From: a virus | Taxonomy: Duplodnaviria > Heunggongvirae > Uroviricota > Caudoviricetes | Virus record (IMG/VR): IMGVR_UViG_2778261416_000003 | Location: 1 to 18,122 of that record | Length of the DNA stretch: 18,122 bases | Direction: 5' to 3' (one strand) | Part shown: piece by piece, positions 1-18,122 of the stretch | Numbering within the stretch: position 1 is the first letter of the stretch | How the letters are laid out: every line of letters starts with the position of its first letter | The notes under the pieces: generated by a model | The model's input: only the letters and a program-made list of their open reading frames with translations | The model's database searches: none | What the model was told of the DNA's origin: nothing | Translations under genes and position numbers: made by a program

Positions 1-2091
1 ATGTATGTCATTGCAAAAGAACTGATTGGCGCGCCCGGAATGCCTGCTACAACAAAAGGTATTCGCCAGGCATTACAACGTTACGTACAAGGGAAAAGCT
101 GTTGTTCCCGTCGTCGCTCAGGCTCTAAAGCAACTGAATACAGCATCGACTGTTTACCTGAAGTGACGCAGCAGGCATTACGTGAACGCTACGCCCTGCA
201 ACTGATGACGCAAAAAGCCGATGAATCACCGGCTCCGGTGGTGACAAAGGCCAGACGCTTACCTGCCGTGGTTGATGCGGTGGAGGCATATCGCGGATCA
301 CCCCAACTGATGGTCGAACGCCTCAATGCCCTGACTGAAAACCAACGTAAAGTGGCAGAGGCACGAATAGCGATCGTCAGCGAGGTGCTGAAAATCGCGC
401 AACAACCCGGCTTTAGTTGCGCTAAGGCTATCCGGTTCCTCGTTAACAGCCTGGCACGATCACAACTGGACGAGCGCATTGTGGCAATGGTTGAGACGGC
501 GAACGCCAAAAAGGGAAACAGCCGCGCGTTGAGTGAAATCACGCTGAAACGCTGGATTGCGGCCTTTAACAAGGCACAGAACGCCGCTGAACGCCTGCTT
601 TTACTGGCACCGGGTAAACGCCAGGAAATAAAAGCCGAAGATATTAACTGGCTGCCCGAATTTCTGGCGCAGTATCGCCAGTCAAACGGCCGACCAATGA
701 CCGAGGCTTACGAGGATTTTGTTGCTGAATGGCAGCACCGGCACGCTGATGAGCCTTATATGCTCGATATCATGCCCTCTTATGACACCATTCGCCGCGC
801 AATGAAGAAACTGCCGGAAGTGGTGAAACAAAAAGGCCGGGTAACTGGCAGTGAATACCGTCAGCTTGAGGGATTCACGCGCCGCGACTGGTCCAGAATG
901 CCGGTGAATTATGTCTGGATTGGTGACGGTCACGGCATGAAGCTGAAATGCGCGCACCCGGTTCACGGGCGGCCATTCGCACCGGAAGTGACCTTTGTTA
1001 TCGACGGTGGCACGCGCTTTGTGGTGGGCTGGAGCCTTGACCTGGCTGAAAATGTTTTCGCCGTAGCCGGTGCCATACAGCACGGTATTCGCCATCATGG
1101 CAAACCGTTTCTGTATTACTCGGATAATGGCTCCGGGGAAACCGCCGACGTCCTGGATAAGGAGATTGTGGGGATACTGCCACGACTGGGGATTAATCAC
1201 CCGACAGGGATTGCCGGTAATCCGCAGGGACGGGGCATTATCGAACGGCTTAACCGCACATTACCGATGCGCATAGCCCGTAAATACCGCACCTATTTCG
1301 GGAAAGGAGCAGATCGCGAGACGTTACGTAAAACCAACCGCGATTTACGCTCGGCATTCAGTGCCCTGCAACAGGGCAAACGGCTGAACGCCCGGCAGCA
1401 GTCAGCGATGCGTGATTTACCGTCCTGGTCTGAACTGATTGATGCCATTCGTGACGGTGTTGAGTGGTACAACAACCGGCCGCACGATGAATTACCCATG
1501 AAGCCGAACGGTAAACATTACAGCCCGGCGGAGTTCAGAAAAAAACGCCTGGCGGAAGAGGACACGGAAATTGAATGGCTGTCCGATGTTGAACTGCGGG
1601 ATATGTTCCGGCCGATGGTGGAGCGCCCTGTAAGACGCTGTGAAATACGCTGGCTGAATAATATTTACTACGCGCCCGAGCTGCGTGACGAGCATGGCCG
1701 TAAGGTACTTATCAGCTATGACATTCATGATGCCGAACGAATTACCGTGCGCCGCCCGGATGGCAGCGTGATTTGCGAGGCGGTATGGGACGGCAATAAA
1801 CGCGAAGCCTTCCCTGTCAGCGCGGAATACTACAAACAGCAGCAGCGCCTTAAAGGCATGCGTAAACGCGCAGAGGAAAAAATCCGTGATGCCGAGGATG
1901 AGGTTGTCAACGTGCTGGAGCACAAGCCGCAGGAGCCCTGGCTGGAAAACATATACCGCCCTGTGGGTAATACGGTGACCGTTCAGCAACCGGTCGCTGA
2001 CGATGAACCTGATGAAGAATACGAGCGTAATTTCCAGCGGGGATTGCAACTGCTCGAAGCGAAATTAAAAGAAAGTGATCCGCTGGCCTGA
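1..2091 (+). CDS. A: Mu-type DDE transposase (MuA-like)
   Basis: 696-aa ORF; N-terminus (KELIGAPGMPATTKG...) parallels the Mu A end-binding domain; DDE-like motifs VWIGDGHG, YYSDNGSG and a downstream IIERLNR glutamate; followed directly by a MuB-like gene as in Mu. Confidence 0.9.
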   Translation: MYVIAKELIGAPGMPATTKGIRQALQRYVQGKSCCSRRRSGSKATEYSIDCLPEVTQQALRERYALQLMTQKADESPAPVVTKARRLPAVVDAVEAYRGSPQLMVERLNALTENQRKVAEARIAIVSEVLKIAQQPGFSCAKAIRFLVNSLARSQLDERIVAMVETANAKKGNSRALSEITLKRWIAAFNKAQNAAERLLLLAPGKRQEIKAEDINWLPEFLAQYRQSNGRPMTEAYEDFVAEWQHRHADEPYMLDIMPSYDTIRRAMKKLPEVVKQKGRVTGSEYRQLEGFTRRDWSRMPVNYVWIGDGHGMKLKCAHPVHGRPFAPEVTFVIDGGTRFVVGWSLDLAENVFAVAGAIQHGIRHHGKPFLYYSDNGSGETADVLDKEIVGILPRLGINHPTGIAGNPQGRGIIERLNRTLPMRIARKYRTYFGKGADRETLRKTNRDLRSAFSALQQGKRLNARQQSAMRDLPSWSELIDAIRDGVEWYNNRPHDELPMKPNGKHYSPAEFRKKRLAEEDTEIEWLSDVELRDMFRPMVERPVRRCEIRWLNNIYYAPELRDEHGRKVLISYDIHDAERITVRRPDGSVICEAVWDGNKREAFPVSAEYYKQQQRLKGMRKRAEEKIRDAEDEVVNVLEHKPQEPWLENIYRPVGNTVTVQQPVADDEPDEEYERNFQRGLQLLEAKLKESDPLA

Positions 2092-2173
2092 AATAAAAAA
2101 ATAACCCGAGGGGTGACTCAGGTTATTTGAGGTTTCAGTCTCGGAGAATGCTGTCTCAAGCGAGGTGAATAAT

Positions 2174-3106
2174 ATGACCGATATTAACGATGTAATCAAG
2201 ACCATTGATGAACTTATTGATGGCGGCGTACTGACGCAGTATGCCATCGCCAGAGAGGCGGGAATTTCCGACGGCACATTATCGGCTTTCCGTAAGGGAA
2301 AATATAAAGGCGATAACGCTGCTGTGGCTGCTTCCCTGCGCTCCTGGTATGAGAACTGGAATAAACAAAGCGCACTGCCGGAACCGCCGCAGTTTGTGGA
2401 AACTCAGACAGTCCAGGAGCTGCGCGCACTGTTTCAGGCGGTTCGCCTGATGGGCTGTATTAACGTTATTGTGGGCGTACCGGGTGTGGGTAAAACGGCC
2501 ACTGCCCGTAATTACTGCCAGGAGCAACCAAACACCTGGATGATCACCCTGTCACCCGCGCACTCCAGCGTCACGGAGTGTCTGCTGGAGCTGGCCGATG
2601 CGCTGGGGATTGATTACACCCGCGCGAACAAAGGGGCATTATCCCGCGCCATCCGCCGTCGCCTGATGGGAACGCGTGGACTGGTGATTGTGGATGAGGC
2701 GGATCATCTTGGTATTGACGGTCTGGAGCAACTCCGGGCAATTCAGGACGCCACGGGGATCGGGATGGTGCTTATTGGTAACCCGCGCGGATTGTTTAAA
2801 GGTGGACGCCGCGCCTTTGATGATTTATCGCGCCTGTTCAGCCGTCTTGCCCGTACAAAACAACTTCGCAAGGCCAAAAAGGCGGATGTGCTGGCCATTG
2901 CCATGGCGTGGGGGATCAGTGGTGAGGCCGAGCTGGCCGTCATGCAGGCTATCGCTGAAAAGCCGGGAGCGTTACGCGTTCTGACACATACGCTTAACCA
3001 GGCGTGGCTCACCGCCAGCGGTGAAGGCGCGGCGCTGACAGAAAAACATATTAATGCGGCCTTTAAAGAGGTTTATACCAACCCTGAATTACTCTCACAG
3101 GTGTGA
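2174..3106 (+). CDS. B: Mu B-like transposition target-DNA activator, AAA+ ATPase
   Basis: Walker A GVPGVGKT, Walker B LVIVDEADHL; colinear with Mu B (PEPPQFVETQTV, KPGALRVL); ATG 2174 preferred over the track GTG 2165 because GAGG lies about 8 nt upstream. Confidence 0.9.
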   Translation: MTDINDVIKTIDELIDGGVLTQYAIAREAGISDGTLSAFRKGKYKGDNAAVAASLRSWYENWNKQSALPEPPQFVETQTVQELRALFQAVRLMGCINVIVGVPGVGKTATARNYCQEQPNTWMITLSPAHSSVTECLLELADALGIDYTRANKGALSRAIRRRLMGTRGLVIVDEADHLGIDGLEQLRAIQDATGIGMVLIGNPRGLFKGGRRAFDDLSRLFSRLARTKQLRKAKKADVLAIAMAWGISGEAELAVMQAIAEKPGALRVLTHTLNQAWLTASGEGAALTEKHINAAFKEVYTNPELLSQV

Positions 3107-3108
3107 TT

Positions 3109-3330
3109 ATGGCGGTATTTAATATTCCTGATATTTACGGACGCTTTTACCTGGTTAATTTCGATAACGTGAAGGTGATTTCACTGGCCGAAAATAAAGA
3201 ATGTGGCGATTTACTTTTTGAATTTAATGACCGCACACGAATGGTGATATCTGCCGGACTTGATCGCGAAGGTGCGACAGAAGTTTACAGCGGAATATGC
3301 CGTTCTGTTGGTGCGAAACAAGTCAGCTAA
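3109..3330 (+). CDS. small early protein, 73 aa; position and size match Mu kil but sequence not recognised
   Basis: ORF starts 2 nt after the B stop; AGGTG upstream of ATG 3109; synteny with the Mu early region. Confidence 0.5.
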   Translation: MAVFNIPDIYGRFYLVNFDNVKVISLAENKECGDLLFEFNDRTRMVISAGLDREGATEVYSGICRSVGAKQVS

Positions 3331-3342
3331 ATGAGGTGTTAT

Positions 3343-3597
3343 ATGAATATGCAATCCTGCGGTAACAAAATGAATTTATTCGACTCCCTGAACAGCGCGC
3401 GCCGTCTGACCGAACTTGCCGGTGCGGTACTGGAACGCAGTAAGCGCTATCCGCAACGTTTTGCACTGAAAACCACGCCGCCGGTAGGCAACGTGCAGGG
3501 AACCGGTGAAATTGAAATCACCATACAGACCAACGGCCTGCGCCGCCGTGTGAAGGCCACCCGCATCAGCGGCTGCACGGTTTACTGGGAGGTGTGA
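3343..3597 (+). CDS. hypothetical early protein (~84 aa)
   Basis: ORF with GAGGTG 4 nt upstream of ATG 3343 (track start 3331 in the same frame). Confidence 0.5.
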   Translation: MNMQSCGNKMNLFDSLNSARRLTELAGAVLERSKRYPQRFALKTTPPVGNVQGTGEIEITIQTNGLRRRVKATRISGCTVYWEV

Positions 3598-3598
3598 G

Positions 3599-3880
3599 GT
3601 GAAAAAAAATCTCATTGCATGGGCGTGGTCGAGTGGTCTTATTGAGTTTGGTTACGTCCTGCCGGAAGGTGCATTGCCGATAGTTGCCGGAAAGCCTGCC
3701 ACGGTACGGCATGTGATTGAGGTTATGGCGCGTCATGGACGTGATGAACAGGAGCAGTTACTGGTTCCGGGGATACCGGAAGCGGTGACGGAGGAAGAAG
3801 CCTTTAATGCCATGATTCGGTTCTGCCGTGAGGTTAGACGCCGGGTCAGTTATCCAAACAGAACGAGGACCAGAGGATGA
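3599..3880 (+). CDS. hypothetical early protein (93 aa, GTG start)
   Basis: GGAGG about 8 nt upstream of GTG 3599; stop overlaps the next start (ATGA at 3877). Confidence 0.5.
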   Translation: MKKNLIAWAWSSGLIEFGYVLPEGALPIVAGKPATVRHVIEVMARHGRDEQEQLLVPGIPEAVTEEEAFNAMIRFCREVRRRVSYPNRTRTRG

Positions 3881-4149
3881 GTAAAGTCGTACGCATTATT
3901 TTCGAATACAAGGAAGATGTTATCTGCAAAAACTCTGATGGCAGCACGCACAGAGGGGTAAGTCTGGATATACGTTCAACCGGAATAAAGAAGAAAGATA
4001 ATGGACCCGCCATGATTTTTGGGGTGGTTATGCTGGCAGAAAGCAGAAACTTCGCAGAGTTTGTGGCAATGAAAGCCAGTGCATTCATGAAAGACAGAGG
4101 CATGGCTTCCGGGGTTATTAACGGTAATGAATTTAATCAACAGGGGTAA
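3877..4149 (+). CDS. hypothetical early protein, member 1 of a tandem paralogue pair
   Basis: AGAGGA RBS then ATG 3877; N-terminus MSKVVRIIFEY resembles the next gene. Confidence 0.55.
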   Translation: MSKVVRIIFEYKEDVICKNSDGSTHRGVSLDIRSTGIKKKDNGPAMIFGVVMLAESRNFAEFVAMKASAFMKDRGMASGVINGNEFNQQG

Positions 4150-4153
4150 TTCC

Positions 4154-4447
4154 ATGAGCAAAGTACGCGTTATTTTTGAATTTAATCATGTTTCGCATGA
4201 CGAAAAGTTGGCAGGCAATGACTGTGTTGAAGTGCATGAAAAGATTGGAGTGGATGTGAAAACAGAACGTGATACGGATAACAGGCCGACGTCACTCTGT
4301 GACGTTTATGCAAGTATTCTCCAGTATCACAGTCCTGCAATTATTCAGTTTCTCTCAGCGGAATTTCAGGCATCTGCACAGTCTTTTGGAGCGGATGCCA
4401 TCATTAAACGCCACCGCGTGCATAAAGCATCAGGCACACTGCAATAA
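4154..4447 (+). CDS. hypothetical early protein, member 2 of a tandem paralogue pair
   Basis: AGGGG then ATG 4154 (internal Met of track ORF 4127..4447); N-terminus MSKVRVIFEF. Confidence 0.55.
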   Translation: MSKVRVIFEFNHVSHDEKLAGNDCVEVHEKIGVDVKTERDTDNRPTSLCDVYASILQYHSPAIIQFLSAEFQASAQSFGADAIIKRHRVHKASGTLQ

Positions 4448-4458
4448 GGAAAAACAAA

Positions 4459-4989
4459 ATGGCTAAACGCGTTACAAAATTAAAGGCCGCAGCCGAGGCG
4501 GCACCGCAGACCCGGGAAGAAGTCAGCCGTGATATCCGCACCCTGGGAGATATTCAGCGAGAGGCGCTGCGCCTGGAAACGGCGATGAATGACGAAGTGG
4601 CAGAAATCACCGCCCGTTATACGCCGCAGATTGAAAATCTTAAAAAGCAAATCAAAGTGCTTTTTAAAGGGATTCAGGACTGGTGCAAAACCAACCGTGA
4701 TGAGCTGACGAACGGCGGCAAAACCAAAACAGCCAATCTGACCACCGGAACGGTGTCATGGCGGCTGGGAACGCCATCATGCAGCGTCAGCCGTGATGTG
4801 GAAGGTGTGATTGAAATGCTGCGCCGTATGGGGCTTGAGCGTTTCATCCGCACGAAAGAGGAAGTGAACAAGGAAGCCGTCCTGGCGGAGCCGGATGCTG
4901 TGAAAGGCATTGCCGGTATCAAGGTGAATAAAGGCGCTGAAAGTTTTTATGTCGAGCCTTTTGAACAGGACGCCGGACTGAATAAATAA
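4459..4989 (+). CDS. gam: Mu Gam-like host-nuclease inhibitor (Ku-like dsDNA end-binding protein)
   Basis: 176 aa; colinear with Mu Gam (MAK...LKAAAEA, GDIQREALRLETAMNDEVAEIT, ANRDELTNGGKTKTANL, ERFIRTKEEVNKEA, EPFEQ); AAGGA RBS. Confidence 0.9.
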   Translation: MAKRVTKLKAAAEAAPQTREEVSRDIRTLGDIQREALRLETAMNDEVAEITARYTPQIENLKKQIKVLFKGIQDWCKTNRDELTNGGKTKTANLTTGTVSWRLGTPSCSVSRDVEGVIEMLRRMGLERFIRTKEEVNKEAVLAEPDAVKGIAGIKVNKGAESFYVEPFEQDAGLNK

Positions 4990-5134
4990 CACCACATTAA
5001 TCAATTAAATATCACTTCATTTTAATTATGGCGCTCGCGTCAGGGGACTGCTTGCGCCTGAAAACAGAAAATAAGGGTTAAGAAATATGAAATACGTTTA
5101 TATCGTCATTAATAATGTGGTGGGGAAATAAATC

Positions 5135-5668
5135 ATGATTGATGCAAAAGTGCTTGAAGGGGTTAAAAACTGGCTGTGTATTTATGGCCGCCTGACCTGC
5201 GGTGTACTGGCTGAAAAAATGAATATGCCGCCATCCTCCATGGTTTATTTTCTGCGTGATGCGGTTGATGCAGGCGTGCTGACGGAATGTAACGGTTTTT
5301 ATGATATTCCGCGCCCCCGCCCGGTGCAGCCGGTTCGTCGCAAATGCAGCCAGGAATCTGCGGCTGATGATGTTCAGTGGTGCGGCTTCAGAAAATCCCT
5401 GCCATGGATTGAGGGGCATGATATTCCGTCGATGGCGTGGGAATTTGCTCAGGGCGTTCTGACCTGTGAAACCGTTTATGTGGTGGCTGAAGTTGATGAG
5501 CAGGCCATGAAAGAAGGCGTGCCCCAGTTTGTGATGGCGTATATCGACATACGCCTGGGCGTCATTATCTGCGGTTTAAGCGGCTGGAATATCACTGAAC
5601 ATGTTCTGCGCTACCTGATTGTTGACCGGACAGCAGCGCCTGCCGGGATATCTGCGGAGGTGGCGTAA
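5135..5668 (+). CDS. hypothetical early protein with a possible N-terminal winged-helix DNA-binding region
   Basis: 177-aa ORF after a 145-bp AT-rich gap; GGGGA RBS; N-terminal pattern GRLTCGVLAEKMNMPPSSMVYFLRDAVDAGVL looks HTH-like. Confidence 0.55.
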   Translation: MIDAKVLEGVKNWLCIYGRLTCGVLAEKMNMPPSSMVYFLRDAVDAGVLTECNGFYDIPRPRPVQPVRRKCSQESAADDVQWCGFRKSLPWIEGHDIPSMAWEFAQGVLTCETVYVVAEVDEQAMKEGVPQFVMAYIDIRLGVIICGLSGWNITEHVLRYLIVDRTAAPAGISAEVA

Positions 5669-6183
5669 TGTTCTTTAAAACATCAAACCCTTCCGCGCTG
5701 GCTGCGTGGCAAAAATACCAGCAGGACTGCCAGAAAGTTAAGGATGAGGCAAAACGCCTTGAGGCCGTGCTGAATGTTGCGTGCCGGTCGGTATTTGTAT
5801 CCGGTATCAGTGGATTTTACTTTAAGGGACTGCGTTTTACGGAGGACAAATATCCTTTTCATCGCGACTTATGGCGAAAACCGACTGCGTCGAATGGCTG
5901 GAGCTGCACACCGCGCACATCACGTATCCCTAAAACCCTGCGTGTTGCCTCTGATGAACTGAACAGTCTGTGGCGTGAATATTCGCCCGTCACGTATGCC
6001 AGAACCGATGCGCTGTTGTTCTGGTTGGGTATTGATTTCTCGGCAATCCTGTTTGGCCCTGTGAAGTGGTTCTGCGTTGACGATGTGATTTACCTTCAGT
6101 GCGGCGTAAAACCCGCAAAACAGAAAATGACCGAAATACTGTCTGATGAGTTTTATGCTGCTGAAAAGCGAGTCAGGGGGTGA
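5668..6183 (+). CDS. hypothetical early protein (171 aa)
   Basis: GGAGGTGG RBS; start overlaps the upstream stop (TAATG). Confidence 0.55.
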   Translation: MFFKTSNPSALAAWQKYQQDCQKVKDEAKRLEAVLNVACRSVFVSGISGFYFKGLRFTEDKYPFHRDLWRKPTASNGWSCTPRTSRIPKTLRVASDELNSLWREYSPVTYARTDALLFWLGIDFSAILFGPVKWFCVDDVIYLQCGVKPAKQKMTEILSDEFYAAEKRVRG

Positions 6184-6186
6184 TGC

Positions 6187-6738
6187 ATGATGAAATTACA
6201 ACCCATGGGACTAAAAGGTCGCGCCCCCGCTCATGTCCGTCCGTGGACACCTGAAGAAGATGCGCTGCTGATTGCGCTTTATTCATCCACCCCGGTTAAG
6301 GATATTGCTGCCAGAATAAAAAGAACTGTCTGGGCTGTATATAACCGGACTGGTGTATTGCGCAGTTCATACCCGGAGTTACTGAAATATAAACACCCAA
6401 GATTTACACCTGATGAAGATAAGTTTATTCGAAAAAATGCCAGAACAATGACCTGCCAGCAAATGGGAGAATATCTCGGACGTAATAAAGATTCTGTCAG
6501 ATGTCGGGCAGGAATGATTGGTGCTGGATTAACAAAGTGCGGAGAGTTACGCCCCGGCACGCACATATCTGATGATGATGTACGTCTTATACGTGCGCTG
6601 CGTGATTCCGATTACCCACGCCGTCTGTCATTCCGGGAAATTGGCGAAAAGTTTGGAATATCTGAACATTCTGCTCACGCAGTTTATTACCGTCGCCGGA
6701 CTGCCGAGGACGCTGTATTACGGGAGTTAACGCCATGA
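6187..6738 (+). CDS. hypothetical early protein with three tandem HTH-like repeats
   Basis: 183 aa; repeated module W/F-T-P-E/D-E-D ... I-A/G-x-x-I/L-x-R-T/N/S (WTPEEDALLIALY..., FTPDEDKFIRKN..., ISDDDVRLIRAL...SFREIGEKFGIS); AGGGGG RBS. Confidence 0.6.
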   Translation: MMKLQPMGLKGRAPAHVRPWTPEEDALLIALYSSTPVKDIAARIKRTVWAVYNRTGVLRSSYPELLKYKHPRFTPDEDKFIRKNARTMTCQQMGEYLGRNKDSVRCRAGMIGAGLTKCGELRPGTHISDDDVRLIRALRDSDYPRRLSFREIGEKFGISEHSAHAVYYRRRTAEDAVLRELTP

Positions 6739-7064
6739 TAACGACCTTATTTGTTGAATCAGATGAACCTCTTGTGTGTGCCGCCGGAATGCCGCTCTGT
6801 GGCGGAACGCTGACCGGTGTTTATTTCGGGGATTTACGCGGTTATCCCTGGCATTCACTGAATGATGCTTTCCCACCTGATATGGAGGCTGCCGTGCTGA
6901 TTGTTCAGTATGGTCACCGTCAGGAGCTGCGCATCGGCCATATGGGGTATGAAGGCTTTTTTGTTGATGAAGAAACCGGAGCCTGCCTTGAAGATGAAGA
7001 CGGACAGGTGACGCACTGGTGTCATATTTCGGCTTTACCGGAATTACGGGAGGTGAATGCGTGA
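6735..7064 (+). CDS. hypothetical early protein (109 aa)
   Basis: ATGA overlap with the upstream stop; GGGAG RBS. Confidence 0.5.
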   Translation: MITTLFVESDEPLVCAAGMPLCGGTLTGVYFGDLRGYPWHSLNDAFPPDMEAAVLIVQYGHRQELRIGHMGYEGFFVDEETGACLEDEDGQVTHWCHISALPELREVNA

Positions 7065-7411
7065 GAAGTTATATTGATAATGAAAAGCTGGAGACAATAA
7101 GCGACTGTCTTAGCTTGCTGGCAAAAATCAAAGAAACTATTGAAGAGATTAAATTTCAGCTTGAATACGCACCATGTGGCGATGATGCATGGCGTAATGC
7201 TGCCAGAAAAGCACTGGCTGTCTTTCAGAAACAACGCCGGGCTGTTGAATACCGCCTTGCTGTATTGCGCCAGGAGGAAAAGGAAAGAAATATAAGACGT
7301 CATGAACGCGTTAATGATTTCCTTGTTCGTGAATTAAAAGAGCGCGTGCCGGAGTCGGTGTTTTTTGAATGTGAGGCTATAGCCCGTAGCAAAGCACTGG
7401 AAACAGATTAA
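7061..7411 (+). CDS. hypothetical early protein (~116 aa, GTG start), probably coiled-coil
   Basis: GGAGG upstream of GTG 7061, which overlaps the upstream stop (GTGA); charged heptad-like sequence. Confidence 0.5.
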   Translation: MRSYIDNEKLETISDCLSLLAKIKETIEEIKFQLEYAPCGDDAWRNAARKALAVFQKQRRAVEYRLAVLRQEEKERNIRRHERVNDFLVRELKERVPESVFFECEAIARSKALETD

Positions 7412-7426
7412 GCAGGCAGGTGAATA

Positions 7427-7735
7427 ATGAGTATTGAATTAAGATCGTCTTATGAATATCGCAAAATCCTTATCGCCGGAGGCATGAAACCGGAAGATGC
7501 AGAGAAATTCGTTTCTTTTATGGATAAAGAATGTGACAAGCGGGATATGCCAGAAATTATTATGGATGACATGATTCTGGATTCAGCCGTGGCGTTAAGT
7601 CCGTTATGGATTGTGCATACTCTTGCGGAAATAGCTAAAAGAAGTGACAAGCAGGCGGCTGTCGCCGCCCTGCGATTACTGGCTGAATTAAGTTGTTCAG
7701 TCAATCCCAATACGTTCTTTGACGAACCTGGTTAA
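7427..7735 (+). CDS. hypothetical early protein (102 aa)
   Basis: AGGTGA RBS then ATG 7427. Confidence 0.5.
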   Translation: MSIELRSSYEYRKILIAGGMKPEDAEKFVSFMDKECDKRDMPEIIMDDMILDSAVALSPLWIVHTLAEIAKRSDKQAAVAALRLLAELSCSVNPNTFFDEPG

Positions 7736-8107
7736 CATTGATTTGGTAACTTCTTTAATTAGATCAAATGGTGCGTCTGTAAACTCCTTTTTGATTCTTT
7801 CAAGGATTGGTTTTTTTCTCAGGGCGTTAGCTAAATCATGCCCCTGCTGGGTAAGCATAATGGGCGTGTTTCTGAAACCAACGCCCAGAGAATGGAAAAA
7901 GAAACCAATATATTTGGGTGTTTCTGACTGCATATCACCATTAACAATTGAGCCATTATCAGCGAGAAGCATAAGATGAAAAACTTTTTTATCCTTTTCC
8001 TCTCCTTCTGCCTCAGCCATGCCCAGATCCTGTAGTGTAAGGAAAGGTGTTTCAGCATCCTGAAAAGTTGTGAGAATACTTAATACTTCATCGTAATCTA
8101 TTTTCAT
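7697..8107 (-). CDS. hypothetical protein (136 aa), antisense moron at the early/late junction
   Basis: Only sizeable minus-strand ORF inside the + strand early operon; visibly AT-richer than flanks; AAAGG RBS upstream of ATG 8107 on the minus strand; 3' end overlaps the 7427..7735 gene convergently by ~39 bp. Confidence 0.5.
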   Translation of the reverse strand: MKIDYDEVLSILTTFQDAETPFLTLQDLGMAEAEGEEKDKKVFHLMLLADNGSIVNGDMQSETPKYIGFFFHSLGVGFRNTPIMLTQQGHDLANALRKKPILERIKKEFTDAPFDLIKEVTKSMLTRFVKERIGID

Positions 8108-8171
8108 ATCGATACCTTTAGTTTTATCCGGGCGGCGTTGCCATGCCGCCTGTTGTTACGGAGACACGATA

Positions 8172-8592
8172 ATGAATCGCGCTTCCCTGATTACCTTAAT
8201 ACATGTCGCAAAACGCGATCTACAGCTTGACCATGAGACCTACACATCCGTACTACTGGCAGCCACCGGCAAACCCAGTTGCCCGTTCAGAACGGTTTTC
8301 TGCCACCGTGCGTGGCTGGTTCCGGGATGATGGCCGGTTATGGGATGTCAATCTGCTGACCGGTGTTTCAGCCCTGCGTTTCGGTATAGAACAGACTGAA
8401 CTGCTGGTCTGTCAGGTGGAGTTTTTACTTGATGAACATAACGGGGAAGTCACCCGGCTGGTACTGGCACCGCGTGACGGCTTTATCGTTCCGGCAGAGC
8501 CGGACAGTAAGGGCCGGGGTGGTTCCGGTGACGATGTTGATGCCTTTATTCGCCAGCAGATGAAAAAACAGGGGATCAGCTTTGATGAATGA
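8172..8592 (+). pseudogene. GemA (Mu gp16)-like gene that changes frame, or a deletion-fusion remnant
   Basis: GGAGA RBS then ATG 8172; frame-0 ORF MNRASLITLIHVAKRDLQLDHETYTSVLLAATGKPSC... resembles the DUF1018/GemA N-terminus from memory but stops at 8330; the only long ORF continues in the +1 frame (8203..8592), has no RBS, and ends overlapping the gp45-like start. Confidence 0.35.
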
Positions 8593-9196
8593 TGAAGTGT
8601 TCAGCCGCCTGATTGCCCCGGTAACGCGCGGTATTCGCCTGTTGTTTGGCCGGGGCGTTCTGACCGGCACACATGACGAACTGAAAATGCAGAATGTGCA
8701 GCTCACCGGCATGGACGGCGAAACCTTTGATGATGTGGAGCGTCCCCAGCAGTACGGGCAGATCAGCGTTCCCCTGCCGGGTGCGGAAACCTTTTTTGCC
8801 TGTCTGGGCGGACAGCGGGATCAGACTGTGGTGCTTGTGGTGGAAGACCGGCGCAGCCGCCCGACCGGACTCACAGCCGGAGATACGGGGGTGTATCACC
8901 ATGAGGGGCACCGGATACGGTTAACAAAGGATGGTCGCATTATTGTGACATGCAAAATGCTGGAGATTTACGCCGATGAGGGGATGCGGGTGGATACGCC
9001 GGAGGCCACCTTTACGGGCAATGTGACGGTGGATAAAAACCTGCATGTTAAGGGTAATTTCGTGCTTGATGGTACAGGTAAATCAGACGGGCTGTTCACG
9101 ATGTCTGATGCCGTTATTGCCGGGATCACCTATTCCGGCCATGTGCATCAGGATAACGGCAAAGGCAGTAAGACAGGAGCGCCGGAGAATGGCTGA
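8585..9196 (+). CDS. baseplate assembly protein V-like (Mu gp45 family)
   Basis: ~203 aa; position directly upstream of gp46/47/48 homologues; gpV-like N-terminal region; ATG 8585 overlaps the upstream stop. Confidence 0.8.
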   Translation: MNDEVFSRLIAPVTRGIRLLFGRGVLTGTHDELKMQNVQLTGMDGETFDDVERPQQYGQISVPLPGAETFFACLGGQRDQTVVLVVEDRRSRPTGLTAGDTGVYHHEGHRIRLTKDGRIIVTCKMLEIYADEGMRVDTPEATFTGNVTVDKNLHVKGNFVLDGTGKSDGLFTMSDAVIAGITYSGHVHQDNGKGSKTGAPENG

Positions 9197-9626
9197 TATT
9201 GCAATTGTATGGGATCAGGGGTGCGGTTCGCTGCAACTGAACGGTGCCGACCTGCTGACGGATGACAGTCTGCTGACGGCCGTTCTGATTTCGCTGTTTA
9301 CTGACCGCCGGGCGCTGGCATCGGATGAAATCCCTGACGGTACGCGTGACCGCCGGGGATGGTGGGGAGACAGTTTTCGCCCGCGTCCCATTGGCTCCCG
9401 TCTGTGGCTTCTCCGCCGGGAAAAAACGCTGGCCTCGGTGATAAGCCGTGCCCGTGCTTACGCGGATGAGGCGCTGGGCTGGCTCAGTCAGGATGGCGTG
9501 GCGTCATCCGTGGTCTGTCATGCAGAACGTGTGGGACACGCGCGGCTGGCGCTTTCGGTGCGCATAACCCTGCCTGATGGTTCAGTGAGGCCCATGATTT
9601 TTTATGCTGATCTTAAGGGGGAGTAA
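9189..9626 (+). CDS. Mu gp46-like baseplate protein
   Basis: ~145 aa from ATG 9189 (internal Met of track ORF 9045..9626, overlapping the gp45 stop); GWWGD motif; synteny. Confidence 0.8.
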   Translation: MADIAIVWDQGCGSLQLNGADLLTDDSLLTAVLISLFTDRRALASDEIPDGTRDRRGWWGDSFRPRPIGSRLWLLRREKTLASVISRARAYADEALGWLSQDGVASSVVCHAERVGHARLALSVRITLPDGSVRPMIFYADLKGE

Positions 9627-10708
9627 TGCCTTATCAGCCTTTACCGCTGGCACAGTTAATCACGCAGACACAGCAGGATATCAGCCAGCGCCTGCCCGGC
9701 TCGCAGCCGGGTGTGAATGAAACCACCCTGAATGCCATTGCTTACGCTCAGGCAGGGTTATCTGCTCAGGAGCATGAGCATCTGGCCTGGATTGCGCGTC
9801 AGATCATCCCGACCGAAGCCGATGAAGCCGAACTGCTGAAACACTGTGCATTCTGGGGCGTCATGCGTAAGCCTGCCTCTCGGGGGGACGGGCCGGTTCA
9901 GCTGATGCTGACCACGGATGCGGGGATCAAGGAAGGTGTGCTTCTCCAGCGAAGTGATGGCGTGGTTTACCGTATCACCACCTCCCTGACCGGTAAGGCC
10001 GGTACGCTGAATGTCAGTGTGGAAGCCGAAAGTGCCGGTCGTGCGGGGAATGCCCCGGCAGGGACAAAACTGACATTTATCACACCGCAGGCGGGGATCA
10101 ACCAGACGGCCACGGTGACCGGAACGGGGATCACCGGTGGTGCGGATGTGGAAACCGTGCCGGAGCTGCTTTCCCGTCTGGTTTTCCGGGTGCAGAATCC
10201 ACCGTCCGGCGGCACGCAGTATGATTTTGAACGCTGGGCGCGTGAAGTGCCGGGCGTGACGCGGGCATGGTGCCGCCCGGAATGGCCGCAGGCGGGCAGC
10301 GTGGGGGTAACGTTTGTTCAGGATAATAACCCGGACATTTTCCCCGGTGACGGTGATGTTCAGCGGGTGGCGGATTATATCCGCAGTCATGATGATCCGG
10401 CGACCGGCCAGCCTGTCGGACAGCCTCTGGGGCCGACGGTGACCGTGTTTAAACTGACCAATAAGCCGGTGCCCTTCAGCATCAGGATCATCCCGAAAAC
10501 ACCGGAGAATCAGGCGGCCGTAAAACAGGCGCTGACCGACCTGTTGTATAACGAATCCCGGCCCGGCGGTCTGGTTCTGCCGTCGTCTTTCTGGCGGGCG
10601 GTGGCAGGGGTGAAAAATCTGGAGGATTTTGAAGTGCGCAGTCCGCTGACGTCAGTTCAGGCGGGAGACAGTGAGCTGCTGACGGTAGGAGAAATCACAT
10701 GGCTGTAA
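9626..10708 (+). CDS. baseplate J-like protein (Mu gp47 family)
   Basis: 360 aa; GGGGGAG RBS; TAATG overlap with gp46; size and position match Mu gp47 / P2 J. Confidence 0.8.
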   Translation: MPYQPLPLAQLITQTQQDISQRLPGSQPGVNETTLNAIAYAQAGLSAQEHEHLAWIARQIIPTEADEAELLKHCAFWGVMRKPASRGDGPVQLMLTTDAGIKEGVLLQRSDGVVYRITTSLTGKAGTLNVSVEAESAGRAGNAPAGTKLTFITPQAGINQTATVTGTGITGGADVETVPELLSRLVFRVQNPPSGGTQYDFERWAREVPGVTRAWCRPEWPQAGSVGVTFVQDNNPDIFPGDGDVQRVADYIRSHDDPATGQPVGQPLGPTVTVFKLTNKPVPFSIRIIPKTPENQAAVKQALTDLLYNESRPGGLVLPSSFWRAVAGVKNLEDFEVRSPLTSVQAGDSELLTVGEITWL

Positions 10709-11259
10709 CCCTGACCCCGCATCAGCGCGCCCTGTTGCAGTTACTGCCTGACGGGCTGGCATGGGACAAGCGTCCGTCATCCGTACTGGCATCATTATGT
10801 CTGGGCCTCAGTCATTCGACAGCGCGTGTATCCTGGACGGGTAAACAGCTGCTTGCCGAGCGTTTCCCTGACACGTCGCGCCTGCTGCTGGAAGACTGGG
10901 AGCGTTATCTCGGGCTTCCCGAGTGTGATATGGCCGGAGCCACCCTCACGGAGCGACAGCGTTATGCCGGAAATAAATACCGGATGAAGCCCTCGCTGAA
11001 CCGTGAATTTTATATCCGGTTTGCGGCGGAGTTTGGTTATCAGATTGACATTCAGCCCTCACCGGATTCGCAGTGGGTCAGTATTGTCACGATTAACAGT
11101 GAAACCGGCTACCGGAATATGAATGTGCTGGATGATATTCTCACGCCGCTGCGTATTTATGAAGGCGGTGCGCTGGAATGTATTCTGAACCGTTATAAGC
11201 CTGCATGGCAGACGTTTATTTACGTTTATGCAAACAGCCATGAAGAGGAGACTATTTAA
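10699..11259 (+). CDS. Mu gp48-like tail protein (DUF2313 / YmfQ-like)
   Basis: 186 aa; AGGAG RBS; lies between the baseplate J-like gene and the tail fibre as in Mu and e14. Confidence 0.75.
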
Positions 11260-12140
11260 TGTTTCATGTTGATAATAATTCCGGCGTGGCGAATATGCCT
11301 GCGCTGGCACCGGCGCAGAGTAATACCACCACCTGGTTTACCGAAGGTGACGGACAAAAAGGTATCAGCTGGATTGGTCAGGACTGGCTGAATATTCTCC
11401 AGGCCGAACTGCTGAATATTCTGGCTGAAGCCAGTATTCAGCCGGATAAGGCGCAGTTAAACCAGCTTACGCTGTCCATTAAAGCCATTATCGCTGCGAA
11501 TGCCTTTTCCCGGAAAAATAACCTGAAAGAAATTGCTGATGCCGGTGCGGAGGCCCAGCGTCTGGCCCGTGGTTATCTTGGTCTGGGGACGCTTGCCACA
11601 AAAAACAGTCTTGGTCCCGCTGACATTAATGCCCTGGCGAAGGATCAGAATCTCGCCGACCTGGAGAATAAGGGAACCGCCCGTAATAATCTGGATGTTT
11701 ACAGCAAAAGCGAAGGTGATAACCGTTACCTGCGCAGGGAGCAGAACGGCGCAGACATTCCGGATAAAGGGGCTTTTATCGATAACGTCGGTTTACGGGA
11801 AACGGTAAACAGGGCGGCGAATGCCCTGCCATCGGACGGCACCGCCGTTGCCGCGAACAGGCTGGCAAATGCCCACACAATTAATGGTGTTCCCTTTGAC
11901 GGGACGCAGGATATCACTATCTCATCAGGAACAGTAACCGCCATAAGACTGGGGTCGGTGACCGCACATATGCCCGGAACATGGGAAAGCTGGGATCTGA
12001 ATCTGGGGGGCGGCAATGTTCTTACCGGAATTAAAGTACAGGATGTCGGTAAGAATACGGCAGATAACGTCGGCGGCGTGTATTACCGGCCGTTGCAGTA
12101 TCTGTTAAATGGAGCATGGGTGACGGCTGCAAGTATATAA
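11259..12140 (+). CDS. tail fibre protein, constant N-terminal part plus variable C-terminal part (current orientation)
   Basis: 293 aa; tail-fibre-like N-terminus; C-terminal [18 protein letters not shown] resembles the P2 H C-terminus; a gix-like site lies inside the gene at 11776..11801. Confidence 0.85.
11776..11801. repeat. gix-like recombination site, left (inside the tail-fibre gene)
   Basis: TTATCGATAACGTCGGTTTACGGGAA, about 22/26 identical to the reverse complement of the Mu gix sequence as remembered; the inverted repeat begins at its centre. Confidence 0.7.
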
Positions 12141-12149
12141 TGATATTCA

Positions 12150-12173
12150 GAAGGCCTTCCGGCCTTCTTTATT
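12150..12173. terminator. intrinsic terminator hairpin between the convergent fibre and assembly genes
   Basis: GAAGGCC-TTCC-GGCCTTC (7-bp stem, 4-nt loop) followed by TTTATT on the + strand. Confidence 0.6.
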
Positions 12174-12693
12174 ACTGTGGCTGCTCAGGCCATTTAATGG
12201 CGTTAAATTCAGCTTCTGTTTTAATGGCGGGTAGTTCCATTTTCTTCACCTGACTGATGTATGCCATCCATTGGGTAAGTGCTGCTCTGTCTTCATCGCT
12301 GATGGTGCCCAGTTGTAGCTCCGTTCTCCAGTCATTAATTTTTTCATATGCCTGATTAAGATATGACTGGCGCATTGCTTCCAGTTTTCTTGCGTAGTTA
12401 ACCGGAATACGGGAGATTATGCCATTATCAAACTTCCAGTTTCCTGAAATATCCGTGCCTTCAGGGAGTTCATCGACCTCAACCACAGAAAACCCCGCAG
12501 GATACAGCGCCGAGGCGTCCTGTGATATTGAGCAGATAACGCCGCTGTCAGGTGTTATGCAAAGTTTATATTTTTTGGTGAATAATGGCAGGGATTCGTA
12601 GAAATCCTTACCATCTTCACTCTGGAAATACTGAACATTATTACCATATGGCATATTTTCAGGATAATAACGGGTTATATTTTTTAGTTCCAT
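12172..12693 (-). CDS. tail fibre assembly protein (Tfa / Mu U' / P2 G family)
   Basis: 173 aa; SEDGKDFYE...DASALYPAGFSVVEVDELP and C-terminal WPEQPQ match Tfa-family proteins such as e14 TfaE as remembered. Confidence 0.85.
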   Translation of the reverse strand: MELKNITRYYPENMPYGNNVQYFQSEDGKDFYESLPLFTKKYKLCITPDSGVICSISQDASALYPAGFSVVEVDELPEGTDISGNWKFDNGIISRIPVNYARKLEAMRQSYLNQAYEKINDWRTELQLGTISDEDRAALTQWMAYISQVKKMELPAIKTEAEFNAIKWPEQPQ

Positions 12694-12744
12694 AAAATCC
12701 TCCTGGAAATAAATCTGTTTTAAAATATATTATTTACTGACTAT

Positions 12745-13107
12745 TTATAACTGAGATACCGTAATCCATGTACCTCCGACTAATTTTTGCAGGGGTCTGA
12801 ATGCTATAAAATCGTTTGAAGCATCAACTTTACTGTCAATCTGCAGGCCTGCCATAACATTACCGTACGCAGAGTAATATGCCCCACCGTACATTACCTG
12901 CCTGTTCTCTGCTCCCAGCCTGATATCCTGGATATATCGGGAATCCGCATCCTGCTGTGTTATACCAGAAGTGATGTTTATGTCCTGCGTCCCGTCAAAG
13001 GGAACCCCATTAATATTTCTTGGGGTGGCGAGTCTATTCGCGGCAACGGCGGTGCCGTCCGATGGCAGAGCATTCGCCGCCCTGTTTACCGTTTCCCGTA
13101 AACCGAG
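12745..13107 (-). CDS. alternative tail-fibre C-terminal cassette (S'v-like); start-less, expressed only after inversion
   Basis: Minus-strand frame from the gixR centre to stop at 12745 reads [24 protein letters not shown]...FRPLQKLVGGTWITVSQL, sharing the first ~23 aa and the C-terminal pattern with the + strand fibre; followed on the minus strand by the Tfa gene. Confidence 0.75.
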   Translation of the reverse strand, partial: LGLRETVNRAANALPSDGTAVAANRLATPRNINGVPFDGTQDINITSGITQQDADSRYIQDIRLGAENRQVMYGGAYYSAYGNVMAGLQIDSKVDASNDFIAFRPLQKLVGGTWITVSQL

Positions 13108-13118
13108 GTTTTCAGGAA
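13093..13118. repeat. gix-like recombination site, right
   Basis: TTCCCGTAAACCGAGGTTTTCAGGAA, about 22/26 identical to the Mu gix sequence TTCCTGTAAACCGAGGTTTTGGATAA as remembered. Confidence 0.75.
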
Positions 13119-13183
13119 AGCCAGGATTAACTCTGTTTTATTCCTCATGCGACAATTCCGGCTTTTTATAATAAGGAAATCGT

Positions 13184-13756
13184 ATGCTGATTGGGTATAT
13201 CAGGGTGTCAACAAATGACCAGAATACGGCGCTACAAAGAAATGCGCTGGAATGTGCAGGATGTGAGCTGTTTTTCGAAGACAGAATAAGCGGTAAGACA
13301 AGGGAGCGTCCCGGACTTAAACGCGCATTAAAGCGACTCCGGCCAGGGGATACCCTGCTGGTCTGGAAACTGGATCGCCTTGGACGCAGTATGCAGCACC
13401 TTGTCCTTTTAACAGAAGAACTCCGGCAACGCGGCGTTAACTTCCGCAGCATTACGGACAATATTGATACATCCACTCCCATGGGACGTTTCTTTTTCCA
13501 TATAATGGGCGCGCTGGCGGAAATGGAGCGGGAACTCATTATTGAACGTACACGCGCGGGTCTTGCTGCTGCCCGTGCTCAGGGGCGTCATGGCGGCAGA
13601 CCTCAGAAACTGACAGAGAAAGAGCGGGAGCAAATCGCCCGTTTGCTGGCTAATGGCGAGTCCCGTAAACAAATCGCACTGATATTTGATATTGGCCTTT
13701 CCACCCTTTATCGTTATTTTCCTGCCTCACCAGCTCCGTCACCAAAAGTACCGTGA
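13184..13756 (+). CDS. gin: serine DNA invertase (Gin/Pin/Hin family)
   Basis: 190 aa; MLIGYIRVSTNDQN catalytic-serine N-terminus, WKLDRLGRSM, GRFFFHIMGALAEMERELIIERT, C-terminal HTH; near-colinear with Pin/Gin; AAGGA RBS. Confidence 0.95.
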   Translation: MLIGYIRVSTNDQNTALQRNALECAGCELFFEDRISGKTRERPGLKRALKRLRPGDTLLVWKLDRLGRSMQHLVLLTEELRQRGVNFRSITDNIDTSTPMGRFFFHIMGALAEMERELIIERTRAGLAAARAQGRHGGRPQKLTEKEREQIARLLANGESRKQIALIFDIGLSTLYRYFPASPAPSPKVP

Positions 13757-13765
13757 CGCTTTTTT
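13737..13765 (+). terminator. candidate intrinsic terminator at the end of gin
   Basis: CGTCAC ... GTGACG (6-bp stem, 10-nt loop) followed by C plus T6 (13760..13765). Confidence 0.45.
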
Positions 13766-13841
13766 GAATTTCCGCAAAACACATATTTTTCAGCGGTCGC
13801 TATTCTGACTCTGTTTAATTCAGAAACAGGCAGAAAAGACG

Positions 13842-15896
13842 ATGTCAGACTCCAAGTGGAAAATGCTCTCCGCCATGCCCGGAGAGTTTTCAGTCAAGGT
13901 TGCCGGTGGCACGGTGGCATTTATTGAAAGCCCTTTCCGCCCTTCGGGTAATAAAGGGGGGATCACCTTCGCAGACTGCGTGATCCGCTTCAGCACGAAA
14001 GAGCCATTATGGGTAATGCCGGTATCCGGTAATCCCAGTGCAGAAATCACCAGTTCAGGCGTGACTGGCATCATTCCAATCACATCTGACGTGGCCGGAA
14101 CGCTCACGCCCTCCGACTGGAATGCACCGGATAACGCCGGGCCTTCCGGTAGCACGAATGGCAGCAGTTCAAAGCCGGAATATTACTTTGTTGTCATTCT
14201 CGCGGGTCAGTCAAATGGCATGGCCTACGGCGAGGGGCTGCCGTTACCGGATTCGTTTGACCGCCCGGACCCACGCATTAAGCAACTGGCACGCCGCAGT
14301 ACGGTAACGCCCAACGGTACGTCGTGTACATACAACGACATCATTCCGGCAGACCACTGCCTGCATGATGTTCAGGATATGAGCGGGATAAACCACCCGA
14401 AAGCTGATCTGGCAAAAGGCCAGTACGGGACTGTCGGTCAGGGGTTGCATATTGCCAAAAAACTGCTTCCCTATATCCCACAGAATGCCGGGATACTTCT
14501 GGTGCCCTGTTGTCGTGGCGGGTCAGCATTCACCACTGGAGCCGACGGCTCATTCAGTGAGGCCAGCGGTGCTTCCGCTGATTCTTCACGCTGGGGGGCC
14601 GGTAAACCTCTGTATCAGGACCTGGTAAGCCGCACCAAAGTCGCGCTGGCGAAAAACCCGAAAAACAAACTTCTGGCTGTGGTCTGGATGCAGGGAGAGG
14701 CAGACCTTGCCTCAGGAAGCCAGCAGCATAATAGTTTATTCACGGCCATGGTTCAGCAGTTCAGAACTGACCTGGCTCCGCTTGCTGCGCAGTGCGTGAG
14801 TGGAAATGCCACCACGGTGCCGTGGATTTGCGGTGATACCACGTATTACTGGAAAAACGCTGGCACCGATAAATATGAGGCAGTATACGGTGGCTACAAA
14901 GGCAAGGAAGCACAGAAAATTTTCTTTGTACCGTTCCTGACGGATGAGAATGGACAGAGCACGCCAACGAATGCTCCGGCGGAAGACCCGGATATTGTGG
15001 CTGTCGGGTATTACGGTGCAGCATCCCGAACCCAGGGCAGTTTTGTTTCGACACAGCGTGACAGCCATTTCAGCTCATGGGCACGCAGGGGCGTCATTTC
15101 AGACCGTCTGGCCTCAGCTATTATGCTCCATGCAGGGCGCACGGCTGAACTGATGCGCGGGCAGACCGTGACACCACCGGATGAGAAGCCGTCACCTGAT
15201 ACACCATCAAAACCGTCCACGCCACCCGCAGACACCACGACGATGAGTACGCTATTTGCTTACCGGGCATCTGAGTCTGAAGGACGGTTGACACCACAGG
15301 GTTGGGCTGCCGGAGGTGGCAAGGCTCAAATCGTGGATGATGCCGGAGCCAGCGGGGGTAAGGCAATGAAACTGACCAAGGAAACAGGAAGAGCCCCCTG
15401 GTACCTTGAGCATGATGCTGGTAATGGTGCGGACCTGCTGGGTAAAGGTGGTCTTGTCAGTTGTCGTTTTAAACTCGATGGCGCGCTTACGGCTAATCAG
15501 TACGCACTGGCGCTGTACTGGCCGGTTTCTGCCCTGCCGCAAGGGGTTACTCTGGAAGGAAATGCCGGTCATAACCTGCTGGCATCGTTCTACGTACAGA
15601 GCGATGCCACAGACCTTAACGTGATGTATCACAAAGGAAACACGGCGCAGAACACGAAGCTGGGGTCATTCGGCGCATTTAATAACGAATGGCATACGCT
15701 GGGCTTCCGTTTTGCCGGTAACAACAGTATTGAGGTGACACCGGTCATTGATGGTAAGGACGGGACACCATTCATGCTGTCGCAGTCTCCGGTCGGCACG
15801 TTTACGGCAGACAAGTTGCGCGTGACCGATATCACTAAAAATGCGACTTACCCGGTACTGATTGACAGTATCGTGGTGGAAGTGAATAACGCGTAA
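13842..15896 (+). CDS. prophage-type sialate O-acetylesterase (NanS-p-like; SGNH/SASA esterase core, Pro/Ser/Thr linker, C-terminal lectin-like domain)
   Basis: 684 aa; esterase-core motif ILAGQSNGMAYGEGLPLPD, then VPCCRGGSAF and WMQGEADL; PPDEKPSPDTPSKPSTPPADTTT linker; location after tail-fibre genes as for NanS-p in Stx prophages; start codon uncertain. Confidence 0.75.
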   Translation: MSDSKWKMLSAMPGEFSVKVAGGTVAFIESPFRPSGNKGGITFADCVIRFSTKEPLWVMPVSGNPSAEITSSGVTGIIPITSDVAGTLTPSDWNAPDNAGPSGSTNGSSSKPEYYFVVILAGQSNGMAYGEGLPLPDSFDRPDPRIKQLARRSTVTPNGTSCTYNDIIPADHCLHDVQDMSGINHPKADLAKGQYGTVGQGLHIAKKLLPYIPQNAGILLVPCCRGGSAFTTGADGSFSEASGASADSSRWGAGKPLYQDLVSRTKVALAKNPKNKLLAVVWMQGEADLASGSQQHNSLFTAMVQQFRTDLAPLAAQCVSGNATTVPWICGDTTYYWKNAGTDKYEAVYGGYKGKEAQKIFFVPFLTDENGQSTPTNAPAEDPDIVAVGYYGAASRTQGSFVSTQRDSHFSSWARRGVISDRLASAIMLHAGRTAELMRGQTVTPPDEKPSPDTPSKPSTPPADTTTMSTLFAYRASESEGRLTPQGWAAGGGKAQIVDDAGASGGKAMKLTKETGRAPWYLEHDAGNGADLLGKGGLVSCRFKLDGALTANQYALALYWPVSALPQGVTLEGNAGHNLLASFYVQSDATDLNVMYHKGNTAQNTKLGSFGAFNNEWHTLGFRFAGNNSIEVTPVIDGKDGTPFMLSQSPVGTFTADKLRVTDITKNATYPVLIDSIVVEVNNA

Positions 15897-15901
15897 GCAG
15901 G

Positions 15902-15943
15902 ATAAAAAAATGCCGCCGGTAAGGGAAAACAAGAAACCGGCGG
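15902..15943 (-). terminator. minus-oriented intrinsic terminator
   Basis: GCCGCCGGT ... ACCGGCGGC (9-bp stem, 15-nt loop); on the minus strand the hairpin is followed by T7 (+ 15903..15909). Confidence 0.45.
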
Positions 15944-15992
15944 CAAAAAGATCGTTATATCCAAAGCAAAAAATGCAGTGCACCTTTTTACC
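15903..15992 (-). ncRNA. candidate small RNA (~90 nt) divergent from the small membrane-peptide gene
   Basis: Minus-strand TTGACA (+ 16025..16020), 15-nt spacer, TAATAT (+ 16004..15999), then the terminator above; no ORF. Confidence 0.25.
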
Positions 15993-16040
15993 TAACAGAT
16001 ATTACCGGTGTCAACACCATGTCAATAATTGGGAGGGATA

Positions 16041-16223
16041 ATGACATTTTTACAGCTTATTTTATTGTATTTCTGCACGGCAGTATGTGCGTTATATCTG
16101 GTGAGTGGTGGTTATAAGGCCATCAGAAATTATGTTCGCCGCAAAATTGAGGACGCAGCAGCTGAAAAACTCAGTAAAACAGCGCAGGTAACTCCGCTCC
16201 CAAAAGACCCGACCCAGCCCTGA
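16041..16223 (+). CDS. small membrane peptide (60 aa, one predicted TM helix, basic C-terminal tail)
   Basis: GGGAGGG RBS 4 nt upstream of ATG 16041; hydrophobic stretch FLQLILLYFCTAVCALYLVSGG; terminator immediately downstream. Confidence 0.45.
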   Translation: MTFLQLILLYFCTAVCALYLVSGGYKAIRNYVRRKIEDAAAEKLSKTAQVTPLPKDPTQP

Positions 16224-16238
16224 TTGCAGGGCTTTATT
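16216..16238 (+). terminator. intrinsic terminator overlapping the stop codon of the membrane-peptide gene
   Basis: AGCCCTG-ATTG-CAGGGCT (7-bp stem, 4-nt loop) followed by TTATT. Confidence 0.5.
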
Positions 16239-16258
16239 CCCGCATAAGGAGGATATAC

Positions 16259-16513
16259 ATGCCAGAAATTAAAGGCACCGTCACTGAAGACCTGGTAAAA
16301 CAGGCACTGTATTCCGGTGAAGTAAATAAGTTGCTGAAAGCGCAGGTCCGCAAGGATTTTGAGGCACAAATCGACACTTACGTTGATGAAGTGCTGGCAA
16401 AACTTATTGGGCCAGCAGTTGCGGCCAGTGATGCTGATAATGAGCCGAAAACCGACGCGCAGCCAGAGCAACCAGACCCGGCTCAGCCCGGAACTGACAG
16501 TACCATGATGTAA
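16259..16513 (+). CDS. hypothetical acidic protein (84 aa)
   Basis: AGGAGG RBS 6 nt upstream of ATG 16259; hairpin CAAACCGG ... CCGGTTTG (16519..16546) downstream. Confidence 0.5.
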   Translation: MPEIKGTVTEDLVKQALYSGEVNKLLKAQVRKDFEAQIDTYVDEVLAKLIGPAVAASDADNEPKTDAQPEQPDPAQPGTDSTMM

Positions 16514-16680
16514 CAATACAAACCGGTGGTGTCCTCTGCCGGTTTGACACTAATGAAAACATCTTTGCCGCTATCCAGCCATATGTAATCGCTGGATAGT
16601 ATTTCGTATTCAGAAATATAGCTGCTTATGGAGCAGTCAATCCTGCTTCCCCATCCGGGCAGGCAAATGAACCGGTATCA

Positions 16681-16974
16681 TTAGTCCGATTCACGCTTTT
16701 GTAGAATCGTTCCCAGAATGCTATACAGCTCATTAGCCTGTTGCTCCATCATTGAGACGGAGGCTATACGGTGCAAAGTGATTTCAGGAGGTGGCACACC
16801 TCCATCTTCTTGCTGTGGAGGAAAAACATAAGATTTAATAAAAAAGTTGAAGCATATGAACTCTCCCGCACTCGAACTGTATTTGCAGGCATCTGAATAA
16901 TCGGAAAAATAATCATTATAGATTTCCGCATTTTCAATCATTTTTCGATTTCTCGTCGTTACATGATTGTCCAT
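16681..16974 (-). CDS. hypothetical protein (97 aa), divergent from com-mom
   Basis: AAGAGG RBS 5 nt upstream of ATG 16974 on the minus strand; AT-rich; downstream hairpin CTATCCAGC ... GCTGGATAG at 16567..16598. Confidence 0.45.
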   Translation of the reverse strand: MDNHVTTRNRKMIENAEIYNDYFSDYSDACKYSSSAGEFICFNFFIKSYVFPPQQEDGGVPPPEITLHRIASVSMMEQQANELYSILGTILQKRESD

Positions 16975-17097
16975 AGCAGCCTCTTACGCTGGCAATTAAC
17001 CAATTGACTTCTATAAATTAGTTGATTTGTTTGCTTTGCGGTATTCAAATGTACAATCATTCAGCACTTATGCGTTACAGCACCGTTTAAAATTAGT

Positions 17098-17190
17098 GAT
17101 CAAACTCATAAATTTTCGCTAATGACATTTCGTGTTATTTGTTGTATCAATTAAATAAATCAAATCGATCGTTTTTGTCGATCGATTGAG
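17098..17190 (+). promoter_or_regulatory. com-mom upstream regulatory region with three GATC (Dam) sites and a palindrome
   Basis: GATC at 17098..17101, 17167..17170 and 17180..17183; palindrome AATCGATCG-N7-CGATCGATT (17163..17187); Mu mom is known to be controlled by Dam methylation of three upstream GATC sites. Confidence 0.4.
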
Positions 17191-17230
17191 TGATAAAGAT
17201 ATCAACAACAAAGCAGGAGGTTATGCGGCC

Positions 17231-17431
17231 ATGTATCGAAACATACGGTGCCGACATTGTAACAAGCTACTGGCACGAGCCAGCTTCAGTTATCTGGAAG
17301 TTAAATGTCCGCGCTGTAAAACCCTCAATCAAATCACATCTCAGAGCGCCACAGAGCACCCCACATACACAAGGAAATCCTGTCGTGGGGAACAGAAAGC
17401 AAGTTACATCCCGTATCATCAGCACGCCTGA
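17231..17431 (+). CDS. com: Com-like zinc-finger translational activator of mom
   Basis: 66 aa; CxxC...CxxC (CRHC ... CPRC); AGGAGG 10 nt upstream of ATG 17231; overlaps the mom reading frame as in Mu. Confidence 0.75.
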
Positions 17432-18122
17432 ACTTATTCACTATAACGACAATATCGTCGGTTATGGCTCCCGTGAGTTACGGGTTGAGACAATAAGTTG
17501 CTGGCTGGCCCGGCTGGTCGTCGTCAATAAACATTACAGCCATCGTTTCGTAAATAATTCCTACCTTCATCTGGGCATATTTTCAGAACGGGAGCTGGTT
17601 GGCGTAATGCAATGGGGTTATGCCCTTAATCCAAACAATGGTGCACGCGTCGTAACTGGCACGCAGAACCGCGAATATATGGAGCTTAACCGGTTATGGC
17701 TGCATGACTGTATGCCGAGAAACTCCGAATCAAGGGCAATCAGTTACGCGCTCAAACTAATCAGACAACTTTATCCGCAGGTGCAGTGGGTTCAGTCGTT
17801 TGCAGATGAGCGTTGTGGCTGTCTTGGTGTCGTGTACCAGGCAAGCAATTTTGATTATGTAGGCAGTCATGAAACAACATTCTATGAACTTGATGGCGAG
17901 TGGTATCACGAGATTTGCAAGAATGCAATCAAACGAGGAGGACAGCGAGGTGAACATCTGCGGGCTAATATCGACAGAGCCAGTGTTCATAAATTCCGTC
18001 AGTTTCGTTACATCCGGTTTCTGGACAAGAGAGCCAGAAAACGCCTTAACACAAAGCTATTCAAAGTCCAGCCTTACCCAAAACCACAAACAGTTAAAAC
18101 TGGTTTGAAAGAGAGTGAATGA
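17385..18122 (+). CDS. mom: Mom-like DNA modification protein; start uncertain (ORF open from 17190)
   Basis: Long ORF in a different frame overlapping the 3' half of com; GTG 17385 has AGGA 9 nt upstream; rightmost-gene position after gin and com as in Mu. Confidence 0.7.

Follow-up and report, generated by a model that had tools for sequence, protein, structure and literature searches.

Prophage Sp18 of O157:H7 Sakai is reported to be Mu-like and apparently intact, and to have an invertible host-specificity region with genes unlike those of Mu (PMC2669165). The phage satellites P4, PICI/SaPI and PLE have no capsid or tail genes and carry genes of their own for mobility and regulation. Laboratory mini-Mu elements are deletion derivatives that retain both ends and may or may not carry A and B. 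We analyzed a stretch of DNA of 18,122 nucleotides, hereafter the window, in which a Mu-type early module is joined to late genes of the baseplate, tail fibre and com-mom. The comparisons presented below indicate, with a probability of about 0.9, that it derives from an ordinary Mu-like E. coli prophage whose central 19.6 kb were lost very recently in one deletion.

The window (1-18122) is 100% identical to contig NOSF01000001.1 of the E. coli assembly GCA_002521955.1. It forms the interior of an element of 19.47 kb, carried on a contig of 350 kb. Comparison with an empty preA site showed that the two halves of preA bound the element on either side with a 5-bp duplication, TATAT. The left and right termini, as found in L006, match those of copies at other insertion sites and are correctly oriented; relatives with the same termini sit in rhsD, bglJ, citD/citE, hofC and further sites. 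At the left end, two genes stand divergently arranged ahead of A, as expected of a Mu-like prophage:

Directly left of the window (source contig), minus strand: putative repressor, 176 aa, placed by position because Pfam gave no match and BLAST no likeness to Mu c
Directly left of the window (source contig): ner, 82 aa, HTH_35 (gene call and Pfam)

The flanking features which the preliminary description of this DNA had named (c, ner, the two ends and a 5-bp target duplication) were all found, the repressor as a putative gene at the c position. No late genes are contiguous with the window, since host preA sequence flanks the element. The element is a defective Mu-like prophage of E. coli and not a viable phage.

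Mu-type A, B, kil, gam and other early genes occupy positions 1-8107:

1..2091, plus strand: transposase A, 696 aa, intact (Pfam Mu-transpos_C 2.1e-17, HTH_Tnp_Mu_1 2.6e-6)
2174..3106, plus strand: transposition ATPase B, 310 aa, intact (Pfam Phage-MuB_C 7.7e-25, AAA_22)
3109..4447, plus strand: five small early genes, including a Kil-family gene at 3343-3597 (gene calls, Pfam Kil_protein)
4459..4989, plus strand: Gam host-nuclease inhibitor, 176 aa (Pfam Phage_Mu_Gam 5.5e-42; 57% identical to Mu Gam)
5135..7735, plus strand: gp11-like, gp12-like and SANT/Myb-like proteins and three small ORFs (Pfam Gp11_C, Phage_Mu_Gp12; annotation of relatives)
7697..8107, minus strand: DUF2513-like gene, 136 aa, closing the early region (Pfam DUF2513 match below the gathering score, E 6.6e-5)

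Both Pfam matches of transposase A exceed their cut-offs, as for DDE transposases of the Mu A family, and the protein aligns end-to-end with Mu A at just 22% identity (E 1e-9). Judged from its sequence, it is a Mu-family enzyme, though not close to that of Mu; the same protein sequence is present in the full-length prophages L009 and L011. The adjoining B gene codes for an ATPase of the MuB-type AAA+ target-capture family (48% identical to Mu B). The DNA spanning it is identical in full-length relatives, and the set of small genes at 3109..4447 is the same there. Identity to the Mu counterparts is 68% for the gp11-like and 55% for the gp12-like protein. The DUF2513-like gene has a low G+C content (0.42), and its counterpart in JKHS016 is annotated as DUF2513.

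The late module contains the following features:

8582..11259, plus strand: baseplate genes gp45, gp46, gp47 and gp48, intact (Pfam Phage_Mu_Gp45, GP46, Baseplate_J, Phage_Mu_Gp48)
11259..12140, plus strand: tail fibre, 293 aa, a constant N-terminal part and a variable C-terminal part now joined (47% identical to Mu S residues 1-191; no Pfam match)
11781..13113, unstranded: invertible segment between 86-nt inverted repeats (11781-11866 and 13028-13113, 93% complementary)
12172-12693, minus strand: tail-fibre assembly gene, inside the invertible segment (Pfam Caudo_TAP 4.8e-19)
12745-13119, minus strand: alternative fibre C-terminus, inside the invertible segment
13184..13756, plus strand: Gin-like serine invertase, 190 aa (Pfam Resolvase 1.6e-51, HTH_7; 74% identical to Mu Gin)
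13842..16513, plus strand: cargo cassette with a SASA/DUF6645 carbohydrate esterase (684 aa), DUF1378 and DUF826 (Pfam DUF6645 7.4e-68, SASA 1.5e-13, DUF1378, DUF826)
17231-17431, plus strand: com (Pfam Zn_ribbon_Com 7.5e-13; 45% identical to Mu Com)
17385-18122, plus strand: mom (Pfam Mom 7.8e-78; 75% identical to Mu Mom)

The assignment of the baseplate and fibre genes to the Mu type is borne out, gp45-48 being 50-57% and the fibre 47% identical to their Mu counterparts. Of the baseplate genes, gpN is gone and gpP truncated, so that the set kept is incomplete. Within each module, stops and starts overlap, an arrangement inherited from the parent phage. The invertible segment lies in the opposite orientation in DLI.5a; in TOE17, just a sub-block matching window 12084-12603 is inverted, and this match is gapped. 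The three-gene family order of the cargo cassette recurs ahead of the holin gene in a lambdoid prophage.

Alignment of Mu proteins by tblastn (NC_000929) gave collinear matches at 28-75% identity for the early B, gam, gp11, gp12 and GemA and for the late P, gp45-48, S, U, gin, com and mom. Together with the Pfam matches, this confirms the reported gene order, in which the early module is followed after about 0.5 kb by gp45-48, the fibre, gin and com-mom. The element shares with Mu the 5-bp target duplication and the invertible fibre segment. It differs from Mu in its distant transposase, its shorter fibre and a single assembly gene in the invertible segment, and its c, ner and kil have no BLAST-detectable similarity to the Mu counterparts. 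In Mu, com directly follows gin, whereas here an insert of 3.4 kb (13842-17230), including the esterase cassette of 2.7 kb, separates the two.

The likeness to full-length Mu-like prophages of E. coli and Shigella, which are presumably of the Sp18 type, is far closer: gene order, termini and the esterase cassette between invertase and com are the same. The left half (1-8283) is identical at 8,283 of 8,283 bases to L009 and L011, both at other sites, where GemA, Mor, lysozyme and terminase genes follow. The JE86-ST05 prophage, full-length and with head and tail genes upstream, matches window 8279-18122 at 99.95% identity. Full-length relatives are collinear with the window throughout, and no extra or element-specific gene was found. 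The full-length copies studied (JE86-ST05, GCA_053880635.1 and an ENA metagenome scaffold) carry the same cargo cassette. What sets the element apart from them is the missing stretch of about 19.6 kb, from gp16 codon 37 to gpP codon ~272.

The two halves meet at the following features:

8172..8283, plus strand: gp16/GemA remnant, first 37 codons, left edge of the deletion (protein match and alignment with both parents)
8279..8283, unstranded: deletion junction, the 5-bp microhomology TTGCC common to both parental sequences (three-way comparison of the window, L011 and L003)
8284..8592, plus strand: remnant of baseplate gene P (gp44), last ~103 codons (Pfam GpP_4th 2.3e-8)

The gp16 remnant is 100% identical to residues 1-37 of L011 GemA (170 aa) and 60% identical to Mu GemA residues 1-42. 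The P remnant matches Mu P residues 273-370 of 379, and relatives carry the full gene of 374 aa. The left and right BLAST matches overlap at window 8279-8283: the window tracks the left parent L011 to ...CCCAGTTGCC and the right parent L003 from TTGCCCGTTC..., with TTGCC in common. The missing interval amounts to 19,570 bp as measured on the JE86-ST05 prophage, a relative 93-99.95% identical and not the exact parent; the searches yielded no one full-length prophage that matches both sides of the junction perfectly. The two remnants are fused in different reading frames. The preliminary description had seen a tight, clean junction between modules, but its spacer of about 0.5 kb consists of these two gene fragments fused out of frame. 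Its reading as a clean internal deletion derivative holds for the internal deletion and fails for "clean", since both gp16 and gpP are cut.

The lysis, head and contractile-tail modules are present in the full-length relatives and absent from the element. As the preliminary description had stated, Mor, C, lysis, portal, capsid, sheath, tube and tape-measure genes are missing, because the two collinear blocks of the relatives account for the entire window. Its statement that the late activator is not encoded here is likewise correct: no Mor/C homologue was detected in the window, where the best match of the relatives' Mor/C protein has an E value of 0.32. Mu has two activators, Mor and C, whereas a single Mor/C-family activator is annotated in the full-length relatives examined.

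These comparisons support the following course of events. A Mu-like transposable phage of ~39 kb, of a type common in E. coli which, to judge from gene content, is presumably that of prophage Sp18 of O157 Sakai, entered preA by Mu-type transposition, with duplication of TATAT. As seen at the junction, one internal deletion of ~19.6 kb then ran from gp16/GemA codon 37 to codon ~272 of P; we infer as its probable cause either illegitimate recombination or slippage during replication at the 5-bp TTGCC. On comparison with the relatives, the deletion removed the lysis genes and the sole Mor/C-type late activator, together with terminase, portal, protease, capsid, sheath, tube, tape measure and gpN; most of gpP was lost as well, along with any further genes that preceded it. 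What survives on the left is the early region (A, B, kil, gam and its other genes) with the repressor and ner, and on the right gp45-48, the fibre, its invertible segment and the invertase, the esterase cassette and com-mom; both ends are kept. From mini-Mu genetics we infer that such an element would be unable to form particles or to lyse the cell, and that its late genes, mom included, would lack their activator. Like laboratory mini-Mu elements that carry A and B, it could transpose if derepressed, and headful packaging may be possible given a compatible Mu-like helper. These abilities would be a by-product of the deletion and not an evolved lifestyle.

The deletion in effect yields a natural mini-Mu, a one-off and recent one. 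Both ends are correctly oriented, and the internal deletion leaves A and B intact. The element resembles laboratory mini-Mu in keeping both ends, the repressor, ner, A and B and in having lost lysis and morphogenesis genes, and by this likeness it is expected to transpose alone and to be packaged only with a helper. Unlike laboratory mini-Mu, it arose spontaneously in a wild prophage and keeps a non-functional partial baseplate/fibre module and the right-end genes.

The distribution of the junction was then considered. The gp16'-'P junction was found in 0 of 5,426 complete E. coli genomes, in none of the GTDB species representatives and in none of the JGI metagenomes. It occurs in three assemblies, one from NCBI and two Logan assemblies of sequencing runs. 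The preA site is common to both junction-bearing assemblies that show flanks; the third (L008) is a 1-kb sequence without flanks, whose insertion site may differ. Independent deletions with other breakpoints were found in TOE17, DLI.5a, 2018-166 (at IS1A) and JMF1 (at IS903B), and JKHS016 has a different rearrangement. Head-less derivatives number at least five, from a query that favoured their recovery, and a probe from this phage type matches about 230 complete genomes. The junctions of TOE17 and DLI.5a were each found in one genome only, and no second-site copy of any deleted form was seen. The preliminary description had looked to a recurrent ~18-kb architecture in related genomes; the same junction is absent from the complete genomes, and the other head-less relatives differ in breakpoint.

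It is unlikely that the element works as a natural mini-Mu, transposing when derepressed and riding in the particles of a co-resident phage of the same type. This reading keeps some weight, given intact ends, repressor, ner, A and B and the several such prophages found in many E. coli.

A grounded prophage under host-level selection, in which lethal lysis and morphogenesis genes are gone and useful cargo is kept (the SASA/DUF6645 esterase cassette, possibly mom or superinfection immunity), is improbable. The cassette and repressor are indeed intact, and the presence of the junction in up to three assemblies, possibly from non-independent isolates, suggests some persistence. However, kil, A and B are still there, so that derepression would remain harmful; the deletion is rare, the same cargo is found in full-length copies, and there is no sequence divergence from which selection could be measured. 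Such selection is compatible with the deletion and is not an alternative to the deletion itself.

The preliminary description had also proposed a helper-dependent, satellite-like element. In such a case selection would have kept its modules for transposition, receptor binding and DNA modification, with heads and tails borrowed from a resident Mu-like phage. Intact ends, repressor, ner, A and B would suit such an element, as would the identity of its A protein and left-half DNA to functional-looking full-length phages. Several head-less relatives exist, and at least five against ~230 probe-matching genomes could hint at more than neutral decay. E. coli genomes often contain more than one such Mu-like prophage; TOE17, for example, has a further chromosomal locus with gp16. 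The recurrence is discounted, because head and tail genes lie centrally and are bound to be lost in any internal deletion that spares the ends, and because of the query bias. The element resembles P4, PICI/SaPI and PLE in lacking capsid and tail genes and in having its own mobility and regulation genes, but it differs from them in that it forms no conserved lineage recurring across the genomes searched, carries no genes to sense, exploit or manipulate a helper, and has its boundary inside genes. The junction cuts two genes out of frame, was seen at one chromosomal site only and is absent from the 5,426 complete genomes, and the other derivatives have different breakpoints, two of them IS-associated. 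The absence of any unique gene implies that there is no capsid-size, helper-sensing or interference function, and part of the baseplate set is missing. In its 8.3-kb left half the element shows zero substitutions against full-length phages, which implies that it has no independent evolutionary history. The satellite reading is very improbable and already largely refuted.

A misjoining of pieces from one or two Mu-like prophages, conceivable in a draft assembly from a strain that may carry several related ones, has a negligible chance of being correct, since the same junction is present in the NCBI assembly and two Logan assemblies, the 5-bp homology is far below what misleads an assembler, and matching preA halves with a 5-bp duplication bound the element in the 350-kb contig.

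The locus should be labelled as a defective Mu-like prophage with a mapped deletion and not as a new class of mobile element; beyond correct annotation its importance is small. Its value, a modest one, is that of a dated case of prophage decay, with the breakpoint, the microhomology and 100%-identical parental sequence all at hand. The several independent central deletions in this phage type, two of them IS-associated, show how fast such prophages are disarmed while transposition genes and cargo are kept. If the element does function as a natural mini-Mu, the repeated and separate origin of head-less derivatives would mean that populations of transposable phages continually produce short-lived parasitic hitch-hikers.

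Mu, D108 and SfMu were absent among the DNA-level matches when the whole window was compared by megablast with phage records, where the only matches were Mu-like inserts in two Stx phages and, in part, Yersinia phages; the comparison with Mu was therefore made on proteins. The plus strand of the window carries a continuous gene set, which is listed below together with the genes on the opposite strand.

Gene content of the window
1-2091: transposase, 696 aa (Pfam Mu-transpos_C and HTH_Tnp_Mu_1)
early region: ATPase, 310 aa (Pfam Phage-MuB_C)
early region: Kil-family gene, Gam, gp11-like and gp12-like genes, further small genes
7697-8107, minus strand: DUF2513-like gene that closes the early region, where Mu has gp15
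late region: gp45, gp46, gp47 (Baseplate_J) and gp48
late region: fibre, 293 aa
late region, minus strand: tail-fibre assembly gene
late region: Gin-like invertase
13842-16513, right end: esterase cassette of SASA/DUF6645 carbohydrate esterase (684 aa), DUF1378 and DUF826, between invertase and com
16681-16941, minus strand: 86-aa ORF between DUF826 and com
right end, after the cassette: com, mom

Mu proteins used as tblastn queries against the window gave collinear matches, with identities of 48% for B, 57% for Gam, 68% for gp11, 55% for gp12, 50-57% for gp45-48, 47% for the N-terminal part of S, 28-32% for U/U', 74% for Gin, 45% for Com and 75% for Mom. Together with the Pfam domains, these matches bear out the gene list of the preliminary description. 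An end-to-end alignment of the transposase with Mu A gives no more than 22% identity, against 47% with that of Pseudomonas phage VW-6B and 41% with that of Klebsiella phage Kp4852-3. For the repressor, ner and kil of the element, BLAST showed no similarity to the Mu counterparts. To judge from these comparisons, the genes of the window are of Mu type, yet the parent phage was clearly not Mu itself. Relative to Mu the phage is a mosaic, with 22% identity in the transposase, 48-68% in B, gam, gp11 and gp12, and about 75% in gin and mom. The DUF2513-like gene and the 86-aa ORF sit in pockets of low G+C content (0.41-0.45) and look like accessory genes; the early-region slot of the former differs among relatives. 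Rfam, tRNA and promoter/terminator scans of the window added nothing.

BLAST against 5,426 complete E. coli genomes split the window into two blocks, 1-8283 and 8279-18122, which overlap by five bases. The ORF starting at 8172 is identical to residues 1-37 of the 170-aa gp16/GemA of full-length relatives, while the segment 8284-8592 matches residues 273-370 of the Mu baseplate protein P (gp44) as well as Pfam GpP_4th, and the two fragments occupy different reading frames. In a three-way comparison, the window agrees with the left parent up to and including TTGCC, and with the right parent from that TTGCC onwards (junction 30-mer, GGCAAACCCAGTTGCCCGTTCAGAACGGTT). The 0.5 kb between the modules, previously read as a tight and tidy joint, is actually a scar, where a 5-bp microhomology joins truncated gp16 to truncated gpP out of frame. 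Outside the scar, the overlap of stops and starts reflects how genes are normally packed in the parent phage. The chimeric 129-aa ORF that spans the junction has database records; a sequence look-up of the 52-aa gp16' fusion ORF gave no record.

Two full-length prophages, L009 (an ENA metagenome scaffold, with an insertion site that differs from that of the window's element) and L011 (GCA_053880635.1), share the transposase sequence exactly and match window 1-8283 at 100% identity. Both run on into a complete GemA, a Mor-family gene, lysozyme, spanin genes, gp27 and terminase. Over the 9,844 bases of the right half, the window differs by 4 mismatches and 1 gap (99.95% identity) from the prophage of JE86-ST05, which carries upstream the genes for portal, protease, capsid, sheath, tube, tape-measure, gpN and a complete gpP. 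Measured on this prophage, the missing interval is 19,570 bp, which gives a parent of about 39 kb. The sole annotated Mor/C-family gene of the full-length relatives examined (40% identity to Mu C, 28% to Mu Mor) falls within the deleted interval and its protein had no match in the window, in agreement with the earlier claim that the late activator is missing. A RefSeq 'tRNA-OTHER' of the JE86-ST05 prophage (L003 8792-8871, minus strand), placed between the minor head protein and virion morphogenesis genes, also belongs to the region that the window has lost. The parent phage type is very common; 2,248 blocks are listed for the gp45 protein in the assembly collection, and the gp45 contexts inspected (10 of 10) were full tail modules. 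This type is presumably that of prophage Sp18 of O157 Sakai. According to the published description, Sp18 is apparently an intact Mu-like prophage, and its invertible host-range segment is of its own kind (PMC2669165).

The E. coli contig NOSF01000001.1 (GCA_002521955.1) is 100% identical to the window over all 18,122 bases. The window's immediate neighbours on the left are an 82-aa Ner-like HTH gene and, divergent from it, a 176-aa gene, which by its position is the putative repressor. Both halves of the host gene preA bound the element, and comparison with uninterrupted preA revealed a 5-bp duplication, TATAT, at the insertion of the element, which measures 19,470 bp as a whole. No late genes are contiguous with the window, the preA halves framing the element. 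Its termini, judged by the empty site, appear to be 5'-GTAACC...GCTATA-3' (L006, the element in preA, 579-800 and 19950-20048) rather than the TG...CA of Mu, and they are the same in the related prophages examined at other sites, except for the variant left end of the TOE17 element. The latter reads TGTATAACC, and its unambiguous duplication is only 4 bp. A T precedes the left end in all four copies with the GTAACC terminus (L001, L002, L005, L006) and may reflect a target preference. The TTTGATAC(C) motifs repeated near both ends of the element are probably transposase binding sites. The element is unbroken in the 350-kb contig, and in the Logan assembly of SRR3971774 it runs without a break between host flank and fibre repeat. 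Since the element was assembled without breaks, a near-identical second copy in that strain is weakly argued against; a more divergent helper phage is possible.

The junction is on record in three assemblies: the source, the Logan assembly of SRR3971774, in which the preA flank is seen again, and a 1-kb contig from SRR32141831 that lacks flanks. It was found in none of the 5,426 complete E. coli genomes, nor by exact-pattern scans of GTDB (one genome per species) and of JGI metagenomes. Other head-less relatives exist, each with its own breakpoints.

Head-less relatives of the element (strain, insertion site and deletion, in coordinates of the JE86-ST05 locus, L003)
TOE17, citD/citE: deletion from about 3.4 kb to 19.05 kb
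DLI.5a, bglJ: deletion from 3.15 kb to 22.6 kb
2018-166, hofC: deletion from 0.26 kb to 17.9 kb, the joint marked by IS1A
JMF1, rhsD: early gene and fibre gene separated by IS903B

Among the 5,426 genomes, the junctions of TOE17 and DLI.5a are each confined to a single genome, against about 230 genomes that match the flanking probe sequences. JKHS016 is damaged in another way, with an inverted head-tail block and loss of baseplate genes. Recurrence had been put forward as an argument against a one-off deletion; deletions do recur, but the architecture of the window does not, so that the process is recurrent and the product is not. An internal deletion that spares both ends necessarily removes the central head and tail genes. 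The search query favoured the recovery of head-less derivatives, and two hits that resembled them (H36 and H38) are full Mu-like prophages inside other prophages: one 'place' spanned both query halves, and the SASA/DUF6645 or tail genes of the lambdoid or P2-like resident had been joined to it. The JMF1 element in rhsD (L001 19061-20317) matches the window at 99.9% identity on either side (8 and 6 mismatches), with IS903B in place of window 7260-11318. Because this interval contains the scar of the window, the JMF1 ancestor may have been either a full-length phage or a copy that was head-less before it moved.

The observations of the preliminary description are largely right, and these data support the view that the window belongs to a prophage made defective by an internal deletion, a new case of a familiar kind. 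It is possible, and compatible with this deletion, that the host keeps the disarmed prophage for its cargo. An assembly artefact is unlikely, as the junction is common to up to three assemblies, a 5-bp homology is too short to mislead an assembler and a target duplication frames the element. Of the two readings in the preliminary description, the deletion derivative is upheld by the scar and the full-length parents, whereas the satellite-like element, with a single site and no genes of its own, is not; an evolved satellite is contradicted by a scar within genes that joins them out of frame, the lack of genes specific to the element, an incomplete baseplate, and a single insertion site together with the absence of the junction from the other genomes searched. 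With no substitution in the left half relative to the full-length phages, the deletion is very recent, and the element has not evolved independently as a satellite.

The comparisons show that the parent phage inserted into preA by Mu-type transposition, and that a later single deletion at the microhomology truncated gp16 and gpP. The late activator, the lysis genes, the head genes and most tail genes were lost, and the ends, repressor, ner, A, B and right-end genes kept. From established Mu biology, the element would be unable to form particles or to lyse; its late genes, including mom, would be deprived of the activator on which the late promoters of Mu depend, what remains of the baseplate and fibre genes would now lie downstream of the early operon, and no tail would be buildable without gpN and gpP. 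It would be the natural equivalent of a mini-Mu, the laboratory deletion derivative keeping both ends, with A and B. Derepression could thus in principle allow it to transpose, and a compatible helper could allow its packaging by the headful. Searches of the literature yielded nothing relevant on natural mini-Mu elements or on satellites of transposable phages.

In Mu, nothing stands at the place that the esterase cassette occupies between invertase and com. The same three-gene family order is found between antiterminator and holin in the lambdoid prophage of M7638 (L023 2040-4614). The cassette, which we take to resemble that of the sialate O-acetylesterase nanS-p in Stx phages, appears to be cargo that lambdoid and Mu-like phages have exchanged; no paper on nanS-p in Mu-like phages was found.

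The fibre segment (11781-13113) has 86-nt inverted repeats at its edges and only one tail-fibre assembly gene, directed away from the fibre gene, so oriented that the 293-aa fibre variant has no co-oriented chaperone gene in the window. DLI.5a (L002 23328-24679) and L017 have the opposite orientation, with the assembly gene downstream of a 296-aa fibre and co-directional with it, which indicates that inversion is active in nature. In TOE17 (L004 24186-24704), only a 520-bp sub-block is inverted, with gaps.

Mu-like prophages of the window's type were repeatedly found within other prophages (L023 9058-11033; L024 10243-11735), adjoining a truncated terminase small-subunit gene in a lambdoid prophage and a truncated tail-fibre assembly gene in a P2-like one, and Mu-like inserts also lie within two Stx-converting phages (LC727881, LC727895). 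A resident phage hit in this way would be inactivated or remodelled.

Follow-up and report, generated by a model that had tools for sequence, protein, structure and literature searches.

A three-module helix-turn-helix protein related to T5 D5 in the early operon of an Escherichia coli Mu-like prophage

The D5 protein of phage T5 was reportedly characterized, in biochemical work of 1979-1980, as an abundant, cooperative duplex-DNA-binding protein. The T5 record, in which D5 (T5.118, YP_006946.1, 255 aa) sits among replication genes, carries the GenBank note 'DNA-binding protein; required for DNA replication and late transcription; ... shutoff'. According to a 2026 preprint, D5 is a helix-turn-helix (HTH) protein, is toxic by itself and triggers the type IX retron-Kva2, on the basis of co-expression toxicity and of mass photometry, in which D5 remodels the retron complex; the contact between D5 and the msdDNA is an AlphaFold3 prediction (PMC13405049). 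A second point of reference is gp9/E8 of phage Mu (Mup09, NP_050613.1, 99 aa; 5482-5781 of NC_000929), which adjoins gam immediately upstream of it and whose Mu RefSeq label reads 'transcriptional regulator, D5-like'. Both gp9 and the 183-aa gene described here belong to the semi-essential early genes of transposable phages, which have been called 'largely unknown' (PMC3820752). Among D5, gp9 and the 183-aa protein, the experimental record belongs to D5 only: a literature search found no experiment on either of the other two, and nothing on Myb-like proteins in Mu-like prophages.

The window, i.e., the whole stretch of 18,122 nt that was analyzed, corresponds to the left (early) portion of a Mu-like prophage in E. 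coli. Here transposase A (1-2091) and B (2165-3106) are followed by a Kil-like gene, Gam (4459-4989) and homologues of Mu gp11 (5135-5668; phrog_1949, Pfam Gp11_C) and gp12 (5668-6183; phrog_2314), after which comes the complete gene of the 183-aa protein (6187..6738, + strand, stop codon included). The TGA stop of the gp12 homologue (6181-6183, + strand) lies 3 nt ahead of this reading frame, and a Shine-Dalgarno-like AGGGGG can be read 6 nt ahead of the ATG (6175..6180, + strand). At the other end, its stop shares an ATGA overlap (6735..6738, + strand) with the start of a 109-aa gene (6735-7064, + strand; phrog_6925), the ATG of which is inside the stop overlap. The gene is translationally coupled to its neighbors, and the tight spacing across 6175-6187 indicates that it is translated from a polycistronic early transcript. 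A scan of 4900-8400 for promoters and terminators returned no more sites than in shuffled sequences, which makes the gene an internal cistron of a long early operon, and no Rfam family was matched in the window. A 95-aa open reading frame runs antisense to the gene at 6279-6566. The + frame by itself suffices to explain both the conservation in the family and the profile matches. The 183-aa gene is real and under selection. An identical DNA copy is held by E. coli JMF1, the product being named in RefSeq as WP_000977057.1, 'SANT/Myb-like DNA-binding domain-containing protein'.

The copy of the prophage in the window is itself incomplete. Its collinearity with intact Mu-like contigs holds for positions 1-8283, ending about 100 nt inside gemA, and an internal deletion has its junction near 8283 (8178-8600), where the reading frame at 8203-8592 is a truncated baseplate-hub gene that matches phrog_177 only at 345-447 of 623. 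Past the junction lie baseplate, tail-fibre, Gin and Com/Mom genes. With its Mor, lysis, head and tail genes gone, this copy of the prophage is defective. Between the Gin invertase and Com/Mom, 13842-15896 encodes a 684-aa protein with a SASA (sialic-acid-specific acetylesterase-type) domain and DUF6645; it may be the product of a cargo gene, or else a carbohydrate esterase associated with the tail. Within the early operon, a 136-aa gene on the - strand (7697-8107; phrog_585, with a weak sub-threshold DUF2513 match) mirrors Mu gp15 in its odd orientation and its relative position just before gemA. Other copies are damaged in other ways: in JMF1 (10151-11074), IS903B replaces the stretch equivalent to window 7260-11318, and one viral contig, L005, has lost (near 1917-1924) about 323 nt of the transposase gene, equivalent to window 848-1170.

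A preliminary description, made from the DNA alone, had proposed that this reading frame encodes three tandem HTH-like modules of about 45 aa that share a common signature. The reading frame is exactly as described in the list of open reading frames, the quoted signatures are present, and both the profile comparisons and the predicted structure agree on three modules. The AlphaFold2 model (pLDDT 82.4, pTM 0.52) comprises a row of three three-helix bundles followed by one C-terminal helix, and is all-alpha without strands; the modules, each folded over about 45 aa and containing an HTH, recur in tandem with a period of about 52-53 aa. The first, R1 (residues 17-61; 6235..6369, + strand), is a Myb/SANT-like bundle with an invariant W20, helices at 22-31, 37-44 and 48-59, and the signature W20-T-P-E-E-D ... 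D-I-A-A-R-I-K-R-T. The second, R2 (residues 70-115; 6394..6531, + strand), is a Myb/SANT-like HTH in which F73 replaces the tryptophan, with helices at 75-84, 90-97 and 101-110 and the signature F73-T-P-D-E-D ... Q-M-G-E-Y-L-G-R-N. The third, R3 (residues 122-171; 6550..6699, + strand), is a divergent HTH resembling sigma-70 region 4 or the AsnC type, with helices at 129-140, 149-156 and 160-169 and the signature I127-S-D-D-D-V ... E-I-G-E-K-F-G-I-S. These are preceded by a basic, Pro/Gly-rich N-terminal arm (residues 1-16; 6187..6234, + strand) that is predicted to be disordered (pLDDT <50), the consensus of which, M-x-L-x-P-M-G-x-P-G-x-x-P-A-H, is conserved in 40 family members down to about 30% identity. 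They are followed by a C-terminal segment (residues 172-183; 6700..6735, + strand) with a helix at 173-181, the motif T-A-x-D-x-x-x-x-E-L-L-P and low column entropy.

The evidence that these modules are repeats depends on the depth of comparison. When the single sequence was aligned with itself (BLOSUM62 local alignment against 2000 shuffles), the signal was marginal, with z 2.8 for R1/R2 (44/2000), z 1.4 for R2/R3 and nothing for R1/R3. When the three segments of a family alignment of 40 sequences, non-redundant at 90%, were instead compared as profiles, the resemblance was significant against shuffles for every pair: hhalign gave a probability of 98.8% for R1/R2 (score 72.5, shuffle z 34), 91.4% for R2/R3 (score 31.9, z 12) and 82.9% for R1/R3 (score 27.7, z 7), none of the 40 column-shuffled controls for each pair reached the observed score, and all three alignments were in register on helix 2, the turn and helix 3. 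The earlier view of three like modules needs qualification on one count: only R1 and R2 are true copies of a single Myb/SANT-type unit, whereas R3 is a more distant HTH, which scores better against models of sigma-70 region 4 and of the AsnC-type HTH. No DNA-level repeat is present within the gene, which indicates that the triplication is ancient.

Profile searches place the protein in a family that has already been catalogued. It matches PHROG 323, 'transcriptional regulator, D5-like' (E 1.3e-52, 180 bits), in which residues 2-182 align with 80-256 of the 319 profile positions. The protein scores under every Pfam gathering threshold: the Myb/SANT models PF00249 and PF13921 reach 20.7 bits against 24.4 and 17.3 against 22.9, respectively, with the 20.7-bit Myb_DNA-binding match falling in R1, and HTH_AsnC-type reaches 19.1 bits against 27 over residues 130-164, within which HTH_10 and Sigma70_r4 also match below threshold. 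Matches to sigma-70 region 4 are weak over residues 145-164 (Pfam, 12.1 bits; TIGR02937, 12 bits), sigma-70 region 2 was not found by Pfam or NCBIfam, and NCBIfam yielded nothing beyond that one 12-bit match. Among diverse members of the family, 17/27 match Pfam Myb_DNA-binding (E <=0.01) and 20/27 match Sigma70_r4. The family profile retrieves from the PDB c-Myb (E 1.1e-8), B-Myb (1.2e-7), the Mos1 HTH (2.4e-4) and 2lvs, a tandem-HTH CRISPR-repeat-binding protein (2.8e-6), these matches being weaker when a shallow family alignment is used; its R1 part matches each of the c-Myb repeats. A whole-chain Foldseek search of the PDB gave no match below E 0.001, because the model leaves the modules free in their orientation to one another (pTM 0.52), in the manner of beads on a string. 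Against predicted viral structures, Foldseek returned 25 matches below E 0.001, including multi-HTH proteins of phage Goslar, HTH-carrying endonucleases and a 'D5 protein'.

The likeness to the R1R2R3 region of c-Myb and B-Myb (PF00249; PDB 1h88, 1a5j) extends to three consecutive HTH modules at a spacing of about 53 residues. However, of the three hallmark tryptophans, the phage protein keeps the first only, and only in R1 (W20); the tryptophan or aromatic triad of each repeat is otherwise absent, with F73 in R2, aliphatic residues elsewhere and no conservation of W49. Additionally, the Myb proteins are eukaryotic, whereas the present protein is of phage origin, lies below the Pfam gathering score and has an R3 that is not Myb-like. 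The similarity to the AsnC/Lrp family is confined to the sub-threshold match over residues 130-164, and that family has a RAM/AsnC_trans_reg ligand-binding domain which the 183-aa protein lacks. The RefSeq name 'AsnC family protein' on alleles of 70-74% identity is a mis-transfer from the HTH alone: without a RAM domain, and with no beta strands in the model, the name is not justified. The assignment that holds is to the D5-like, Myb/SANT-type multi-HTH phage proteins already catalogued in RefSeq and PHROGs.

The similarity to T5 D5 extends over all three HTH modules. D5 belongs to the same PHROG 323 (E 1e-71), its residues 71-232 are collinear with residues 17-171 of the 183-aa protein (hhalign 96.7-97.4%, E 1e-11, 28% identity), and its Pfam signals follow the same order, with Myb in module 1, HTH_23 in module 2 and Sigma70_r4_2 in module 3. 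The signatures PWTPE-, -FTPDE- and -EI(A/G)EK-G-S are common to both, and both are early genes among replication or early functions. D5 differs in an extra N-terminal region of about 70 residues, in place of which the 183-aa protein carries its conserved 16-residue Pro/Gly-rich arm, and in an Ala/Lys-rich tail; functions of D5 that rely on those absent 70 residues need not transfer. Further, T5 is virulent, whereas the 183-aa protein belongs to temperate Mu-like and P2-like phages.

Mu gp9, likewise in PHROG 323 (E 5e-29), is a two-module homologue: its residues 4-96 correspond to R2 and R3 (residues 65-168; hhalign 98.4%, E 8.6e-15), and it lacks R1 and the N-terminal arm. The similarity is too weak for tblastn, which explains why Mu was missing from the tblastn matches. 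The two genes also differ in position, in that the three-module gene follows the gp11 and gp12 homologues, where Mu has gp13/gp14, while gp9 precedes gam. The gp9 form was found in Mu, D108, SfMu and Yersinia Mu-like phages, none of which has the three-module gene, and no gp9 homologue was present in the locus DNA of the three-module carriers (41 Mu-like and 21 P2-like loci); the two forms appear to be mutually exclusive in this sample. The 183-aa protein is homologous to both T5 D5 and Mu gp9. This bears on two further points of the preliminary description. Its suggestion of a DNA binder of the Myb/SANT or sigma-region-4 HTH kind is strengthened by the c-Myb match, by the alignment with D5 and by the composition of the 21-kDa protein, which is basic (pI 9.9): it is very probably a DNA binder. 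Its remark that the protein maps to no known Mu gene is correct insofar as Mu has no three-module orthologue at this position, and has to be given up insofar as gp9/E8 is a two-module homologue. As to its idea of a regulator that could act on host or helper-phage DNA, the data gave no sign of a helper phage.

A different use of such folds would be contact with proteins, as in SANT domains or in the contact of GcrA with sigma70, whereby the modules would serve mainly as interaction domains that redirect RNA polymerase or a transposition or replication factor. The N-terminal arm and the C-terminal helix are conserved despite lying outside the HTH cores, which counts in favor of this reading. However, all three modules are strongly basic, D5, a homologue, is on record as a DNA-binding protein, and the 183-aa protein lacks both a Pfam GcrA match and the C-terminal sigma70-binding domain of GcrA (PDB 5yiu). 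Elsewhere, moreover, the same unit occurs in fusions with helicase and with HNH nuclease domains, where it would be expected to target DNA. We regard a primarily protein-binding function as highly improbable.

With regard to its distribution, 41 Mu-like viral contigs share the gene order Gam, gp11-like, gp12-like, the 183-aa gene, variable small genes, GemA, Mor and lysozyme. An orthologue of 36-46% identity was found in Citrobacter phage Shae_phiSM and in 21 P2-like contigs, within the early operon and between cox/Ea22-like genes and replication gene A. As an accessory module of early operons, the gene thus passes from one temperate phage backbone to another. About 200/5426 complete E. coli genomes have a copy; among 201 matching E. 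coli records, 31 carry the present allele type (>=80% nucleotide identity) and 170 the type of 60-80% identity, which is the one named 'AsnC family protein' in RefSeq. A profile search of genome contigs with the family alignment gave no confirmed locus.

The two allele types differ in a manner that is localized within the gene. Between Mu-like prophages, the proteins are 70-74% identical where neighboring genes are 92-98% identical, and sliding nucleotide identity delimits a cassette from helix 2 of R2 to helix 3 of R3 (residues 88-168; 6448..6690, + strand), in which identity falls to 0.53-0.77 as against >=0.9 in the flanks. For the whole gene, dN is 0.16-0.18 and dS 0.56-0.68 (dN/dS about 0.25-0.3), whereas the flanking genes of the same prophages show dN of 0.01-0.04 and dS of 0.14-0.27. 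In the cassette, dS rises to 1.4-1.9 with a dN/dS of 0.14-0.21; in residues 1-87, dS is flank-like (~0.3) and dN (0.10) is about three to five times that of the neighboring genes. Purifying selection acts on every segment of the gene. The near-saturated dS, together with the low dN/dS of the cassette, identifies it as an old segment imported by recombination; the same values rule out positive selection as the source of the allelic divergence.

Column entropy across the family adds a second pattern, in that helix 3 of each module is the most variable (2.2-2.7), as compared with the scaffold helices (1.0-1.3). The most conserved parts are helices 1 and 2 of R3, with the motifs D-x-D-V-x-L-I-R-x-L-R-D and T-F-x-E-I-x-x-K-F, the linker between R2 and R3, the C-terminal helix and the N-terminal arm. 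Such variable putative recognition helices fit non-specific binding and, equally, allele-specific recognition of sites. If the latter applied, the protein could be a sequence-specific transcription factor, acting as repressor or activator at one promoter or a few, of phage or host, and exchange of the R2-R3 cassette would alter which operators are recognized from one prophage lineage to the next, in the manner of immunity-type modules. The concentration of variation in helix 3 upon conserved scaffold helices would suit such a regulator, as would a cassette that spans helix 2 of R2 to helix 3 of R3, is old and is under purifying selection; further, the c-Myb tandem repeats, Tc3, Mos1 and the Cbp-type tandem HTHs, all of which are matched, read specific sequences. 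Against this, the early region lacks a repeated candidate operator, the search of 3000-8400 for binding-site arrays and DNA repeats having returned short, chance-level matches only, and no co-varying non-coding segment was identified. That the family occurs in unrelated backbones (Mu-like, P2-like and T5) likewise speaks against its being bound, as a regulator, to a single promoter architecture. On balance, a promoter-specific role seems rather unlikely.

The mosaic replacement of a cassette inside the gene might also be read as a trace of mobility: the protein would then be the DNA-targeting remnant of a mobile cassette of the homing-endonuclease type and would serve the phage in no way. Weak matches to PHROG families of HNH endonucleases, and tblastn matches of 34.5% identity to the same unit in mycobacteriophage features variously annotated as HNH endonuclease or DNA methylase/methyltransferase, point in this direction. 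However, there is no nuclease domain in the all-alpha model, the full-length architecture and the position are kept in 62 loci, and purifying selection extends to every segment, which together leave this origin with very little probability. The same unit does occur in other architectures. In the long metagenomic proteins P0023, P0026, P0030 and P0031, this unit of 46 aa forms arrays of 9-13 tandem copies; P0023 combines a helicase domain with 9 copies, in which helices 1 and 2 are near-invariant and helix 3 is hypervariable, a pattern that recalls, by analogy, the programmable repeat DNA binders. P0031 is encoded in an ordinary bacterial chromosome, adjoining prfC-like and squalene-synthase-like genes. 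T5 itself encodes a 'replication origin binding' protein, T5.108 (928 aa; 9546-12332 of T5), with an InterPro annotation of helicase and SANT/Myb, in which an HMM of the unit built from R1 and R2 detected no copy.

The best explanation for the 183-aa protein, to which we assign a probability of roughly 0.55, is by analogy that of a D5-type binder of duplex DNA which modulates early transcription and/or replication. The gene is transcribed within the long early (Pe) operon, between the gp12 homologue and the gemA-mor end. The third helix of each module would lie in the major groove, so placed that the three modules together might cover about 15 bp, or roughly one and a half turns of the duplex, and the Pro/Gly-rich arm may add contacts with the minor groove or with a partner. 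DNA would be bound early in lytic growth, and transcription and/or replication modulated as a consequence, in agreement with the record for T5 D5, which is needed for replication and late transcription and for shutting off early genes. In terms of the family, the 183-aa protein is a compact member, D5 has the same three modules with a 70-residue N-terminal extension and Mu gp9 has modules 2 and 3 only. For the phage, the function would be accessory rather than core.

A broader and more speculative generalization is that the D5-like multi-HTH proteins of T5, Mu (gp9), the present prophage and P2-like phages form a general class of early phage proteins that coat DNA or switch transcription, and that the swapped R2-R3 cassette and the fast-evolving R1 of Mu-like prophages reflect either a switch of DNA specificity or an escape from host immune sensors, in view of the retron triggered by T5 D5. 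We consider this improbable in its full form; if it were true, it would provide the first function for a gene of the long-unexplained semi-essential early region of Mu, and the 183-aa protein would be predicted to trigger or to evade retron-type defenses in an allele-dependent manner. A search of PADLOC-DB with the 183-aa protein gave no defense-system family at E 1 or better.

No new kind of system is implied by these observations, since it is no surprise for a phage early operon to encode a basic protein with several HTH modules. What they add is that the protein is connected to Mu gp9/E8, that the two forms apparently exclude each other, that an allelic cassette lies within the gene, and that the name 'AsnC family protein' on the commoner allele is misleading and is here corrected. 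If the functional reading as a D5-type duplex-DNA binder holds, it would connect three separately annotated entities, namely T5 D5, the orphan gp9/E8 of Mu and a protein present in about 200/5426 complete E. coli genomes.

Follow-up and report, generated by a model that had tools for sequence, protein, structure and literature searches.

The stretch of DNA analyzed here, 18,122 nucleotides long and called the window throughout, is a Mu-like transposable prophage of the E. coli/Shigella type. One of its genes, between positions 7697 and 8107, is read from the minus strand (Table 1). An earlier note on this DNA had placed the gene there with a ribosome-binding site of its own, and the placement was confirmed; the gene has an ATG start codon preceded by an AAAGG motif. 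The start is shared by homologues of the product, which begin with the residues MK(I)D(Y)DE, and the open reading frame is a real gene. It is also, as proposed, the sole substantial minus-strand gene of this part of the prophage, since no other credible one was found before the tail-fiber assembly gene (12172–12693). Its 3′ end overlaps the 3′ end of the forward e102 gene by 39 nt; the convergent overlap described earlier therefore stood, but e102 proved not to be the last early gene.

Table 1. Features of the window around the antisense gene and in the wider prophage. Labels of the form L001 denote related loci compared with the window.
Feature	Position	Strand	Remarks
MuA transposase	1–2091		from position, BLASTP matches and flanking Pfam domains of related loci
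MuB-position gene	2165–3106		from position, BLASTP matches and flanking Pfam domains of related loci
Gam	4459–4989		from near-identical annotated gene in relative L001
gp11-like gene	5135–5668		small early genes come next
e102, 102-aa early gene	7427–7735	+	phrog_1988 (E=1e-38); last 13 codons overlap 3′ end of DUF2513 gene
GC-rich hairpin GGCGGC-N4-GCCGCC	7654–7669		inside e102 (codons QAAVAAL), 27 nt past DUF2513 stop
Variable slot	7671–8171		between e102 and gp16; holds the antisense gene in the window
DUF2513/phrog_585 coding sequence	7697–8107	−	ATG start, 136 aa
Shine-Dalgarno-like AAAGG	8115–8119	−	7 nt 5′ of ATG; read from the sequence
GC-rich hairpin GGCGGC-N8-GCCGCC	8131–8150		in 64-nt gap between DUF2513 start and gp16/GemA start
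gp16/GemA 5′ remnant, 37 codons	8172–8283	+	phrog_286 (E=5e-11); divergent from DUF2513 gene; full gp16 in L001
Mu gpP-like baseplate gene, 3′ remnant	8284–8592	+	Pfam GpP_4th (E=2e-8); phrog_177 baseplate hub (E=2e-26)
Genes after the early region			gp45, gp46, baseplate J, gp48, tail fiber, inverted tail-fiber assembly gene, Gin-like invertase, SASA/DUF6645 protein, Mom

The antisense gene had a GC content of 0.387 and a GC3 of 0.343, the lowest values among the 23 genes and gene remnants measured. The two early genes upstream were at 0.424 and 0.435, the right flank at 0.51, and the late genes at 0.52–0.60. Because the upstream early genes are likewise AT-rich, the earlier statement that the gene is AT-richer than its neighbors holds sharply only against the right flank and the late genes, whereas the contrast on the left is modest.

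Several other features of the window were recorded. The forward open reading frame at 7019–7411 has a mechanically assigned GTG start at 7019, and the RefSeq start in a near-identical relative corresponds to window position 7061 (116 aa). A SANT/Myb-like early gene is intact at 6187–6738 and is annotated as frameshifted in strain JE86-ST05 (L001 2189–2739). Farther to the right, the minus-strand tail-fiber assembly gene, an AT-rich gap (GC about 0.35, 12600–12900) and a Gin-like serine invertase gene (13184–13756) follow one another, and the region 12172–13756 resembles a variant, or what is left, of an invertible region of the Mu G-segment type. After the invertase gene, positions 13842–15896 (plus strand) encode a protein of 684 aa that combines a SASA (sialate O-acetylesterase-type) domain with a C-terminal DUF6645 and is likely an accessory or tail-associated carbohydrate esterase. 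The last part of the window (16800–18122) consists of an AT-rich stretch (GC 0.35) followed by a Mom-family gene (at least 310 aa) that is cut off by the end of the window and whose Mom domain begins only at residue 96. An Rfam search of the whole window gave no match.

The surroundings of the antisense gene were compared with those in complete E. coli genomes by megablast. Six genomes shared window positions 7000–8283 at 98.8–99.9% identity, and homology ended at 8283. The gene order in these six was e102, the antisense DUF2513 gene, full-length gp16/GemA, Mor and lysozyme. By this comparison, a deletion at 8283/8284 has joined the first 37 codons of gp16/GemA to the C-terminal portion of the gpP-like gene; no complete E. 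coli genome of the collection contained this junction. Relative to intact relatives, the window has lost Mor, the lysis genes and all other content between gp16 and gpP, and the prophage is therefore defective. Intact copies of the prophage occur in E. coli JE86-ST05, JKHS016 and TOE17. The adjacency to a baseplate gene, which had led the earlier note to place the antisense gene at a boundary between early and baseplate genes, is thus a product of the deletion in this prophage. Intact relatives carry the gene between e102 and gemA-mor; its native place is thus within the early region, directly ahead of gemA-mor. The equivalent spot in phage Mu has an annotated semi-early promoter ahead of gemA-mor and is a transcription-unit boundary. 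The gem region of Mu corresponds in genomic position and has the same GC hairpin immediately ahead of the ribosome-binding site of gemA; it differs in having neither a DUF2513 gene nor an e102 homologue (none was found in Mu) and in carrying a 55-aa forward ORF (Mu_54) there instead.

The antisense gene lies in a slot whose content varied among related prophages. Of 5426 complete E. coli genomes, 232 matched the queried early region and 6 contained DNA of the gene. The copies in these six independent genomes were 99.8–100% identical at the DNA level, and among six viral contigs the protein showed 99–100% identity. Some 180 E. coli genomes, including O157:H7, matched the window only up to position 7671, inside the 3′ part of e102; in the O157-type prophages the slot holds two small forward ORFs (65 and 98 aa) before gp16. 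In L083–L087 and L089 the slot is empty and e102 abuts gp16, whereas the sister contig L088 carries the antisense gene, a clean insertion/deletion difference. Locus L052 is a near copy of the window with a deletion of about 365 bp (window 7756–8123) that leaves only the last 59 nt of the ORF, and in L010 the gene is truncated. This presence and absence, together with the alternative slot contents, indicates that the gene is dispensable and exchangeable. The comparison of related Mu-like prophages thus upheld in part the earlier interpretation of a moron, in that the gene is accessory: it is not a core early gene of all Mu-like phages but is absent or replaced in several lineages. It was also observed that the C-terminal tail of e102 is swapped together with the slot content.

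Relatives with only 31–54% protein identity kept the same position and orientation (IMG/VR loci L013–L035, Klebsiella phage Kp4866-3 [L046] and NCBI assembly L090), usually with the same convergent neighbor. Because the arrangement persists at such low identity, the gene is an old optional resident and not recent cargo. Well-known morons include bor and lom of lambda and old, tin and fun of P2. The antisense gene resembles phage morons in being dispensable, present or absent between close relatives, located at a transcription-unit boundary, counter-oriented and, less clearly, AT-richer, and its distant homologues occupy classical moron sites; it differs in being syntenic over this range of identity in Mu-like phages and in diverging with its neighbors. 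Taken at this level, the gene appears to be an optional accessory gene at a fixed slot (between e102 and gemA) in a clade of Mu-like transposable phages.

The product, which the earlier note had not been able to assign to a family, was found to match DUF2513/phrog_585. In the remote-homology search that the note had called for, residues 1–134 aligned with positions 1–126 of the 128 positions of the phrog_585 profile (E=7.1e-18). The Pfam DUF2513 profile (PF10711) was matched over positions 1–96 of 100 with 23.6 bits (E=6.6e-5), which is below the 29.6-bit gathering cut-off. RefSeq lists the identical protein, WP_000687317.1, under the name ‘DUF2513 domain-containing protein’. When 1.84 billion cluster representatives were searched exhaustively with HMMER, 256 relatives were returned at E≤1e-3, nearly all of them stand-alone proteins of 130–145 aa that aligned end to end. 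Among the 115 full-length aligned homologues, 89 matched DUF2513 (E≤0.01; best 9e-15). The related YjcQ family (PF09639) was also matched by one homologue. The window protein and the DUF2513-matched proteins thus form one continuous homologous family. The window protein shares its length class with DUF2513/phrog_585, but it falls under the Pfam cut-off, it has Met in place of a near-invariant Arg, and membership explains no mechanism. This residue, Arg84, was present in 110 of the 115 members, and the Met of the window protein was the only Met at that column; Met84 also occurs in a 99%-identical Shigella/E. coli relative. The family is acidic, with a median pI of 5.3 and 81% of members below 6 (window protein, 5.2).

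Pairwise dN/dS in the antisense frame was 0.08–0.21. A coding signature, the absence of which would have spoken against the gene, is thus present in these ratios and in the full-length homologues, and the family is under strong purifying selection. The longer family members carried no informative fused domain, NCBIfam gave no match, and a search of PADLOC-DB v2 with the DUF2513 protein returned no defense family at E≤1. These results gave no hint of the host-benefit, anti-defense or exclusion roles that the earlier note had mentioned for morons. Literature that names DUF2513 does not address its function, the protein accession had no literature match, and papers on YjcQ were unrelated by title. 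Broad alignments of the family were too divergent for pattern scans.

Structure prediction, also called for earlier, gave a confident AlphaFold2 model (pLDDT 97.2, with the 115-sequence alignment as input). The model consists of an N-terminal helix, a long central helix (35–50), a beta wing (54–85) and three C-terminal helices; overall, the fold is predicted to comprise a winged-helix-like core plus two or three helices at the C-terminus. The model could be superposed on solved winged-helix domains (MarR/PadR/TubR-like), with the top structural matches aligning only 70–84 of the 136 residues. Neither the PDB nor the viral models of BFVD yielded a significant match in Foldseek searches. Searches for solved structures by sequence gave none with the single protein and only chance-level PDB matches with the 115-sequence profile, and neither MarR nor PadR was among the Pfam matches of the window protein. 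In the model, hydrophobic residues predominate in the helix at the recognition position, an acidic N-cap or stretch precedes this helix, and a confident loop occupies the place of the first helix of a canonical helix-turn-helix. The protein therefore differs from MarR, PadR, HxlR and ArsR winged-helix factors and from TubR in showing no sequence match, in this loop, in the acidity of its family and in the finding of no operator. The fold and two conserved motifs count for DNA binding; the acidity, the hydrophobic recognition-position helix, the missing first helix and the absence of an operator make it uncertain, and we put the chances that the DUF2513 protein binds DNA at close to even.

The DNA around the gene was searched for control elements. 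A promoter scan found no sigma-70-like site upstream on the minus strand, and inspection of several lineages by eye revealed no convincing −35/−10 pair. In an operator search of the 80 nt upstream in 20 lineages, the best inverted repeat was no better than mononucleotide shuffles in 19 of the 20. Since upstream palindromes were not enriched across these lineages, no candidate operator was obtained; the sole clear palindrome was the GemA leader hairpin, which is shared by Mu.

Two GC-rich palindromes flank the gene. The pattern GGCGGC-N(2–10)-GCCGCC occurs exactly twice in the 18-kb window, against a chance expectation of 0.04; the two copies bracket the antisense gene, coincide with the two boundaries of the slot and fold stably on both strands. 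The right-hand palindrome (8131–8150) has its equivalent just 5′ of the gemA ribosome-binding site in Mu, beside the annotated semi-early promoter, as well as in L013 and L046, and it is retained in the deletion variant L052. It is a backbone element, the GemA leader hairpin, and not a part of the cassette. The left-hand palindrome (7654–7669) is formed by codons of the conserved e102 motif DKQAAVAAL and marks the left recombination boundary at 7671 with the O157-type prophages. On the minus strand it gives a 9-bp stem followed by UUGUCACUUCUUUU, a weak U-tract; it is a possible, weak terminator candidate for the antisense gene and was not called by a terminator scan. The paired palindromes may help cassette exchange or bound the antisense transcript. 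A double change from G:C to A:T in the e102 hairpin of O157-type phages had been considered as a sign of a selected RNA structure; this was rejected, as other lineages show single mismatches and the palindrome follows from the Ala codons of DKQAAVAAL.

Distant members of the family were found in quite different genomes. In lambda-like tail regions the DUF2513 gene is followed by a stem-loop and a T-run that reads as its own terminator, and a Klebsiella lambdoid phage has it between its lysis genes and its terminase genes. An inovirus prophage carries it directly downstream of, and co-directional with, an XRE-type repressor gene and divergent from the replication genes. On two further contigs it stands beside a Phd/PIN toxin-antitoxin pair or in an accessory cluster, and a species-level genome scan added one locus only, in Edwardsiella anguillarum. 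The distant members thus occupy classical moron or lysogeny positions, and placement against or outside the lytic operons is the theme common to them.

We favor, with a probability of roughly 40%, the reading that the gene encodes a trans-acting winged-helix regulator or adaptor that is made in the lysogen and silenced by head-on early transcription. The gene would be transcribed as a separate minus-strand unit that extends roughly between the gemA side (upstream of 8107) and the GC hairpin at 7669–7654, and it would be expressed in the lysogen, when the early operon is kept off by repression. Upon induction, RNA polymerase from the early promoter would cross the gene head-on to reach gemA-mor; given this antisense traversal, expression should shut off through collision and antisense RNA. 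The protein would act in trans as a small regulator or an immunity-type factor for the prophage state, with its winged-helix surface contacting nucleic acid or another protein, and it would probably not be needed for lytic growth. This reading is favored by the constraint on the gene, by its dispensable and exchangeable nature, by the orientation against or outside lytic operons in the Mu-like early, baseplate, inovirus, lambda-like and Klebsiella lambdoid contexts, and by the equivalent place in Mu being a transcription-unit boundary with a semi-early promoter. Counted against it were the failure to find a promoter or an operator, the weak and uncalled terminator, the acidity of the family, the hydrophobic helix and the loop in place of a first helix in the model, and Met84. 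Because the prophage has lost mor and the genes up to gpP, the gene in the window can only serve the host or be neutral.

The alternative that survives best, an unlikely one, is that the gene forms a two-gene module with the convergent e102, either as a toggle between lysogeny and lysis or as an exclusion factor made in the lysogen (DUF2513) with an antidote made from the lytic operon (e102). An e102-family gene was the immediate convergent neighbor in 32 of 38 viral loci, corresponding to 15 of 18 clusters at 90% identity, with the 3′ ends of the two genes overlapping by up to 38 nt or lying at most 19 nt apart. The pair remained intact in three contexts: it usually precedes GemA, but L036 and L043 carry it between gp16 and Mor, and in L037 and L040–L042 it is flanked by the gene for the gpV spike and the next baseplate gene. 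Furthermore, in the Mu-like prophage locus L091 (5001–6608), MuB is followed almost directly by an e102-like gene, antisense DUF2513, GemA and Mor; the pair was kept there although most early accessory genes of the related L090 are absent. The divergence of the two proteins was correlated as well (Pearson 0.58). However, e102 without DUF2513 is common, as the O157-type prophages and the empty-slot lineages show, and the DUF2513 gene has no e102 partner in the lambda-like, inovirus and island contexts. Each alternative context is represented by one phage lineage; together with the occurrence of each gene alone, this means that the pairing may be inherited synteny and not a functional unit. PADLOC, which gave nothing for the DUF2513 protein, gave only a weak match for e102 (E=0.068). 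The most specific form of the proposal, an undescribed antisense-coupled module of phrog_1988 and phrog_585 that switches between lysogen (DUF2513 on) and lytic growth (e102 on) and gives superinfection exclusion or defense with a built-in antidote, is quite improbable.

The e102 protein itself is helical, about 100 aa long, with the conserved motifs LIASGY, LSxxWI and DKxAAVAAL, and its N-terminal motif weakly resembled RuvA domain III in a PDB profile search (E=0.036). By eye, the gene is interrupted by an IS1-like end in L009 (from about 6490 onward; also in L074) and by an apparent other insertion sequence in L024 (downstream of 6396).

A second alternative, which we regard as rather unlikely, makes the protein a local regulator of the divergent gemA-mor genes that keeps the activator Mor silent in the lysogen by binding the short intergenic region, as would a MarR-type regulator placed head-to-head with its target. 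In most Mu-like loci only 33–64 nt separate the DUF2513 gene from gp16/GemA, with which it is head-to-head, Mor likewise belongs to the divergent unit in L036 and L043, Mu has its semi-early promoter for gemA-mor in the same region, the predicted fold is winged-helix and MarR-like, and a palindrome is found between the two start codons. The palindrome, however, is present in Mu, which lacks the gene, and no common or enriched palindrome was seen across lineages. Neither gemA nor mor adjoins the gene in the baseplate, lambda-like and inovirus contexts, phages without the antisense gene manage gemA-mor well, and in the window the target operon has been deleted.

It is similarly doubtful that the gene is a decaying or neutral passenger in the window lineage, a once-functional phage gene. 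Such a state would fit the defective prophage with its deletion at 8283/8284, the substitution of Met for near-invariant Arg84 that is shared with the 99%-identical Shigella/E. coli relative, the occurrence of the gene in so few E. coli genomes, and the damage in close relatives, namely the 365-bp deletion in L052, the truncation in L010 and the IS1-like insertion in the neighboring gene in L009. Against it, the ORF is intact and is nearly invariant in the six independent complete E. coli genomes and the six viral contigs, and the family as a whole is under strong purifying selection. That the ORF is a chance one, a shadow of the plus-strand sequence, is refuted by the full-length homologues, the low dN/dS in frame and the pLDDT 97 model, although the region is AT-rich and further ORFs overlap on both strands (7719–7979, plus; 7831–8058, minus).

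The antisense gene is thus a member of an already annotated DUF family in a defective prophage and not a new kind of element or system. If the product is a lysogeny-phase regulator or an exclusion factor, this would be the first function for a widespread phage DUF (DUF2513/phrog_585), and it would explain why Mu-like phages of one clade retain a single counter-oriented gene in an early operon that otherwise runs in one direction. Of the leads, only the recurrent pairing with phrog_1988 merits an experiment.

Follow-up and report, generated by a model that had tools for sequence, protein, structure and literature searches.

The 18,122-nt stretch of viral DNA analysed in this study (the window) belongs to a Mu-like prophage of the Sp18 family in Escherichia coli, and comparison with intact relatives indicates that positions 8279-8283 very probably mark (probability about 0.93) the joint of a 19,555-bp internal deletion, at which the 5' end of gemA passes into the 3' end of gene P. 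The features around this joint are listed below.

7697 to 8107, minus strand: DUF2513-like gene, the last intact gene 5' of the gemA remnant
8131 to 8150, plus strand: GC-rich hairpin GGCGGC-N8-GCCGCC (GGCGGC at 8131-8136, GCCGCC at 8145-8150), followed by TGTTGTTA
8161 to 8164, plus strand: Shine-Dalgarno-like GGAG, 7 nt 5' of the gemA ATG at 8172, read from the sequence
8172 to 8283, plus strand: 5' remnant of gemA (gp16 family), codons 1-37 of 170
8172 to 8330, plus strand: chimeric 52-codon ORF, GemA residues 1-37 and 15 out-of-frame gene P residues, then TGA
8203 to 8592, plus strand: chimeric 129-codon ORF, about 25 out-of-frame gemA residues and the 103-aa C-terminus of P
8279 to 8283, no strand: deletion joint with the 5-bp microhomology TTGCC, placed by three-way alignment and megablast boundaries
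8279 to 8592, plus strand: 3' remnant of gene P, codons 272-374 and stop, 100 % identical to positions 47836-48149 of the JE86-ST02 locus (L002) and to FORC_069
8582 to 9196, plus strand: baseplate spike gene V (Mu gp45 family, PF06890), the first intact gene 3' of the joint, its start overlapping the stop of the P remnant

The two sides of the joint were each found in intact prophages. Megablast of positions 1-8290 returned intact Mu-like prophages matching 1-8283, the best being that of E. coli JE86-ST02 (99.7 %). Among 5,426 complete E. coli genomes searched in the same way, ten matched 8279-9300 at 100 %, in a segment annotated as 'phage baseplate assembly protein', 'baseplate assembly protein V' and 'GP46', and none covered the whole of 7600-9300. 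Direct blastn placed window positions 1-8283 at 20001-28285 of the JE86-ST02 locus (99.65 %) and 8279-8728 at 47836-48285 (100 %). Both arms lie inside one intact JE86-ST02 prophage, with offsets of 20002 and 39557 that differ by 19,555 bp, the intact parent being represented in this comparison by relatives of 99-100 % identity rather than by a direct ancestor.

In the three-way alignment the window tracks gemA through ...CCCAGTTGCC and then gene P from TTGCCCGTTCAG..., and the pentamer TTGCC, present at both parental sites, is retained as a single copy at 8279-8283. Flanks collinear with one intact reference, a repeat kept once and a joint free of filler bases are together the pattern of a microhomology-mediated deletion. 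Among joints simulated from breakpoint pairs drawn at random within the intact prophage, 0.7 % had 5 bp or more of microhomology, and a repeat search around the joint returned only chance-level matches of 10-14 nt. The gemA and P reading frames are out of register at the joint, and the change of frame coincides to the base with the switch of homology from one gene to the other. A preliminary description of this DNA had proposed here the scar of an event that removed the late genes, which was correct. Its statement that the frame changes exactly at the early/late junction holds as a consequence of the deletion, but there is no pre-existing boundary at this point, the breakpoints falling within two genes of the intact phage at a distance of 19.5 kb from each other.

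The window is identical to part of contig NOSF01000001.1 of assembly GCA_002521955.1 (positions 1799-19920 of the extracted locus, L003), in which the prophage is inserted in preA with flanking sequence 100 % identical to E. coli preA. Comparison with the uninterrupted gene revealed a 5-bp target duplication, TATAT, at both ends, and in the JE86-ST02 copy TTCGT is duplicated in citF; 5-bp duplications were thus observed at two different sites, with one left-end base ambiguous. The element measures 19,470 bp (L003 579-20048) compared with approximately 38-39 kb in intact relatives, one of which lies at NZ_AP022811.1 700972-739208. The matching duplications and the contiguous halves of preA place the deletion inside a single element.

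The same comparison of the preA and citF insertions showed that the element ends, taken with a 5-bp duplication, would have the form GTAACC...GCGCTATA in place of the canonical Mu TG...CA (L003 574-579 and 20045-20053; L002 18776-18782; L007 1968-1980). In each insertion the T that precedes GTAACC is ambiguous, and the alternative is a TG start with a duplication of only 4 bp.

Recombination between two Mu-like prophage copies in one genome, or modular exchange, might be considered in place of a deletion within one element, as some relatives carry several prophage copies (at up to eight places per genome) and the full-length best matches of the left and right arms are found in different strains. 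An event between copies would, however, separate or rearrange the flanks, whereas both ends of this element border a single uninterrupted preA target with a matching duplication, and near the joint both arms match the one JE86-ST02 prophage at 99.65 % and 100 %. Such an exchange is accordingly regarded as very improbable.

The joint might also have been created during assembly, by a chimeric contig collapsing two parts of an intact prophage. It is found in no complete RefSeq E. coli genome, and a 30-mer spanning it has zero matches in metagenome and species-representative genome collections. Against this, the 521-bp joint region with its 129-aa ORF is identical in the Logan assemblies of raw runs SRR3971774 and SRR32141831, so that three assemblies from different pipelines, one of them of a run from a different accession series, contain the same joint; the SRR3971774 assembly also has the insertion at this preA site, with identity over 13.6 kb. 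The 5-bp repeat is far below any assembler k-mer, and the joint lies in a 350 kb contig with coherent preA flanks and a target-site duplication. The chance of an artefact is therefore very small, and the joint is real on the basis of three assemblies rather than raw reads. These assemblies are clonal (identical in sequence, two with a common insertion site) and support the reality of the joint, not a wide spread. Neither an intact prophage nor any other prophage was found at the preA site in the 5,426 complete E. coli genomes, which together with the lack of the joint 30-mer in the collections indicates that the deletion is private to one lineage. As no intact prophage was found at that site, the deletion may have occurred in situ or before transposition into preA.

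Compared with intact relatives, the element has lost gemA from codon 38, the Mor-family activator, lysozyme, the spanins, a TraR/DksA-like gene, the terminase-region genes, the portal (DUF935), head morphogenesis genes, protease, the major head protein, head-tail connectors, sheath, tube, a tail assembly protein, the tape measure, DNA circularization protein N and 271 codons of P. It has kept transposase A, B, the Kil-like, Gam and gp11/gp12-like genes, other early genes and the DUF2513 gene on the left, and V (gp45), gp46, gp47, gp48, the tail fibre gene with its assembly protein, a Gin-like recombinase, the SASA/DUF6645 gene, DUF1378, DUF826 and com/mom on the right, together with both prophage ends; c-like and ner-like genes are located immediately beyond the window. 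All kept genes are equal in length to their counterparts in intact relatives, so that the deletion is the only obvious lesion, and the absence of others suggests that it was a recent event. The RefSeq/PGAP annotation of intact relatives also includes a 'tRNA-OTHER' between the head and virion morphogenesis genes (L001 8798-8877, minus strand), within the deleted part, where ARAGORN detected no tRNA.

The missing 19,555 bp begin at gemA codon 38, end at P codon 271 and comprise the lysis and morphogenesis modules. With mor, lysis, head, sheath, tube, tape measure, N and most of P gone, the element is predicted to be no longer able to form particles or lyse the cell. In intact relatives mor lies directly after gemA and is the only annotated activator of the Mor/C family. 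The remaining late genes are without it and, by analogy with Mu, in which a late promoter lies upstream of P, probably also without a late promoter of their own; transcription might reach them only as read-through of the early operon. The prophage should consequently be classed as defective, lacking the Mor activator, lysis, head, sheath, tube, tape measure and hub. It is a case of ordinary prophage decay, a defective deletion derivative of a well-known kind that raises no new biological question, but one that is clean and resolved to the base, in which a 5-bp microhomology in a transposable phage has taken out the virion genes and left potentially lethal transposition functions intact.

The parentage of the two remnants was established from the intact genes. 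The left-hand gene of the intact relative encodes a 170-aa protein (RefSeq 'gp16 family protein') that matches PF06252 (GemA) at E 2.8e-28, and the remnant is identical to it at 37 of 37 residues. The profile begins at residue 19 of the intact protein, leaving about 19 domain residues in the remnant. Full-length GemA proteins have around 170 aa and are encoded just 5' of mor; here only 37 codons are kept and mor is absent from the window. The intact right-hand gene, P, encodes 374 aa with four gp44/GpP domain families (PF21683, PF22255, PF22630-like and PF21929), and an intact P relative matches the crystal structure of Mu gp44 (PDB 1WRU) over residues 1-364 at E 1.2e-110. The P remnant corresponds to residues 272-374, all 103 of which are identical to the parent.

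Both ORFs that cross the joint are chimeric. The first runs from the ATG at 8172 to a TGA at 8328-8330 and its product is MNRASLITLIHVAKRDLQLDHETYTSVLLAATGKPSCPFRTVFCHRAWLVPG; the second runs from the ATG at 8203 to a TGA at 8590-8592, its end overlapping the gp45/V start (TTG 8582 or ATG 8585), and is annotated as a gene of 129 aa by gene finders. The ribosome-binding site, the ATG at 8172, the 52-codon frame with its stop at 8330 and the second frame that stays open to 8592 and overlaps the start of baseplate V had all been recognised in the preliminary description, and each was recovered. An exact look-up of the 52-aa product returned no record and Pfam gave zero matches to it at E<=1, the fragment being too short. 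The resemblance to GemA is therefore not demonstrable from this fragment alone and was settled by comparison with the intact relative: the GemA-like character proposed for its first 35 or so residues is real, as shown by the 37-residue identity with the N-terminus of the PF06252-matching protein. The 52-aa product is nevertheless a remnant of a GemA member and not itself a member.

In the profile search of both frames, the 129-aa product matched PF21929 (GpP_4th) only, over profile positions 14-85 of 87, and not GemA. This match falls in the P-derived part of the product, and the four-domain organization of Mu gp44 is not present. On inspection of the upstream sequence, no Shine-Dalgarno motif precedes the ATG at 8203. 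Both ORFs appear to be by-products of the deletion, neither being a gene in its own right, and would be non-functional. The annotated 129-aa 'GpP_4th' gene (8203-8592) and the 52-codon GemA-like ORF should be marked as pseudogene fragments.

It could be argued that the fusion is functional or selected, either because a shortened GemA peptide or an isolated C-terminal domain of gp44 is expressed and has its own role, or because the element is a natural mini-Mu that persists through continued transposition and packaging by a helper. The intact A, B, ends and repressor region would be in keeping with such a role, as would the retained gemA ribosome-binding site and start and the open state of all kept ORFs. 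A recent event would, however, account equally well for the intactness of the rest, and the two parts of the fusion do not share a frame. The 129-aa ORF starts within gemA sequence read out of frame, with no Shine-Dalgarno motif ahead of it, its GpP_4th domain is missing profile positions 1-13, and the joint occurs at one insertion site in one clonal lineage only. A functional fusion is thus judged most unlikely. A gemA gene frameshifted by a small insertion or deletion, with its remainder in the +1 frame, as the preliminary description had offered alternatively, agrees with the change of frame inside a GemA-like ORF but has practically no chance of being correct, given that in the alignment homology passes to gene P at the joint with zero gemA similarity 3' of 8283 and 100 % identity to the P 3' end, and that the +1-frame product matches GpP_4th and not GemA, this '+1 frame' being the one in which the final 103 codons of a Mu gp44/P homologue are read.

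For the 19,555-bp deletion, the mechanism most likely to apply would be RecA-independent illegitimate recombination, joining gemA codon 37 to P codon 271/272 across the direct repeat TTGCC and leaving one copy of it. This may have taken place by replication slippage between the two TTGCC copies or by microhomology-mediated end joining of a double-strand break, the sequence being compatible with either. Since gemA and P were joined out of frame, translation from the gemA start would enter P for 15 wrong-frame codons and stop at 8330, and the true P frame would stay open to its normal stop at 8592, overlapping the start of gene V.

Three other contributions to the event were considered. Deletion by the transposase is unlikely from what is generally known of intramolecular transposition in Mu, neither breakpoint lying at a Mu end. 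Gin-mediated deletion is also unlikely, the breakpoints being unlike the inverted repeats of the invertible segment as judged by eye only. A palindrome, CCGTTCAGAACGG (8283-8295), abuts the right breakpoint and might have aided slippage, but it is too weak for this, being no more stable than shuffled sequences (z = -0.3).

The preliminary description had also tied the GC-rich hairpin upstream of gemA to the scar. Its coordinates and the T-rich run that follows were confirmed; the link to the scar was not supported, because the hairpin and the whole intergenic region between DUF2513 and gemA are identical in the intact JE86-ST02 prophage, and the hairpin must therefore predate the deletion and be unrelated to it. 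The fold extends to 8129-8152 and as RNA has a predicted energy of -17.6 kcal/mol (z = -2.2), with 6 of 200 shuffled sequences equally stable. It is located between the divergent genes DUF2513 (minus strand) and gemA (plus strand), with a U-rich run 3' of it on the plus strand only, and it is absent from the FORC_069 relative, which is without the DUF2513 cassette. The terminator scan of 7400-9300 did not report it and it matched no Rfam family. The hairpin is native intergenic sequence and may attenuate early-operon read-through before gemA.

Promoter and terminator scans of 7400-9300 gave counts at or under the shuffle expectation. The sole terminator-like match in this region, at 8283-8295 (CCGTTCAGAACGG followed by TTTTCTGCC), belongs to native gene P sequence and has z = -0.3, and zero Rfam families were found in 7300-8900.

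Positions 7672-8171, which include the DUF2513 gene and the adjoining hairpin, look like a variable, moron-like cassette. The O157 Sp18-type relatives match the window up to 7671 only, and FORC_069 is without the DUF2513 cassette. The DUF2513 gene overlaps by 39 nt the 3' end of a plus-strand ORF at 7427-7735. This ORF of 102 aa is intact in the window, and the JE86-ST02 prophage, although otherwise intact, has a counterpart with an annotated frameshift.

The assignment to the Mu-like Sp18 family is based on Pfam families along the locus and on the annotations of relatives of 99-100 % identity, by which a MuA-type transposase, a MuB ATPase, Gam, Mom and gp45-gp48 are found in Mu order. Sp18 of E. 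coli O157:H7 Sakai and its relatives, such as Φ804-3 of FRIK804, are intact Mu-like prophages of approximately 38.8-39.2 kb (PMC2669165, PMC7430833). Elements of this family insert at varied sites by transposition (PMC7430833) and contain an invertible host-range segment, and Sp18 has been predicted to be intact (PMC2669165). The present copy shares their gene order and family but is reduced to 19,470 bp, without the part between gemA codon 38 and P codon 271, and would give no particles. The FRIK804 copy (Φ804-3) matches window positions 1-7671 at 94.6 %; JE86-ST02 and FORC_069 are closer, at 99-100 %. Similarly, the genes from which the fusion was formed are in the same families as Mu gemA (gp16; PF06252) and Mu gene P (gp44; 1WRU), whereas the fusion keeps 37 of 170 GemA codons and 103 of 374 gp44 codons, out of frame, and neither part is a functional member.

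Microhomology-mediated deletions, which are illegitimate and RecA-independent, are known to generate defective prophages, and mini-Mu elements are known as laboratory derivatives. The present deletion resembles the former in that a repeat found at both parental sites is kept once, with no inserted bases and a large internal loss. It resembles laboratory mini-Mu in having kept A, B and both ends while losing the morphogenesis genes. Engineered mini-Mu elements are normally without distal baseplate, tail-fibre, invertase and com/mom genes; by contrast, this element has a natural origin and has kept all of these, and its competence for transposition is only putative. With c, ner, A, B, the ends and the target-site duplication intact, it could conceivably be a natural mini-Mu that may transpose on derepression, could use a co-resident intact Sp18-type phage for its packaging and reached preA already deleted, although this combination is considered improbable.

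Several other features were observed in the right-hand part of the window. Inverted repeats at 11781-11929 and 12965-13113 comprise stretches of 86 nt (93 % complementary) and 50 nt (84 %), and the 1.0-1.2 kb or so between them contains the tail-fibre assembly gene and a partial tail-fibre gene. The Gin-like serine recombinase gene (13184-13756) adjoins these repeats; no recombinase gene is present there in the JE86-ST02 relative. By its sequence arrangement the 11781-13113 segment is a putative G-segment-like invertible host-range switch.

Between the invertase and com/mom, a gene of 684 aa (13842-15896) encodes SASA (sialate O-acetylesterase-like) and DUF6645 domains and may have an accessory role in modification of a receptor or the surface. 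Positions 16546-17135, including a minus-strand ORF at 16681-16974, have no homology to the FORC_069 prophage, which is otherwise 95-99 % identical, and this segment is a replaced module upstream of com/mom.

Follow-up and report, generated by a model that had tools for sequence, protein, structure and literature searches.

A Gin-type invertible tail-fibre cassette with two alternative tips and one chaperone gene in a Mu-like Escherichia coli prophage

Invertible tail-fibre cassettes are a textbook case of host-range bet-hedging in phages, and in their textbook form each alternative fibre tip is paired with a chaperone of its own. The window described here (the whole stretch of 18,122 nucleotides that was analysed) holds a cassette of different composition. 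It belongs to the family of prophage Sp18 of Escherichia coli O157:H7 Sakai, in which two or three tips are present per chaperone gene, and this gene runs opposite to the fibre gene whenever the segment lies in its more frequent orientation. How, then, is the tip expressed in that orientation folded? The answer bears on whether the tail-fibre assembly protein (Tfa) is a generalist shared among tips and whether Mu-class tips are able to fold by themselves. It is relevant for fibre engineering in phage therapy and for host-range prediction from sequence, and would refine a known mechanism, not reveal a new one.

The invertible segment and its two fibre ends

The window carries a Mu-like transposable prophage, marked by a PHROG transposase (E = 3e-211), a DNA transposition protein, kil, gam and Phage_Mu_Gp48. 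When the annotation of a full-length relative is included, MuA and MuB, a Mu-type baseplate, and com and mom at the right end are all found. Because about 19.6 kb are deleted from the window copy, among them the late activator, the head genes and most tail genes, it is defective and unable to form particles on its own; its switch is probably still able to flip.

The invertible segment comprises 1,317 bp, is bounded by two gix sites and adjoins the gene for a Gin-family serine DNA invertase of 190 aa (13184-13756, + strand; Pfam Resolvase E = 1.6e-51, HTH_7 E = 4.9e-15). The enzyme belongs to PHROG 125 (DNA invertase), shares 74% of its residues with Mu Gin and retains the YIRVSTNDQ motif, and the 5' part of its gene is conserved relative to Mu gin at the protein level. 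The left 26-bp crossover site (11776-11801) reads TTATCGATAACG TC GGTTTACGGGAA, with its core TC at 11788-11789, and shares 22 of 26 positions with Mu gixL. Its right counterpart, also of 26 bp (13093-13118), reads TTCCCGTAAACC GA GGTTTTCAGGAA, with the core GA at 13105-13106, and is identical to Mu gixR at 21 of 26 positions. The two sites are inversely oriented and their 2-bp cores match, as expected for recombination of Gin/Cin/Pin/Hin type. Both are kept in relatives, the left one in all relatives examined. A first-pass annotation of the sequence had placed inverted gix-like sites centred at 11788/11789 and 13105/13106, and all these coordinates proved correct.

A repeat search recovered the long inverted repeat that had been described at the segment ends, with a left arm at 11781-11929 and a right arm at 12965-13113; it lies far beyond chance expectation. 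By arm alignment, the left arm covers the first ~47 codons common to both variable ends. The repeat is made of outer arms of 86 nt (11781-11866 and 13028-13113, 93% complementary) and inner arms of 50 nt (11880-11929 and 12965-13014, 84% complementary). The divergent block of 23 bp reported within the repeat does exist, as a mismatch-dense stretch of about 23 nt (11857-11879) between outer and inner arms, but its significance is reduced to that of a dimorphic coding patch: it encodes RLANAHT or RLATPRN, and each form is found in either arm in other lineages.

As now assembled, the tail-fibre gene (11259-12140, + strand; PHROG 1833 tail fibre, E = 1.5e-140) encodes 293 aa. Its first 191 residues are homologous to Mu S 1-191 (PDB 5yvq_A and 8ju3_A, E about 1e-46), and the crossover falls at the codons where it also lies in Mu. 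The constant part, Sc (11259-11788, + strand), consists of 176 codons outside the invertible segment, up to the gix core; its sequence does not change with orientation, as seen in strains FORC_029 and NCCP 13983. It is continued in frame by the variable end SvA (11789-12140, + strand), translated as 116 codons and a stop. The alternative end SvB (12745-13104, - strand), of 119 codons and a stop, is silent and promoterless and becomes joined to Sc by inversion in silico. Since the left gix site lies inside the fibre gene, inversion exchanges the 3' end of this Mu S-type gene in frame, that is its last ~117 codons (variable ends of about 117-120 aa), and the same 176-codon part is joined to SvA or SvB. 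A flip at the cores yields a 296-aa ORF ending FRPLQKLVGGTWITVSQL, followed by tfa, in agreement with the earlier expectation that the same N-terminal 176 aa would be fused to an alternative end of about 120 aa with a Tfa gene behind it. Both fibre forms are annotated in genomes, the 296-aa SvB form in frame in FORC_043 and NCCP 13983.

Aligned to known variants, both C-termini fall into the Mu S/S' class, SvA scoring best against Mu S', and the C-terminal motif Y/F-R-P-x-Q...W-x-T is present in both. All tips can be aligned with those of Mu S and S'.

Inversion and conservation of the layout

In the clonal E. coli strains FORC_029 and NCCP 13983 the prophage occupies an identical chromosomal site, and its 17,601 bp differ between them only by inversion of the segment. 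Once the segment is flipped in silico at the core, 0 differences are left, and the crossover is narrowed to 20 bp including the core. Both orientations are also present among prophages at least 99.7% identical, and between the O157:H7/STEC prophages L007 and L008 a polymorphic inner half-site moves with the segment. These comparisons show that the segment is a Gin-type invertible tail-fibre cassette of a Mu-like E. coli prophage and that its inversion is real. The flip changes the fibre tip, hence the host range. The suggestion of a Gin-invertible cassette is thus borne out by the gix sites, the Gin-like invertase, the in-frame exchange and the two orientations in near-identical prophages. An inverted form missing from related genomes, together with loss of the gix sites, had been named as the finding that would speak against it; both orientations exist.

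Part of this was known before. An invertible host-specificity region of Sp18 was noted in 2009 (Asadulghani et al., PMC2669165). Phase variation by inversion has been found experimentally for the 'Mu prophage' of EPEC E2348/69 (PMC4272514), which may or may not belong to the Sp18-type family. Our literature search turned up no publication dealing with the lone chaperone of the Sp18-type cassette. The invertible region of the family is therefore already known, and its single-chaperone layout is conserved.

Every diverged relative examined keeps the layout of two tips and a single tfa: the E. coli prophages L003-L011, with Sp18-type prophages of O157 among them, and the Citrobacter prophage L012. 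Several hundred E. coli genomes sequenced so far contain the prophage family, including those of O157:H7. Judged from these relatives, the layout is the norm of an already sequenced family and not peculiar to the window. Between lineages, dN/dS amounts to 0.08-0.15 for SvA (dS up to >1), about 0.11 for SvB and 0.1-0.2 for Tfa; by this measure all three are under purifying selection. Of the other IMG/VR cassettes that seem to have a single tfa, the two inspected (L029 and L072) are not clean precedents, because an ORF of 60-68 aa resembling the Tfa N-terminus follows their second tip.

SvA is in frame in about 20 window-type genomes, versus 6 in the other orientation, and in about 182 Sp18-type genomes versus 25, which gives roughly 200 of ~230 complete genomes, counts that are inflated by clonal descent. 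These figures bear on the idea that the cassette is OFF, or has decayed, when SvA is in frame, so that the fibre misfolds and particles are non-infectious, a U'-like gene having been lost. Such a loss would fit the presence of two tfa genes in Mu versus one in the Sp18-type family, and deletion derivatives do exist: prophages of M3 type lack SvB and the invertase, and the window copy itself lacks its 19.6 kb. We nevertheless regard this explanation as very improbable. SvA is intact and subject to strong purifying selection, at dS values up to >1, and the layout is kept in every lineage examined, Citrobacter included. With SvA in frame in most of the genomes counted, a dead state is unlikely.

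The single tfa gene and the folding of SvA

The only tfa copy (12172-12693, - strand) encodes 173 aa. The product is assigned to the Caudo_TAP family (Pfam PF02413, E = 4.8e-19, 69 bits versus a cut-off of 22) and to PHROG 136 (E = 4.7e-56), matches Mu U (PDB 5yvq_B, E = 4e-16), and in its C-terminal half is 34% identical to Mu U' and 26% to Mu U; a chaperone role for the tips is predicted from this. SvA has no chaperone gene 3' on its own strand. The stop codons of SvA and tfa are convergent and only 31 nt apart, so that no room is left for a second tfa, and the gap is filled by a G+C-rich hairpin (12149-12168). A terminator scan finds it terminator-like on both strands (fold energies -21.9 and -18.4 kcal/mol, z = -3.15 on each strand), and it is present at the matching position in all lineages; Rfam gave no match within the window. 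The annotation of a full-length prophage copy lists just one tfa, three rounds of HMM searching across every ORF of 98 loci brought up no second chaperone, and no + strand ORF downstream of SvA is conserved across lineages. The first-pass annotation had pointed to this asymmetry, to a 293-aa fibre with no chaperone gene after it on the + strand, and to Mu as a phage with a chaperone for each variant. The asymmetry is real, the ORF at 11259-12140 is as described, and in Mu the distance from each tip to its tfa is indeed 2 nt.

The start of tfa is separated from the stop of SvB by a 51-nt, A+T-rich spacer (12694-12744, - strand) with an AGGAGG ribosome-binding site. A spacer of 51-121 nt precedes tfa in all lineages of the Sp18-type family. 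Private tfa genes, in Mu and 12 other, double-tfa cassettes, are found -1 to +13 nt from their own tip. Behind the SvA-like tips of Mu, CR8, Actinobacillus pPE4 and Escherichia phage 19-1-2, the next gene follows 2-17 nt later; it is an annotated tfa in the first three and a hypothetical gene in 19-1-2. A chaperone dependence of SvA is suggested by homology and gene neighbourhood of this kind.

In this Sp18-type host-range switch, the Gin-family invertase recombines the two inverted 26-bp gix sites, one of them inside the fibre gene, and joins Sc either to SvA, as in the window, or to SvB, with the hairpin dividing the convergent SvA and tfa. We propose, with a probability of about one half, that a single Tfa serves both SvA and SvB. 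The tfa gene would act as an autonomous unit, uncoupled by its spacer, equipped with its own ribosome-binding site and supplied in either orientation. Service of both tips by one Tfa is our best inference from the tip class, the uncoupled tfa and the occurrence of one Tfa type with several tips: C-domain type 1 is paired with SvB types B1, B1', B2 and B3 and with SvA types A1 and A2. In the SvA orientation, Tfa could be supplied from an unrecognised promoter or by flipped sister copies arising from replicative transposition.

A search for signals of tfa expression gave the following picture. No sigma-70 promoter was found upstream of tfa on its strand in the window, and the matches in L003 and L012 do not exceed chance. 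The upstream regions of lys, I and nanS-p yielded a late-promoter motif, TTTCTGAnnTnCCGCAAA-N~20-TAnnCT. A look-alike upstream of tfa (12758-12792, - strand) was rejected: its score is 2.6, compared with about 41 for genuine sites, it comes 787th among 77,032 positions, and neither L011 nor L003 preserves it. The Mu C-box TTAT-N6-ATAA, which is present at Mu Pmom, occurs once in the window, without relation to tfa, and the phage evidently uses another site. The hairpin should halt the late transcript after SvA, and tfa would thus be antisense to the only known late transcription in the window orientation. This antisense position and the lack of a recognisable tfa promoter speak against a shared Tfa.

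The simplest reading of the gene order is that SvA folds without Tfa. The tfa gene is co-oriented with SvB alone, and with SvA in frame no promoter for it is detectable; inversion would then toggle the tip together with the presence of Tfa on the fibre, and Tfa would be needed by SvB only. TfaMu reportedly stays bound to the fibre tip and binds LPS, which would suit such a role. The terminator-like hairpin directly after SvA and the predominance of the SvA orientation in genomes point the same way, and some Mu-like fibres have been reported without a chaperone homologue, e.g. that of Sf14 (PMC11821841). We consider this reading possible but doubtful. SvA belongs to the same tip class as SvB, Mu S and Mu S' and keeps the C-terminal motif, every SvA-like tip examined outside the family has a tfa or a tfa-sized gene within the short distance given above, and an uncoupled tfa with spacer and ribosome-binding site would be left unexplained. 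A more specific version, that the commoner orientation has a Mu-class tip folding without Tfa and the other a tip with a capping Tfa, inversion toggling a second, chaperone-derived adhesin, seems to us slightly more doubtful still. Were SvA free of Tfa, Mu-class tips would not be strictly in need of it.

Tfa for SvA might also come in trans, from the tfa of a co-resident lambdoid or P2-like prophage or from a second copy in the other orientation. Some strains, e.g. DLI.5a and TOE17, do hold two oppositely oriented copies. Tfa proteins of different phages are reportedly interchangeable in part, and the pairing of one C-domain type with several tip types likewise suggests a broadly tolerant chaperone. 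Such a supply is nevertheless improbable: most genomes have one copy (the window-type query has a median of 1-2 matching places per genome), other prophages are repressed during lytic growth of the Mu-like one, and since the layout is under purifying selection across lineages, reliance on chance co-residents is not to be expected.

Comparison with known switches

The closest textbook counterpart, the Mu G segment (S-U/S'-U', flipped by Gin), has a homologous invertase, gix sites at the same fibre codons and the same class of tip, and the Tfa studied here is homologous to both Mu U and U'. The surroundings are alike as well, with transposase A and B upstream and com and mom downstream. The differences concern composition and size. 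Mu has two tfa genes, one per variable end, and only 2 nt between tip and tfa; here there is one, after 51 nt. The Mu segment is ~3 kb long with ends of ~320 aa, in contrast to 1.3 kb and ~117-120 aa. The Mu inverted repeat is 34 bp (quoted in PMC4406740), whereas here it reaches ~140 bp into the coding region. Moreover, a NanS-p esterase gene is located between the invertase gene and com.

Sp18 and its relatives belong to the same family and share the layout; in L007 and L008 the order is gix, SvA, hairpin, tfa, SvB, invertase and DUF6645 gene. They differ from the window in their tips (A2/B3 versus A1/B1) and Tfa subtype, at a cassette DNA identity of ~83-85%.

Erwinia phage ENT90 likewise has alternative tips between inverted repeats beside a Gin-family invertase, and one tfa behind a 107-nt spacer, which is in favour of a shared chaperone. 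It is unlike the window in having three tips and three repeat sites (shufflon-like), a P2-like backbone, and tips (...IAIG[YNC]) and a Tfa type of a different class. Its tfa spacer holds one P2-type TGT-N12-ACA box; such matches are as frequent as expected by chance, none is located ahead of the sheath gene, and the box is a lead only.

In the P1 C, e14 P and p15B Min segments (Cin, Pin, Min), Gin-family invertases also flip alternative fibre 3' ends. As a rule, a tfa-type gene accompanies each of these variable ends, and in the P1 C segment long inverted repeats extend within coding sequence. Unlike the prophage of the window, P1, e14 and p15B are not Mu-like transposable phages.

An invertible fibre cassette in a Mu-like prophage

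The fibre gene of the window (11259-12140, + strand; 293 aa by ORF translation), whose in-frame tip is called SvA, converges with a 173-aa tail-fibre assembly gene, tfa (12172-12693, - strand; Caudo_TAP domain). The silent alternative tip, SvB, is an open frame without promoter read from 13104 down to 12745 (- strand), and a 190-aa invertase ORF with Resolvase and HTH_7 domains occupies 13184-13756 (+ strand). The repeat finder places inverted repeat arms at 11781-11866 and 13028-13113 (86 nt, 93%) and at 11880-11929 and 12965-13014 (50 nt, 84%). The outer ends of the left and right arms hold the 26-bp crossover sites, TTATCGATAACG-TC-GGTTTACGGGAA (11776-11801) and TTCCCGTAAACC-GA-GGTTTTCAGGAA (13093-13118), with 22/26 and 21/26 identity to gixL and gixR of phage Mu. 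Flipping the segment in silico between the cores converts the 293-aa ORF to one of 296 aa, with the last ~70 residues changed and the 173-aa tfa ORF now 3' of it on the same strand. This is the arrangement that the first-pass annotation had predicted for the inverted state, and every coordinate it gave proved correct on recheck.

The invertase shares 74% identity with Mu Gin. The 173-aa product is a Caudo_TAP tail-fibre assembly protein homologous to Mu U (PDB 5yvq_B, E = 4e-16), its C-terminal half standing at 34% to Mu U' versus 26% to Mu U. Fibre residues 1-191 align to residues 1-191 of Mu S (E about 1e-46), the crossover site falls at Mu's own codons (FIQNLGLQETV in Mu), and both tips, described earlier as alternative C-termini, can be aligned to the Mu S and S' C-terminal domains. 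Mu-type baseplate genes (Phage_Mu_Gp48, baseplate J) precede the cassette, and com and mom follow it. These homologies and this context identify the element as a Mu-like prophage of E. coli; five complete genomes are 100% identical to the window over the cassette region.

The segment does invert. With the window orientation as query, 20 complete genomes were collinear over at least 80% of its length. Flipped copies, whose absence from related genomes had been named, together with loss of gix-site conservation, as grounds for abandoning the idea, were found in six complete genomes under the same threshold, four of them at ≥99.7% identity, and strains DLI.5a and TOE17 carry two copies each, one per orientation. 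FORC_029 and NCCP 13983 (5,189,944 and 5,189,943 bp) share the prophage site, an interrupted fimbrial usher gene adjoining elfD; over 17,601 bp their differences are confined to the invertible segment, and once the FORC_029 segment is flipped at the gix cores, 0 differences remain. The crossover is thereby narrowed to a 20-bp interval that includes the core. Between two O157:H7/STEC relatives (L007 and L008), a polymorphic base of the inner half-site moves along with the segment; the outer half-sites keep their places. Gix sites, a Gin-like invertase and both orientations among near-identical prophages thus uphold the designation as a Gin-type cassette. The element belongs to a known, widely sequenced family, including Sp18 of E. 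coli O157:H7 Sakai, whose invertible host-specificity region was noted in 2009 (Asadulghani et al., PMC2669165); inversion-driven phase variation was also reported for the "Mu prophage" of EPEC E2348/69, possibly of another family (Goldberg et al. 2014, PMC4272514).

One assembly gene, two tips

In Mu each tip has its own chaperone gene, U starting 2 nt after S and U' 2 nt after S', whereas the Sp18-type family has one tfa, a departure from the Mu and P1 paradigm for which we found no published treatment. The order gixL, SvA, hairpin, tfa (reverse), SvB (reverse), gixR, invertase, DUF6645 gene was seen in every relative opened: STEC2017-197, STEC299, SCU-171, STEC2018-553, CI5, one O157:H7 strain and a Mu-like insert within an Stx2c phage. 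The stop codons of SvA and tfa are 31 nt apart, and this gap is filled by a stable hairpin, with fold energies of -21.9 and -18.4 kcal/mol on the two strands (z = -3.15 for each), so that a second chaperone gene has no room. No + strand ORF 3' of SvA is conserved across lineages, nor is a second tfa present in the annotation of the full-length prophage copy, and the asymmetry claimed at first reading, two tips and one Tfa, stands.

Across lineages the modules reassort freely: SvA comes in two types (116 and 126 aa), SvB in four and the Tfa C-domain in three. Pairwise dN/dS is 0.08-0.15 for SvA, about 0.11 for SvB and 0.1-0.2 for Tfa, with between-lineage dS reaching >1; ratios this low at such divergence indicate that SvA, the tip without a chaperone gene behind it, is kept as a functional coding module. 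The SvA state is also the commoner one (about 20 vs 6 genomes for the window type, about 182 vs 25 for the Sp18 type), counts which are non-independent because many strains are clonal. Both this prevalence and the purifying selection on SvA speak against its orientation being an OFF or decayed state, which we consider highly improbable.

Some copies have lost parts. E. coli M3 (L006 2400-3320), M1, M18 and one CI5 copy lack gixR and the greater part of both SvB and the invertase gene, and are frozen in the SvA orientation; their convergent tfa is intact, with roughly 140-190 nt of upstream region kept. In the flipped copy of FORC_043 (L001 about 3100-3400), the silent SvA is out of frame by a 1-nt indel beside a C run, which could reflect a sequencing error or the onset of decay in an unexpressed tip; the copy in the clonal strain NCCP 13983 is intact.

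Among 80 IMG/VR loci around invertase relatives, scanned with a Tfa profile, 12 cassettes have two convergent tfa genes, each starting -1 to +13 nt relative to the stop codon of its tip. Some cassettes there appeared to have a single tfa; the two inspected (L029 and L072) were rejected as precedents, an ORF of 60-68 aa after the second tip resembling an N-terminal piece of Tfa. One tfa accompanies several tips in three clean cases: the Sp18-type family, a Citrobacter prophage and Erwinia phage ENT90. The related Mu-like prophage of Citrobacter braakii ATCC 51113 (L012 4820-7300; fibre of 472 aa) has gix-like sites at three places (about 4820, 6856 and 7223) and only one tfa, of 229 aa, alongside three alternative Mu-class tips. 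ENT90 (L018 1-2600), on a P2-like backbone, has three repeat sites, one tfa and three alternative tips ending ...FRAIGY, ...YILIGN and ...WIAIGC. The one-chaperone layout thus appears conserved, selected and recurrent in at least one unrelated phage backbone.

In all three, an A+T-rich spacer separates tfa from its upstream tip (51-121 nt in Sp18-type prophages, 69 nt in Citrobacter, 107 nt in ENT90), and a ribosome-binding site of its own precedes the Sp18-type tfa (AGGAGG in the window). In long-spacer lineages the spacer is better conserved than tfa synonymous sites (93% vs 79% identity between loci L003 and L004), though the signal is weak, tfa diverging in a mosaic fashion. These lineages (L003 2995-3046; same place in L004, L005 and L006) have an in-frame upstream ATG, and a start there would lengthen Tfa by a hydrophobic stretch of 17 residues (MAIVLFLFLSLIFMVMF); the PGAP annotation has the shorter, 173-aa form. 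The ENT90 spacer includes TGT-N12-ACA (813-830), a P2 Ogr-type box, matches to which occur in that locus at chance frequency.

Possible supply of Tfa to the SvA tip

Outside the Sp18-type family, all SvA-like tips examined have a tfa or tfa-sized gene directly 3': Mu S'-U' and Actinobacillus phage pPE4 (2-nt gap each), Cronobacter phage CR8 (5 nt) and Escherichia phage 19-1-2 (17 nt; 194-aa ORF annotated as hypothetical). The C-terminal Y/F-R-P-x-Q...W-x-T motif common to SvB and both Mu tips is retained in SvA. Both SvA types and four SvB types are found alongside a single Tfa C-domain type, the pattern to be expected if the chaperone reads the conserved motif, not the variable surface. From these observations we infer that a single Tfa serves both tips. 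We give a probability of about one half to the reading that one Tfa is shared by SvA and SvB and would be supplied regardless of segment orientation.

In the window orientation, tfa is antisense to the late operon, whose transcript the hairpin should end after SvA. That position, and the want of a recognisable promoter, would suit an SvA that folds chaperone-free, an idea we hold doubtful given the genes directly following SvA-like tips elsewhere. Tfa reaching SvA in trans, from other prophages or copies, is improbable, the opposite orientations of the paired copies in DLI.5a and TOE17 being consistent with it. Whether a Mu-class tip needs Tfa, and how Tfa is made from the "wrong" strand, make a cheap and clear experimental question; the layout does not point to a new mechanism.

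No sigma-70-like promoter was found 5' of tfa in the window, and L003 and L012 gave chance-level matches only. The Mu C-box (TTAT-N6-ATAA) is visible at Mu Pmom; its one match in the window is unrelated to tfa, and the window's phage evidently relies on another site. A motif of the phage's own, TTTCTGAnnTnCCGCAAA-N~20-TAnnCT, lies 5' of the lysozyme gene lys, protease gene I and the NanS-p gene after the invertase (window 13759-13809, +; locus L017 10600-10651, -, and 2413-2464, -) and looks like a putative late-promoter and activator site; none was found 5' of tail genes or com. At the lys site the reverse strand, too, gives a score for part of the upstream block, a hint of dyad symmetry. A look-alike upstream of tfa (12758-12792, -) was rejected, scoring 2.6 vs about 41 at true sites, ranking 787th of 77,032 positions and being unconserved in other lineages.

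The NanS-p gene (13842-15896, +; SASA domain and DUF6645) encodes a predicted 684-aa prophage 9-O-acetyl-sialic-acid esterase matching PDB 3pt5 (E = 1.7e-117) and 6yp6 NanS-p (E = 7e-98). It holds the same post-invertase position in all relatives, whereas in Mu no gene separates gin from com. If the motif is a late promoter, the esterase would be a late gene.

The prophage copy in the window

The window holds the Mu early region (transposase A and B, kil, gam; 135-7050), then the 5'-terminal 128 nt of a gp16-family gene (8156-8283) and, from 8279 onwards (to 18122), the 3' part of baseplate gene P and what follows. Relative to the full-length JE86-ST05 copy, about 19.6 kb is missing, including the Mor/C-family late activator, lysis and head genes, sheath, tube, tape-measure and N; the junction is spanned by 0 complete E. 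coli genomes in the collection. The copy is a defective deletion derivative. Its cassette is intact, identical to that of intact prophages, and can probably still flip, although its fibre would find a particle only with help from a second copy. In JE86-ST05 itself (L002 2383-8285), sheath, tube, tape-measure and N are annotated as frameshifted. That strain holds several Mu-like copies, with six places matching the cassette query, and an early-region match lies at another chromosomal position.

Follow-up and report, generated by a model that had tools for sequence, protein, structure and literature searches.

NanS-p is viewed as a fitness factor of lambdoid (Stx) phages that enables pathogenic E. 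coli to exploit O-acetylated mucin sialic acids. The NanS-p proteins of EDL933 and O104:H4 have proved in experiments to be active as esterases and to sustain growth on Neu5,9Ac2 (PMC8065619, PMC10462455), and esterase activity on Neu5,9Ac2 and on mucin O-acetyl sialic acids has been shown for lambdoid alleles only (PMC8065619). The lambdoid genes belong to the Q-dependent late operon, where they lie between stx/Q and holin S, and their products begin with a DUF1737 module of about 55 aa. In phi24B, NanS-p (gp84) is an abundant virion protein whose DUF1737 binds the centres of the capsid hexons and which is later processed (bioRxiv 10.64898/2026.04.10.717836). The chromosomal NanS (YjhS; PDB 3PT5) consists of one domain, measures about 326 aa, and is encoded in the nanCMS operon.

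The window analysed here, a stretch of 18,122 nucleotides, carries a gene of this family in a Mu-like prophage, between gin and the mom promoter; no paper in the literature searched mentions both nanS-p and phage Mu, and none names ECs4993, the homologue in the O157 Sakai prophage Sp18. In all likelihood, the locus encodes a NanS-p-family sialate O-acetylesterase with a lineage-specific N-terminus, within a module that is shared with lambdoid phages and was captured a single time by one lineage of Mu-like phages.

An accessory module between gin and com-mom

The right end of the prophage is Mu-like: gin, com, and mom follow in the Mu order, com-mom is conserved, the clustered GATC sites of the mom region are homologous to the gin-com intergenic region of Mu and align with Mu_JNE082796 (LC727881; hereafter Mu_JNE), gin is 74% identical to Mu Gin, and MuA, MuB, Gam, and gp45-48 are encoded upstream in the window (Table 1). 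The first-pass annotation had placed the esterase as cargo between gin and com-mom, and this position is borne out, with gin upstream, com and mom downstream, and an interval of about 3.47 kb in the window against 94 bp in Mu. The same annotation had described the insertion as a single 2-kb gene; the gene is there, but the block inserted relative to Mu measures ~3.4 kb and comprises four ORFs, namely nanS-p, the DUF1378 and DUF826 genes, and a minus-strand orphan.

Table 1. Features of the gin to mom segment, in window coordinates
Feature	Position	Strand	Basis
gin, DNA invertase of the G segment (190 aa), bordering the accessory block on the left	13184..13756	+	Pfam Resolvase 1.6e-51 + HTH_7
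Weak hairpin (6-bp stem, 10-nt loop) then T6, overlapping the gin stop codon	13737..13765	+	
nanS-p-type sialate O-acetylesterase CDS, 684 aa	13842..15896	+	Pfam, PDB, PHROG, PGAP
N-terminal all-beta domain, Mu-lineage-specific, residues 1-82	13842..14087	+	
Linker 1, Ser/Gly/Pro-rich, disordered, residues 83-112	14088..14177	+	low pLDDT
SASA/SGNH catalytic domain, residues 113-430	14178..15131	+	PDB 3PT5 match
Ser124 codon	14211-14213	+	
His409 codon	15066-15068	+	
Linker 2, Pro/Ser/Thr-rich, residues 431-468	15132..15245	+	translation
C-terminal lectin-like jelly-roll domain (DUF6645), residues 469-684	15246..15893	+	PDB 6YP6, Pfam PF20350
GC-rich hairpin 15911-15945 + A7 tract 15904-10 (+ strand)	15904..15945	-	terminator-like
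DUF1378 small membrane protein gene	16041..16223	+	Pfam PF07125 1.2e-31; PGAP start
DUF826 gene	16259..16513	+	Pfam PF05696 6.4e-16, phrog_311
Hairpin where DUF826 (+) and the orphan (-) converge	16519..16546	.	dG -16.7, z -3.2
Orphan ORF, 97 aa (86 aa per PGAP), AT-rich variable slot	16681..16974	-	
mom-operon regulatory region, clustered GATC motif; right border of the accessory block	17150..17230	+	alignment with Mu, Mu_JNE
com	17231-17431	+	Pfam Zn_ribbon_Com; PGAP coordinates
mom	17385-18122	+	Pfam Mom; PGAP coordinates

The first three genes of the block form the same trio that is found before holin S in lambdoid phages, where the DUF1378 gene also lies 3' of nanS-p and where, in the Stx phage PA28, DUF826 comes after DUF1378. 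The fourth occupies a variable slot with a GC content of 35-42%, in which Sp18 carries a different minus-strand gene; the orphan ORF has no Pfam, PHROG, NCBIfam, or PADLOC match, positions 16500-17120 have no match in phage DNA, and 90% identity to Mu_JNE resumes from 17122. A defence role for the accessory block was set aside, as PADLOC returned no credible match.

The minus-oriented terminator proposed just downstream of the esterase finds clear support, since its 10-bp stem folds with a dG of -20 kcal/mol (z -4.5 on the plus and -5.3 on the minus strand) and 0/200 shuffles do as well; the A7 tract precedes the stem on the plus strand, so that only on the minus strand does a T-run come after the stem. 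The hairpin recurs after the stop codon in all 14 distinct sequence variants, lambdoid ones included, with at least four stem sequences and invariably with the A-tract, and it belongs to the mobile module. The terminator-like hairpin suggested at the end of gin did not hold up: at 13737-13758, it has a dG of -6.8 kcal/mol and a z of -1.2, no better than chance given that 23 of 200 shuffles fold equally well, it was missed by the terminator scan, and it is not kept in Sp18 or Mu_JNE. As for expression signals, a sigma-70 scan revealed nothing convincing as an esterase promoter in the 85-bp gap between gin and the esterase; its sole candidate, a 9/12 match, lies inside the 3' end of gin, and overall counts are at chance level. 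The palindrome TGATA-N4-TATCA beside the mom GATC cluster was considered as an activator site and discarded, for the DNA ahead of the esterase has no second copy of it. The regulation of the gene must in any case differ from that of its lambdoid counterparts, given a Mu-like location rather than one in the Q-dependent late operon.

Domain architecture and predicted activity of the esterase

The ORF of 684 aa at 13842-15896 (+), which starts with ATG, is real: PGAP/RefSeq annotates the identical CDS with the same start (WP_001284083.1) in a 100% identical E. coli locus. Its match to phrog_143 in PHROGs reaches E=3e-296. The SASA core, Pro/Ser/Thr linker, and lectin-like C-terminus that had been read from the sequence agree with the PDB and Pfam matches and with a full-length identity of 62-68% to Stx-phage NanS-p. 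Specifically, residues 110-428 match E. coli NanS (PDB 3PT5; E=1.7e-117, 58% identity over 315 residues), Pfam SASA (PF03629) covers residues 117-312 with 51.3 bits against a cutoff of 24.8, and the stretch around the GQSNGMAYGEG motif (residues 122-132), on which the first-pass assignment was to stand or fall, is SASA/NanS-like. The C-terminal region resembles that of NanS-p (residues 469-683 against PDB 6YP6, E=7.1e-98; DUF6645, PF20350, at residues 533-650, 226.5 bits in Pfam). The predicted structure has a pLDDT below 50 across residues 83-115, and the second linker (residues 431-468, TVTPPDEKPSPDTPSKPSTPPADTTT) is the segment that varies most among homologues. By homology, the gene is thus assigned to the NanS-p family of sialate O-acetylesterases; with Stx-phage NanS-p it has in common the SASA and DUF6645 domains, the Pro/Ser/Thr linker, the DUF1378 and DUF826 genes, and the A-tract hairpin.

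All four SASA blocks are intact (GQSNG 122-126, RGGSAF 225-230, MQGEAD 283-288, RDSHFS 406-411) and match those listed for 3PT5 (PMC10792757), including the SASA-specific absence of the block V Asp; GQSN, RGGSAF, MQGE, and R-x-SHFS are common to both proteins, whereas the window protein is phage-borne and adds an N-terminal beta and a C-terminal lectin-like domain to the single domain of NanS. In SASA/CE6 enzymes, the Gln next to the catalytic Ser and the (H)QGE of block III build an inverted oxyanion hole (PMC9487903), and the corresponding GQS (122-124) and MQGE (283-286) are found here. Ser124 would consequently act as the nucleophile and His409 as the base, with a SASA-type Gln/QGE oxyanion arrangement, and the predicted substrates are the O-acetyl groups of sialic acids, e.g., Neu5,9Ac2. 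The protein has no signal peptide, which implies that it works either on Neu5,9Ac2 imported into the lysogen or, once the phage has lysed the cell, on the outside, in the latter case possibly while tethered to the virion; the substrate, the timing of expression, and the site of action are predictions. The prophage in the window has an internal deletion that removed Mor, C, and the lysis, head, and tail-tube genes, so lysis-dependent release or virion attachment cannot operate from this particular copy.

This loss of regulatory, lysis, head, and tail-tube genes would fit a decaying, non-functional passenger of a defective prophage, as would the 100% identical locus of strain JKHS016, whose prophage is scrambled and rich in pseudogenes. 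Decay of the esterase itself is nonetheless very improbable: the ORF is full length with its catalytic blocks in place, dN/dS is about 0.1-0.2 (0.11-0.14 overall and 0.09-0.25 in each domain), indicating purifying selection, the 684-aa protein occurs at 100% identity in many genomes, and the gene is carried by the intact relatives Sp18 (predicted intact; PMC2669165) and Mu_JNE.

The esterase gene stands directly 3' of the tail-fibre genes, the fibre-assembly gene, and gin, a host-range region whose proximity would make sense if the enzyme de-O-acetylated the O-antigen or a K1-type polysialic capsule, thereby aiding adsorption or release or altering superinfection. LPS de-O-acetylation has been raised as a possibility for NanS-p in a review (PMC8065619), and two weak matches point in this direction, one of residues 211-312 to the "tail protein" family phrog_25867 (8.6e-7) and one, by tblastn, to an Arthrobacter phage minor tail protein. 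A target on the bacterial surface rather than on host mucin is nevertheless unlikely, since the catalytic domain resembles NanS, an enzyme that works best on free 9-O-acetyl Neu5Ac, the closest characterised relatives work on mucin sialic acids, the body shares 90% identity with lambdoid alleles located far from tail genes, and the protein bears no tail-fibre or baseplate attachment motif.

The N-terminal domain in place of DUF1737

The DUF1737 expected from lambdoid NanS-p is ruled out, as PF08410 was not found in the whole protein or in residues 1-113 with Pfam at E<=10, and the N-termini of the two protein types fail to align (16-25% identity). A precomputed Pfam list gives the same picture, with PF08410 in the lambdoid relatives of 647-650 aa and absent from the Mu-type relatives of 678-691 aa. 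The ~55-aa DUF1737 (alpha+beta) is swapped for an unrelated, all-beta domain of ~82 aa that replaces lambdoid residues ~1-57 and is restricted to Mu-like prophages of E. coli, Shigella, and Salmonella. Among 1.84 billion representative proteins scanned in full with HMMER, it turned up exclusively in fusion with a NanS-p-type esterase; that scan and a word-indexed search yielded only E. coli/Shigella copies, one Salmonella copy with 30% identity, and one spurious low-complexity match. No significant paralogue emerged by tblastn against L001, L006, L011, Mu, and the window. The on-contig flanks are Mu-like in 33 of the 33 IMG/VR loci with the Mu-type N-terminus, one of which (L018) is a hybrid, running on into the lysis genes of a lambdoid phage. 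Its reciprocal partner L049, from the same IMG genome 2617270962, joins com-mom to a DUF1737-type gene with a lambdoid RusA-Q-methylase upstream, and the pair may have arisen by a genuine inversion through nanS-p or merely during assembly. L049, being a hybrid, was dismissed as an instance of a DUF1737-type esterase in a Mu-like phage, and so was L079, an IS-disrupted remnant.

The swapped module gives a concrete form to the suggestion that the enzyme is virion-associated: the N-terminal beta domain would tether the esterase-lectin to the capsid or tail of the Mu-like phage in the way that DUF1737 does on phi24B, giving particles equipped with an active sialate esterase and a lectin with which to cross or bind mucus. 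The phi24B precedent, with DUF1737 as the capsid anchor, speaks for this reading, as does the fact that precisely this module, absent from the window protein, is exchanged for a small folded domain and a disordered Ser/Pro-rich linker. The domain is moreover under purifying selection, is still recognisable, with 30% identity, in a Mu-like prophage of Salmonella, is known only in fusion with the esterase, and was never encountered in a wholly non-Mu context. Conversely, fold searches return generic small beta-barrels only, the domain is unlike any structural protein of the same phage, and the DUF1737-type esterase carried by P2-like phages indicates that DUF1737 is not bound to one capsid architecture. 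Homology-limited gene conversion alone would also produce the link between N-terminus and phage type, because the N-termini have no homology to recombine through. Tethering to the virion is therefore a tentative reading, rather doubtful on balance. It would refine the account of a captured, lambdoid-shared esterase module without excluding it.

Distribution, recombination, and significance of the module

The Mu-type arrangement also occurs in Sp18 (ECs_4993), in 33 IMG/VR contigs, and in Mu_JNE, a phage that had inserted itself into an Stx phage by transposition; strain M3 has the same layout (esterase, DUF1378, DUF826, minus-strand ORF, com, mom) but without gin. Sp18 and Mu_JNE share with the window the order from the invertase to mom and the esterase architecture, with a Mu-type N-terminus 58-61% identical, whereas overall identity of the esterase is only 66-68% and the minus-strand ORF differs. 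Among IMG/VR loci with a Mom at least 96% identical, the module is present in 25 of 25, one being the L049 hybrid; among those with a more distant Mom, 0 of 55 have the esterase body, DUF1378, or DUF826, L079 holding only its DUF1737 remnant. The com-mom type of the Sp18-like lineage is found in ~226 of 5426 complete genomes, and the locus was not found in GTDB species-representative genomes. Judged from these comparisons, the module is fixed in the Sp18-like Mu lineage, with a diverged form in the Salmonella Mu-like prophage. The modular transfer proposed by the first-pass annotation is thus sustained by a gene that travels with DUF1378, DUF826, and the post-stop hairpin as in lambdoid phages, although the transfer was neither recent nor one-off.

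The history of the esterase body is mosaic. From just before GQSN to the C-terminus, its identity is 68-70% with 933W-type alleles but reaches 90-91% with some lambdoid alleles from non-Stx phages, of the DUF1737 type, that lie in Q-methylase-nanS-p-DUF1378-holin contexts. The body of Sp18/Mu_JNE is nearer to the 933W-type alleles (78%) than to the body of the window protein (70%). The intergenic DNA between gin and the esterase is homologous across both E. coli lineages, which argues for one ancestral capture. The esterase, DUF1378, DUF826, and the post-stop hairpin constitute a mobile three-gene module shared with lambdoid phages, which would have entered Sp18-like Mu-like phages a single time, between gin and the mom promoter, and been retained since. 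Its esterase body and small genes would still be replaced, through recombination, by lambdoid alleles residing alongside them. The 90% identity indicates that the body recombines with lambdoid alleles, while the N-terminal domain seemingly stays specific to the Mu-like lineage.

The enzyme module is thus also fixed in a lineage of transposable, Mu-like phages, one frequently met in E. coli and represented by Sp18 of O157 Sakai. The esterase body is a shared homology tract for recombination between Mu-like and lambdoid prophages, and the N-terminal module alone differs between the phage types. A modest practical gain is the better annotation of genes listed as "DUF6645 domain-containing protein" or "hypothetical" in Mu-like prophages, together with an additional class of nanS-p alleles for esterase gene-dosage counts in STEC. 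Lastly, since the lambdoid N-terminal module is a capsid anchor according to the 2026 preprint, the Mu-type domain offers a direct, inexpensive test of general virion decorations with exchangeable anchors against mere cargo of the lysogen; if the former were true, unrelated temperate coliphages would have independently fitted one mucus-modifying enzyme to their virions via interchangeable anchors.

An intact esterase in a four-ORF insertion

The gene downstream of gin was taken in the first-pass annotation for a NanS-p-like sialate O-acetylesterase, and this identity is borne out by the matches of residues 110-428 to the E. coli NanS/YjhS structure 3PT5 (E=1.7e-117, 58% identity) and of residues 469-683 to the solved NanS-p C-terminal domain 6YP6 (E=7.1e-98), as well as by Pfam (SASA, 51 bits; DUF6645, 226 bits) and PHROGs (phrog_143, E=3e-296). 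Moreover, all four active-site blocks of 3PT5 (GQSNA, RGGSAF, MQGEFD, R-x-SHFS; PMC10792757) are kept (GQSNG 122-126, RGGSAF 225-230, MQGEAD 283-288, RDSHFS 406-411), including the SASA-specific Gln adjoining Ser and QGE motif (PMC9487903), and codon-level dN/dS against two homologues with the same N-terminal type (Mu-type) is 0.09-0.25 in every domain. Taken together, these sequence features show that the gene is no remnant: it encodes a NanS-p-family enzyme that is intact and under purifying selection. The same CDS is RefSeq WP_001284083.1 ("DUF6645 domain-containing protein"), in an E. coli chromosome segment 100% identical to the window, and several of these proteins are already named "sialate O-acetylesterase" at NCBI.

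The distance from the gin stop to the com start is 94 bp in phage Mu and ~3.47 kb in the window. The GATC cluster of the mom regulatory region, conserved with Mu, aligns at ~17165-17185, so that the DNA extra to Mu extends from 13757 to ~17140 and holds four ORFs, namely the esterase, DUF1378 and DUF826 genes and a minus-strand orphan. Hence, of the earlier proposal of one 2-kb gene inserted between gin and com-mom, the esterase stands and the single-gene insertion does not. The orphan ORF has no family match in four libraries and no match in phage DNA; in prophage Sp18 of E. coli O157:H7 Sakai, the same slot between DUF826 and the mom promoter holds a different minus-strand gene (ECs_4996, 154 aa), which makes it a variable moron slot. 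Nothing convincing as an esterase promoter is found in the 85-bp gin-esterase gap, and the simplest reading is that the esterase is transcribed by read-through from gin.

Features of the window from the fibre genes to mom
Feature	Position	Strand	Remarks
Fibre gene	11259-12140	+	single; host-range region
Fibre-assembly gene	12172-12693	-	single; host-range region
Tail-fibre remnant	12745-12894	-	short; marked incomplete by PGAP in identical locus
gin	13184-13756	+	resolvase + HTH_7; 74% identical to Mu Gin
Esterase ORF	13842-15896	+	684 codons
Post-stop hairpin	15911-15945	- (terminator form)	GC-rich; dG -20 kcal/mol; z -4.5 (+), -5.3 (-)
DUF1378 gene	16041-16223	+	Pfam
DUF826 gene	16259-16513	+	Pfam
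Orphan ORF	16681-16974	-	97 aa; AT-rich, 35-42% GC
com	17231-17431	+
mom	17385-18122	+

Two further observations concern the flanks. The invertible host-range region appears reduced at 12172-13119. A perfect palindrome, TGATA-AAGA-TATCA (17191-17204), stands between the GATC cluster and com in place of a different sequence in Mu. It has one further site in the window (4270-4283, one mismatch; at least two matches occur in 17 of 200 shuffles) and is a possible activator site for the mom promoter in this lineage.

A different N-terminal domain

Lambdoid NanS-p starts with DUF1737, and the window protein lacks it: the DUF1737 search proposed in the first pass came back negative, since Pfam finds no PF08410 in the protein, nor in the isolated N-terminus at E<=10. 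The first ~100 residues cannot be aligned with the lambdoid N-terminus; AlphaFold2, run on an alignment of six sequences, predicts that residues ~7-79 fold into an all-beta domain of five strands (block pLDDT 73-88 over residues 1-70) and that a disordered Ser/Gly/Pro linker follows, and fold searches return only generic small beta-barrels. When 1.84 billion representative proteins were scanned in full with HMMER, the domain turned up only in E. coli/Shigella esterases and in one Salmonella protein (30% identity), where it is likewise fused to a GQSN esterase; gp45-48, the fibre genes and gin of a Mu-like prophage lie upstream of the gene for this protein. In the Salmonella relative (L005, 9426-9910, in a Mu-like prophage of Salmonella enterica), gin and the esterase are separated by two other small ORFs, one of 87 aa and one of 58 aa whose C-terminus is hydrophobic, and the contig ends within the esterase.

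By homology, Ser124 and His409 would remove O-acetyl groups from sialic acids by ester hydrolysis, and glycan binding would fall to the jelly-roll domain. Lambdoid NanS-p enzymes are active in experiments, and EDL933 and O104:H4 grow on Neu5,9Ac2 through NanS-p (PMC8065619, PMC10462455). The N-terminus of the window esterase is free of any signal-peptide-like sequence, so the enzyme must act in the lysogen cytoplasm or after lysis. In phage phi24B, the NanS-p gp84 is an abundant virion protein, whose DUF1737 forms a hexamer in the hexon centres and which is proteolytically processed at its linkers (bioRxiv 10.64898/2026.04.10.717836). Compared with gp84, the Mu-type protein has exactly DUF1737 swapped for another small domain and flexible linker; this swap makes a Mu-specific virion anchor plausible, although we regard this role of the N-terminal domain as tentative and rather unlikely.

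A module shared with lambdoid phages

The trio nanS-p-DUF1378-DUF826 is common to the window and Stx phage PA28, where the order is stxAB, nanS-p, DUF1378, DUF826, holin S and lysozyme; a non-Stx lambdoid prophage has Q, methylase, nanS-p, DUF1378, a small ORF and holin in succession. The post-stop hairpin belongs to this module: it is kept in 14 of 14 distinct lambdoid and Mu-like sequence variants, the stem taking at least four sequences across them and every copy having A7-8 before it on the coding strand, so that it has terminator form on the minus strand only. The minus-oriented terminator read in the first pass just downstream of the esterase is thereby upheld; conversely, the terminator-like hairpin it placed at the gin end is weak (dG -6.8, z -1.2) and has no conserved counterpart in the sister lineage.

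The esterase body, from just before GQSN to the C-terminus, is 90-91% identical to DUF1737-type lambdoid alleles but only 70% to that of Sp18 and Mu_JNE082796; the Mu_JNE082796 body is nearer the 933W type (78%). The N-termini reverse this pattern: those of the two Mu types share 58% identity, and their match to DUF1737 is at noise level. Across IMG/VR loci, identity to the window is 51-100% in the body and 60-62% or 97-100% in the N-terminus. Moreover, IMG genome 2617270962 holds reciprocal hybrids with the crossover within the nanS-p body: L018 (Mu tail genes, Mu-type N-terminus, body, lambdoid DUF1378-holin-lysozyme-Rz) and L049 (lambdoid RusA-Q-methylase, DUF1737, body, DUF1378, DUF826, com, mom). 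The pair reflects either a genuine inversion through nanS-p or chimeric assembly. The body and small genes therefore serve as a recombination substrate shared by phage types. Gene conversion by itself, however, would be enough to hold each N-terminal type in its own phage, since the two types lack mutual homology, and thus this linkage alone is no proof of functional co-adaptation.

One candidate Mu-borne DUF1737 esterase was rejected. Locus L079 (4046-5469) carries a 71-aa DUF1737 fragment, 96% identical to the PA28 NanS-p N-terminus, ~2 kb upstream of gin (Mu-type protein sequence), com and mom; the fragment is cut by an IS3-family element, and the locus looks like an IS-mediated composite.

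Distribution and history

Neither the enzyme family nor its structure nor its carriage by phages is new, and public genomes have shown nanS-p in a Mu-like location from Sakai Sp18 onwards; in the literature, no paper was found on replacement of the NanS-p N-terminal domain, on recombination between Mu-like and lambdoid alleles, or on fixation of the module in the Sp18-like Mu lineage. The layout of invertase, Mu-type esterase, DUF1378, DUF826, minus-strand ORF, com and mom is shared by Sp18 (ECs_4992-4998; ECs_4993 is 66% identical to the window esterase), judged intact (PMC2669165), by the 40-kb Mu_JNE082796, inserted in a Stx2c phage, by strain M3 without gin and, as far as each extends, by 33 IMG/VR contigs with the Mu-type N-terminus, among which the hybrid L018 runs on into lambdoid lysis genes. 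Of the 80 IMG/VR loci that Mom retrieved, all 25 with Mom at least 96% identical have the module (including L049), and none of the 55 with Mom <=82% has the esterase body, DUF1378 or DUF826; several of these 55 have a Mu-like gin-mom spacing of ~275 bp. Of 5426 complete E. coli genomes, 226 have window-type com-mom at a coverage of 80% or more, and 32 give a match to the N-terminal coding region, at 43 places in all; this second figure is a lower bound because the Sp18 type, only ~69% identical in DNA, lies at the search's sensitivity limit (Sakai itself is absent from the 32). The gin-esterase spacer is homologous between both E. coli lineages, which argues for the module having been captured once, long ago.

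Several Sp18-like prophages lack gin (L006, E. coli M3, 11849-12154; also L017, L018, L022, L025 and L030). In them the window match starts again 66 bp short of the gin stop, at 13690, which puts the esterase directly after the tail-fibre assembly gene, and G-segment inversion has presumably been lost. P2-like (Peduoviridae) coliphages (vB_EcoM-569R5 and P88-like; L007 3770-5020, L012 4764-6227) carry an esterase with a DUF1737-type N-terminus after the lysis genes, which brings NanS-p-type enzymes to at least three temperate phage groups.

Lastly, in the window prophage the early region, matched as far as the gp16 gene, runs straight into mid-gpP (a baseplate gene) at ~8279-8283 (context 7697-8592), a deletion that removes the Mor, C, lysis, head, sheath, tube and tape-measure genes. 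The junction is present in none of the 5426 complete E. coli genomes, each half matching separately; either this strain has a deletion of its own, or the join arose in assembly. With these genes lost, this copy of the esterase could serve the host only, whatever virion role exists.

Follow-up and report, generated by a model that had tools for sequence, protein, structure and literature searches.

The block at positions 15897-17097, in an 18,122-nt stretch of Caudoviricetes DNA (the window), raises the question of whether its three small genes work together as one module. A sequence-only reading had answered that they do and had proposed a toxin-antitoxin, superinfection-exclusion or abortive-infection unit. 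We consider it fairly probable (roughly 0.6) that the block consists instead of two adjacent but unrelated pieces of cargo in an E. coli prophage of the Mu-like type. All three open reading frames are present, at 16041-16223 and 16259-16513 on the plus strand and at 16681-16974 on the minus strand, encoding 60, 84 and 97 amino acids. The backbone is that of a Mu-like prophage with the order gin, cargo, com, mom and a chromosomal insertion site that varies among strains; ~3.4 kb of cargo, made up of an esterase cassette and a variable slot, separates gin from com. The label "cargo" is correct, because all the DNA from gin to com is accessory in the Mu-like prophage. Searched by megablast, the phage collection gave no match to the block; in distant mode, the only matches were to two Stx phage records, in their "inserted Mu-like phage" regions. 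Many RefSeq genomes carry identical, annotated sequences. The literature, queried by locus tag, returned unrelated papers only, and we found no paper naming both nanS-p and Mu-like.

The composition of the block is itself uneven. Its GC content is 43.6% against 50.7% for the window, a modest difference given that 8% of 1201-bp windows are equally low. The low value comes from the 97-aa gene (39.8%) and the spacer between it and com (34.4%), for which the AT-richness described earlier holds, and not from the gene for the 84-aa protein, which at 50.2% stands at backbone level.

The earlier statement that none of the three proteins belongs to a recognised family applies to the 97-aa protein only. 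The 60-aa peptide (16041-16223, plus strand, RBS GGGAGG) is a DUF1378 protein: it matches Pfam PF07125 with 109.4 bits (E 9.4e-32; residues 1-58 on profile positions 1-58 of 59) and PHROG 494 with E 1.3e-32, and DUF1378 matches occur in 309 phage records. The alignment reveals a conserved transmembrane segment, LLYFCxxVCxLYLxSGGY, and a basic juxtamembrane segment; the predicted topology is N-out/C-in, with hardly any of the sequence exposed to the periplasm. The 84-aa protein (16259-16513, plus strand) is a DUF826 protein, matching PF05696 with 58.7 bits (E 6.4e-16; residues 1-57 on profile positions 1-58 of 75) and PHROG 311 over its full length (E 4.9e-28); the gathering score of both Pfam families is 25 bits. 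Its gene does carry the strong RBS attributed to it, AAGGAGG, 7 nt upstream. A long, conserved helix makes up the N-terminal part of the protein, and the tail is disordered, acidic and Pro-rich, in agreement with an AlphaFold model in which helices 10-17 and 20-50 reach pLDDT ~90 and residues 51-84 stay below 55 (mean 69). Foldseek returned no PDB match for this model, as expected for a single long helix, and the PDB sequence profile search gave noise only (E 0.057). The physical description of a basic single-TM peptide (pI 9.3) beside an acidic helical protein (pI 4.2) thus stands. Both genes are under purifying selection, with dN/dS of 0.14 against CI5 and 0.24 against Sakai for DUF1378, and of 0.085 against CI5 for DUF826. 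Two of the three genes therefore belong to already catalogued families, and the locus is no new kind of system.

These two genes go with the gene upstream of them. The NanS-p-like sialate O-acetylesterase gene at 13842-15896 (plus strand; Pfam SASA 1.5e-13, DUF6645 7.4e-68; PHROG 143 3e-296) ends just outside the block and forms the head of the cassette. We surveyed gene order in two sets of IMG/VR loci, one anchored on DUF1378 and one on the neighbouring holin, each being the best 80 of a larger match set (289 and >593); the two samples overlap, with some contigs common to both, and are biased to close E. coli relatives. In the DUF1378-anchored best-80 sample, DUF1378 was followed by DUF826 in 80/80 loci and directly preceded by the esterase in 78, the other two ending at a contig edge. 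In every assessable locus of these two overlapping samples, 106 in all, the pair follows a NanS-p-like SASA/DUF6645 esterase. The holin-anchored best-80 sample contained 28 loci with the order esterase, DUF1378, DUF826, holin, 34 with esterase and holin but without the pair, and 8 with neither esterase nor pair; wherever the pair or one of its two genes was present, so was the esterase. DUF1378 and DUF826 are accordingly an obligate pair. The window has the same arrangement, with esterase, DUF1378 and DUF826 on one strand and separated by short spacers. Of the 80 best DUF1378-anchored loci, 54 are lambdoid and 26 Mu-like, so that the Mu-like location represents a second, already sequenced context of the cassette.

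Comparison of the two contexts indicates how the cassette came to lie here. The esterase gene begins with ~100 codons that only the Mu-like lineage has and that are unrelated to the lambdoid copies. Beyond them, identity to the lambdoid copies is mosaic, rising to 98-100% at the nucleotide level within 14942-15141, and the esterase C-terminus, the spacer and the DUF1378 TM segment are 80-94% identical in nucleotides to Stx/lambdoid copies. We rejected the idea that the esterase-DUF1378 spacer is conserved above coding level, its sliding identity of 0.80-0.85 being about that of the adjacent conserved coding block. At the other end, similarity to FORC_069-type prophages stops at 16545, at the closing hairpin. 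The segment 15897-16546 is the 3' part of a mobile cassette composed of the esterase, an opposite-strand sRNA-like gene, DUF1378, DUF826 and a closing hairpin, and recombination brought this cassette between gin and com in a transposable, Mu-like prophage.

What follows the cassette behaves differently. The AT-rich interval between it and com (16547-17230, 39% GC) contains the 97-aa gene, hairpins at 16571-16599 and 16622-16636, and the DNA upstream of com-mom, where an inverted repeat (17163-17187) includes GATC. Its length ranges from 463 to 933 bp among the 26 Mu-like loci of the best-80 sample, with at least three unrelated gene sets, and sister prophages that keep DUF1378 and DUF826 either carry unrelated small genes in place of the 97-aa gene or lack it. 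The interval is a separate hypervariable slot beside the mom promoter, and its resident gene is dispensable and lineage-restricted. That gene (16681-16974, minus strand, AAGAGG RBS) is transcribed away from com-mom and encodes an acidic protein (pI 4.7). RefSeq calls an 86-aa product starting at M12; the 97-aa start is the conserved one, because a CI5-type homologue keeps M1 and has Thr at the M12 position. A word-index search found near-identical homologues in E. coli and Shigella only (14 clusters), and an exhaustive HMMER search of 1.84 billion representatives gave three matches with 93-96% identity, one full-length and two partial. No match was found in Pfam, PHROG, PADLOC, NCBIfam or the PDB profile, nor by tblastn against phages, and the AlphaFold model is unusable (pLDDT 52.7). 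With a dN/dS of 0.36 and a reading frame retained at 97 versus 100 codons, it is nevertheless a real gene under purifying selection.

This behaviour bears directly on the proposal of a single three-gene module, in which the membrane peptide would be the effector and one or both acidic proteins its partner. The proposal has the merit of explaining a basic single-TM peptide flanked by two acidic neighbours, in prophage accessory DNA, as small genes each with its own RBS. However, the third gene is the one that is exchanged or lost while the pair persists, and the pair occurs without it in the 54 lambdoid loci of the best-80 sample, where it lies in a late lytic operon, an atypical place for a defence gene expressed in the lysogen. 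Moreover, none of the three proteins has a significant match to a defence or toxin-antitoxin family in PADLOC, Pfam or NCBIfam; the sole PADLOC match, PbeC (E 0.0076, 12.9 bits, 51 residues of a 643-position model), was treated as noise. We therefore regard a unified module of this kind as very improbable and retain the reading of two adjacent, unrelated pieces of cargo.

The stem-loops assigned to the three genes are only partly what they were taken for. Inverted repeats do exist on the plus strand at 16216-16233, 16519-16546 and 16571-16599, but none passes a simple terminator scan. The first, lying over the DUF1378 stop codon, has 7 bp and -13.8 kcal/mol (z -2.2; 6/200 shuffles as good) and occurs only in Mu-like variants, the lambdoid counterparts having minimum free energies of -1 to -4 kcal/mol. 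The second, which closes the cassette (-16.7 kcal/mol, z -3.5), has a hairpin at its position in 19/20 distinct variants, built from several unrelated stem sequences, and is probably a terminator or 3'-end stabiliser. The third folds with -15.3 kcal/mol on the plus and -17.0 on the minus strand (z -3.6 and -4.5); the site that the scan does pick as terminator-like after the 97-aa gene is 16636-16622 on the minus strand. Terminator-like sites numbered 7 against 5.4 +/- 2.3 expected and are not enriched.

The strongest hairpin in the block, at 15911-15945, had gone unmentioned. It belongs to a candidate small-RNA gene at 15904-16012 on the minus strand, between the esterase and DUF1378. A -35 box TTGACA at ~16012-16007 and a -10-like TAAAAA at ~15988-15983 would place its start near 15978, and a terminator stem-loop at 15945-15911 (10 bp, -20.1 kcal/mol, z -6.1) is followed by a U7 tail at 15910-15904, which would yield an RNA of ~75 nt. 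The predicted 75-nt RNA folds with -23 kcal/mol (z -4.6), leaving a U-rich, open 5' part. Among 30 distinct variants the TTGAC and AAAA elements are invariant, the body is variable and indels fall in the loop only; three of the five terminator stem pairs have undergone compensatory changes. The TAAAAA -10 fails a consensus promoter scan. We think it most likely that sigma-70 transcribes this element and that its product is an Hfq-type sRNA of ~75 nt, comparable to PasA and PasC. Esr41 (RF02676), which is carried on SpLE1 without an esterase neighbour (PMC5286369), was considered and rejected as its family, with 22.2 bits (E 0.65) against a gathering threshold of 102 and likeness confined to the terminator and U-tail. 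A 43-aa ORF at 15910-16041 was likewise discarded as a coding gene: in Sakai its frame does not survive a 7-nt indel within the hairpin loop.

The position of this element invites a type I toxin-antitoxin interpretation, in which DUF1378 would be a membrane toxin expressed by read-through from the esterase and repressed by a divergent antisense sRNA, as in tisB/istR-1 or zorO/orzO. The RNA would be perfectly antisense to the esterase-DUF1378 intercistronic RNA, covering nucleotides -137 to -63 of the DUF1378 5' region, and in 30/30 distinct variants the sRNA-like gene lies divergently just upstream of DUF1378, a 60-aa hydrophobic peptide with a strong RBS. In E2348/69 PP2, PasA is kept beside an RBS and a 9-codon remnant at the DUF1378 position. 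Nevertheless, the same sRNA-element family is found in esterase-holin loci without DUF1378, most type I toxins differ from DUF1378, which always accompanies DUF826 and whose cytoplasmic segment is conserved, and neither a dedicated toxin promoter nor a 5'-UTR is evident. In addition, PMC8550237 documents PasA and PasC as Hfq sRNAs that act in trans on many targets. An antisense-controlled toxin thus appears improbable to us, and we keep to an sRNA-like gene that travels within the esterase cassette.

As to the pair itself, the promoter scan found no sigma-70 plus-strand promoter for DUF1378, and no plus-strand promoter or terminator lies between the esterase gene and DUF1378/DUF826; the esterase transcript would therefore serve for the translation of both proteins, each gene having a strong RBS of its own. 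DUF1378 would then insert N-out/C-in into the inner membrane, in the manner of YidC-type small membrane proteins, and its basic cytoplasmic segment would dock the acidic long helix of DUF826. The outcome would be a membrane-anchored two-protein complex that is active at the inner membrane while the phage expresses its late genes, a model suggested by charge, co-occurrence and the one AlphaFold model, of mean pLDDT 69, and by these only. Since the pair is under purifying selection in Mu-like phages, with no lambdoid holin next to it, its activity is independent of that neighbouring lysis cassette. Our guess, weakly held, is an envelope-level accessory role, in superinfection exclusion or in the modulation of lysis timing.

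Two more specific roles deserve consideration. The lambdoid order is Q/stx, esterase, DUF1378, DUF826, holin S, R, with the cassette in the late operon directly upstream of a class II holin (pinholin), and the holin follows DUF826 within ~75 nt in all 54 lambdoid loci with enough downstream sequence (DUF1378-anchored best-80 sample) and in the 28 pair-bearing loci of the holin-anchored one. The pair might accordingly be antiholin-like regulators that time pinholin/SAR-endolysin lysis and were carried into the Mu-like phage with the esterase. T4 RI/RIII offers an analogue of a membrane-plus-cytoplasmic pair, and Mu uses a SAR endolysin. On the other hand, the pair is missing from 42 best-80 holin loci counted above (34 with and 8 without the esterase), DUF1378 has almost no periplasmic exposure, and in the 26 Mu-like loci the pair lies far from the lysis genes yet is under strong purifying selection (dN/dS 0.09-0.14), which makes a lysis-timing function doubtful. 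Alternatively, the two proteins could help the esterase by localising, releasing or regulating it at the membrane. An esterase-related role accounts for the strict dependence on the esterase no less well than a generic envelope role does: in the assessable loci of the best-80 samples the pair never occurs without the esterase directly upstream, on two unrelated phage backbones, and the recombined block in Mu-like prophages holds the catalytic and C-terminal parts of the esterase together with both genes. But the esterase dispenses with the pair in 34/62 esterase-holin loci (best-80 sample) and in E2348/69 PP2 and PP5, the sequence suggests no mechanism, and the linkage may reflect history alone if the pair spreads only through esterase recombination. 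We hold such a helper role to be unlikely. A bolder combination, to which we likewise give little credence, would make the sRNA and the pair one antisense-gated membrane-effector unit (for exclusion, abortive infection or holin-independent release) with an acidic adaptor, riding with NanS-p in Stx and Mu-like phages, and would make the mom-side slot, separately, an unrecognised defence or anti-defence locus with the 97-aa protein as one cargo.

The two-part reading matters beyond this prophage. In a large share of Stx phages, DUF1378 and DUF826 separate the Shiga-toxin/NanS-p genes from the lysis genes. Their natural transplant into Mu-like prophages shows that the pair is self-contained, selected without the lambdoid lysis cassette and tied to the esterase, thereby narrowing the hypotheses on its function and providing a cleaner genetic background. 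The sRNA-like gene would add to the PasA/PasC type a seed variant and a phage backbone that are both new, and the slot beside mom is a candidate for an accessory locus.

The closest known counterpart of the cassette is the nanS-p to S interval of Stx/lambdoid phages (933W; Sakai Sp6 ECs_1527-1530; Stx2 phage II p145-p156; the gene order is also given in PMC10462455). It shares gene order, DUF families and a hairpin after DUF826 with the present cassette, which differs in the N-terminal ~100 residues of its esterase, in the extra hairpin over the DUF1378 stop and in its location: rather than occupying the lambdoid late-operon interval from Q/stx to holin S, it lies between gin and com-mom, away from any Q, stx or holin gene. 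That setting is the one found at the right end of phage Mu, where gin, the Com zinc-ribbon gene and mom follow in the same order in a randomly inserted prophage. Clustered GATC sites lie upstream of com in both; in Mu, Pmom is under Dam/OxyR control and the gin-com spacer is short.

Type I toxin-antitoxin systems such as tisB/istR-1, zorO/orzO and shoB/ohsC resemble the locus in architecture only, by a small hydrophobic peptide with a divergent upstream complementary sRNA. The locus is set apart from them by its lack of a dedicated toxin promoter and UTR, by the constant company of DUF826 and by an sRNA family that also exists without the peptide. For the sRNA-like gene, the known counterparts are the EcOnc51/52-type prophage sRNAs PasA and PasC, whose positions and orientation in EPEC E2348/69 are given in PMC8550237 Table S6. 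Like them, the present element lies on the opposite strand directly downstream of the esterase, between it and the next gene, with an intrinsic terminator that abuts the esterase stop. All share a promoter of the form TTGACA-N17/18-xAAAAA, a common CTGT motif, a terminator with a large loop and then a U-run, and a length of ~75-85 nt. In the sequence of the RNA body no likeness is detectable: blastn-short gives no match, and an nhmmer profile built from 25 variants matches only the esterase-proximal PP2 copy (E 0.0045), leaving PasA and PasC unmatched. Finally, the present element is still flanked by DUF1378, which E2348/69 has lost.

The sequence-only reading had found no recognisable family for any of the three small proteins encoded at 15897-17097, between the esterase gene and com. 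This is right for the minus-strand orphan (16681-16974) and wrong for the other two. The 60-aa peptide (16041-16223, plus strand) is a full-length DUF1378 protein (PF07125, E 9.4e-32; PHROG 494), and the 84-aa protein (16259-16513, plus strand) is a DUF826 protein (PF05696, E 6.4e-16; PHROG 311). The upstream esterase gene (13842-15896, plus strand) encodes SASA and DUF6645 domains (PHROG 143, E 3e-296), the domain layout of NanS-p, the sialate O-acetylesterase of prophages. In Stx2a phages, a published survey of the stx flanking region (PMC10462455) noted ORFs of the DUF826 and DUF1378 families in the interval from nanS-p to the holin gene S. We observed the order stx2AB, esterase, DUF1378, an ORF of unannotated family, S and R in Stx2 phage II, and the order nanS-p, DUF1378, DUF826 and S also in Sakai Sp6 and in a lambdoid prophage of a pig isolate.

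The window is from a Mu-like transposable prophage of E. coli, of which it covers the late, right-hand end; 1284 bases of the window (15897-17180) recur with 100% identity in 14 complete RefSeq E. coli genomes. In one of these, the Mu-type genes for head, tail and baseplate precede a gene for a tail fibre, one for tail-fibre assembly in inverted orientation, and gin. The next three products are annotated as a 684-aa 'DUF6645 domain-containing protein', a member of the DUF1378 family and a protein with a DUF826 domain; a minus-strand hypothetical protein, com, mom and chromosomal genes complete the order. The chromosomal sites of the sister prophages are unrelated to one another, as expected because the phage is transposable. 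Directly left of the esterase cassette, 11259-13756 forms an invertible region like the G segment of Mu, made up of a tail-fibre gene, two inverted genes (for tail-fibre assembly and for a partial tail protein) and gin.

To describe the neighbourhood of the pair, we used DUF1378 as a query against IMG/VR and scored neighbours by tblastn in the best 80 of 289 loci. DUF826 followed DUF1378 in all 80, and the esterase lay directly upstream in 78, the remaining two ending at a contig edge; 26 of the 80 were Mu-like, with gin upstream and com-mom downstream, and 54 were lambdoid, with a class II holin and lysozyme downstream. A second sample was anchored on the holin (best 80 of more than 593, 70 of them assessable upstream) and is not independent of the first, as some contigs are common to both. 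Among these 70 loci, 28 had the order esterase-DUF1378-DUF826-holin, 34 had esterase and holin without the pair and 8 had neither esterase nor pair; in none (0/70) did the pair, or one member of it, occur in the absence of an esterase. Therefore, DUF1378 and DUF826 are an inseparable, optional two-gene unit, so far seen only behind the esterase. An esterase-related function of the pair and simple hitch-hiking are both explanations that we hold with low confidence. The block had also been taken for one module of three genes. The label 'cargo' is apt, but the module does not hold together, as DUF1378 and DUF826 form a constant pair and the minus-strand gene occupies an interval that carries unrelated ORF sets in other Mu-like loci. 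In prophage PP2 of the EPEC strain E2348/69, DUF1378 has been lost, and an RBS with a 9-codon remnant is left at its former site. In a database protein (P0078), the first ~35 residues of DUF826 are fused to a reading frame overlapping com (TTKQEVMR...VIWK), which points to a prophage variant with a deletion of the remaining DUF826 and the whole slot before com.

A sliding identity profile of the window against two lambdoid copies (one of them ZH49) and one divergent Mu-like copy (CI5) revealed that the esterase cassette is mosaic. The first ~100 codons of the esterase (13842-14141) are without a counterpart in lambdoid NanS-p (7-42% column identity). From 14442 to 15441, most 100-bp windows are 86-100% identical to the ZH49 copy, with one at 72%, and this stretch is mostly nearer to ZH49 than to CI5; 14942-15141 is 98-100% identical to the pig-isolate lambdoid prophage. 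The esterase C-terminus, the spacer and the DUF1378 TM segment (15442-16141) show 80-94% identity in every comparison, and past about 16141 similarity persists at the protein level only, up to the end of DUF826. This pattern indicates that Mu-like and lambdoid prophages have recombined repeatedly via the esterase gene. The gene is a recombinant mosaic, and its N-terminus is peculiar to the Mu-like lineage. Given that the gene follows those for the tail fibre, this N-terminus might serve in virion attachment.

All three small genes are under purifying selection, with dN/dS against CI5 of 0.14 for DUF1378, 0.085 for DUF826 and 0.36 for the orphan; DUF1378 gives 0.24 against Sakai, where dS is saturated. 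The N-terminus of DUF1378 is three residues long and uncharged; a conserved TM segment (LLYFCxxVCxLYLxSGGY) comes next and is followed by five basic residues in a span of ten positions. For this arrangement the positive-inside rule predicts an N-out/C-in orientation. The DUF826 model consists of one long helix (residues 20-50, pLDDT about 90) and an acidic, Pro-rich disordered tail. The two genes are obligately paired, in a fixed order and 35 nt apart, and their products have complementary charges (pI 9.8 for the C-terminal part of DUF1378, 4.2 for DUF826); on these grounds the two proteins may form a membrane-anchored heteromer. The pair is kept in Mu-like prophages far from any lambdoid holin, and its function therefore cannot depend on that holin. 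An envelope-level function, namely exclusion or lysis timing, is a tentative proposal, and homology gave no support for a toxin-antitoxin, exclusion or abortive-infection function of the block, the architecture initially suggested for it.

The three ORFs lie where they had been placed, and the remarks on ribosome-binding sites are borne out (AAGGAGG before 16259, GGGAGG before 16041). The RefSeq product of the minus-strand gene is 86 aa long and starts at M12. This position is Thr in the most divergent homologue (database protein P0010, CI5 type), which keeps M1, and AAGAGG lies 7 nt upstream of 16974; thus the originally proposed 97-aa start is the conserved one. The AT bias is present yet modest, with the right half as its source: GC is 43.6% in the block versus 50.7% in the window, 8% of equally long windows being as low, and amounts to 50.2% in DUF826, 39.8% in the orphan and 34.4% in the orphan-com spacer.

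The inverted repeats noted after the genes are real and moderately better than shuffled sequence (z of -2.2 for 16216-16233, -3.5 for 16519-16546 and -3.6/-4.5 for 16571-16599). They were rejected as canonical intrinsic terminators, and the region overall showed no enrichment of terminator-like sites. The stem-loop across the DUF1378 stop (16216-16233) is confined to the Mu-like lineage. A stem-loop directly 3' of the DUF826 stop occurs in 19 of 20 distinct variants, in several unrelated stem sequences and often with a T-rich tail behind, and we take it to be a conserved 3' border of the cassette, a terminator or 3'-end stabiliser. Nucleotide similarity to the sister FORC_069-type prophage stops at 16545, directly 3' of this hairpin.

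Beyond it, the distance from the DUF826 stop to the com start varies from 463 to 933 bp across Mu-like loci, and small ORFs fill this slot in at least three unrelated sets: the 97-aa gene, as in the window; a 66-78-aa plus-strand ORF with 68-76-aa and 99-aa minus-strand ORFs; or a Cys-rich 64-aa ORF with a 99- or 137-aa minus-strand ORF. Family searches found no match for the slot ORFs. In sister prophages the slot spans 7650-8460 (locus L002), 4470-5090 (L021) and 4470-5404 (L027), and the 99-aa minus-strand ORF adjoins com, at the orphan's position in the window. The slot resembles a hot spot for accessory genes beside mom. The orphan is a real, lineage-restricted protein gene; its exact sequence is present on at least 1000 contigs of E. 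coli and Shigella sonnei, and its product is acidic (pI 4.7). Its direction of transcription leads away from the AT-rich region that controls com-mom, where a perfect 9-bp inverted repeat, AATCGATCG-N7-CGATCGATT (17163-17187), with two GATC sites lies about 45-65 nt upstream of the com start (17231), within the 34% GC spacer; GATC occurs at 17098, 17167 and 17180. The mom promoter of phage Mu is controlled by Dam and OxyR, and the GATC-bearing repeat recalls it by analogy.

A further element, absent from the sequence-only reading, is a candidate ~75-nt sRNA gene on the minus strand (15904-16012), with a TTGACA promoter, a covarying terminator and a U7 tail. Its hairpin (15911-15945), directly 3' of the esterase stop and with the U7 tail on the minus strand, is the strongest in the block. 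In an alignment of 30 distinct versions of the esterase-DUF1378 spacer, the -35 box TTGAC is invariant, 15-25 nt from the DUF1378 RBS, as is the A-run within a TAAAAA box 17-18 nt downstream of it. The body is strongly divergent between variants. All share a GC-rich stem with a 15-22-nt loop that holds the indels, and compensatory changes occur in three of five consensus stem pairs. For the 75-nt RNA, prediction gives an open, U-rich 5' part ahead of a strong terminator. A 43-aa ORF overlapping the element is not a gene, because a 7-nt indel breaks its frame in Sakai. The element family also occurs in esterase-holin loci without DUF1378 and DUF826, and is absent from the commonest esterase-holin spacer (157 bp). 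A type-I-TA-like arrangement of the pair with an antisense RNA is again a reading of low confidence.

PasA (NC_011601, 743499 to 743415, minus strand) and PasC (1290909 to 1290832, minus strand; PMC8550237 Table S6) are Hfq-dependent prophage sRNAs of EPEC E2348/69 (PMC8550237), and both lie between an esterase gene and the next gene. The window element has exactly their place and orientation, and the promoter regions align with equal spacing and have a CTGT motif in common, whereas the transcribed body is unrelated: blastn-short found no body match to either, and an nhmmer profile of 25 variants recovered only the esterase-proximal PP2 copy (E 0.0045) and missed PasA and PasC. The Rfam match to Esr41, which is located elsewhere, on SpLE1, is weak and covers only the terminator (22 bits versus a gathering score of 102). 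The element is therefore best described as PasA/PasC-like in architecture and position only, a candidate rather than a demonstrated family member. The same profile of esterase-downstream elements also found the PasD2 promoter upstream of the esterase in E2348/69 (locus L008, 219-278; E 0.024), and since its layout, TTGAC-N17-TTAAAAA, is that of the esterase-downstream elements, the promoter type seems to be common to prophage Pas sRNAs. In some lambdoid loci (L164 and L169), two tandem copies of the opposite-strand element lie between the esterase and the holin, in agreement with the PasA transcripts of E2348/69, which are reported as 'major 85 nt / minor 236 nt'. The find is a further member of a known cassette in a second, already sequenced phage backbone; the region also contains an ORFan, which sits in a variable slot, and a PasA/PasC-like sRNA candidate.

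What the first reader, a model, noticed from the sequence alone, without database searches (positions are those of the whole stretch)
15903..16040. Candidate divergent small RNA next to the small membrane-peptide gene (type I toxin-antitoxin-like layout)
On the minus strand a TTGACA -35 and TAATAT -10 (15-nt spacer) lie ~75 nt upstream of a GC-rich 9-bp hairpin with a T7 tract, defining a possible ~90-nt non-coding transcript that ends just past the esterase stop. It starts about 50 bp upstream of, and divergent from, the TM-peptide gene. Divergent sRNA plus small hydrophobic peptide resembles tisB/istR-type loci, but I found no convincing complementarity by eye.
Basis: inference. Interest (0 to 1): 0.4.

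Follow-up and report, generated by a model that had tools for sequence, protein, structure and literature searches.

The report
Prophage small RNA gene, EcOnc33 family
The spot holds a real, self-contained gene for a ~75-base regulatory RNA carried by E. coli prophages; close relatives have already been detected in O157:H7 bound to Hfq, and it is not the antidote half of a toxin-antitoxin pair.

Summary
The minus-strand terminator (10-bp GC stem, 15-nt loop, U7; 15945-15904) is real and conserved. The conserved pair is TTGACA (16014-16009), 18 nt, TAAAAA (15990-15985). That gives a ~75-nt RNA (about 15978-15904), not ~90 nt.

All 37 distinct esterase|DUF1378 spacers examined (at least 8 unrelated sequence types) carry a promoter of this form (exact in 34), 64-103 nt of variable body, then a hairpin and T-run next to the esterase stop. 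The stem covaries.

The window RNA matches EcOnc33 of O157:H7 Sakai prophage Sp6 at 68 of 82 aligned positions. EcOnc33 gave an Hfq crosslinking peak in 5 of 5 datasets and a ~71-nt Northern band. Its best RNase E-CLASH partner is the arcA start-codon region. EcOnc52 and EcOnc51 occupy the same slot. Esr41 is a clear homologue of the Sp5 variant.

The toxin-antitoxin reading fails. Complementarity to the DUF1378 mRNA is at most 9 nt and not conserved. No promoter for DUF1378 lies between the two. The RNA cassette also occurs without DUF1378.

Verdict: a new member of a known kind, a prophage Hfq-type small RNA that is unannotated in 355 complete E. coli genomes. Interest is modest.

The parts
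16009..16014 (-). -35 hexamer TTGACA of the sRNA promoter (the distal of two TTGACA copies)
   Evidence: Read on the minus strand. It is invariant in all 12 type-A spacers that have it. A -35 of the form TTGACN (TTTACT in one spacer, L070) sits 17/18 nt from the -10 in all 37 distinct spacers. The pattern is unique in the window against 0.02 expected.
15985..15990 (-). -10 hexamer TAAAAA, 18 nt after the -35; it lacks the usual T at position 6
   Evidence: columns A30-A33 invariant. That it acts as the -10 is inferred from spacing, conservation and the 5' end of EcOnc33 hybrid reads.
15904..15978 (-). Predicted ~75-nt sRNA: CUGCAUUUUUUGCUUUGGAUAUAACGAUCUUUUUGCCGCCGGUUUCUUGUUUUCCCUUACCGGCGGCAUUUUUUU. 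The 5' end is uncertain by about 8 nt.
   Evidence: Fold -23.0 kcal/mol, z -4.6. 68 of 82 aligned positions match the EcOnc33 model. Family model R1 scores 97.5 bits, E 8e-20, although the window is in the model's seed. There is a sub-threshold full-length Esr41 hit at 15902-15984, minus strand.
15966..15978 (-). 5' single-stranded segment CUGCAUUUUUUGC, the candidate seed. The EcOnc33 allele has G at position 7 and pairs with the arcA start-codon region.
   Evidence: CLASH hybrid AUUUAGGUAGCAAACAUGCAGACCC|CUGCAUGUUUUGCUUUGGAU: 5 reads, both replicates, FDR 2.7e-4. ECs_5359 is arcA. Duplex energy is -22.4 (p 0.004) for EcOnc33 and -17.5 (p 0.024) for the window allele. The segment is conserved within type A/A'.
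15946..15949 (-). U-rich stretch just 5' of the terminator stem. Together with the U7 tail it forms the canonical Hfq-binding module.
   Evidence: Sequence. Its role is inferred from established knowledge of Hfq-binding modules and from Hfq-CRAC peaks on the homologues.
15911..15945 (-). Rho-independent terminator hairpin: arms 15945-15936 and 15920-15911, 15-nt loop UUCUUGUUUUCCCUU (15935-15921)
   Evidence: I1, 10 nt, 100% complementary. Covariation. The loop core CUUGUUUUCCC is invariant in 18 type A/A' spacers.
15904..15910 (-). U7 tract, the 3' end of the sRNA; it lies 8 nt from the esterase stop codon
   Evidence: The A-run is invariant on the + strand in A1. CLASH reads of EcOnc33 and EcOnc52 end in this U tract.
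16020..16025 (-). It is the second copy produced by an 11-bp duplication and is not under selection in type A.
   Evidence: TTGATA, TTGGCA, TTAATA or TCGACA in relatives. It is invariant only in type A', where it is the sole -35 at 17 nt from TAAAAA.
15999..16004 (-). It lies inside the spacer of the conserved promoter and is not conserved.
   Evidence: TAATAC, TAATGC or CAATGC elsewhere. A weak second promoter cannot be excluded.
13842..15896 (+). NanS-p-type SASA/DUF6645 carbohydrate esterase gene; the sRNA terminator abuts its stop codon
   Evidence: Pfam PF03629 and PF20350. The Sakai homologue ECs_1527 is annotated as 9-O-acetyl-N-acetylneuraminic acid deacetylase.
16041..16223 (+). It is a neighbour, not a partner.
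   Evidence: Pfam PF07125. phrog_494, unknown function. No conserved pairing with the sRNA.

Best explanation
This is an autonomous small-RNA gene of the EcOnc33 family. It sits antisense in the spacer between a NanS-p-type esterase gene and the DUF1378 gene of a moron module. Here the module lies in a Mu-like prophage between gin and com/mom.

A sigma-70-type promoter (TTGACA, 18 nt, TAAAAA) starts transcription near 15978. A Rho-independent terminator stops it at the U7 tract (15910-15904), giving a ~75-nt RNA. The RNA has an unstructured U-rich 5' part, a U-rich stretch before the terminator stem and a poly-U tail, which is the standard Hfq-binding layout.

By inference from its homologues, it is made in the lysogen, bound by Hfq, and acts in trans by base-pairing with host mRNAs. 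For the EcOnc33 allele the best-supported partner is the arcA translation-initiation region, contacted by the 5' end of the RNA. The window allele has a G-to-U change in that seed, so its target set may differ.

Shown here: the sequence elements, their conservation and covariation, homology to EcOnc33, and the published Hfq and RNase E crosslinks and Northern band on the homologues. Inferred: expression of this particular allele, the exact 5' end, trans action and the target.
For: 1. Architecture. A promoter of the form TTGACN-17/18-TA(A/G)AAA, then 64-103 nt, then a GC hairpin with T5-8 next to the esterase stop, is found in all 37 distinct spacers; 34 match exactly and three differ at one position. 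The bodies fall into at least 8 unrelated types.

2. The terminator stem covaries.

3. Selection tracks the -35 that has the right spacing.

4. EcOnc33 in Tree et al. 2014 Table S2: Sp6, minus strand, terminator predicted, 5 of 5 Hfq-CRAC datasets, Northern ~71 nt. CLASH read fragments of EcOnc33 are identical to the RNA predicted for the Sp6-type spacer. The Sp6 locus lies between esterase ECs_1527 and DUF1378 ECs_1528. The window matches EcOnc33 at 68 of 82 aligned positions.

5. The EcOnc52 peak (1181998-1182075, minus strand) spans the predicted start to the terminator of the Sp4 variant. An EcOnc52 hybrid read ends in the U tract.

6. The arcA hybrid is the top EcOnc33 interaction.

7. 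Esr41, a characterised Hfq sRNA, is homologous to the Sp5 variant (z = 13). It is also found by the family model built without it (31.5 bits, E 3e-5).

8. There is no conserved ORF. The 43-aa + strand ORF 15910-16041 loses its ATG or gains a stop in relatives. The RNA itself has no AUG.
Against: There is no expression data for this window or this allele. The -10 TAAAAA lacks the highly conserved T at position 6, so promoter strength is uncertain.

The 5' end is not mapped. EcOnc33 cluster coordinates reach about 8 nt upstream of the predicted start. One EcOnc51 hybrid (2 reads) covers the -10 region of the Sp12 variant, which points to read-through from an upstream cassette or to another start.

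The predicted EcOnc33 length is 80 nt against ~71 nt on the Northern. The arcA link rests on 5 hybrid reads with no reporter validation, and the window allele carries a mismatch in that duplex.

No paper text discusses EcOnc33 or EcOnc52.
Confidence: 0.72

Rival explanations
1. The RNA acts in cis as an antisense RNA, like lambda OOP. The esterase, DUF1378 and DUF826 genes (and, in lambdoid phages, the holin and lysis genes) are read as one + strand transcript. The 75-nt RNA is perfectly complementary to the esterase|DUF1378 intercistronic segment. Duplex formation would trigger RNase III cleavage or transcriptional interference and so uncouple or damp the downstream genes. This is compatible with the trans model and could be a second function.
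For: In lambdoid prophages the module lies between Q/PR' and holin S on one strand. No + strand promoter was found between the sRNA start and the DUF1378 ATG. On the + strand the hairpin has no T-run after it, so + strand transcripts should read through. The position next to the esterase stop is fixed while the body varies. That pattern is what a purely cis element would tolerate.
Against: The homologues are abundant Hfq ligands in uninduced lysogens, where the late operon is off. EcOnc33 forms hybrids with core-genome mRNAs. Esr41 keeps working as a trans regulator in an island that lacks the esterase and DUF1378. The 5' segment and the loop are conserved within types, which a pure antisense role does not require.
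Confidence: 0.18
2. The RNA is the antitoxin of a type I toxin-antitoxin pair and represses the small membrane protein DUF1378 by pairing with its mRNA, as in tisB/istR-1, shoB/ohsC or zor/orz.
For: DUF1378 is 60 aa with an N-terminal hydrophobic helix. The RNA gene is adjacent and opposite in orientation. The CU-rich loop UCCCUU could pair with the DUF1378 Shine-Dalgarno GAGGGA; this was checked by hand and is a generic anti-SD match. Duplex energy against the 5'UTR plus 60 nt is marginally better than shuffles (z = -2.3, p 0.02).
Against: The longest complementarity is 9 nt (CGUUAUAUC at codons 17-19). It is seen only in two alleles and is lost in close relatives. Known divergent type I pairs have about 18-30 nt. 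Against the whole mRNA, z = -0.66. There is no separate DUF1378 promoter. The cassette persists without DUF1378 in Sp4, Sp12 and SpLE1. DUF1378 always travels with DUF826 ahead of the holin, as an ordinary late-operon gene. DUF1378 has no known function in Pfam or PHROGs.
Confidence: 0.04
3. Only the terminator matters. It would shield the esterase gene from antisense transcription coming from the right, for example from the minus-strand ORF at 16681-16974. On this view the promoter-like hexamers are incidental and no discrete functional RNA is made.
For: The terminator is the best-conserved element. The -10 is non-canonical. One CLASH read in Sp12 covers the promoter region, which shows that some antisense read-through exists.
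Against: A perfect or near-perfect -35 at fixed 17/18-nt spacing is kept in all 37 spacers across unrelated sequence types, and selection follows the correctly spaced copy. Discrete Hfq peaks and a ~71-nt Northern band exist for the homologue. The right-hand context differs completely between Mu-like and lambdoid hosts.
Confidence: 0.06

Closest known systems
EcOnc33 (Hfq-binding sRNA of prophage Sp6, E. coli O157:H7 Sakai; Tree et al. 2014, Mol Cell, Table S2; Waters et al. 2017, EMBO J, Table EV7)
   Same: Same position and strand, in the spacer between the NanS-p-type esterase and DUF1378. Same promoter form, same terminator stem GCCGCCGG/CCGGCGGC and same loop core CUUGUUUUCCC. 68 of 82 aligned positions are identical.
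   Different: The window allele has U instead of G at position 7 of the 5' seed. It has a shorter loop (no CUGGCUC insert) and a longer U-run before the stem. It sits in a Mu-like prophage rather than a lambdoid one. EcOnc33 itself has no published function beyond the supplementary tables.
Esr41 / EcOnc14 (Rfam RF02676), the EHEC SpLE1 sRNA that represses cirA, chuA and bfr and affects ler and fliC
   Same: Same build: a TTGACA promoter, a ~74-nt RNA, a single-stranded seed, a GC terminator and a U7 tail followed by ATCA. Esr41 is clearly homologous to the Sp5 variant of this cassette (z = 13). The family model built without it detects it (31.5 bits). It is Hfq-dependent and trans-acting.
   Different: The window RNA scores only 22.2 bits against a gathering score of 102. 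It lacks the Esr41 seed UUUUCUCCAUGGGG. Esr41 has a better -10 (TATATA) and a 5' hairpin, and it lies next to iha with no esterase or DUF1378 nearby.
EcOnc52 (Sp4) and EcOnc51 (Sp12), Hfq-CRAC peaks in Sakai
   Same: Same slot next to the esterase stop, same promoter-to-terminator plan, and crosslinked to Hfq and RNase E.
   Different: The body and stem sequence are unrelated (GCCAGCG/CGCUGGC). DUF1378 is absent from both loci.
Lambda OOP RNA (77-nt antisense RNA with its own promoter and intrinsic terminator, convergent with the PR transcript)
   Same: A short, self-contained antisense transcription unit embedded in a phage operon. Similar size.
   Different: OOP overlaps the 3' end of a coding region (cII) and acts through RNase III. 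Here the overlap is purely intercistronic, and cis action is untested. This comparison rests on general knowledge and was not tested here.
Type I toxin-antitoxin loci with divergent antitoxin RNAs (tisB/istR-1, shoB/ohsC, zor/orz, dinQ/agrB)
   Same: A small RNA gene lies next to, and opposite in orientation to, a small hydrophobic protein gene.
   Different: There is no extended complementarity and no separate toxin promoter. The RNA occurs without the peptide gene, and the peptide is a conserved phage late-operon protein.
AsxR/AgvB anti-sRNA dyads of lambdoid prophages (RF02703, RF02702)
   Same: Prophage moron-region Hfq sRNAs antisense to the late operon, with conserved scaffolds and variable target-recognition parts.
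   Different: They lie upstream of the esterase, between the moron and the esterase. They are 51-60 nt and have a different sequence family. There is no Rfam hit in the window.

Membership tests
EcOnc33 sRNA (Tree et al. 2014) | Sequence homology to the Sakai Sp6 RNA | tested here: met
   68 of 82 aligned positions are identical. The Sp6 locus and the window are the two top hits of family model R1, at 108.9 and 97.5 bits; both are in the model's seed. The 119-nt unit aligns at 80-90% identity to 327 genomes carrying the O157-type allele.
EcOnc33 sRNA (Tree et al. 2014) | Encoded on the strand opposite the late genes, in the spacer between the NanS-p-type esterase stop and DUF1378 | tested here: met
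   Window: esterase stop at 15896, RNA at 15978-15904 on the minus strand, DUF1378 ATG at 16041. Sp6: ECs_1527 | EcOnc33 | ECs_1528.
EcOnc33 sRNA (Tree et al. 2014) | Rho-independent terminator | tested here: met
EcOnc33 sRNA (Tree et al. 2014) | Discrete ~71-nt transcript bound by Hfq in vivo | not testable with these tools
   Shown only for the Sakai homologue. There is no expression data for the window's strain.
Esr41 (Rfam RF02676) | Score at or above the Rfam gathering threshold (102 bits) | tested here: not met
   22.2 bits, E 0.076, full-length alignment 1-74.
Esr41 (Rfam RF02676) | Seed UUUUCUCCAUGGGG, used against cirA, chuA and bfr | tested here: not met
   Absent from the window RNA. 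Present in the Sp5 variant.
Esr41 (Rfam RF02676) | Common descent with the cassette family (superfamily level) | tested here: inconclusive
   Esr41 against the Sp5 unit gives z = 13, and model R1 finds Esr41 at 31.5 bits, E 3e-5. Esr41 against the window unit directly gives only z = 3.2. The link to the window runs through shared position and scaffold.
Type I toxin-antitoxin, divergent-antitoxin class (tisB/istR-1 type) | Extended (about 18 nt or more) complementarity between the sRNA and the toxin mRNA | tested here: not met
   The longest shared word is 9 nt and is not conserved. Duplex z = -0.66 for the whole mRNA.
Type I toxin-antitoxin, divergent-antitoxin class (tisB/istR-1 type) | The toxin gene has its own promoter, divergent from the sRNA promoter | tested here: not met
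   No sigma-70-like + strand site lies between 15979 and 16040. The only + strand hit starts at the ATG itself. This is a consensus scan only.
Type I toxin-antitoxin, divergent-antitoxin class (tisB/istR-1 type) | The sRNA and the peptide gene are inherited together | tested here: not met
   The cassette occurs without DUF1378 in Sp4, Sp12 and SpLE1.
Type I toxin-antitoxin, divergent-antitoxin class (tisB/istR-1 type) | The small hydrophobic peptide is toxic when over-produced | not testable with these tools
   DUF1378 has one N-terminal hydrophobic helix. Function is unknown in Pfam and PHROGs.
OOP-like cis-antisense phage RNA | Self-contained short transcription unit convergent with, and overlapping, a phage polycistronic transcript | tested here: inconclusive
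   The geometry is met if the esterase and DUF1378 are co-transcribed. That is inferred from the lack of a + strand promoter or terminator in the spacer and from the late-operon context.
OOP-like cis-antisense phage RNA | RNase III-dependent cleavage of the sense mRNA | not testable with these tools
   No data.
AsxR/AgvB anti-sRNAs (RF02703, RF02702) | Match to the Rfam models, and position between the moron and the esterase | tested here: not met
   There is no hit in the window. In Sakai they map upstream of the esterase.

The most novel reading that the evidence does not exclude
The spacer after NanS-p-type esterase genes may be a fixed 'sRNA slot'. A conserved promoter and terminator scaffold would carry interchangeable bodies, with at least 8 types including EcOnc33, EcOnc52/51 and the Esr41 lineage. 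Prophages, both lambdoid and Mu-like, could then shuffle host-directed regulators with different seeds. On this reading the EcOnc33 lineage, including this allele, tunes translation of the global redox regulator ArcA. This unification, and the arcA link, do not appear in the text of any paper found here.
Probability: 0.3. Interest if true: 0.55.

Novelty: new member of a known kind. Interest (0 to 1): 0.33.

Why it matters
The window adds an unannotated allele of an experimentally detected but uncharacterised prophage sRNA. The 119-nt gene unit is present in 355 of 5,426 complete E. coli genomes, and no feature is annotated under it in the 12 records listed from across the ranking.

Three results go beyond the published tables.

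1. EcOnc33, EcOnc52, EcOnc51 and the Esr41 lineage share one genomic slot and one promoter and terminator scaffold.

2. The cassette travels with the esterase/DUF1378/DUF826 moron into Mu-like prophages.

3. The strongest in vivo partner of the EcOnc33 lineage is the arcA start codon region. If confirmed, this would be a prophage lever on the host's aerobic/anaerobic switch.

None of this is a new kind of system. Prophage Hfq sRNAs in moron regions are well established.

Tried and rejected
- Rfam at gathering thresholds found nothing in the window.
- Megablast and blastn of the region or of the 119-nt unit against INPHARED phages found no match for the RNA unit. Only the esterase 3' end matched Stx phages.
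- A genome-contig scan with the DUF1378 alignment returned no confirmed locus. The viral-contig scan supplied the 80 loci instead.
- I searched for tisB/istR-like complementarity using exact shared words, the repeat finder and duplexfold against shuffles, across all spacer types. Nothing conserved turned up.
- The 43-aa + strand ORF 15910-16041, whose stop overlaps the DUF1378 ATG as TAATG, was considered as a coupled leader peptide. I rejected it: there is no ATG in the Sp6 type and a premature stop in L004.
- A + strand promoter reading of GTCAATAAT was rejected. The start would fall inside the ribosome-binding site, and the motif is not conserved as AATAAT.
- A + strand terminator reading of the TTTTTA run was rejected. 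No hairpin precedes it in any type.
- HnrS (EcOnc10/11/12) was considered as the identity. I rejected this because it lies after Rz, not here.
- AsxR/AgvB was rejected on position and sequence.
- Full-text searches for EcOnc33 and EcOnc52 found no paper.
- The supplements of Sy et al. 2020 (dRNA-seq and Term-seq) are not held, so 5' and 3' ends could not be read directly.
Full report
**Context.** The window is the right end of a Mu-like prophage of E. coli. It holds a tail-fibre assembly gene, the gin invertase (13184-13756), and then a three-gene insert:
- a SASA/DUF6645 carbohydrate esterase of the NanS-p type (13842-15896)
- DUF1378 (16041-16223)
- DUF826 (16259-16513)

After the insert come a minus-strand orphan ORF and com/mom. 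An almost identical locus (99.9%) in strain JE86-ST05 lies next to ybfB/rhsC. The same esterase-DUF1378-DUF826 module sits between the Q antiterminator and the holin in lambdoid prophages, including those of O157:H7. The finding concerns the 144-bp spacer between the esterase and DUF1378.

**The observation.** All the named motifs are present. The hairpin is a perfect 10-bp inverted repeat with a 15-nt loop. On the minus strand it is followed by U7. On the + strand it is followed by A-rich sequence, so it can terminate only minus-strand transcription. The consensus scanner missed it because its loop limit is 8 nt. The predicted 75-nt RNA folds at -23.0 kcal/mol (z = -4.6).

**Comparative evidence.** I collected the spacer from 8 E. 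coli loci and 80 IMG/VR loci found with a DUF1378 alignment. With the Sakai Sp4 locus this gave 37 distinct spacers. They fall into at least eight sequence types that cannot be aligned with each other outside a few islands.

All 37 carry, on the minus strand, a promoter of the form TTGACN-17/18-TA(A/G)AAA. Thirty-four match exactly, and three differ at one position: TTTACT in L070, TGAAAA in Sp4 and TAAAAC in L039. A GC-rich hairpin (-14 to -23 kcal/mol) with T5-8 follows 64-103 nt later and abuts the esterase stop. On an 18-sequence alignment the 8-bp core of the stem is paired in 91.7% of cells. Four pairs show compensatory changes. The covariation score is 0.269 against 0.135 in shuffles (0 of 500 reach it), and sliding the register destroys it.

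**Which promoter.** In the window there are two TTGACA copies 11 bp apart, produced by a duplication. Among 18 distinct type A/A' spacers, the copy 17/18 nt from TAAAAA is invariant. This is the distal copy in type A and the only copy in type A'. The other copy decays to TTGATA, TTGGCA, TTAATA or TCGACA. The pattern TTGAC-N18/19-TAAAAA occurs once in the 18-kb window against 0.02 expected.

The gene model is therefore:
- -35 at 16014-16009
- -10 at 15990-15985
- start near 15978
- end at 15910-15904

This gives about 75 nt rather than about 90 nt. The -10 lacks the usual T at position 6, which is a weakness of the model.

**Published experimental evidence on homologues.** Table S2 of Tree et al. 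2014 (PMC4104026) lists EcOnc33 as follows: Sakai chromosome 1557089-1557136, minus strand, prophage Sp6, terminator predicted, peak in 5 of 5 Hfq-CRAC datasets, Northern ~71 nt. Table EV7 of Waters et al. 2017 (PMC5286369) gives RNase E-CLASH reads for EcOnc33, including CGACATTTGCCGCCGGTT, ATTTGCCGCCGGTTCTGGCTCCTTG, CCCTGCCCCGGCGGCCTTTTTT and CTGCATGTTTTGCTTTGGAT. These are exactly the RNA I had predicted for the O157 Sp6-type spacer.

In NC_002695.2 that spacer lies between esterase ECs_1527 and DUF1378 ECs_1528. The old and new Sakai coordinates differ by about 141-142 bp there. They differ by 0 at Sp4, which I checked against convergent terminators. The window RNA matches the EcOnc33 model at 68 of 82 aligned positions.

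A second peak, EcOnc52 (1181998-1182075, minus strand, Sp4), spans the interval from the predicted start to the U tract of the Sp4 variant. One of its hybrid reads ends ...GTCGCTGGCTCTTTTT. EcOnc51 in Sp12 is the same variant. These RNAs therefore exist in vivo and bind Hfq and RNase E.

**Relation to Esr41.** A relaxed Rfam scan aligned window 15902-15984 (minus strand) end to end with Esr41 (RF02676). The score was only 22.2 bits against a gathering score of 102. The Sp5 (Stx2 phage) variant scored 28.1 bits.

A covariance model built from 18 cassette representatives without Esr41 found the Esr41 gene in SpLE1 at 31.5 bits (E about 3e-5). The best unrelated hit scored 16.2 bits. The Esr41 gene and the Sp5 unit align locally with z = 13, sharing UUUUCUCCAU, GGUAU, CCGCC and the trailing UUUUUUUAUCA.

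Esr41 is therefore a relative of one type of this cassette. The window RNA is not a member of the Rfam family and lacks its seed.

**What it does.** The layout is that of a class I Hfq sRNA: an unstructured U-rich 5' part, a U-run before the terminator stem and a U7 tail. This matches the crosslinking data.

The top EcOnc33 interaction in the CLASH table is with ECs5359. It has 5 unique hybrids, appears in both replicates and both orientations, overlaps an Hfq site and has FDR 2.7e-4. ECs_5359 is arcA, and the hybrid covers positions -26 to +11 around its start codon. The 5' end of the RNA (CUGCAUGUUU) pairs with AAACAUGCAG. Predicted duplex energy is -22.4 kcal/mol (p = 0.004 against shuffles) for EcOnc33. 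For the window allele, which has U for G at position 7, it is -17.5 kcal/mol (p = 0.024).

I therefore favour a trans-acting, Hfq-dependent repressor-type sRNA expressed from the prophage, with arcA as a candidate target of the lineage. This is inference, and nothing here was tested for this allele. The loop core CUUGUUUUCCC is invariant in type A/A'. CU-rich, anti-Shine-Dalgarno-like runs recur in or next to the terminator loop of the other types. That is suggestive but unquantified.

**Cis action.** No + strand promoter lies between the RNA start and the DUF1378 ATG, and the hairpin cannot terminate + strand transcripts. The esterase and DUF1378 are therefore probably co-transcribed, and the RNA is fully antisense to their intercistronic segment. 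An OOP-like cis effect is possible and not exclusive. However, the homologues are abundant in uninduced lysogens, pair with core mRNAs, and in the case of Esr41 work away from the module.

**The toxin-antitoxin reading.** The best complementarity to the DUF1378 mRNA is a 9-nt word inside the coding region. It is present in the window and Sp6 alleles and lost in their close relatives. The cassette occurs without DUF1378 in Sp4, Sp12 and SpLE1. Conversely, Sp10 has an esterase followed directly by the holin, with neither DUF1378 nor the cassette. DUF1378 is of unknown function in Pfam and PHROGs. I rate this model at about 4%.

**Status.** The 119-nt unit is found in 355 of 5,426 complete E. coli genomes. 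Twenty-one have at least 99% identity and 327 have the 80-90% identical O157-type allele. No feature is annotated under the match in the 12 records listed from across the ranking. The unit is absent from the INPHARED phage set. No paper text mentions EcOnc33 or EcOnc52.

The element is thus a new allele of a known but uncharacterised prophage sRNA.

Noticed in passing
L008 7082-7206 (Sakai Sp5, Stx2 phage; NC_002695.2 about 1272081-1272205), minus strand: The esterase|DUF1378 spacer of the Stx2 phage carries a clear paralogue of Esr41 with the same seed UUUUCUCCAU (local alignment z = 13; Rfam Esr41 28.1 bits). It is not in Tree et al. Table S2 and not in the review's table of Stx-phage sRNAs.
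   Followed up: partly
L094 2400-2690 (Sakai Sp12), + strand of the locus: Two sRNA cassettes with similar promoters lie in tandem between the holin and the esterase. The first is an EcOnc35-like unit (TTGACA...GCCAGCAC/GTGCTGGC + T7). The second is the EcOnc51 unit, of the Sp4/EcOnc52 type. One CLASH read spans the second unit's -10 region, which suggests read-through.
   Followed up: partly
window 16015-16025: An 11-bp duplication creates a second TTGACA next to the functional -35. Type A' spacers lack it, and in type A relatives the extra copy is decaying.
   Followed up: yes
window 15910-16041, + strand: A 43-aa ORF starts in the A7/ATG at the foot of the hairpin, and its TAA overlaps the DUF1378 ATG (TAATG). 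It looks like translational coupling but is not conserved: there is no ATG in the Sp6 type and an early stop in L004.
   Followed up: yes
window 16214-16240, + strand: A hairpin AGCCCTG/CAGGGCT followed by TTTATT lies right after the DUF1378 stop and before DUF826. It may be a weak + strand terminator, attenuator or mRNA-stabilising element.
   Followed up: no
window 16205-16223 and 16474-16492: A 19-nt direct repeat (84% identical) lies at the 3' ends of DUF1378 and DUF826. Both proteins end in similar proline-rich tails (KDPTQP / PDPAQP).
   Followed up: no
window 16681-16974 (minus strand) and the AT-rich stretch 16850-17300: A 97-aa minus-strand ORF with no Pfam or PHROG match lies in a low-GC (0.35-0.40) segment between DUF826 and com. 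Two promoter-like sites lie just upstream of it. It is annotated 'hypothetical protein' in RefSeq and is replaced by a different 154-aa ORF in another Mu-like prophage (L005).
   Followed up: no
window 17186-17431 and 17190-18122; L001 4532-4731: The com gene reads as an intact 81-aa ORF from a TTG start in the window, with a Pfam Zn_ribbon_Com match. RefSeq marks com as frameshifted in the near-identical locus. The longest mom ORF overlaps it almost entirely in another frame.
   Followed up: no
L090 5441-5551 (Sakai Sp10), minus strand: The gene for HnrS (EcOnc11), a different prophage sRNA located after Rz, gives a weak hit (16.2 bits, E 0.06) to the cassette model. This probably reflects only the shared TTGACA-promoter, short-RNA and terminator plan.
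   Followed up: no
L090 2488-2636 (Sakai Sp10): Here an esterase gene is followed directly by the holin, with no DUF1378/DUF826 and no antisense cassette. The spacer instead ends in a + strand terminator-like hairpin (GCCATCAG...CTGGTGGC + T6).
   Followed up: no

Follow-up and report, generated by a model that had tools for sequence, protein, structure and literature searches.

A com–mom operon in a putative deletion-derived relic of an Sp18-type Mu-like prophage of Escherichia coli

How would a com–mom module be expressed in an element that carries no Mor or C activator? This question was raised by a DNA stretch of 18,122 nucleotides (IMG/VR record IMGVR_UViG_2778261416_000003, positions 1 to 18,122), referred to here as the window, at one end of which an earlier note, made from the sequence alone, had described such a module. 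The region carries the well-known anti-restriction operon of phage Mu, intact, in an ordinary defective-prophage relic; it represents no new system. We read the whole, with a probability of roughly 0.6, as the com–mom operon at the right end of an Sp18-type E. coli Mu-like prophage, now a deletion-derived relic whose activator was lost. The features on which this reading is based are listed in Table 1.

Table 1. Positions of the features in the window and the basis on which each was assigned
Feature	Position	Strand	Basis
gemA (gp16) remnant, codons 1–37	8172..8283	+	tblastn, 92% identity to residues 1–37 of a relative's GemA; genomic context
Baseplate gpP remnant, residues 270–374 of 374	8275..8592	+	tblastn, 98% identity; Pfam GpP_4th
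Deletion junction, 5-bp microhomology TTGCC common to gemA and gpP	8279..8283	.	left parent matches through 8283, right parent from 8279
Distal GATC, outside the conserved regulatory block	17098..17101	.	absent at the same position in O157
Conserved com–mom regulatory block; putative OxyR/Dam element, presumably promoter	17136..17189	+	aligns to Mu ATCAATTAAATCGATCGGTAATACAGATCGATT
Best OxyR-like 37-bp site, two ATAGnTnnnAnCTAT half-sites, suggestive only	17146..17182	.	13/20 positions
Inverted repeat AATCGATCG-N7-CGATCGATT with the GATC pair 17167 and 17180	17163..17187	.	homologous to Mu GATC II/III
com Shine-Dalgarno AGGAGG	17215..17220	+	read from the sequence; conserved in O157
com, zinc-ribbon translational activator (predicted), 66 aa	17231..17431	+	ATG start; Pfam and Mu Com similarity
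Com RNA target motif GAGCGCCACAGAGCACC (GAGNNCC-N3-GAGNNCC)	17344..17360	+	exact match to the SELEX consensus (PMC6483171)
Translation-inhibition hairpin, CCCCAC (17359–17364) with GUGGGG (17385–17390)	17359..17390	+	predicted fold, MFE −14.3 kcal/mol
mom, predicted tRNA(Gly)-dependent adenine aminoacyltransferase, 245 aa, GTG start	17385..18122	+	Pfam, PDB and Mu Mom similarity; RefSeq size match WP_000528246.1

As the earlier note had claimed, the element lacks both Mor and C: no gene of the Mor/C family was found anywhere in the window by Pfam and PHROG scans or by tblastn with Mu C, Mu Mor and the activator of the relatives. The only trace of a hidden remnant was a 75-aa ORF at 3103–3330 that weakly resembles the N-terminal portion of Mor (E=0.004, search space of 36 kb); this ORF is also present in intact relatives beside the real activator and is therefore no substitute for it. 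In those intact relatives, gp16 is followed by a Mor-family gene and then by lysozyme and further genes. The product of this Mor-family gene, the C-like activator of the lineage (WP_000852372), is 40% identical to Mu C and 28% identical to Mor, and there is one copy per intact relative. In the window, a single internal deletion of ~19.6 kb, a segment that is present in JE86-ST05, fuses gemA to gpP. The deletion removed most of gemA, the one C-like activator of the Mor family, the lysis genes and every head and tail gene as far as the middle of gpP. What remains comprises genes for a repressor-like and a Ner-like protein, A, B, the early genes, part of the baseplate, the tail fibre, the invertase and cargo genes. 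With the full late, lysis, head and tail set absent, the element is not a complete (inducible) Mu-like prophage. It lies in preA/yeiA, where its insertion left a 5-bp duplication.

Many genomes match the window over positions 1–8283 only or over positions 8279–18122 only. An assembly artefact is unlikely because the junction was found in three independent data sets, namely the source contig, which is identical in sequence, and two SRA runs with the same junction. One illegitimate-recombination event at the TTGCC microhomology would account for the loss. From these comparisons, the absence of Mor and C is the consequence of this single ~19.6-kb deletion and no design feature, and com–mom may be an undecayed passenger of a recent deletion. 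The lineage is carried by 233 of 5,426 E. coli genomes (about 4% of complete genomes, O157:H7 included). In the window, the cargo of ~3.4 kb between gin and com consists of SASA/DUF6645, DUF1378, DUF826 and a divergent ORF. No Rfam family was matched in the window. Co-resident com–mom copies occur in other strains, for example in DLI.5a.

Mom of phage Mu is an enzyme with a GNAT fold that attaches glycine, taken from Gly-tRNA(Gly), to N6 of adenine in double-stranded DNA; the product rearranges to carbamoylmethyl-adenine, and many restriction enzymes are blocked by it. The ORF that had been called Mom-like was aligned with Mu Mom and showed 78% identity over 233 aa (E=5e-140). It also matched Pfam family PF25680 (Mom) over model positions 1–202 of 202 (E=1.6e-77) and PDB entry 8BV8 (E=2.4e-123). 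Residues W48, H58, Y59, R111, S124, D149, R151, Y159 and W181 were all identical to those of Mu in an ungapped alignment, where these essential or important residues follow the numbering of the 241-aa Mom of PMC13219725 and were mapped with an offset of +10, and the HTH-like insertion (~175–209) showed no gap relative to Mu Mom. The predicted mom product is full-length and apparently catalytically competent. The pN/pS ratio of mom was 0.06 and that of com was 0.14 against the O157 copy, and because of these values both genes appear to be under purifying selection in the lineage.

The start of mom had been described as ambiguous, with a frame open from 17190 and an RBS-supported GTG at 17385. 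The GTG held up and the longer frame did not. The N-terminus MGNRKQ read from GTG 17385 aligns with MGKEKK at the GUG of Mu, and the longer frame is not conserved in relatives; for these two reasons we take GTG 17385 as the real start and consider the ambiguity settled. A longer isoform beginning at 17190 or at ATG 17223 was rejected, as the extension stays open for no more than 27 codons in O157 and 10 in Mu, and just 2 nt separate ATG 17223 from its Shine-Dalgarno. The source assembly annotates a spurious 299-aa Mom from ATG 17223.

The com product matched Pfam family PF10122 (Zn_ribbon_Com) with E=7.5e-13 and was 45% identical to Mu Com (E=2e-14). All four cysteines of the CxxC...CxxC zinc ribbon (Cys7, Cys10, Cys26 and Cys29) are present, and the sequence includes CPRCK. 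In RefSeq, the gene of identical length in relatives is labelled Com family protein (WP_014334043.1). The overlap with mom in another frame, which the earlier note had pointed out, amounts to 47 nt (17385–17431). Gene callers can miss com, as happened in the source assembly.

The RNA target of Com was defined by SELEX as CC(N)2-3GAG / GAGNNCC(N)2-3GAGNNCC (PMC6483171). The motif given in Table 1 was the sole match to this consensus in the window, while any match was obtained in 3 of 200 shuffles, and 9 of 11 com loci have it at an identical offset; positions 17349–17356 within it read CCACAGAG. In the adjoining hairpin, the mom Shine-Dalgarno AAGGA (17371–17375) lies in the loop and the GUG start in the stem. 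Its folding energy alone was no better than that of shuffles (z=−0.5); the hairpin is supported by homology and covariation: it is homologous to the CCCAC/GUGGG hairpin of Mu, and the stems covary across genera (GCCAC/GUGGC, CCUCC/GGAGG). The whole arrangement of Com motif and hairpin with covarying stems is kept in 9 of 11 loci. Because the Com motif directly precedes the hairpin in which the mom GUG is sequestered, translation of mom should require Com, and the unmasking of the mom start that had been proposed by analogy with Mu is backed by the exact SELEX motif at this place.

Control of Mu mom by Dam and OxyR has been summarised (PMC3378877, PMC2909390), and the Mu footprint positions used here come from reviews, secondary descriptions and a PvuI-fragment experiment (PMC3378877). 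Three GATC sites within about 130 bp upstream had been taken to fit this type of control. They are located at 17098, 17167 and 17180, that is 133, 64 and 51 nt upstream of the com ATG, respectively. The pair at 17167 and 17180 aligns with GATC II and GATC III of Mu, flanks included, whereas the site at 17098 is not homologous and lies outside the conserved block; an equivalent of Mu GATC I is absent. Homology with 199 diverged E. coli copies starts only at 17136, and positions 17136–17189 are nearly invariant among the window, O157 F1273 and SW070917, while positions 17190–17204 vary. What had been described as a 9-bp palindrome with two GATC sites does contain both sites of the pair but is really an inverted repeat, with perfect 9-bp arms AATCGATCG (17163–17171) and CGATCGATT (17179–17187), one GATC in each arm and a 7-bp spacer. 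Between the two GATC sites there is a T5 tract. Their spacing of 13 bp is also seen in front of com or mom in 9 of 13 loci, which come from different genera.

With the 36 GATC sites of the window placed uniformly, the clustering was unexceptional (P=0.31 for a three-site span of at most 82 bp and P=0.59 for a gap of at most 13 bp); the count in the pre-specified 135 bp upstream of com gave a Poisson P of 0.003. We regard homology and conservation as stronger evidence for the GATC pair than these clustering statistics. The best OxyR-like site is one of three positions in the window with its score, which was reached with a non-significant P=0.13 in a local composition-matched shuffle and equals that of the best site in Mu, which ends at the homologous GATC III. 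Judged from the sequence, the GATC pair in its inverted repeat is a putative signature of Dam-methylation/OxyR control. The inverted repeat was also considered as a minus-strand terminator and rejected, as there is nothing upstream on that strand to terminate and the repeat is homologous to the regulatory GATC region of Mu.

Across the lineage, the promoter region upstream of com is ~27–30 bp shorter than Pmom of Mu. The Mu C-binding box (~3 helical turns, between GATC III and −35) is absent from it, in the intact relatives as well, and no C-rich or TTAT..ATAA element was present. This shortened promoter without a C box appears to be a mildly new point. The late-promoter motif of the lineage was absent upstream of com at up to 3 mismatches, yet it is exact at Plys and PI of an intact relative. 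A scan for sigma-70 promoters gave no match on the + strand. The sequence TGATAAAGAT (17191–17200) was considered as an extended −10 homologous to TAAGAT of Mu and was rejected, as it lies in the patch that is least conserved between lineages; the −10-like TAAAGAT at 17194–17200 is not conserved in O157. Without a recognisable sigma-70 promoter, the operon is probably transcribed weakly or not at all, except where an activator is provided in trans, which a related Mu-like phage could do. Transcription in a dam+ cell would yield both Com and Mom. Of the two routes to mom expression offered by the earlier note, dependence on a co-resident helper is plausible; regulation rewired in this element is contradicted by positions 16975–18122, which are 100% identical to copies in DLI.5a and OZ547136, so that there is no element-specific rewiring.

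The operon resembles com–mom of Mu (Mu_52/Mu_53, AF083977) in gene order, in its right-end position after gin, in the identities of Mom and Com given above, including all four zinc-binding cysteines, in the GUG at the homologous codon, in a com/mom overlap of ~50 nt, in a Com RNA motif abutting a start-sequestering hairpin, and in GATC II/III 13 bp apart in an inverted repeat, which is imperfect in Mu. It differs from Mu in that GATC I is missing and the ~27–30 bp between GATC III and com, which in Mu hold the C box (TTATGCCCCAATAACC...), the −35 and a T6 tract, are absent. The cargo between gin and com, a 12-aa C-terminal extension on Mom and the deletion of the cis-encoded activator are further differences. 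SP18 has been cited as encoding Mom and its regulator (PMC3299994), and Sp18-type E. coli prophages, such as that of O157:H7, belong to the same lineage: the regulatory block, com and mom are 94.5–100% identical, and the short promoter architecture and the cargo genes are shared (RefSeq Com WP_014334043.1/WP_001310452.1 and Mom WP_000528246.1/WP_000528251.1). Intact members add the single C-like activator, which is part of the ~19.6 kb lost here. The O157 version differs in the segment upstream of 17136 and in the divergent upstream ORF. To our knowledge, phase variation is not known for mom. A 13-bp-spaced GATC pair within OxyR half-site-like sequence near a promoter is also found in agn43 and in the P22/Salmonella gtr switches (PMC2909390); in contrast to gtr, with two pairs, and agn43, with three sites, there is one clear GATC pair here with a modest match to the OxyR consensus.

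In another explanation, the com–mom promoter of Sp18-type prophages has lost the C box and the GATC/OxyR element lies over the core promoter, so that Dam versus OxyR occupancy alone would set transcription in the manner of agn43 and P22 gtr, without an activator. The orphan operon would then still be expressible, possibly phase-variable, and would modify host DNA. Distances at the promoter fit this idea: the proximal GATC is 51–54 nt from the com ATG in the window, O157, SW070917 and Edwardsiella and 78–83 nt in Mu and three other loci, and the short distance leaves no room downstream of GATC III for a C box of ~3 turns (size from bioRxiv 10.1101/2025.05.02.651988) together with a core promoter. 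A com-less locus (L011) has its GATC pair just 15–28 nt from the mom ATG, so the element can sit at or downstream of a promoter. The spacing of 13 bp is that of the gtr OxyR half-sites, the proximal pair of which is at −46/−33 (PMC2909390), and the missing late-promoter motif points in the same direction, but the OxyR match is weak and the lack of a recognisable sigma-70 promoter is more typical of an activator-dependent promoter. About half of the HTH residues that contact DNA in Mu C (as listed in the same bioRxiv paper) are different in the C-like activator of the lineage, which therefore may use an unrecognised site within 17136–17165. Moreover, Mom is cytotoxic if mis-expressed (PMC3378877, PMC4461284), so that constitutive expression in dam+ lysogens would be costly. 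We consider such activator-free switching unlikely. The most far-reaching form of this idea for the Sp18-type lineage is quite improbable, namely that, with no C box and the Dam/OxyR element ~27–30 bp closer, onto the core promoter, an agn43/gtr-like switch and Com govern Mom and the late activator is dispensable, so that orphan operons could momify host DNA, perhaps phase-variably, for heterogeneous protection or as an epigenetic mark.

The element could also be a natural mini-Mu with its ends, A, B and com–mom, which would be transposed and packaged by a Mu-like helper, either co-resident or superinfecting, whose activator would switch on mom to protect the packaged DNA. MuA-site-like repeats (GGTATCAAA...) are present at both ends, together with the 5-bp target duplication, and A (696 aa) and B are full length; however, the ends are by definition retained by any internal deletion. 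Four independent internal-deletion derivatives of the family have all kept A, B, the early genes and com–mom, but their endpoints differ from strain to strain and two of them have kept the activator and lysis genes, so that random decay is favoured over a selected satellite architecture. Prophage decay usually proceeds via loss of lethal late genes. While strain DLI.5a has a deleted element together with a second com–mom copy, no helper is known in the source genome, of which 20 kb of a 350-kb contig were examined. A helper-exploiting satellite of this kind seems very improbable to us, and the deletion-derived relic is the reading that we prefer.

As it stands, the relic matters little: it is a textbook operon in a decaying prophage, and Com and Mom are already annotated in hundreds of E. 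coli genomes. Its promoter without a C box indicates that the C-dependent Pmom paradigm of Mu may not transfer to the commonest Mu-like lineage of E. coli. A com-type regulator before a toxic DNA-modification gene at the right end of a prophage has been described for FluMu Hin1523, Pnm1 and B3 ORF47/48 (PMC3299994). The gene under Com here is a true Mom, unlike that of the com–methyltransferase modules of FluMu, Pnm1 and B3, and the close E. coli analogue SW070917 has the same promoter, com, Com site, hairpin and GUG but a cytosine methyltransferase downstream. The reuse of the com/Com-site/hairpin cassette before a different DNA-modification gene supports the view of this cassette as a portable safety catch for toxic DNA modifiers. 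If the orphan operon is expressed, it raises the question of host-genome momification by defective prophages.

An intact com-mom module, as the earlier note had described, was borne out by alignment to Mu, which gave 45% identity for Com, with all four cysteines kept, and 78% identity for Mom, without internal gaps. Com, a zinc-ribbon protein of 66 aa starting at ATG 17231, matched Pfam Zn_ribbon_Com (E=7.5e-13), and Mom matched Pfam PF25680 (E=1.6e-77) as well as 8BV8, the crystal structure of Mu Mom (E=2.4e-123). Mom moves glycine from Gly-tRNA(Gly) onto N6 of adenine in double-stranded DNA, and the product rearranges on the base to give 6-NcmdA (PMC13219725). All nine residues reported there as essential or important (W48, H58, Y59, R111, S124, D149, R151, Y159 and W181 in 241-aa numbering) were kept in the window Mom. 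Compared with the O157 copy, mom gave a pN/pS of 0.06 and com one of 0.14. Judged by sequence, this is a true com-mom module, undamaged and held under purifying selection in the lineage. It is also already known: RefSeq lists identical proteins under the names Com and Mom, the variant was present in 233 of 5,426 complete E. coli genomes, and SP18-type prophages have been named in the literature as carriers of Mom and its regulator (PMC3299994).

The N-terminus of the window Mom, MGNRKQ, aligned with MGKEKK at the GUG start of Mu, and the open mom frame upstream of GTG 17385 extended for 65 codons in the window, against 27 for the copy in O157 and 10 for Mu. This settles the start, ambiguous in the earlier note, on the RBS-supported GTG 17385, where the RefSeq annotation likewise begins. 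The gene caller of the source assembly missed com and began a 299-aa "Mom" at ATG 17223 (window 17223-18122, 19021-19920 of the source locus L030), a mis-annotation that arose because the mom frame is by chance open across com in this variant.

A Com target of NGAGNNCC(N)2-3GAGNNCCNN has been determined by SELEX (PMC6483171). The sole match in the window, GAGCGCCACAGAGCACC, was located at 17344-17360, and at least one match occurred in 3 of 200 shuffles. This motif is abutted by a predicted hairpin, its stem formed by CCCCAC (17359-17364) and GUGGGG (17385-17390) and its loop holding an AAGGA Shine-Dalgarno sequence; Mu has a homologous CCCAC/GUGGG hairpin. The motif was found at the same offset in 9 of 11 com loci from several genera, with an adjoining hairpin masking the start codon or the Shine-Dalgarno sequence, and the stems covary across com loci (GCCAC/GUGGC, CCUCC/GGAGG). 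The folding energy on its own was unremarkable (z=-0.5), and the support for the predicted mom start hairpin is comparative.

In E. coli SW070917 (locus L029, 2465-3802), the regulatory block, com, Com site, hairpin and GUG showed 93% identity to the window up to approximately 17398, and a 351-aa DNA cytosine methyltransferase was found where mom would be. The same arrangement was present in Mu-like phages inserted in the Stx phages LC727881 and LC727895. The Com-controlled cassette has been re-used in front of another DNA-modification gene, the recombination point lying a few codons past the mom start. Mom homologues without com, with 62-70% identity, were seen in Serratia and others (L016, approximately 2290-2500; L018; L022) and in Yersinia (L017 and L019), where a terminator-like hairpin and about 130 nt of conserved non-coding leader come before mom. 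This leader may be a structured RNA in place of Com control; it matched no Rfam family. In Serratia quinivorans (L018, 3303-3531), a tRNA-Met, tRNA-Leu and tRNA-Gly(UCC) cluster lies directly downstream of the com-less mom, which is notable since Mom uses Gly-tRNA(Gly), and could be a coincidence or an integration site.

The 18,122-bp window spans from the ATG of transposase A to the mom stop codon and is identical to 1799-19920 of locus L030, from contig NOSF01000001.1 (NCBI assembly GCA_002521955.1). In this locus, a repressor-like and a Ner-like gene lie left of A, and the element sits in preA/yeiA, flanked by a 5-bp target duplication, TATAT. MuA-site-like repeats were found at the left end (TCATTTGATACC-type, L030 561-830) and the right end (GGTATCAAA-type, L030 19921-20040); because of a TA repeat, the termini can be placed only to within 1-2 bp. 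The cargo between the invertase and com, approximately 3.4 kb (window 13842-16974), has no counterpart in Mu. It encodes the SASA (sialate O-acetylesterase-like)/DUF6645 protein, small DUF1378 and DUF826 proteins, and a divergent 97-aa ORF without a family match, and these genes may be surface-glycan or superinfection-related morons.

Gene content of the window in order
Feature	Position	Description
Transposase A	1-2091	Mu-transpos_C and HTH_Tnp_Mu_1 domains
B	2165-3106	downstream of A
kil, gam, gp11-like gene, SANT/Myb protein		among the Mu-like early genes after B
DUF2513 gene	7697-8107	minus strand
gp45 to gp48		baseplate genes, directly after the DUF2513 gene
Tail fibre, tail-fibre assembly gene, Gin-type invertase		after the baseplate genes
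684-aa SASA/DUF6645 protein, small cargo ORFs		after the invertase, then com-mom

Megablast against the 5,426 complete E. coli genomes revealed a sharp breakpoint, with many genomes matching the window at 1-8283 alone or 8279-18122 alone. The missing stretch is present in intact relatives such as JE86-ST05 (locus L002) and JKHS016 (L005), where it carries gp16/gemA, one 140-aa Mor-family gene, lysozyme, spanins, a TraR/DksA-like gene, and head, tail and tape-measure genes up to gpP. Base by base, the window tracks gemA to 8283 and gpP from 8279 onward, which places the deletion, approximately 19.6 kb in L002 coordinates, at the 5-bp microhomology TTGCC (8279-8283). At the junction (8172-8592), codons 1-37 of GemA are left in one frame and residues 270-374 of gpP in another; the 52-aa gemA-frame and 129-aa gpP-frame ORFs are remnants, not genes. 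The junction was also found in two independent SRA assemblies and is thus not an assembly artefact. The earlier note was right that Mor and C are missing: tblastn queries of Mu C, Mu Mor and the single activator from the relatives (40% identity to Mu C, 28% to Mor) detected no remnant in the window, and the absence of an activator is explained by the deletion. Members of this prophage family with internal deletions of independent origin were found in E. coli TOE17, JMF1 and DLI.5a, all of which keep A, B, the early genes and intact com-mom; the JMF1 copy, at another chromosomal site, has 99.9% identity to the window and IS903B in place of approximately 7270-11259. Such deletions are ordinary prophage decay.

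A 75-aa early ORF (3103-3330; phrog_3375, unknown function), found in intact relatives as well, has no HTH and weakly resembled the dimerisation part at the N-terminus of Mor (tblastn E=0.004); the relatives' activator matched it at E=0.32. In the JE86-ST05 locus L002, RefSeq annotates a "tRNA-OTHER" (8792-8871, minus strand) between the minor head protein and virion morphogenesis genes.

Three GATC sites and an inverted repeat with 9-bp arms are present as the earlier note claimed. ATCAATTAAAT...AATCGATCG-N7-CGATCGATT aligns with Mu GATC II, GATC III and their flanks. Of 13 loci, 9 have a GATC pair spaced by 13 bp ahead of com or mom, and 6 have one spaced by 18 bp. What argues for a role of the sites is this conservation, since the GATC cluster statistic over the whole window was weak on its own. 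When the window is compared with the 94.5%-identical O157 lineage, 17136-17189 is almost invariant and 17190-17204 variable. The first GATC (17098) falls outside the conserved block. An OxyR-consensus scan gave 13 of 20 matches at 17146-17182, the same as the best site of Mu; measured against a null of matched composition, this score was not significant.

A PvuI-fragment experiment placed the binding of C in Mu downstream of GATC II (PMC3378877); the C box covers some three helical turns and adjoins the -35 element on its upstream side (bioRxiv 10.1101/2025.05.02.651988). The Mu sequence there reads TTATGCCCCAATAACCACAC..., then a T6 tract, then TAAGAT. The C-rich box is absent in the window lineage. 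The proximal GATC lies only 51-54 nt from the com ATG in the window, O157, SW070917 and an Edwardsiella prophage, whereas the distance is 78-83 nt in Mu and three other loci. The late-promoter motif of the lineage, CCGCAAANCCNGCCC, 30 nt upstream of TAyGCT, occurs exactly upstream of lys and I in an intact relative; none was found within 16975-17231, even with 3 mismatches, and no sigma-70-type promoter was detected on the plus strand. Given these absences and the short GATC-com distance, the Mu C-box/core-promoter model misfits the lineage. The single C-like activator may have a middle-promoter or autoregulatory site in the gemA-to-activator intergenic region of JE86-ST05, where a near-match to the late motif, CCCCAAATCCCGCCA, lies at L002 837-851.

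Rewired regulation in this particular element, one of two options in the earlier note, does not hold, as 16975-18122 (1,148 bp) is 100% identical to copies in other genomes; the promoter difference from Mu is therefore a property of the whole lineage. Activator-independent Dam/OxyR control of com-mom across that lineage is the less likely reading. Most likely, com-mom is here a silent or weakly expressed relic that could be switched on in trans by a related phage.
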